Positions 1 through 32,000 of a stretch of 32,000 nucleotides of DNA are shown here, in pieces. This DNA is from an archaeon (GTDB lineage Archaea; Iainarchaeota; Iainarchaeia; Iainarchaeales; CSSED10-239). Numbering within the stretch: position 1 is the first letter of the stretch; each line of letters begins with the position of its first letter. The notes beneath the pieces were generated by a model. The model searched no databases and was not told the origin of the DNA. It saw nothing but the letters and a program-made list of their open reading frames with translations. A program made the position numbers and the translations under genes. The DNA is taken from assembly GCA_035390665.1 (NCBI GenBank), contig DAOOUC010000003.1, positions 90,001-122,000 on the forward strand, given 5' to 3'.

Positions 1-3000
1 TTTACAATACTATTGTTCCCGTCTGCATTTTTATATAAATAAACACCAGGTAAAACTATTGGTAGATTTGCATCATTAATTATTGTACTACCATATCCAT
101 CTCTATGACTTTCTTTAGCAACTGTATCTATTCCAAGTTTTCCATCTATAGGGATATAATATAATAAATTTCTCATAGAATAAGGCATTTCTCTTACTAA
201 TTCTAAATCAATATGTAATGGAGAATTGTAAACTGTTTCAAAATCATTATTTATCTTTATTCTATATTTTCCTGGTTTGTTTGTAGGAACATTAATAGTA
301 TTTATTTTTTCTGTTTTAGATATTGAAAAATTACCATCTTCAATATTATCTATAGTCATTATTGGATTCTCATCATTAAAATCTGTGAAATTACTCCCAT
401 CTAAAAATTCATTATATGATATTAAATCTTTTAATAAATCTTCTGAAACACCATCATTCATTAAATAAATATAAGTATTATTTTCTTGTAAATTACTCAA
501 ATCATTATTTATTAATTTAAATACACTAAATAGCATCTGTAGAGAATCACAGTGAGTTTTATTAGTATCATAATTTTCTTCTATAGTATCAATACATTCT
601 TCAGTCCAATCAACTTGTGTATCTCCCCAAGTGTACTTTATCTTTGGCTTAATCTCTTCTCCACTTTTACAGGAGTCATATGCTTCTAATTCACATAAAC
701 CTATAATATCAAAGTTATTGCTTGTTATTGACCCACTACTTCCAAAGCCTAAACATATATTTCCATAAAGTCCTTGTTCTTCAAGTAATTCTTGTATTGT
801 TTGCTTAATTATTGTAAGATTAAGAGTTAATGGAACATTAATATCAACATTAGATGAATTCAAATTATTTATATTAAAAGAATATTTAAGCATTTTAGGT
901 TTACTAAAAATAATATATGGAATATTAATTTGACTATTATCTAATCCATCATAATTTCCATTTATATCTAAAGTTATATTCTTATTTGAATTTGAATTAA
1001 TGTTTTGTGGAAGCTGTGTTATTACCGTAAAATTATTATCCAAATCATTAAATTCCACAGAATATAAATTAAAATCATAGGTTTTTGTTTCATTTTTTAA
1101 TATAGTATTAAGAACTTGAGAACAACTATCATAAGAACAACTCATTCCTTGTGCCCATGGCGGAGATAGATTTGGATTTTTCTTAATTGAGTAAATTTCA
1201 GATGGATTATATATCCTTATCTTTATATCAAGTGGCATTATAAAGCCATTATTATTTGCAGTTATTCCAAATAATATTGCTGCGGATTTATAATTTGAAG
1301 TTGCATCTGCATTGCCTTGTAATTGAGATTTTATCTGAAAGTTAGTTGTTTGTCCTGAAGATACATTTACTTGAGTAGGTATAATGTCTATGCTTAATCC
1401 CGAAACGGTGGGATCTATAAAACTTGTAGCTCCGATTGTAATCGGATTTGCTGAATTATTTGTAATTGTATAATTAAAATCAACTATAGGAGACACATTC
1501 TTAATTAATTCAATAAATATTTCGTTATTTTCTATTACTTTTCCTGGTTTTGTTATCCCAATTGTATTTGTATTAAGATTAACATCAAATTCCTTGTTTA
1601 TTTTTATATCTGCATCTAAAGTAAAAATAATTGGTTGATTATCAAATATTCCAATATTTAAGGTATTTATATATGTTCCAACAACAGTTGTTGCATTTTG
1701 AGGAATTAAAACGGTTTTAATTTGTGTTTTAATTAATTTATTACTGTCTGAAATGGTGGTTGGTAAGATATTATTTTCTTGCAAGTAGACATTCATATCT
1801 GTAAATGAGATAAAACCGGATCTTCCTTCTAAAGTTACATTTAACTGAGAATTATATGCACTTGATTTAACCACATAATAATTTTTGTCGTCTGTTGTAT
1901 AATTAGTTACCCCATTAACTGTATATTTGCCTACGTTATAAATTAATGGATGATTAACATCTATAGTTGTGCCTGTTGTATGAACTAACTTATATCCTGA
2001 TTTAATATTTTTATTAATAACAATTTGATTACTTAGCAACCCATAAGATACAGGGAAAGTAAATCTAAATGTAATATTATCACCTAATCTACTTTCGGTT
2101 AAAGAAATATTTCTATCTACCAAATATCCATTTTCATTTGTTTCTCCTAAAACAACTTCAGGAAATAAAGACATTTGATATTTAATTAGAATATCTGGGA
2201 TTGGATTTCCAAACTTATCTCTTACTCTAAAGCTTACGGCATTATCCCCAATATAAATATTATTAGAATTATCTAAATCGTTAGTTAATATTTCAATAAA
2301 AACATTAGAATCATCATAATACGATAATACATTTTCATTTCTTGGATTAATTTCTTGAATATCTAATATGTTTGTACTTATCTTTGCATTTGTGTTAAAG
2401 AAATTATTTACCCCAAACACAGAATTATGATCAAATTCTGTTCCAAATTCTGCGGATAGAGAATTTATTTTATAGGTTGTTGCATTTATTCCTGTTGCTG
2501 ATTGATTTTCATCTTGTGATTTATAGCTATAGGATTTATACAATAATGCATTTAAAGTATTTACTGAATATGCATTTATGTCTTCATTATTTATATTGTG
2601 GGTTGTACTTAAATAAATGAATTTTTGATTAGATAAATAATTATGATTAATCTTTAATTCATAATTTTCTCCGTTCTTTAAAAGTAAACTGCCTTGAGAA
2701 TTGTTCCAATCATAAATATTCTGAATTAAATTATAATTACTGTTTGTAAATGGAATTTGGTAGAAACTTGTTGGTGCATAGAAATATCCTTGCGGTCTTA
2801 TATTACAATTTTGCCAAGAATTATTTAATGTTGGAGAAAATACATAATTTTCATTGTCTGATTTTGTTAATGCTCTATAATAAATCACATAATTATCTAA
2901 TTGTGTTAATTCATTTTGGAATTTAAAATTTACAGAAAATTCAATTTGATCTGCCTCACTATCTGAAAAATTAATCTTTGCCCATTTAAATCCTGTTTGG

Positions 3001-5627
3001 TTTGCACAGTTTGTTTGACTATGATCCGGTTCATAATTTGCAGTAAAATAAGATTCATTCCAATCTACTAAACTCCCATGATAATTACATCCTCTTGTAA
3101 ATGTTGCTCCTGGAGCAAATACAGTTTCAAGTCTTAAATAATCTGAAGATAATGTAATGCTTTTTCCGGCCCTTATAAAAGCATATGCTAAATCTCTATT
3201 GTCTTTTGTAGTTGTTGTAAATTTATATTTTAATTTTAATGTTCTATTTCTATGTTCTGCAATATTAATAGTATTTAATTTATTTATTCCACTTTCATCA
3301 TAAATTCCTAAAAATTCAATATTTGCAACAGCATTATTTTGTTGATTACCTAAAATTACTTTATAATATATCTTCTGTCCAGGAACCAAAGAAATTAAAT
3401 CTGTTTGGTAAGTTGATTTATTTTCTGCACTAATTACTGCATACATTTCATTTTGAGGACATCTAAATATATAATCTTTATTTGTGTCTGATATTGTATT
3501 AATGGAATAATCTGTAATTAACTGATCGGTTGTACTATAAAATGAAATATTATAATCCCTTACATTTACATTTAAATTTAAAATTTTTGCTTGACTTTCT
3601 AAATTTACACTTAATTCTAAGAAATCATTAGCATCTAATTCTTCTGTATTAGATTGCCCTTGATATCCACTAGCTACAGCAAATGCAAAATAATCTCTGT
3701 TTGCTCTAACCATTGGGAAATTAACATCTCCTGAAGAATTTGTTGTTTTAGGAGAATTTATTGGTATTTCTGTATCGTCTTCGTCATATAAATAAACTGA
3801 TGCTCCAGCATAATTATAATTTTCTTTCTTTACTTTTACTCCAATTATTCCTGTGTTAAGAACAGAAGAATATTCTAATGGTATCGATATATTTCTATCA
3901 ACCCCATTTACATCAACTGGTGTTGCAGGAAAATAACCGTAATCTTCTGTGTTTGTAACTGCAATTTTATAATTTCCTGTTAATACAAAGAAGTTTGCAG
4001 AATTTACATCTTCTCTTGTTTCTATTGATTGATATCCATTACTATCTGTGTTTTTCTTATAAATTGTTATATCTCCTTTAACAACTCTAGTTGTGTCTCC
4101 GTTTGCATCAACTAAATTAACATTAATATAACCCAATCTTCCAATTTGACAACAACTTCCGGTTTTTAATAAATTTCCATTTGTGTCTCTTGTATAATAA
4201 TTAGTTAATAAAGAATTATTACAATCTAAACAACCATTTTTACAGAAAGGAGAAAATATTGGATTTCTACAATCTAAATTTTGTAAATCACTTGGAGATA
4301 ATAATAATAAGTTTACTGCGGTTGTATTATTAATTAAAACTTGTTTTCCTTCAGTTCTTTGAGAACTTATATATCCATCTTTACTTGTAGATAATGTATA
4401 TGTTCCAGGAGCTAAATTTTCAAATACAAATCTTCCATAATAATCTGTAGTTCCTGTAACATAAACTAAATTTGATTCATTTATTGGTGTAGTTAAGTCA
4501 TCCATCTTGTAAACAGACACAATTGCTCCAGTAACTTGGCCGCCTTGTAAATTATTAACAAATGCTTCTATTTTCCCTACATTTGCAATAGTTTTTAATG
4601 AAAGCATTATTGTATTGTTTTCAGGAACAACTTGGTTTTGAACTAAATTATAATAATCAGAAGTAACATCTATTCTTAAGAATCCGCAACCAGTTGGTTG
4701 ATTAACTGTTAATTTCCCTTGTACTACATTTGATGTTGAAGGACTTGGTGTTTTCCCTGAATTTGAACAACTTAATTTTACTTGTAATAGTCTTGTAGCC
4801 AATAAGGTTTCATTTTCTTTAAATAATATTTCTCTTGTTTGCTCTTGAGATAAGAATAATTGACCAGTTGTATCTATATCTAAAACAATTGTTTCAATTA
4901 TGTTTTTCTTTGGTTCTATTGTTTTAATTTCTGTATTATAAGATTCTTTAGATGCAATTAGTTTAATGCTATCTTTTTTAGAAAACTTAATATCTTCAAA
5001 AATAGTATTTCCAAATGAATCTGTTGTTTGAGTAGTGTTTTCATCATTTATAGATAATATTACTGTTGCCCCAGACAATAGACTATTTGTTGTATCTGTT
5101 ACAGTAACATCAATTATTGAATTACCTCCAATTCCGGTTAAGACTCCAAAAAAGAAAATAAAGTAAATTATTGAAATTATTAATATTAAGAATAGAATAA
5201 AACTAGGAAATATTTTGTCTATTTGATCTGTTACTTTATTAACAGGTATTACTTTACTTACACTATCTATTATAGAATAATATCCATCTTCAAAAAAGAA
5301 GTATATTTTTTTAAAGAAATTCATTATTGATGTCAATGGATTCTTTATCTGTTTTTTTTCTTTTGGTTTAGATTCTTGAGTTGTTTTTGATTCATCACTT
5401 TTTACTGATTTAGATAATTCTTTAAGTATCTTTTCTTTATCTTCCGTTTTTACTTGTGGTTTATCTCCTTTAAAAGAAACTTTATTTTTATCTAATTCTT
5501 TAATTACTTCTTTTGCTTTATTTTTATCAAATCCATCAGCCACAATTAATCCTTGTAATTCTTCTCTTGTAAAAGCTTTTGCTTTATTTTCTACAGCTTT
5601 ATAGATTTGTTCTATTTCTTTGTTCAT
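1..5627 (-). CDS. Giant signal-anchored surface protein, 3'-partial (>1875 aa; C-terminus beyond the left window edge). Paralog of 9449..15424. Absent from the supplied ORF track.
   Basis: ATG at 5627..5625 lies 2 nt after the TAA of the upstream gene. Hand translation gives MNKEIEQIYKAVENKAKAFTREELQGL..., a K/E-rich ~139-aa N-terminus, then the hydrophobic anchor FPSFILFLILIISIIYFIFFFGVLTGIGG (5124..5210). The rest is collinear with the 1991-aa ORF: RPQGYFYAPTS (from 2775) vs RPEGYFYASTT; CLGFGSSG...CKSGEEIKPKIKYTWG vs CLGVGGLI...CKSGPESIPKVLYNWG; YYIPIDGKLG vs YYIPVDGDFG. Frame was confirmed at positions 3, 747, 2775 and 5625. The track lists no minus-strand ORF here, as expected if no in-frame stop occurs before the edge. 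I did not re-verify every codon. Confidence 0.85.
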   Translation of the reverse strand, partial: MNKEIEQIYKAVENKAKAFTREELQGLIVADGFDKNKAKEVIKELDKNKVSFKGDKPQVKTEDKEKILKELSKSVKSDESKTTQESKPKEKKQIKNPLTSIMNFFKKIYFFFEDGYYSIIDSVSKVIPVNKVTDQIDKIFPSFILFLILIISIIYFIFFFGVLTGIGGNSIIDVTVTDTTNSLLSGATVILSINDENTTQTTDSFGNTIFEDIKFSKKDSIKLIASKESYNTEIKTIEPKKNIIETIVLDIDTTGQLFLSQEQTREILFKENETLLATRLLQVKLSCSNSGKTPSPSTSNVVQGKLTVNQPTGCGFLRIDVTSDYYNLVQNQVVPENNTIMLSLKTIANVGKIEAFVNNLQGGQVTGAIVSVYKMDDLTTPINESNLVYVTGTTDYYGRFVFENLAPGTYTLSTSKDGYISSQRTEGKQVLINNTTAVNLLLLSPSDLQNLDCRNPIFSPFCKNGCLDCNNSLLTNYYTRDTNGNLLKTGSCCQIGRLGYINVNLVDANGDTTRVVKGDITIYKKNTDSNGYQSIETREDVNSANFFVLTGNYKIAVTNTEDYGYFPATPVDVNGVDRNISIPLEYSSVLNTGIIGVKVKKENYNYAGASVYLYDEDDTEIPINSPKTTNSSGDVNFPMVRANRDYFAFAVASGYQGQSNTEELDANDFLELSVNLESQAKILNLNVNVRDYNISFYSTTDQLITDYSINTISDTNKDYIFRCPQNEMYAVISAENKSTYQTDLISLVPGQKIYYKVILGNQQNNAVANIEFLGIYDESGINKLNTINIAEHRNRTLKLKYKFTTTTKDNRDLAYAFIRAGKSITLSSDYLRLETVFAPGATFTRGCNYHGSLVDWNESYFTANYEPDHSQTNCANQTGFKWAKINFSDSEADQIEFSVNFKFQNELTQLDNYVIYYRALTKSDNENYVFSPTLNNSWQNCNIRPQGYFYAPTSFYQIPFTNSNYNLIQNIYDWNNSQGSLLLKNGENYELKINHNYLSNQKFIYLSTTHNINNEDINAYSVNTLNALLYKSYSYKSQDENQSATGINATTYKINSLSAEFGTEFDHNSVFGVNNFFNTNAKISTNILDIQEINPRNENVLSYYDDSNVFIEILTNDLDNSNNIYIGDNAVSFRVRDKFGNPIPDILIKYQMSLFPEVVLGETNENGYLVDRNISLTESRLGDNITFRFTFPVSYGLLSNQIVINKNIKSGYKLVHTTGTTIDVNHPLIYNVGKYTVNGVTNYTTDDKNYYVVKSSAYNSQLNVTLEGRSGFISFTDMNVYLQENNILPTTISDSNKLIKTQIKTVLIPQNATTVVGTYINTLNIGIFDNQPIIFTLDADIKINKEFDVNLNTNTIGITKPGKVIENNEIFIELIKNVSPIVDFNYTITNNSANPITIGATSFIDPTVSGLSIDIIPTQVNVSSGQTTNFQIKSQLQGNADATSNYKSAAILFGITANNNGFIMPLDIKIRIYNPSEIYSIKKNPNLSPPWAQGMSCSYDSCSQVLNTILKNETKTYDFNLYSVEFNDLDNNFTVITQLPQNINSNSNKNITLDINGNYDGLDNSQINIPYIIFSKPKMLKYSFNINNLNSSNVDINVPLTLNLTIIKQTIQELLEEQGLYGNICLGFGSSGSITSNNFDIIGLCELEAYDSCKSGEEIKPKIKYTWGDTQVDWTEECIDTIEENYDTNKTHCDSLQMLFSVFKLINNDLSNLQENNTYIYLMNDGVSEDLLKDLISYNEFLDGSNFTDFNDENPIMTIDNIEDGNFSISKTEKINTINVPTNKPGKYRIKINNDFETVYNSPLHIDLELVREMPYSMRNLLYYIPIDGKLGIDTVAKESHRDGYGSTIINDANLPIVLPGVYLYKNADGNNSIV

Positions 5628-5629
5628 AA

Positions 5630-7771
5630 TTATCTAATATTAAATAATGGAGTAAACTCTATTTGTTTTATTATTTCTGATTGTTTATAAACTATAAGAT
5701 ATCTTTGACCAGGACAGAATAATTTTACATTTGAAATATCTTCTAAATTCAACTGTTCTGGTATATAGATTAATTTATTTTTTGAGATTTTAAATTCTTT
5801 AATATCTTGCCCGAAAGTAAAACTATCACTTACAGATATTATTTCGCCAGGTTTTAAAGAATAAACAATATAATTTTGATCTGTTGGAAATCCTGGAGGC
5901 CTAAATAAATTTCCATCAGGAGTTAAATAATAAATATTTAAATCTGTTATATTTGAACTTATAGTAGAATATATAGTATATTCTTTATCTATTCTTAATG
6001 GATTATCTAATTCAAGACCATCACATACTGGACAATAGACAAGATTGAATAATGCATTAGGAACTTGATTTGTATTATTATCAAAATCACTAGCTATGTC
6101 TCCTAAATTTGTAGCTTCTAAACTTAAATTATCTGTAATATAAGATAATTGAGAATTTCCTAATGATTTTAAATAACAAGATTTTATATTTATGTTAGAA
6201 AAATTAATAGGAACGTGTTTAACTATCTCTAATTTTTTTGGAAGATAACTTCCAGAAGCAAGATATTTAATATTTATATCTCCAATTGTTGGATCTTCCC
6301 CTCCACAAGCTTCTGTTGTACAACTACAATTAACTGCAGTTATAGAATCAATATTGTCTTCATTTAATTCTGTTTTAATATTAATATTCCCACTTTTATT
6401 AAAAAGATAATCTACATTTATTGAACCAATACTTCCTGCAGTTCCAAAATAAGATGGTTCTGTAGGATATGAAGAATTAAACCCCTTTTTTCCACTAACT
6501 GAATAATAATTAAAATCACCATTATTAATAAATTTGGTAATGTTTAAATCAGAGATCAATCCTCCATTCCCTCCATATCCATCTGTTCCTCCTCCATCAT
6601 GTGCATTATCTCCTCCATTACCGCCATTACCCGCAATAATATTCCACATAATAGATCCATTATTTATTAAATCATTATTTCTTAATATTATTTTACCTGT
6701 AGAGCCGCCTATTCCTCCATCTGCATTATCATTACGACAATGATTAGCCCCCGCATCTCCTCCATTACCACCATTACCACTATTTAATGTAATATAAAAA
6801 TTAGAGTTATTTAATTTAATTTTTGATATATCAAATACTACACTTCCACTTATTGCTCCTGAACCCCCCGCTTTAGGATCTCCTGAACATCTTGGGCCGC
6901 CTCCTTCAGATGCACCACTACCGCCATCTCCTCCATTTCCTGAAATCAGTATTAAGTTTAATTCAGAATTATCTATTAATTCTAAATATTTTAAAATAAG
7001 ATTAGAATCCCCCCCAGTCCCTCCATCTCCGCCAGCTTTACGAGGGCTATCCGTTTTTCCTGTAGATCCTTTCGCGCCATTTCCTCCAACCAAATTTATA
7101 TTCATATTACTTGAATTTATTATACTATTAATATCTAATATTGATGGGCCACCAGGGGTTCCGACATATGGACCAGATGTTGTACTATCTGATCTATTAT
7201 TTGGGGTTCTTGAAATTAAACTTAAATTTAAATCTGAATTAAAGCCTACAAATAAATTTTTTAACTTTACTTTAATTCCGTGTGCCCTTCTATAGGCATC
7301 ATTATCTGCCCAAGATCTTTCGGCTTCTAAAAATAACAATTTTGAATTTGTATTATTTGATAAATAAATATCTGTATTTATATCTATTGTCGTTAATTGA
7401 ACTACGTTGTCTAAATTATCTATATTAAAAGTTAAACTACCATTATTTTTTATTAAAATTTTATCTATGCCTGTAATTTTATAATTGCTTTTAGATTCAT
7501 TTAATGTAATTGTATTATTTCCGACAATTTCTAAAATTGTGGTCTTATTATCACAATAAGTAACATTTGGCAATTTAACGAAATTTAAATCAGTATTAGT
7601 TATCTGAGTAGGTATTCTTATAATATATTCCCCTTGTTGCCCTCCACTAACATCTTGAGTAACTCCCGAAATTGTTTGAAAACAATTTGTGGTTGCAAAA
7701 ATAGAATGTAAAGATAATTGCACAAATATAAAAATAAAAACTAAATTTAAATATTTTATCTTCATTATCAT
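5630..7771 (-). CDS. Secreted Gly/Asn/Asp-rich repeat protein (713 aa), putative beta-solenoid. Paralog of 15439..17463.
   Basis: Track ORF with ATG start. N-terminal signal peptide MIMKIKYLNLVFIFIFVQLSLHSIFA|TT. The core (aa ~199-452) has about 4-5 periodic units such as LNLILISGNGGDGGSG..., FYITLNSGNGGNGGDAG... and MWNIIAGNGGNGGDNAHDGGG.... The C-terminal third is collinear with the 674-aa ORF (SGSYLPKK, YCPVCDG, EFKISKNKL, LFCPGQRYL). AAGGT overlaps the upstream stop, 4 nt before the ATG. Confidence 0.9.
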   Translation of the reverse strand: MIMKIKYLNLVFIFIFVQLSLHSIFATTNCFQTISGVTQDVSGGQQGEYIIRIPTQITNTDLNFVKLPNVTYCDNKTTILEIVGNNTITLNESKSNYKITGIDKILIKNNGSLTFNIDNLDNVVQLTTIDINTDIYLSNNTNSKLLFLEAERSWADNDAYRRAHGIKVKLKNLFVGFNSDLNLSLISRTPNNRSDSTTSGPYVGTPGGPSILDINSIINSSNMNINLVGGNGAKGSTGKTDSPRKAGGDGGTGGDSNLILKYLELIDNSELNLILISGNGGDGGSGASEGGGPRCSGDPKAGGSGAISGSVVFDISKIKLNNSNFYITLNSGNGGNGGDAGANHCRNDNADGGIGGSTGKIILRNNDLINNGSIMWNIIAGNGGNGGDNAHDGGGTDGYGGNGGLISDLNITKFINNGDFNYYSVSGKKGFNSSYPTEPSYFGTAGSIGSINVDYLFNKSGNINIKTELNEDNIDSITAVNCSCTTEACGGEDPTIGDINIKYLASGSYLPKKLEIVKHVPINFSNINIKSCYLKSLGNSQLSYITDNLSLEATNLGDIASDFDNNTNQVPNALFNLVYCPVCDGLELDNPLRIDKEYTIYSTISSNITDLNIYYLTPDGNLFRPPGFPTDQNYIVYSLKPGEIISVSDSFTFGQDIKEFKISKNKLIYIPEQLNLEDISNVKLFCPGQRYLIVYKQSEIIKQIEFTPLFNIR
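6416..7177 (-). repeat. Gly/Asn/Asp-rich periodic coding repeat (GNGGxGG turns) in the 713-aa protein. Locally GC-rich.
   Basis: aa ~199-452. The units are [hydrophobic strand]-GNGG[DN]GG-[polar/acidic loop]-GG.GG-[strand], about 45-50 aa each. The antisense frame yields the Pro-rich track ORF 6534..6743. Confidence 0.75.
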
Positions 7772-7776
7772 TTACC

Positions 7777-9276
7777 TTATTTGTATATTTTAAAAGGATA
7801 ATATAAATTTACATCTGAATAATTCAAATCTATATTTTCATTTAATTTAAATTTAAATTGATACATTTTTATTATATCCAATATTTTACTACTATTAGGA
7901 GTTAAATTAAATATGAAAAAACCATTTTGAGTTGTTTGATTATTTATTGAAGAATATCTGTATTCTAAATAATTAATATCAAATAATCCAAAGTTATCTC
8001 CAATATATGTAAATTGAGGATTAATTGTTTGCCCTGAATTTGCTTTTTGAATATTACCAAAAATTATTGGAGTCATGGTTTGATTTTGATCAGTAAGTAA
8101 ATAATCCGAAATTTGTGCGGTTATATTTATGTAATTACAATTTTTTGTAAATTTAATAATATTATTATTTTGTAATCCAATATTACTTGAATTTAAATCA
8201 ATTATACCTGCCTCTGGTCTACTATATATCAAAGAACAAATTGCAGTATAATTTAATCCAGAAGGCACTTCTATTGGCCCACAGGTATTAAGATAGATTC
8301 TACCTAAGTTTGTTGTGCTTAGTGCATTAAATGTTATTGTCTTTGGTAATTTGCCAATATATTCACTAAATTCTATTTCACAAATTGGTTCTTTAAAATC
8401 TATTGGTATGGTATTACTATAATTCATATTTGCATTATTTTGCCCATACACACACAGATAACTATTATTTAAATCACAATTTAGACTATATTTTTGAGCA
8501 CCACAGTTTAGTTTTATTTCTCCACTATTGTTTACATAACCAAAAATAATTCTTTTTGAATATACATTTAACGGAGTTATTGGAAGTGTCTGTGGTAGTG
8601 GGTTATCATCATAAATTCCCATTTGTTCTGATGTATAACATCCAGGAAAATAAATAGCATATTCTTCAGAATAATAGTTTGCAGGCTCAATATAATTATT
8701 TGAATCTAAGTTAAATTTTCCTTGATTATAAATTTTAGCTTCAGAAAAATCTAATGTAGCTATTTTCAAATAAGAATCTGCATAAGATTCCTCTGAATTT
8801 AAATAATCAATACATCTTTTGATTTCTGAATGACTTTTAAAATTAAATTCAGCTCCTGAATTAATAAAAATATTTGTTTTAATTTTTATGTCTACTTCAT
8901 TTTTTAAAAAAATAGTTAATTTCTTATTATTAGATATAATAATAGAATTAAAATCAACTATATAAAATTTAGTCATTACATCCCAAACAGTTACTTGTGG
9001 AATAAAAGATATATTAGTATCTATATTTACATCTTGAGAAATAATTAAATTCGGTCTTAAATTATTTACAGATAAAGAATCTTCAGAGATTATATATTGA
9101 CCTCCGGGTAATACACAATTATTTGTTCCAGAATCATAATTACAATATACTGTGTCTCCTAAAGTATTTTTTATTCCAGAAATTTCATAATTTTGCGCAA
9201 AAATTGTATTTTGAAAAAAAATTACAAAAATTAATAGTAAAGATGCCTTTACTATATTATTGTAATGTTTTTGCAT
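7777..9276 (-). CDS. Secreted hypothetical protein (499 aa). Divergent relative of the two Gly-rich proteins but lacking the Gly-rich core.
   Basis: Track ORF with ATG start, preceded by GGTGA with a 7-nt spacer. Signal peptide MQKHYNNIVKASLLLIFVIFFQNTIFA|QN. It shares with 5630..7771 and 15439..17463 the mature N-terminal ISG[IV] motif (YEISGIK), a GKLPK motif (vs SYLPK) and a C-terminal QFKFKLN...LYYPFKIYK end. Confidence 0.88.
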   Translation of the reverse strand: MQKHYNNIVKASLLLIFVIFFQNTIFAQNYEISGIKNTLGDTVYCNYDSGTNNCVLPGGQYIISEDSLSVNNLRPNLIISQDVNIDTNISFIPQVTVWDVMTKFYIVDFNSIIISNNKKLTIFLKNEVDIKIKTNIFINSGAEFNFKSHSEIKRCIDYLNSEESYADSYLKIATLDFSEAKIYNQGKFNLDSNNYIEPANYYSEEYAIYFPGCYTSEQMGIYDDNPLPQTLPITPLNVYSKRIIFGYVNNSGEIKLNCGAQKYSLNCDLNNSYLCVYGQNNANMNYSNTIPIDFKEPICEIEFSEYIGKLPKTITFNALSTTNLGRIYLNTCGPIEVPSGLNYTAICSLIYSRPEAGIIDLNSSNIGLQNNNIIKFTKNCNYINITAQISDYLLTDQNQTMTPIIFGNIQKANSGQTINPQFTYIGDNFGLFDINYLEYRYSSINNQTTQNGFFIFNLTPNSSKILDIIKMYQFKFKLNENIDLNYSDVNLYYPFKIYK

Positions 9277-9448
9277 TATTTATTCACCAAAATAAAAATA
9301 ATATTATGAATTCAACTACCAGTATAAATATAACTAACTTTTTACTTAATTTCATAATTTTCACGGATTTCTTTAAAAAATACCATATAATATATTAGTA
9401 TAATATATTTAAATATGTTTTTATTATAAAAATAGAAAAATAATACAG
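9277..9448 (-). promoter_or_regulatory. Largest intergenic gap (172 nt): oligo-T runs after the upstream stop, a TATA-like element and a Shine-Dalgarno site for 7777..9276.
   Basis: Minus strand after the TAA at 9449..9451 reads CTGTATTATTTTTCTATTTTTAT, with two T5 runs (9436..9440 and 9428..9432). An AT-only 9-bp hairpin at 9389..9409 is followed by a T6 run (9375..9380). GTTATATTTATAC lies at 9322..9334. GGTGA at 9284..9288 sits 7 nt before the ATG. Confidence 0.35.
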
Positions 9449-12400
9449 TTATTCTGTATTATTAAAGTTATTAATTATTAGCTCTTTTGTACCTATTGGC
9501 AAGTTTGTTTTTTCTTCTATCCATTGTATCTTTGTTGTGGATAAACTTTTAGAAATACATGCATTTCCTTCTCTTACTTGATTAAACATATCAAATATTG
9601 AATAAATGTCAGAAACATTTGAAATTATAGGAAGACTTGTTTCTCCAGAGGTATAATCTTTACCATAAAGTTTTGATAATTGATTATTTTCTAAATCTTG
9701 TATAGATAATCTTAAATTATCATAATCTGAATTTACTGGAAGATAGATCTTTGATTCTAATAAATATTTAGGTGTTAATTCATAACCGTATTTGTTTCTA
9801 AACTTATCTGTAGTTATAGTGTGCCTTAAATATTCATTTCCAAAACCAAATATTGAAATATCATCTATTGTATTATCATATCCTGCATCCATATAATCTT
9901 TCCAATTAAAGATTGTCATATCCCAATCAAAAGAATCGCTTTCACTATATTTTATTTTGTAACTAAAATTATTATCTTGTATATTATTTACTTTTGCAAA
10001 TATATTTATTGGCCTTGATGGTGTAAAATTTAATGCAAGTTGTATTTTTTCTGTTGTACTATTCATAGATAAATCAAATAATACTCCTTTTGAATTTAAT
10101 ACGTCTTGCACTTGCCAATCAATAAGATGACTTGTAGGATAATTTGCAGAAATTTCTGCAATTCCAGAACAATCTTGACCTGGACAATTCGCTTTTTTAT
10201 ATAACTTTATAGTTCCACTTTCTCTTTGTATTACTGGTATTAATTCTGCATAATCATAATTACCAACTATAGTTGAACCATATCCAATTCTGTGAGCTGT
10301 TACCTCGTCCTCTAATAATCCAAAGTCTCCATCCACTGGTATATAATAGAATAAATTGTCTTTATCTATAGGAATGCTTTGAATCAATTGTAATTTTATA
10401 ACTATGTCTGTTGTAAAATTAGAATTATAATTCTCTACTGTTAATTTATATTTTCCTACTTTTTTTGTAGGTGTTCCATCTTGATTTGTTTTTATTATTT
10501 CTAATGATTGTGAATGATTTGATTTTAGATAAGAATCTTGGAATGATTGGGTAATATTATGCGTTAAGAAATCATTATAGCTTTCTCTATAATCAGATAA
10601 AAGATCTTCTGAGATTCCATCATACATTAAATAAACATAATAATTATTGTCTTGTGGTTTATACCTTATACTATCTCCAATAAGTGTAAATATTGAATAT
10701 AATGCTTGAACAGAATCACAATGAATTTTATTGAAATCATAATCTAAATTTGTATCCATACATAAGCTGTTCCAATTTACTGATTCTTGCCCCCAATTAT
10801 AAAGTACTTTTGGAATACTTTCTGGGCCAGATTTACAAGATTCTGTGTCTTTAAAATTACAAGAACCTAATATGAATTGATCATTTCCACTTATTAATCC
10901 GCCTACTCCTAAACAGAAATTCCCTGTAAATCCATTATCACTTATAATGGTTTCGGGATCTTCTGGGATATAAGTCACTTGTACAATTAAATTTCTTGTT
11001 TCTTGTAATGTGTTATTATTTAAATTTAAATCAAAAGTTAATGACTTATTATATGTTTTATACCCTTCTGCATTTTGCATAAGATCAGTAAAGTTTCCAT
11101 CAATAGTTATTGGAACAGGTGTATTTGATATTTCTGTAGGTAAATCAAAAGTCATAGAAATTGGTAATGCATTAGGCATCTGGATTGTAGATAATGATAT
11201 ATTATAACTTTTGGTTTTATTTTTAAAAGTATATACTTTATTTAACTTACAATCAGAAATACTTTTACAAGGAATATTTATTTGTGATCCTTGAGTTGTT
11301 AATTCATAGGCTTTATTTTTTGGATATATTATTATTTTTAATGGAATTTCATAATTAAAAGATTCATTAGGATTTCCTATTTTTATTTGTAGATTTATAT
11401 TTTTTTCTGTAATTTGGTTTATTTGATTGTCTATTAAAGTAAAAATAAAATTAATATTTCCTACAACTTTATTTGATTCAGAAATAACTGTATTTGCTTG
11501 ACTAAAACTTATAATGTTAGTCAAATCATCTCCGGTTGTTGAAATTTCTAAAATTTGGTAATTTTGTGAATTATCAAAAGATAAATCTAAATAATATTCT
11601 AAAGTTCTATTTGTAGAAATATCTGTAATTAATTCTAGTCCTGATCCATTACTATCAGTATAAAAACCGTTATCTTCTGTTATAAACATAGATTCGTCAG
11701 TTAATACTATTCTTTTAATTTTTATATTGGAAGATGCAACTCTGTATATTGTTGTTGGCTCTTGGTTCCCTTGATTTTGCAAAGTAAAAAGATTATTATA
11801 TTCAAAATCTATATTTGTGTCTGTTGTATTAATGTCTATTAAAGCACTTGCTAAAATGTCTGTATCTGCTATAAGTGTTCTAGGCAATTGATTATCTAAT
11901 ATTAATTTTTGATTAATCTCTTCTGTTAATAATCCGTTGACAGCTGTTGTTGAAATATCTTCAAGTATTGTTGATCTGCCGGTTTTATTTTTTATTATGT
12001 AATTGTTGTTTGTTTCAGATATTTTCTTTATTCCATTTAATTCAGTTATAATTACTGGGAATTTTAATTTATTTTCATTAGTTATCAATTGATTATTTGT
12101 ATCATAAAGATCGATTCCTGACCCGATATTTAAAGACAATTCTAATTCGTTGTTTGGAAGATTGGAATTTGGAATTGTATATATAAATTTGATTGTTTTT
12201 CCTGAATCTGCATCTGCAATAAATATTTGAGTATTTAAATAATTATTTGTAATTTCTCCAATATCTGTTGGAACGGTTTCTCCAGAAATTATATATCTTA
12301 CGGATATTCCATTTTGGAATTGCCCGGTTTTGTTTTTTAAACTAATGTTTAAATCATTTAAACCAATGTATATTTTATTATCTGTTGCTTGAGATTTAAC

Positions 12401-15400
12401 TTCAGGAACATAATCGTTTTGTGCATAGGATAAAATATTTGTTGTAGTTGTTTCAAGTATTGAATTTTGAGCATTTCTAAATAATTGAGTTTTAATACTT
12501 GGTTGAGCAGCTAATGAAAAGAAATCAATTGGTTTTCCTATAGCTTGATTAGTAAAATAATATCCTCTTGTGGTTGTTTTTTCTGGAATAATTACAGATA
12601 AATTATTATCCAATAATTGAATTTGTGCAGTATTATTTATTTTGTCTTTAAAACTATTTTTAGAAAATAAATACTTTTCGTTTGTATTTGCAGTATTTAC
12701 AATTATATCTCCGGTTCTATTCGTTTCTCCGAATTGAATAAAATCAAAACTATAATTGTAATCTTTATCTATATAAAGAATATAGTCTGATCCAAATTTT
12801 TCTAATTCTCCATTATTATCATATAATTTAATATTATAAGAATAATTATTACTATCAAATGGAATTGATTGAGAAGTGGTAGATGCGTAGAAATAACCTT
12901 CTGGTCTTATTGTCCAATCTTGCCAATTTGAAACTGTTGGAGAAAAGGAGAAAGATTCTAAATCTGAATTAATGGATCTATAATAAATTTTATAATTATC
13001 TGGATTTGTTATTTCGTTTTTAAATTTTATATTTATTGAATATTCAATAATATTTGGTTCGATATCACTAAAATCAAACTCTGTCCATTTATATTTTCCT
13101 GAAACACATTGATTGCCGGATACATCAGAAGAATAATTAGTATTAAAGTAATTATTATCCCAATGATTTAAGGTTCCACTATATCTGCAACCCGTATTAA
13201 GTTCTGTATTTTCTGGAACAAATAAATTTGTATTAACTAAATATATATAATCGTCATTTTGAGTTAAATATTGCCCTGCTTTTACAAAAACTTTCTTTAA
13301 AACATCTTGATTACTTGAACCAAAAACGGTTTTGAACTTTAATTTATATTCTTTTGTAATATCGTTATTGCCAATAAAACCAATTTTATTTATTTTTATT
13401 GTTCCAGTGGAATCATATAATCCTAAATATTCTGTTGTTGTTTGAATAGAAGACAATGTTGTAGGAAAAGAAATTTCTTTGTTAGTTGTTTGTCCAGGAA
13501 ATAATGTTATTAAATCTGTTTGATAAATAATATCATCTTTTTTAGTCTTTAAATAAATACGGGAACAATTTTCACAATTAAAAACAAATGTTTTATTTGA
13601 ATCTCCTGGGGCACTTGCAATAATTATATTTTCTTTAGATATTTCTTCTCCAGTTATATCAAAGAAGGAGAAATTATAATCATTCTGATTTGGTGTGATT
13701 TTTAGATTTAATGCTCTTGCTTGATTCCCTAAATTAATATTTAATTCTAATACTTCATTATTATCTAATTCCAAAGATGGCAATGAATCTCCGTCTGCGT
13801 TTTCATTCCTTAGTATAGCATAAGCATAATATTCTTTATTACTTCTTACTAAATTAAAATTAACATCTCCATTTAGATTTGTAGTTCTTGGGCTTTCTGG
13901 ATTATATGCTATATATTCTCCATCTAGTTCATAAAATAAATAAACCAAAGCATTTGCTCTATTGTATTCGTCTTTTTTTACATTTACTTTTATTGTTCCA
14001 CTATTTAATGCAGAAGAATATTCCAATGGTATTTCAATTGTTTTATTTCCGTCAGATAATCCGTTTATATCTTGGGGATTTGACGAAATATAGCCACTAT
14101 CTTCTGTATTAGAAACAACAATTCTGTAATTTTTATTTCTTATTAAAACAAAAGTTGTTTGATTAATATCTATTCTTGTGCCTATTAATGTAGAAATATT
14201 GCCATCTCTTCTATAGATTGAAATATTTCCAATAACTGGTTGATTTGTATTTTGGTCTTTTAATTTAATTGTAAGATTACTTAATTGTCCTACAATACAT
14301 CCATTTCCATTTGGATTTGGAGTAACAATTCCAGATAATAATGGACTTGCACAATTAATACTTCCATTACTACAAAATGCACTATATATTGGATTAGTAC
14401 AATTAATATTTTCTAAATCTTCTGCAGTAAAAATAATTAAATCAGCATTTGCTAAATTATCATTAACAACTGTATATGGCCCAAACTTAGGCAAAGTAAT
14501 ATATCCTATTTTATCTACTGAAATTAAATAATTTGATTGAGCTAATTTAAATTTATATTTACCATATGTGTCTGTTGTCCCAGTACTAATTGCCATTTCA
14601 GATTCATTAACAGTAGTTATAGGGTCATCAATTGCATAAACCTTTAAATTTGTATTTGGTATTGCAACCCCGTTTGAATTTTTCACCGTTACTTCTAAGG
14701 TTCCTGTATTTGAATTTATTTTTTTCATTTCAACTATATTGCTTTCAGGGATTTCTCTATCTGTAATTAATTCATAATTATTTGAAACAACACTTACTAA
14801 TAATTGACCACAATTTTTAGGTTGAATAACATTTTGTCTTCCATTTGTTACTGTTGCGGTTTTGGGTTGTGGAACATCTAAATCTGTAGAACATTTAAAG
14901 GTAGCATTTAAAACATCATTAATTAGTACATCATAATTTTTAAAAATTATTTCTCTTCTCTTTTCTGAATTTTGACCAGGGTATTCAAATTTTTTAGGAT
15001 CAAGTCTTAGTTTAATTGTTTGCTCTATATATTTTTGATTTAAATTTATTGTTGATTCAAATCTTAAATAATTTTCTTTAGTTATTGTTAATTCAAGTTT
15101 TCTAGATTTTAATTCTTGAAATTCAATATATCCGAAAGCATCTGTATTTTTTGTTTCTTCCTGCCCATTATAATTTATTTTAACAACTGCATCTTTTAAG
15201 GATAAACCTTGTTCGTCAGTAACATATATAGCTAATGATTTTGACGAAGGGCCAGATACTAGAACGATTATAATTATTATTAAAATTACTGCTACACCAA
15301 TTAAAGGGATTTTAAATTTATTAAATAAAGATTTAAAATCTGGTTTTGATTTTGAATTTACGGGCTTATTTTTAGAATCATCAACTTTTTGTTTAATTTC

Positions 15401-15424
15401 TTCCAGTATTTTATTTTGATCCAT
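9449..15424 (-). CDS. Giant signal-anchored surface protein (1991 aa) with tandem beta-sandwich repeats and a conserved Cys/Trp C-terminal module.
   Basis: Track ORF with ATG start, preceded by AGGA (15431..15434) with a 6-nt spacer. N-terminus is about 40 aa polar, then the anchor IPLIGVAVILIIIIIVLV. Repeats fit the carboxypeptidase-regulatory-like pattern, e.g. LAIYVTDEQGLSLKDAVVKINYNG..TDAFGYIEFQEL and LEVTVKNSNGVAIPNTNLKVYAID...TDTYGKYKFKL..SNYLISVDKIGY. Full-length paralogy with 1..5627. Confidence 0.92.
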   Translation of the reverse strand: MDQNKILEEIKQKVDDSKNKPVNSKSKPDFKSLFNKFKIPLIGVAVILIIIIIVLVSGPSSKSLAIYVTDEQGLSLKDAVVKINYNGQEETKNTDAFGYIEFQELKSRKLELTITKENYLRFESTINLNQKYIEQTIKLRLDPKKFEYPGQNSEKRREIIFKNYDVLINDVLNATFKCSTDLDVPQPKTATVTNGRQNVIQPKNCGQLLVSVVSNNYELITDREIPESNIVEMKKINSNTGTLEVTVKNSNGVAIPNTNLKVYAIDDPITTVNESEMAISTGTTDTYGKYKFKLAQSNYLISVDKIGYITLPKFGPYTVVNDNLANADLIIFTAEDLENINCTNPIYSAFCSNGSINCASPLLSGIVTPNPNGNGCIVGQLSNLTIKLKDQNTNQPVIGNISIYRRDGNISTLIGTRIDINQTTFVLIRNKNYRIVVSNTEDSGYISSNPQDINGLSDGNKTIEIPLEYSSALNSGTIKVNVKKDEYNRANALVYLFYELDGEYIAYNPESPRTTNLNGDVNFNLVRSNKEYYAYAILRNENADGDSLPSLELDNNEVLELNINLGNQARALNLKITPNQNDYNFSFFDITGEEISKENIIIASAPGDSNKTFVFNCENCSRIYLKTKKDDIIYQTDLITLFPGQTTNKEISFPTTLSSIQTTTEYLGLYDSTGTIKINKIGFIGNNDITKEYKLKFKTVFGSSNQDVLKKVFVKAGQYLTQNDDYIYLVNTNLFVPENTELNTGCRYSGTLNHWDNNYFNTNYSSDVSGNQCVSGKYKWTEFDFSDIEPNIIEYSINIKFKNEITNPDNYKIYYRSINSDLESFSFSPTVSNWQDWTIRPEGYFYASTTSQSIPFDSNNYSYNIKLYDNNGELEKFGSDYILYIDKDYNYSFDFIQFGETNRTGDIIVNTANTNEKYLFSKNSFKDKINNTAQIQLLDNNLSVIIPEKTTTRGYYFTNQAIGKPIDFFSLAAQPSIKTQLFRNAQNSILETTTTNILSYAQNDYVPEVKSQATDNKIYIGLNDLNISLKNKTGQFQNGISVRYIISGETVPTDIGEITNNYLNTQIFIADADSGKTIKFIYTIPNSNLPNNELELSLNIGSGIDLYDTNNQLITNENKLKFPVIITELNGIKKISETNNNYIIKNKTGRSTILEDISTTAVNGLLTEEINQKLILDNQLPRTLIADTDILASALIDINTTDTNIDFEYNNLFTLQNQGNQEPTTIYRVASSNIKIKRIVLTDESMFITEDNGFYTDSNGSGLELITDISTNRTLEYYLDLSFDNSQNYQILEISTTGDDLTNIISFSQANTVISESNKVVGNINFIFTLIDNQINQITEKNINLQIKIGNPNESFNYEIPLKIIIYPKNKAYELTTQGSQINIPCKSISDCKLNKVYTFKNKTKSYNISLSTIQMPNALPISMTFDLPTEISNTPVPITIDGNFTDLMQNAEGYKTYNKSLTFDLNLNNNTLQETRNLIVQVTYIPEDPETIISDNGFTGNFCLGVGGLISGNDQFILGSCNFKDTESCKSGPESIPKVLYNWGQESVNWNSLCMDTNLDYDFNKIHCDSVQALYSIFTLIGDSIRYKPQDNNYYVYLMYDGISEDLLSDYRESYNDFLTHNITQSFQDSYLKSNHSQSLEIIKTNQDGTPTKKVGKYKLTVENYNSNFTTDIVIKLQLIQSIPIDKDNLFYYIPVDGDFGLLEDEVTAHRIGYGSTIVGNYDYAELIPVIQRESGTIKLYKKANCPGQDCSGIAEISANYPTSHLIDWQVQDVLNSKGVLFDLSMNSTTEKIQLALNFTPSRPINIFAKVNNIQDNNFSYKIKYSESDSFDWDMTIFNWKDYMDAGYDNTIDDISIFGFGNEYLRHTITTDKFRNKYGYELTPKYLLESKIYLPVNSDYDNLRLSIQDLENNQLSKLYGKDYTSGETSLPIISNVSDIYSIFDMFNQVREGNACISKSLSTTKIQWIEEKTNLPIGTKELIINNFNNTE

Positions 15425-15438
15425 AGGTTTTCCTATTT

Positions 15439-17463
15439 TTAATTATTAAATAATTCTCTTAAAGGAACAAAAGGAAACTCAAATTCTTTAGAGTTATTCC
15501 CAATAGTTATTTTTCCTTTCAATATATATTCTTGACCATAACAGAAAAGATATTCATCTTCTGCTAAATCATTTCTATCTTCATCTTGTGATGATCCAAA
15601 CCACACAAGTTTATTTTTTTCTAATTTAAACTCTCTCATTCCTATTTTATCATTCATTTCTGAAGAAATTTCTTCTTTATTTGTATAAATTGGTTGTAAG
15701 GTATTATCTATTCTTTTAGTATAATATATTTGATTTGTTACTGGATTAAAATAAAATATTTTTAAATCTCCAGGAAGTATTTTCCCATTAACATTTGAAT
15801 AAATATTATATTCTCTTGTATATCTATTAACTTCGTCAGTAAGATCTATAACTTCACAATGAGGACAATATCTATAATTAACTGACGTTCCGGCAGGTAA
15901 GAAAGAATTTATGCTTTCAATATTTGTTGCATAAATATTTGTTCCTCCATTTAGATTATAAGTTACTTGACTTGGTTGAATATAACAACCAGATAAATCT
16001 ATAGAGTTATTAAAAATTGGGTGTTCTGGTTCTGATTTAATATTTATAGATTTTGGAAGATAAGATCCATTCTTTAAATTATTAATATTAACATTAGTAA
16101 CGGTTATTCCTAAATCTAATAATTTACGCATATACCCTGTATCCCCCGATTCGCCCCCATCATCGGTATTATTATTTGCTTGGGCCGTTGCAGCTAACTG
16201 ATAATCTGCTAAACTAAAATTTAATTGAGATATAATTTCTATTCCAGGATATGTATTTTCTAAAAAATTAATATCTATATTTCCTAAAGTTCCTGGAAAT
16301 CCAAAAGGTTTATCTAATTCGTGATTAGTACAGGTTCCATCAGCAACATTTCGTTTTCCTAATTCTCCTGATTTTAAATTAAGTTTAAAATTAGGGGACC
16401 TATTAATTAATGTTGTTATATTTAAATCCGAAACATCTCCGCCATTACCACTATCTCCATGGTAATCGTGTTCTCCATCATTACCCTCGCCCCAATCACA
16501 ATCATTATCCCCCGCAAATCTGCTTGTTCCTGCCCAGCCACCATTTCCTGCAATTGCTTGCATGGAGAAATCTCCTTGATTTTTTATTAATTTTATTTCA
16601 TTTATATTTATATTTCCTGCATGCCCTCCATTCCCACCATTAAATGAATCGTCTGCAGAATCATCTTTAGGAGAATGACTTCCATTTCCGCCATTTCCTG
16701 TTTTTAAGATTATATTCAAATTATTATTATTCTCGATATTCTGAATTCTAAGATTTAAATTTCCAGAAGATCCTCCTGGTCTTCCGTGTCTTTCTTCTGC
16801 ATCATCTTCGCTATGTGGTTGTCCGCCTTTTCCTCCATTTCCGGTTCCTAATTCAACAATTGAATTCCCAAAATTTATAAAATTTTTAAATGAAATTATT
16901 AAATCGCCTGAAGATATCCCGTCTGTTCCATCGTCTCCTTCACTATCTCCATCTGTTCCATTTTTTCCATCATTTGTTTTTATTTTTATTTCCAATTTAG
17001 AATTAGGTTTTACTGTAATATCTTTAGTTATAAAATTTATTTTAATTGAACTACTTGAAAATGATTCAGATAAATTTTTAATTTTTGCATCTGAATTTGA
17101 TTCAACTATTATGTTTGAAAGATTAATATCTAAACTTTTTGAATTATCTATCACTATATTAGAAGAACCAGATATCACTAAATTCCAATTAGTATCATTC
17201 ATATTTAAATTTTCTTTAACCCAAATTGTTTTTGCATTTAAGTTTAAATTGATTGCATAGTCTTCACAACCGGATAAATTAAATAATTTAGATGTGCTTG
17301 ATTCTAATGGTGTTGTATTAACATTACATTCACAGATTTTAGTTGTGTTATCACAAGAATTACAAGTTATTCCATTTACAATTCCAGAAATAGCACAAGC
17401 AAATATTGGATTTACAAATATAATAAATGTTATTAAAAGTATAAATATTTTTACATATTTCAT
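15439..17463 (-). CDS. Secreted (possibly lipid-anchored) Gly/Asn/Asp-rich repeat protein (674 aa), putative beta-solenoid. Paralog of 5630..7771.
   Basis: Track ORF with ATG start. Signal peptide MKYVKIFILLITFIIFVNPIFA|CAISG; the Cys at +1 is loosely lipobox-like. Acidic tract NDGKNGTDGDSEGDDGTDG, then periodic units LGTGNGGKGGQ..., ILKTGNGGNGSH..., AIAGNGGWAG... and SGNGGDVSDLNIT. The C-terminal third is collinear with the 713-aa ORF (NGSYLPKS, YCPHCEV, EFKLEKNKL, LFCYGQEYI). Confidence 0.9.
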   Translation of the reverse strand: MKYVKIFILLITFIIFVNPIFACAISGIVNGITCNSCDNTTKICECNVNTTPLESSTSKLFNLSGCEDYAINLNLNAKTIWVKENLNMNDTNWNLVISGSSNIVIDNSKSLDINLSNIIVESNSDAKIKNLSESFSSSSIKINFITKDITVKPNSKLEIKIKTNDGKNGTDGDSEGDDGTDGISSGDLIISFKNFINFGNSIVELGTGNGGKGGQPHSEDDAEERHGRPGGSSGNLNLRIQNIENNNNLNIILKTGNGGNGSHSPKDDSADDSFNGGNGGHAGNININEIKLIKNQGDFSMQAIAGNGGWAGTSRFAGDNDCDWGEGNDGEHDYHGDSGNGGDVSDLNITTLINRSPNFKLNLKSGELGKRNVADGTCTNHELDKPFGFPGTLGNIDINFLENTYPGIEIISQLNFSLADYQLAATAQANNNTDDGGESGDTGYMRKLLDLGITVTNVNINNLKNGSYLPKSINIKSEPEHPIFNNSIDLSGCYIQPSQVTYNLNGGTNIYATNIESINSFLPAGTSVNYRYCPHCEVIDLTDEVNRYTREYNIYSNVNGKILPGDLKIFYFNPVTNQIYYTKRIDNTLQPIYTNKEEISSEMNDKIGMREFKLEKNKLVWFGSSQDEDRNDLAEDEYLFCYGQEYILKGKITIGNNSKEFEFPFVPLRELFNN
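16279..16974 (-). repeat. Gly/Asn/Asp-rich periodic coding repeat in the 674-aa protein. Locally GC-rich.
   Basis: aa ~164-395. Same unit architecture as 6416..7177. The antisense frame yields track ORF 16410..16643. Confidence 0.75.
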
Positions 17464-17490
17464 ATTTTTTCTTCTCTTATAATATTAAAA

Positions 17491-17889
17491 TTATGATTGC
17501 TTAAATGGGAAAGTTAAAGAAATATTTTGATCTTGTTCACCATATTTTAGTGTTGATGAAATAAAATAAAATTTAAAGAAATCTTTAGCAACTAATATTT
17601 GTACATCTTTTGTTGCATCTTTGTTTCTTATAAAGAATAGTTTTCCCGTATCTGAGTTTTTACAAGTACTGTAAATATTTATTTGCGGTAAGTTTTGCCC
17701 GGGATAAAATTTACTTGCGGTAAAATTGCCTGAACAGTTAATTAAGTTATCTGGATCTTCAATTTTACCGAAAACAATAGGATAAATGTTTCTGTTTTCT
17801 GTAGGAAATGATATCCAATCTTCTGCAAAGACAAATCTAACATTAACTAACAGAAACAACAATAGCATTATTTTAAAATATTTTTTCAT
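17491..17889 (-). CDS. Small secreted hypothetical protein (132 aa).
   Basis: Track ORF with ATG start 10 nt after the upstream stop. Signal peptide MKKYFKIMLLLFLLVNVRFVFA|ED. Two Cys residues. The C-terminal end ...FFKFYF...NISLTFPFKQS resembles the C-terminus of 7777..9276 (...QFKFKL...NLYYPFKIYK). Confidence 0.75.
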   Translation of the reverse strand: MKKYFKIMLLLFLLVNVRFVFAEDWISFPTENRNIYPIVFGKIEDPDNLINCSGNFTASKFYPGQNLPQINIYSTCKNSDTGKLFFIRNKDATKDVQILVAKDFFKFYFISSTLKYGEQDQNISLTFPFKQS

Positions 17890-17899
17890 TTTATCCCAT

Positions 17900-32000: not shown

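Follow-up and report, generated by a model that had tools for sequence, protein, structure and literature searches.

Adhesin-like proteins of methanogens such as Methanobrevibacter form sets of many paralogs built from beta-helix and Ig-like blocks and are presumed to contact partner cells. S-layers of the Sulfolobales (SlaA/SlaB) and of Staphylothermus (tetrabrachion) combine an anchored stalk with a canopy, and in Mycoplasma mobile a tandem operon in a small AT-rich genome encodes the giant, transmembrane-anchored surface proteins Gli123, Gli349, and Gli521, which belong to one gliding machine. The SPEARE proteins of Ca. Nanohaloarchaeum antarcticus, which Hamm and colleagues reportedly described in 2019, are said to exceed 5000 aa and to carry protease, adhesion, and restriction-endonuclease domains. 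"Giant surface" proteins are mentioned for nanohaloarchaea (PMC10266531), and DPANN host contact is often ascribed to large surface proteins (PMC6792436). S-layer proteins form two-dimensional lattices and rank with the most abundant proteins of a cell. The S-layer lattice protein described for Micrarchaeota is a ~101 kDa MSTP-like protein (10.1101/2021.04.28.441871; 10.1101/2024.05.28.596244). In bacteria, fibrillar adhesins are stalk proteins with SdrD, SpaA, or Big domains (Monzon et al. 2021; PMC8286594).

The giants encoded in the 32-kb stretch of DNA analysed here (the window) resemble fibrillar adhesins in being very long surface proteins with a prealbumin/Ig-like beta-sandwich stalk and a distinct domain at the end far from the anchor. 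They differ in being archaeal, in having an N-terminal transmembrane helix with a motif of its own in place of LPXTG, T1SS, or T5SS, in being undescribed beyond their first ~500 aa, where no adhesive domain is recognised, and in being fixedly paired with secreted, predicted beta-solenoids and small membrane proteins. With the methanogen proteins they would share archaeal origin, abundance of paralogs, and beta-helix/Ig-like parts, but the C-terminal module (C-module), N-terminal anchor motif, and cassette order are specific to a DPANN family, and no relation to a curated family was detected. As in SlaA/SlaB-type S-layers, an elongated membrane-anchored protein is encoded together with a secreted partner; the polarity is reversed, however, with the giant anchored by its N-terminus, and there are many paralogs instead of one pair. 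Like SPEARE these are giant DPANN proteins proposed for the host interface, but the three SPEARE domain types are absent and the lineage is another. The Mycoplasma mobile proteins are likewise giant, anchored, and encoded in tandem in a small AT-rich genome; this is a bacterial analogy without homology, and there is no motor or ATPase in or near the cluster. MSTP-like (DUF1608-type) S-layer proteins, reported for Micrarchaeota and other DPANN, are also surface proteins with an N-terminal signal/anchor and predicted glycosylation (10.1101/2021.04.28.441871; 10.1101/2024.05.28.596244), but at ~100 kDa they represent another fold family encoded by a single gene, with no match to the window proteins.

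The first-pass annotation had named confident profile hits to a characterised system as a refuting result; searches of Pfam, NCBIfam, PHROGs, PDB profiles, and Foldseek (PDB and BFVD) gave none. The only family hits are the generic stalk domains CarboxypepD_reg, SpaA, SdrD_B, and Big_1, which upholds its further statement that enzymes, transporters, and regulators are missing. Queried against PDB sequence profiles, the C-module, g1, g3, and the families of g8 and g9 returned no S-layer or other chain at E<=0.1-10, and no product matches a described S-layer family in Pfam/NCBIfam. Known anchor or secretion signals (LPXTG, T1SS, autotransporter barrel, PGF-CTERM) are absent from the window products, as are the class III signal peptides of archaeal type IV pilins and archaellins, judged from the N-termini directly, and matches to pilin families. 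Giant archaeal surface proteins are known as a kind; the domains of these proteins are undescribed. We propose that the window forms the middle of a conserved chromosomal DPANN cluster whose products build one membrane-tethered surface fibre assembly of several components, with cell-cell contact as its probable role, a reading to which we give an even chance of being correct.

Organization of the gene array

Nine minus-strand open reading frames (ORFs; those of >=130 aa were considered) occupy ~99% of the window. They are separated, from left to right, by gaps of 2, 5, 172, 14, 27, 10, 96, and 18 nt, leaving 344 nt (~1%) non-coding; the ORF scan returned the number, strand, and gap values first reported. 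Plus-strand ORFs are all <=114 aa and lie antisense within the giants. With a GC content of 0.24-0.32, stop codons are frequent, so that by an estimate from base composition a 2000-codon ORF could not arise by chance. Both window edges truncate a gene, giant g9 at the left and giant g1 at the right. The left giant, first given as longer than 1875 aa, is indeed longer, at 2142 aa, whereas the ATG at 31948 that had been taken as a start is internal to g1. Upstream of the window the array goes on with proteins of 975 aa and 1778 aa, and the portion of the cluster seen spans >40 kb. No Rfam family occurs in the window. The tandem repeats present are trivial short AT-rich ones.

Two of the gaps are larger than the rest; by direct reading they contain the following:

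9277..9448, minus strand: largest gap, 172 nt; T-runs come after the g6 stop codon, TTTAAATA occupies 9406-9413, and a GGTGA lies 6 nt ahead of the g7 ATG
25445..25540, minus strand: 96-nt gap with an 8-bp hairpin AGATGAGC/GCTCATCT (25525-25546, overlapping the g2 stop), a T-run, and TTTAAATA at 25493-25500

The element TTTAAATA is present in both. These motifs are candidate terminators and promoters, of a kind that discriminates poorly in 26% GC DNA.

Hydrophobic segments are solely N-terminal in all products: they span residues 30-50 or 135-153 where a giant is anchored (three cases) and residues 1-26 in the remaining products; none has a C-terminal hydrophobic segment. Direct inspection of the N-termini shows Sec-type signals, in which the hydrophobic core leads into an A-x-A-like site (IFA-TT, IFA-QN, VFA-ED, INA-NT). 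Asn, Ser, and Thr are abundant in the products, and N-glycosylation sequons number ~2 per 100 aa versus 0-1.4 in five cytoplasmic neighbours; positional enrichment of sequons was rejected, their density matching residue shuffles (z 0-2) as an effect of composition. The N-terminal-only hydrophobic segments, the stalk domains, and the sequon-dense composition make a surface location of the products a well-supported prediction.

Anchored giants

Three giants in the window are membrane-anchored:

3..5627, minus strand: g9, first 1875 aa of a 2142-aa N-terminally anchored giant, frame open to the left edge
5154..5300, minus strand: g9 residues 110-158, family-specific juxtamembrane motif (FFFEDGYYSIIDSVSKVIPVNKVTDQIDKIFPSF) followed by the transmembrane helix
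4308..5117, minus strand: g9 residues 171-440, membrane-proximal beta-sandwich stalk (Big_1, CarboxypepD_reg, SpaA-like; Pfam)
9449..15424, minus strand: g6, 1991-aa anchored giant, paralog of g9
9491..10867, minus strand: g6 C-module, residues ~1520-1978 (family HMM E 4e-21)
17900..25444, minus strand: g3, 2514-aa anchored giant (2511 aa if it starts at the ATG at 25435)
25286..25393, minus strand: g3 residues 18-53, anchor motif (RIPIKWLTKPIDKLFP) followed by the transmembrane helix
17939..20086, minus strand: g3 C-module, residues 1787-2502, typical DPANN-wide form (HMM E 2e-131)

Each of g3, g6, and g9 has one N-terminal transmembrane helix followed by an ectodomain of ~2000 aa, which starts with transthyretin/Ig-like beta-sandwich domains and ends with a Cys-containing C-module of ~450-750 aa. 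A Lys-rich, family-specific juxtamembrane motif precedes the helix in g3 and g9 and is present in degenerate version in g6; the motif LEDKYYxxLDKIxxxGIPVYKVVDPIDKIVPSF plus helix is found in most of 20 distant family members inspected. Recognisable stalk domains are confined to the first ~500 aa: in g3, CarboxypepD_reg (4e-15), SpaA (3e-14), and SdrD_B (2e-7) within residues 73-536; in g6, whose helix is at residues 32-50, CarboxypepD_reg (2.8e-10) at residues 242-310; and in g9, CarboxypepD_reg (1.9e-16) and Big_1 (4.2e-5).

Full-length g9 (L001:13650-20078) carries its C-module past the left window edge. It is 32.7% identical to g6 over 1748 aa, and its orthologs are 33-64% identical over the full length. 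Conservation among orthologs is fairly even from end to end, with pairwise identity of 0.3-0.5. A g8-like solenoid segment within the giants, suspected from weak uncorrected BLAST matches, was rejected by profile-profile comparison (probability 4%).

The C-terminal module family

An exhaustive search with the C-module profile found 385 representative protein clusters, 105 of them at E<1e-30, in which the module is almost always C-terminal in proteins of 2000-3200 aa; such giants occur in Micrarchaeota as well. Scored with a family HMM built from 134 distant representatives only, the module is present in g0, just outside the window (6e-138), g3 (2e-131), g9 (4e-24), and g6 (4e-21), while g1 fits just in two short end segments (3e-6). 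Four giants had been credited with a common C-terminal module; the assignment is clear for g3, g6, and g9 and partial for g1. In g0 and the divergent g1 the module lies behind a cleavable signal peptide with no anchor; the g3 module is 24% identical to g0 over 834 aa.

The module is the best-conserved part of the giants family-wide and is marked by the motifs YCDATQF, YL(I/M)xDGxSxDF, FYYLPFDGxVG...RxGYG, FSPSxxTP, and IFxLVxxxxVC...WNP. Gly, Pro, Tyr, Trp, and Cys make up most of its invariant residues, a pattern of the structural kind. An AF2 model of the g6 module is of moderate confidence (pLDDT 64.5, pTM 0.66), and the module has no Pfam, NCBIfam, PDB, or significant Foldseek match (PDB and BFVD); given such a model and no significant fold match, "distal head" is used below as a positional, not a functional, term. 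The C-modules of 22 relatives and the remaining ~1500-2000 aa of the giants also match no Pfam/NCBIfam family, and no description of this giant family was found in the literature searched.

Secreted proteins of the cluster

The first four of these proteins accompany g6 and g9:

5630..7771, minus strand: g8, 713-aa secreted Gly-rich protein with signal peptide, predicted beta-solenoid (711 aa from an alternative start)
6362..7174, minus strand: g8 Gly-rich repeats, residues ~200-470, ~49-aa rungs with GNGGxGG(D)
7777..9276, minus strand: g7, 499-aa secreted protein with signal peptide, opening the third triad
15439..17463, minus strand: g5, 674-aa secreted Gly-rich partner, predicted beta-solenoid, homolog of g8
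17491..17889, minus strand: g4, 132-aa small secreted protein with signal peptide, opening the second triad
26888..32000, minus strand: g1, residues ~552-2254 of a 2254-aa secreted giant (signal peptide, no anchor)
26897..27034, minus strand: g1 extreme C-terminal motif (LQNINSVFNNITSQNVCFNFYDANRISLWYNPEKV), common to all C-modules (domain E 1.7e-5)
25541..26869, minus strand: g2, secreted, 442 aa, with a Pro/Thr linker and, at the C-terminus, a Cys-rich domain

The g6- and g9-type giants are each preceded by a solenoid partner at 2-14 nt (g5-g6, 14 nt; g8-g9, 2 nt), and each solenoid partner by a smaller secreted protein (g4 before g5, g7 before g8). The partners g5 and g8 are clear homologs (E 2e-20; profile E 1e-199). 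The first-pass annotation had proposed a secreted family of three or four members; beyond this pair, g7 is weakly related, the match (domain E 8e-4) being confined to its N-terminal ~180 aa, and g4 matches only the g7 C-terminus in uncorrected BLAST. Its label "Gly-rich" is correct by composition: the partners contain 10-11.5% Gly overall and 20-32% in central 50-aa windows, with g5 at 10.1% overall and 16-24% in its centre. There are 16 homologs of g8, labelled only "archaeon" or "Ca. Iainarchaeum sp.". Orthologs of g7 (L008_487, L010_552, L011_467, and L024_492; 32-45% identity) and of g4 (L024_135; 47%) occupy equivalent positions, and g7 has no Pfam family.

The AF2 model of g8 (pLDDT 86.5, pTM 0.84) consists of stacked two-strand rungs with long Gly-rich loops and C-terminal beta domains. 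A few GGxGxD-like strings occur within the 49-aa rungs; an RTX/hemolysin-type Ca-binding beta-roll was nevertheless rejected for g5 and g8, as PF00353 does not match and the repeats have a period of 49 aa where the beta-roll has 9. Compared with right-handed parallel beta-helix proteins (pectate-lyase-like, autotransporter passenger, TPS domain), the model has a similar stacked build. The top Foldseek folds against the PDB are the beta-helices of the HMW1 secretion domain, EspC, and GH110B, none of them significant (E>=0.037, TM 0.13-0.31).

Many beta-helix proteins act as polysaccharide lyases or hydrolases, and CarboxypepD_reg domains often accompany enzymes. The solenoid model of g8, with GH110B among its nearest PDB folds, and the CarboxypepD_reg domains of the giants could accordingly be read as parts of surface-tethered or secreted enzymes or binders for polymer degradation or nutrient capture. 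We consider this very unlikely: no catalytic family is found in any product or in 22-26 relatives, Foldseek gives g8 no significant match (best E 0.037, TM 0.19-0.31), and the residues invariant in the C-module appear structural.

The full g1 ORF (L004:3218-9982) has its true start beyond the window edge and opens with a cleavable signal peptide. A ~195-aa Cys-containing domain is repeated five times in g1, and four of the copies fall within the window; besides its extreme C-terminal motif, a second segment matching the C-module lies at 28304-28471. The Cys-rich domain of g2 also terminates the 1778-aa giant upstream of the window.

Conserved gene order and origin of the cluster

Orthologs of every window gene keep the same order in other genomes. 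The conserved order is a ~1000-aa protein with signal peptide and C-module, a ~2500-aa giant, a small secreted protein, a ~750-aa beta-solenoid, a ~2100-aa giant, and two transmembrane proteins of ~125 aa and ~115 aa. It is found in at least seven related genomes (L008, L010, L011/L015, L013, L018/L019, L023, and L024) at 30-60% protein identity; the refuting case named in the first-pass annotation, homologs that never co-occur in other genomes, does not hold. The two small polytopic membrane proteins sit just outside the window, after the giants, and a bacterial-type HU gene lies just downstream of the cluster. Of the 13 loci with a visible downstream flank, 11 have the membrane pair after the giants (the exceptions are L009 and L021). 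In the distant genome L009 the solenoid and giant pair is kept (profile E 1e-6), and in a Diapherotrites MAG the membrane pair stands directly after four tandem giants, ~20-26% identical, where the HU/HisRS synteny has been lost.

In syntenic relatives the chromosome continues with HisRS, ProRS carrying ProRS-C_1, and a DNA_ligase_A-type (ATP-dependent) ligase, and a distant family member adjoins Cdc6, PolD DP2, NAC, and SepF. The homologs that carry names all come from archaea (Ca. Iainarchaeum, Ca. Diapherotrites, Ca. Micrarchaeota). Of the initial DPANN/CPR-like guess the first half holds, the source being an Iainarchaeota/Diapherotrites-like DPANN archaeon, and the second fails. A CPR bacterium, mobile element, or virus with receptor-binding or tail-fibre-like proteins might be suspected as the source from the HU gene and from low GC and giant genes, which are known from CPR genomes and phages too. 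Against the archaeal replication and translation genes flanking the cluster in relatives, the uniformly archaeal named homologs, and chromosomal neighbours identical in many genomes, such an origin is extremely improbable; the window proteins also gave no PHROG family, no tblastn match to phages, and no BFVD fold match.

The triad of small protein, beta-solenoid, and giant is duplicated here and single in Ca. Iainarchaeum and L023, which shows tandem expansion and raises the alternative that the products are independent adhesin-like paralogs forming no complex, with the small membrane proteins as mere neighbours. Their stalk domains are those of bacterial fibrillar adhesins (PMC8286594), and large surface proteins are commonly invoked for DPANN host contact (PMC6792436). 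This alternative is decidedly unlikely, however, as distinct families, beyond the paralogs, hold a fixed order across genomes, partner genes are 2-14 nt apart, the membrane pair is retained after the giants even at the locus with all other synteny lost, and C-module proteins with no anchor require something that holds them on the cell. The recurring order, the pair in L009, and the membrane pair in the Diapherotrites MAG argue for one system and not a chance neighbourhood.

Proposed surface assembly

In the tethered fibre assembly that we favour, the giants would be oriented with the N-terminus inside and the C-terminus outside, projecting as tethered stalks with the C-module distal. The anchor-less C-module proteins and the beta-solenoids would be held on the cell by binding to the anchored giants, and the two small membrane proteins may form a membrane platform for the conserved anchor motif. 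The result would be a fibrous or canopy-like layer on the outer side of the membrane that meets other cells (a host) or surfaces. Contact with other cells is an inferred function; the host attachment and episymbiont lifestyle suggested in the first-pass annotation are likewise putative.

The same parts could instead build the regular cell envelope, an S-layer-like or canopy scaffold with a housekeeping role and not a contact device, in which the giants would be stalks and the C-modules and secreted proteins an outer lattice. A core chromosomal position with stable synteny beside HU and HisRS, even conservation along the proteins, and retention of the C-module family-wide speak for this arrangement, as do the anchor-less C-module proteins, which suggest module-module lattice contacts. 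By analogy it would also resemble the anchored-stalk-plus-canopy S-layers of the SlaA/SlaB and tetrabrachion type. The window sequence is moreover 99.99-100% identical across four samples, and thus shows no sign of variation-driven host adaptation. The even conservation of orthologs and the conserved C-module are unlike the fast-evolving tips of host-specific adhesins, and a structural role fits them at least equally well. S-layers, however, are usually encoded by one or two genes, not by five to ten giant paralogs, and no similarity to a solved or curated S-layer protein was found. For Micrarchaeota as a group, in which C-module giants also occur, the reported S-layer protein is another one (~101 kDa, MSTP-like), so that at least there the giants are probably not the S-layer lattice (10.1101/2021.04.28.441871; 10.1101/2024.05.28.596244). 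On balance the envelope scaffold is unlikely, and the tethered fibre assembly is retained.

A tentative extension, which we would not expect to hold in full, is that the cluster specifies an unrecognised surface organelle common to Iainarchaeota/Diapherotrites and Micrarchaeota. It would combine tethered giant fibres, a new distal head, solenoid subunits, and a two-protein platform recognising the anchor motif, and would serve attachment and possibly material exchange.

Significance for DPANN biology

The cluster exceeds 40 kb and a relative's copy lies on an 813-kb contig, so it may take up ~5% of such a genome, a large investment. The C-module and the solenoid partner are candidate new folds for structural work. 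Outside the few Nanoarchaeota and Nanohaloarchaeota in cultivation, accounts of DPANN cell contact usually appeal to "large surface proteins" with no defined family behind them. A searchable system is now defined by the C-module, the N-terminal anchor motif, the solenoid partner family, the two small membrane protein families, and their fixed order; with these definitions, its tracking with host dependence, phyletic spread, expression, and appearance in cryo-ET become testable.

Gene array and its boundaries

The window (24-32% GC) carries nine long ORFs, numbered g1 to g9 in order of transcription:

3-5627, minus strand: g9, long ORF running off the left window edge
5630-7771, minus strand: g8, long ORF
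7777-9276, minus strand: g7, long ORF
9449-15424, minus strand: g6, long ORF
15439-17463, minus strand: g5, long ORF
17491-17889, minus strand: g4, long ORF
17900-25444, minus strand: g3, long ORF
25541-26869, minus strand: g2, long ORF
26888-31948 within the window, minus strand: g1, long ORF extending past the right edge

The first-pass annotation described a single-strand array with gaps of 18, 96, 10, 27, 14, 172, 5, and 2 nt, and the same values were found here; non-coding sequence makes up ~1% of the window, and plus-strand ORFs, all ≤114 aa, are nested within the giants. Because stops are estimated at about 1 in 12 random codons at this base composition, frames of 2000-2500 codons are not accidental. 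GGTGA-like purine-rich strings lie 5' of most starts. Two starts are ambiguous: in g3 (25435-25444), GTG 25444 gives 2514 aa and ATG 25435 gives 2511 aa; in g8 (7765-7771), the first ATG gives 713 aa and the gene calls on other contigs give 711 aa.

Both window ends interrupt genes, which were completed on longer metagenome contigs 99.99-100% identical to the window. Full-length g9 has 2142 aa; full-length g1 has 2254 aa (contig L004:3218-9982), and its true start, which opens a cleavable signal peptide, lies outside the window; this makes the ATG at 31948 an internal one. Upstream of g1 lie g0 (975 aa; signal peptide, no anchor) and another giant of 1778 aa; downstream of g9 are three small membrane proteins and then a bacterial-type HU gene. 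Since the edge genes are cut and further genes lie outside, the array exceeds 40 kb. Its products are exported or membrane-anchored via their N-termini.

Anchored giants and the C-terminal module

In g3, g6, and g9 a lone N-terminal transmembrane (TM) helix is followed immediately, within the first ~500 residues, by generic beta-sandwich stalk domains (CarboxypepD_reg, SpaA, SdrD_B, Big_1), the only curated-domain matches in the window; an NCBIfam search of the window proteins found nothing. The helix is preceded in g3 and g9 by a Lys-rich segment with a motif (degenerate in g6) whose form in the majority of 20 distant family members looked at is LEDKYYxxLDKIxxxGIPVYKVVDPIDKIVPSF. The positive-inside rule suggests an N-in/C-out topology for the anchored giants.

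The C-termini of g0, g1, g3, g6, and g9 can be aligned over several hundred residues and share the motifs CDxxQ, YLMxDG, LYYxPIDGxxG...RxGYG, PSxP, a Trp, and IFxxV...AC...W (the C-module). A two-sequence window-derived profile, searched against 1.84 billion representative proteins, matched 385 clusters (274 at E<1e-10, 105 at E<1e-30), in which the C-module is nearly always at the extreme C-terminus of proteins of 2000-3200 aa. An HMM rebuilt from 134 of these distant proteins only scored g0 at 6e-138, g3 at 2e-131, g9 at 4e-24, and g6 at 4e-21, which bears out the initial proposal of four giants with a common C-terminal module, weakly in the case of g1 (3e-6, two short flanking segments only).

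Pfam gave no C-module family in the window proteins, four distant giants, or 22 further members, and a PDB profile search with the C-module gave no relative. Its AlphaFold2 model (13-sequence alignment; pLDDT 64.5, pTM 0.66) predicts beta-rich domains C-terminal to a helical subdomain, and Foldseek returned nothing significant for it from PDB and BFVD. Gly, Pro, Tyr, Trp, and Cys account for most of the residues invariant across the family, a pattern that looks structural rather than catalytic; a reading of the cluster as tethered enzymes is improbable.

Secreted partners and additional modules

The homologous proteins g5 and g8 have a central part with 20-32% glycine, in ~49-aa units with GNGGxGG(D). 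The g8 AlphaFold2 model is confident (pLDDT 86.5, pTM 0.84; 16 sequences) and predicts a stack of two-strand rungs whose long Gly loops are ordered, then beta domains; its closest structural neighbors in PDB are beta-helices (HMW1 secretion domain, GH110B, EspC), none significant, and a PDB sequence search gave no relative. A weak match to the g8 family is confined to the N-terminal ~180 aa of g7, and the likeness of g4 to the C-terminus of g7.

In g2 (25541-26869) a Pro/Thr linker leads to a Cys-rich C-terminal domain (NYRCVCV...GPYN...CWKG...GCNT). The same domain ends the upstream 1778-aa giant (L004:1-218), which therefore terminates in a second shared end module, not the C-module. In g1 (window 26888-32000) a ~195-aa Cys-containing domain occurs five times, four of them in the window, each marked by NF(K/R)ENGxDAR(V/A)CF ... 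C(I/V/L)SRP; the markers start at residues 363, 789, 1190, 1388, and 1581 (spacing 426, 401, 198, 193), and the domain has no family or PDB match.

Conserved gene order

Loci L013 (Ca. Iainarchaeum sp.), L023, L011/L015, L018/L019, L008, L010, and L024 encode homologs with 30-60% identity to the window proteins, in the same order: a ~1000-aa protein with signal peptide and C-module, a ~2500-aa anchored giant, a small secreted protein, a ~700-800-aa beta-solenoid, a ~2000-2180-aa anchored giant, a ~125-aa protein (3 TM), a ~115-aa protein (4 TM), and HU. In the window organism the small/solenoid/giant triad is doubled (g4-g5-g6, g7-g8-g9), and g1 and g2 are additional. In a far more distant archaeon (L009) a solenoid-family protein (E 1e-6) lies immediately 5' of a giant. 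In a Diapherotrites MAG, where the giants are only ~20-26% identical and the HU/HisRS neighbourhood is lost, four C-module giants still stand in tandem, and homologs of both small membrane proteins come directly after them. This pair (L001:20041-20831; L020:24221-24906), for neither of which Pfam has a family, is present at 11 of the 13 loci with a visible flank. Only close relatives keep the third of the small proteins (72-84 aa, 2 TM), and the Diapherotrites CG10 MAG has ~2 kb with no called gene between its first two giants (L020:374-2457).

Conserved gene order is the strongest evidence for one system; that the genes encode independent tandem adhesins is rather unlikely. The C-module giants and beta-solenoid partners are two large undescribed families, linked with two small membrane families.

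Contigs L001-L007, from four separate samples (JGI 3300025706, 3300010429, 3300009838; SRR4244739), match the window at 99.99-100% identity over stretches of up to 19 kb, and near-identical copies of g8 occur in three further SRA runs; the sequences represent a single clonal population, in which no region is hypervariable. Such identity across samples, even conservation along orthologs, and a C-module conserved family-wide favor the main rival reading, a structural, S-layer-like envelope. The many paralogs argue against it, as do the Micrarchaeota, which also have C-module giants and whose reported S-layer protein is a different one, MSTP-like and of ~101 kDa (10.1101/2021.04.28.441871; 10.1101/2024.05.28.596244); overall an S-layer-like role is unlikely, if less so than separate adhesins.

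Archaeal setting

The cluster is a chromosomal locus of a DPANN archaeon. Marker genes are absent from the window itself; the locus is syntenic in relatives, where HU, HisRS, a short AlaRS, a PLD-family protein, ProRS with the archaeal/eukaryotic ProRS-C_1 domain, and ATP-dependent DNA ligase lie downstream of orthologous giants. One distant C-module family member is flanked by Cdc6/Orc1, PolD DP2, NAC, and SepF. Source-named homologs are all archaeal (Ca. Iainarchaeum sp., Ca. Diapherotrites, Ca. Micrarchaeota, or 'archaeon'), and NCBI assigns Iainarchaeum to the DPANN kingdom Nanobdellati. Of the two affiliations first proposed, DPANN is thus supported by the syntenic archaeal-type ProRS and DNA ligase and by these names, and CPR is not. 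The window gave no PHROG family, phage tblastn match, or viral fold match, and a bacterial or viral origin is extremely improbable.

The HU gene directly 3' of the cluster (L001:20041-21500 region) is bacterial-type (Bac_DNA_binding, ~89 aa) and keeps this position in all close relatives (L008, L010, L011, L013, L023). The adjacent AlaRS, shorter than usual at 585-589 aa, has catalytic and tRNA_SAD domains (L008:20919-22688; L010:19474-21231) and could represent a truncated or split enzyme, as in some DPANN. Lineage-specific neighbors beyond HU include a serpin in L023 (20199-21545) and a Fic-domain protein in L008 (19905-20849) and L011. In GCA_964397185.1 (L009; 4156-7845 and 20183-25054) a DEAD-box/ResIII helicase and PolD DP2 near the giant contain inteins (Intein_splicing + LAGLIDADG).

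Proposed assembly and relation to known systems

In the proposed arrangement each anchored giant would stand out from the membrane as a tethered stalk that carries its C-module at the far end. Binding to these giants would retain both the C-module proteins that have no anchor and the tightly coupled solenoid partners, and the two small membrane proteins may serve the conserved anchor motif as a platform. There is about an even chance that the whole assembly forms a fibre or canopy layer with which the archaeon contacts other cells. The cluster would work most like bacterial fibrillar adhesins or archaeal stalk-and-canopy envelopes, yet it belongs to neither: it has the stalk domains of fibrillar adhesins, but no recognised adhesive domain, known anchor signal, or homology to S-layer proteins was found. 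The DPANN literature routinely refers to large surface proteins (e.g., PMC6792436); full-text literature searches found no description of the C-module, anchor motif, or cassette. For a group with poorly understood cell biology, sequence analysis defines a well-delimited, widespread, and previously unnamed system.
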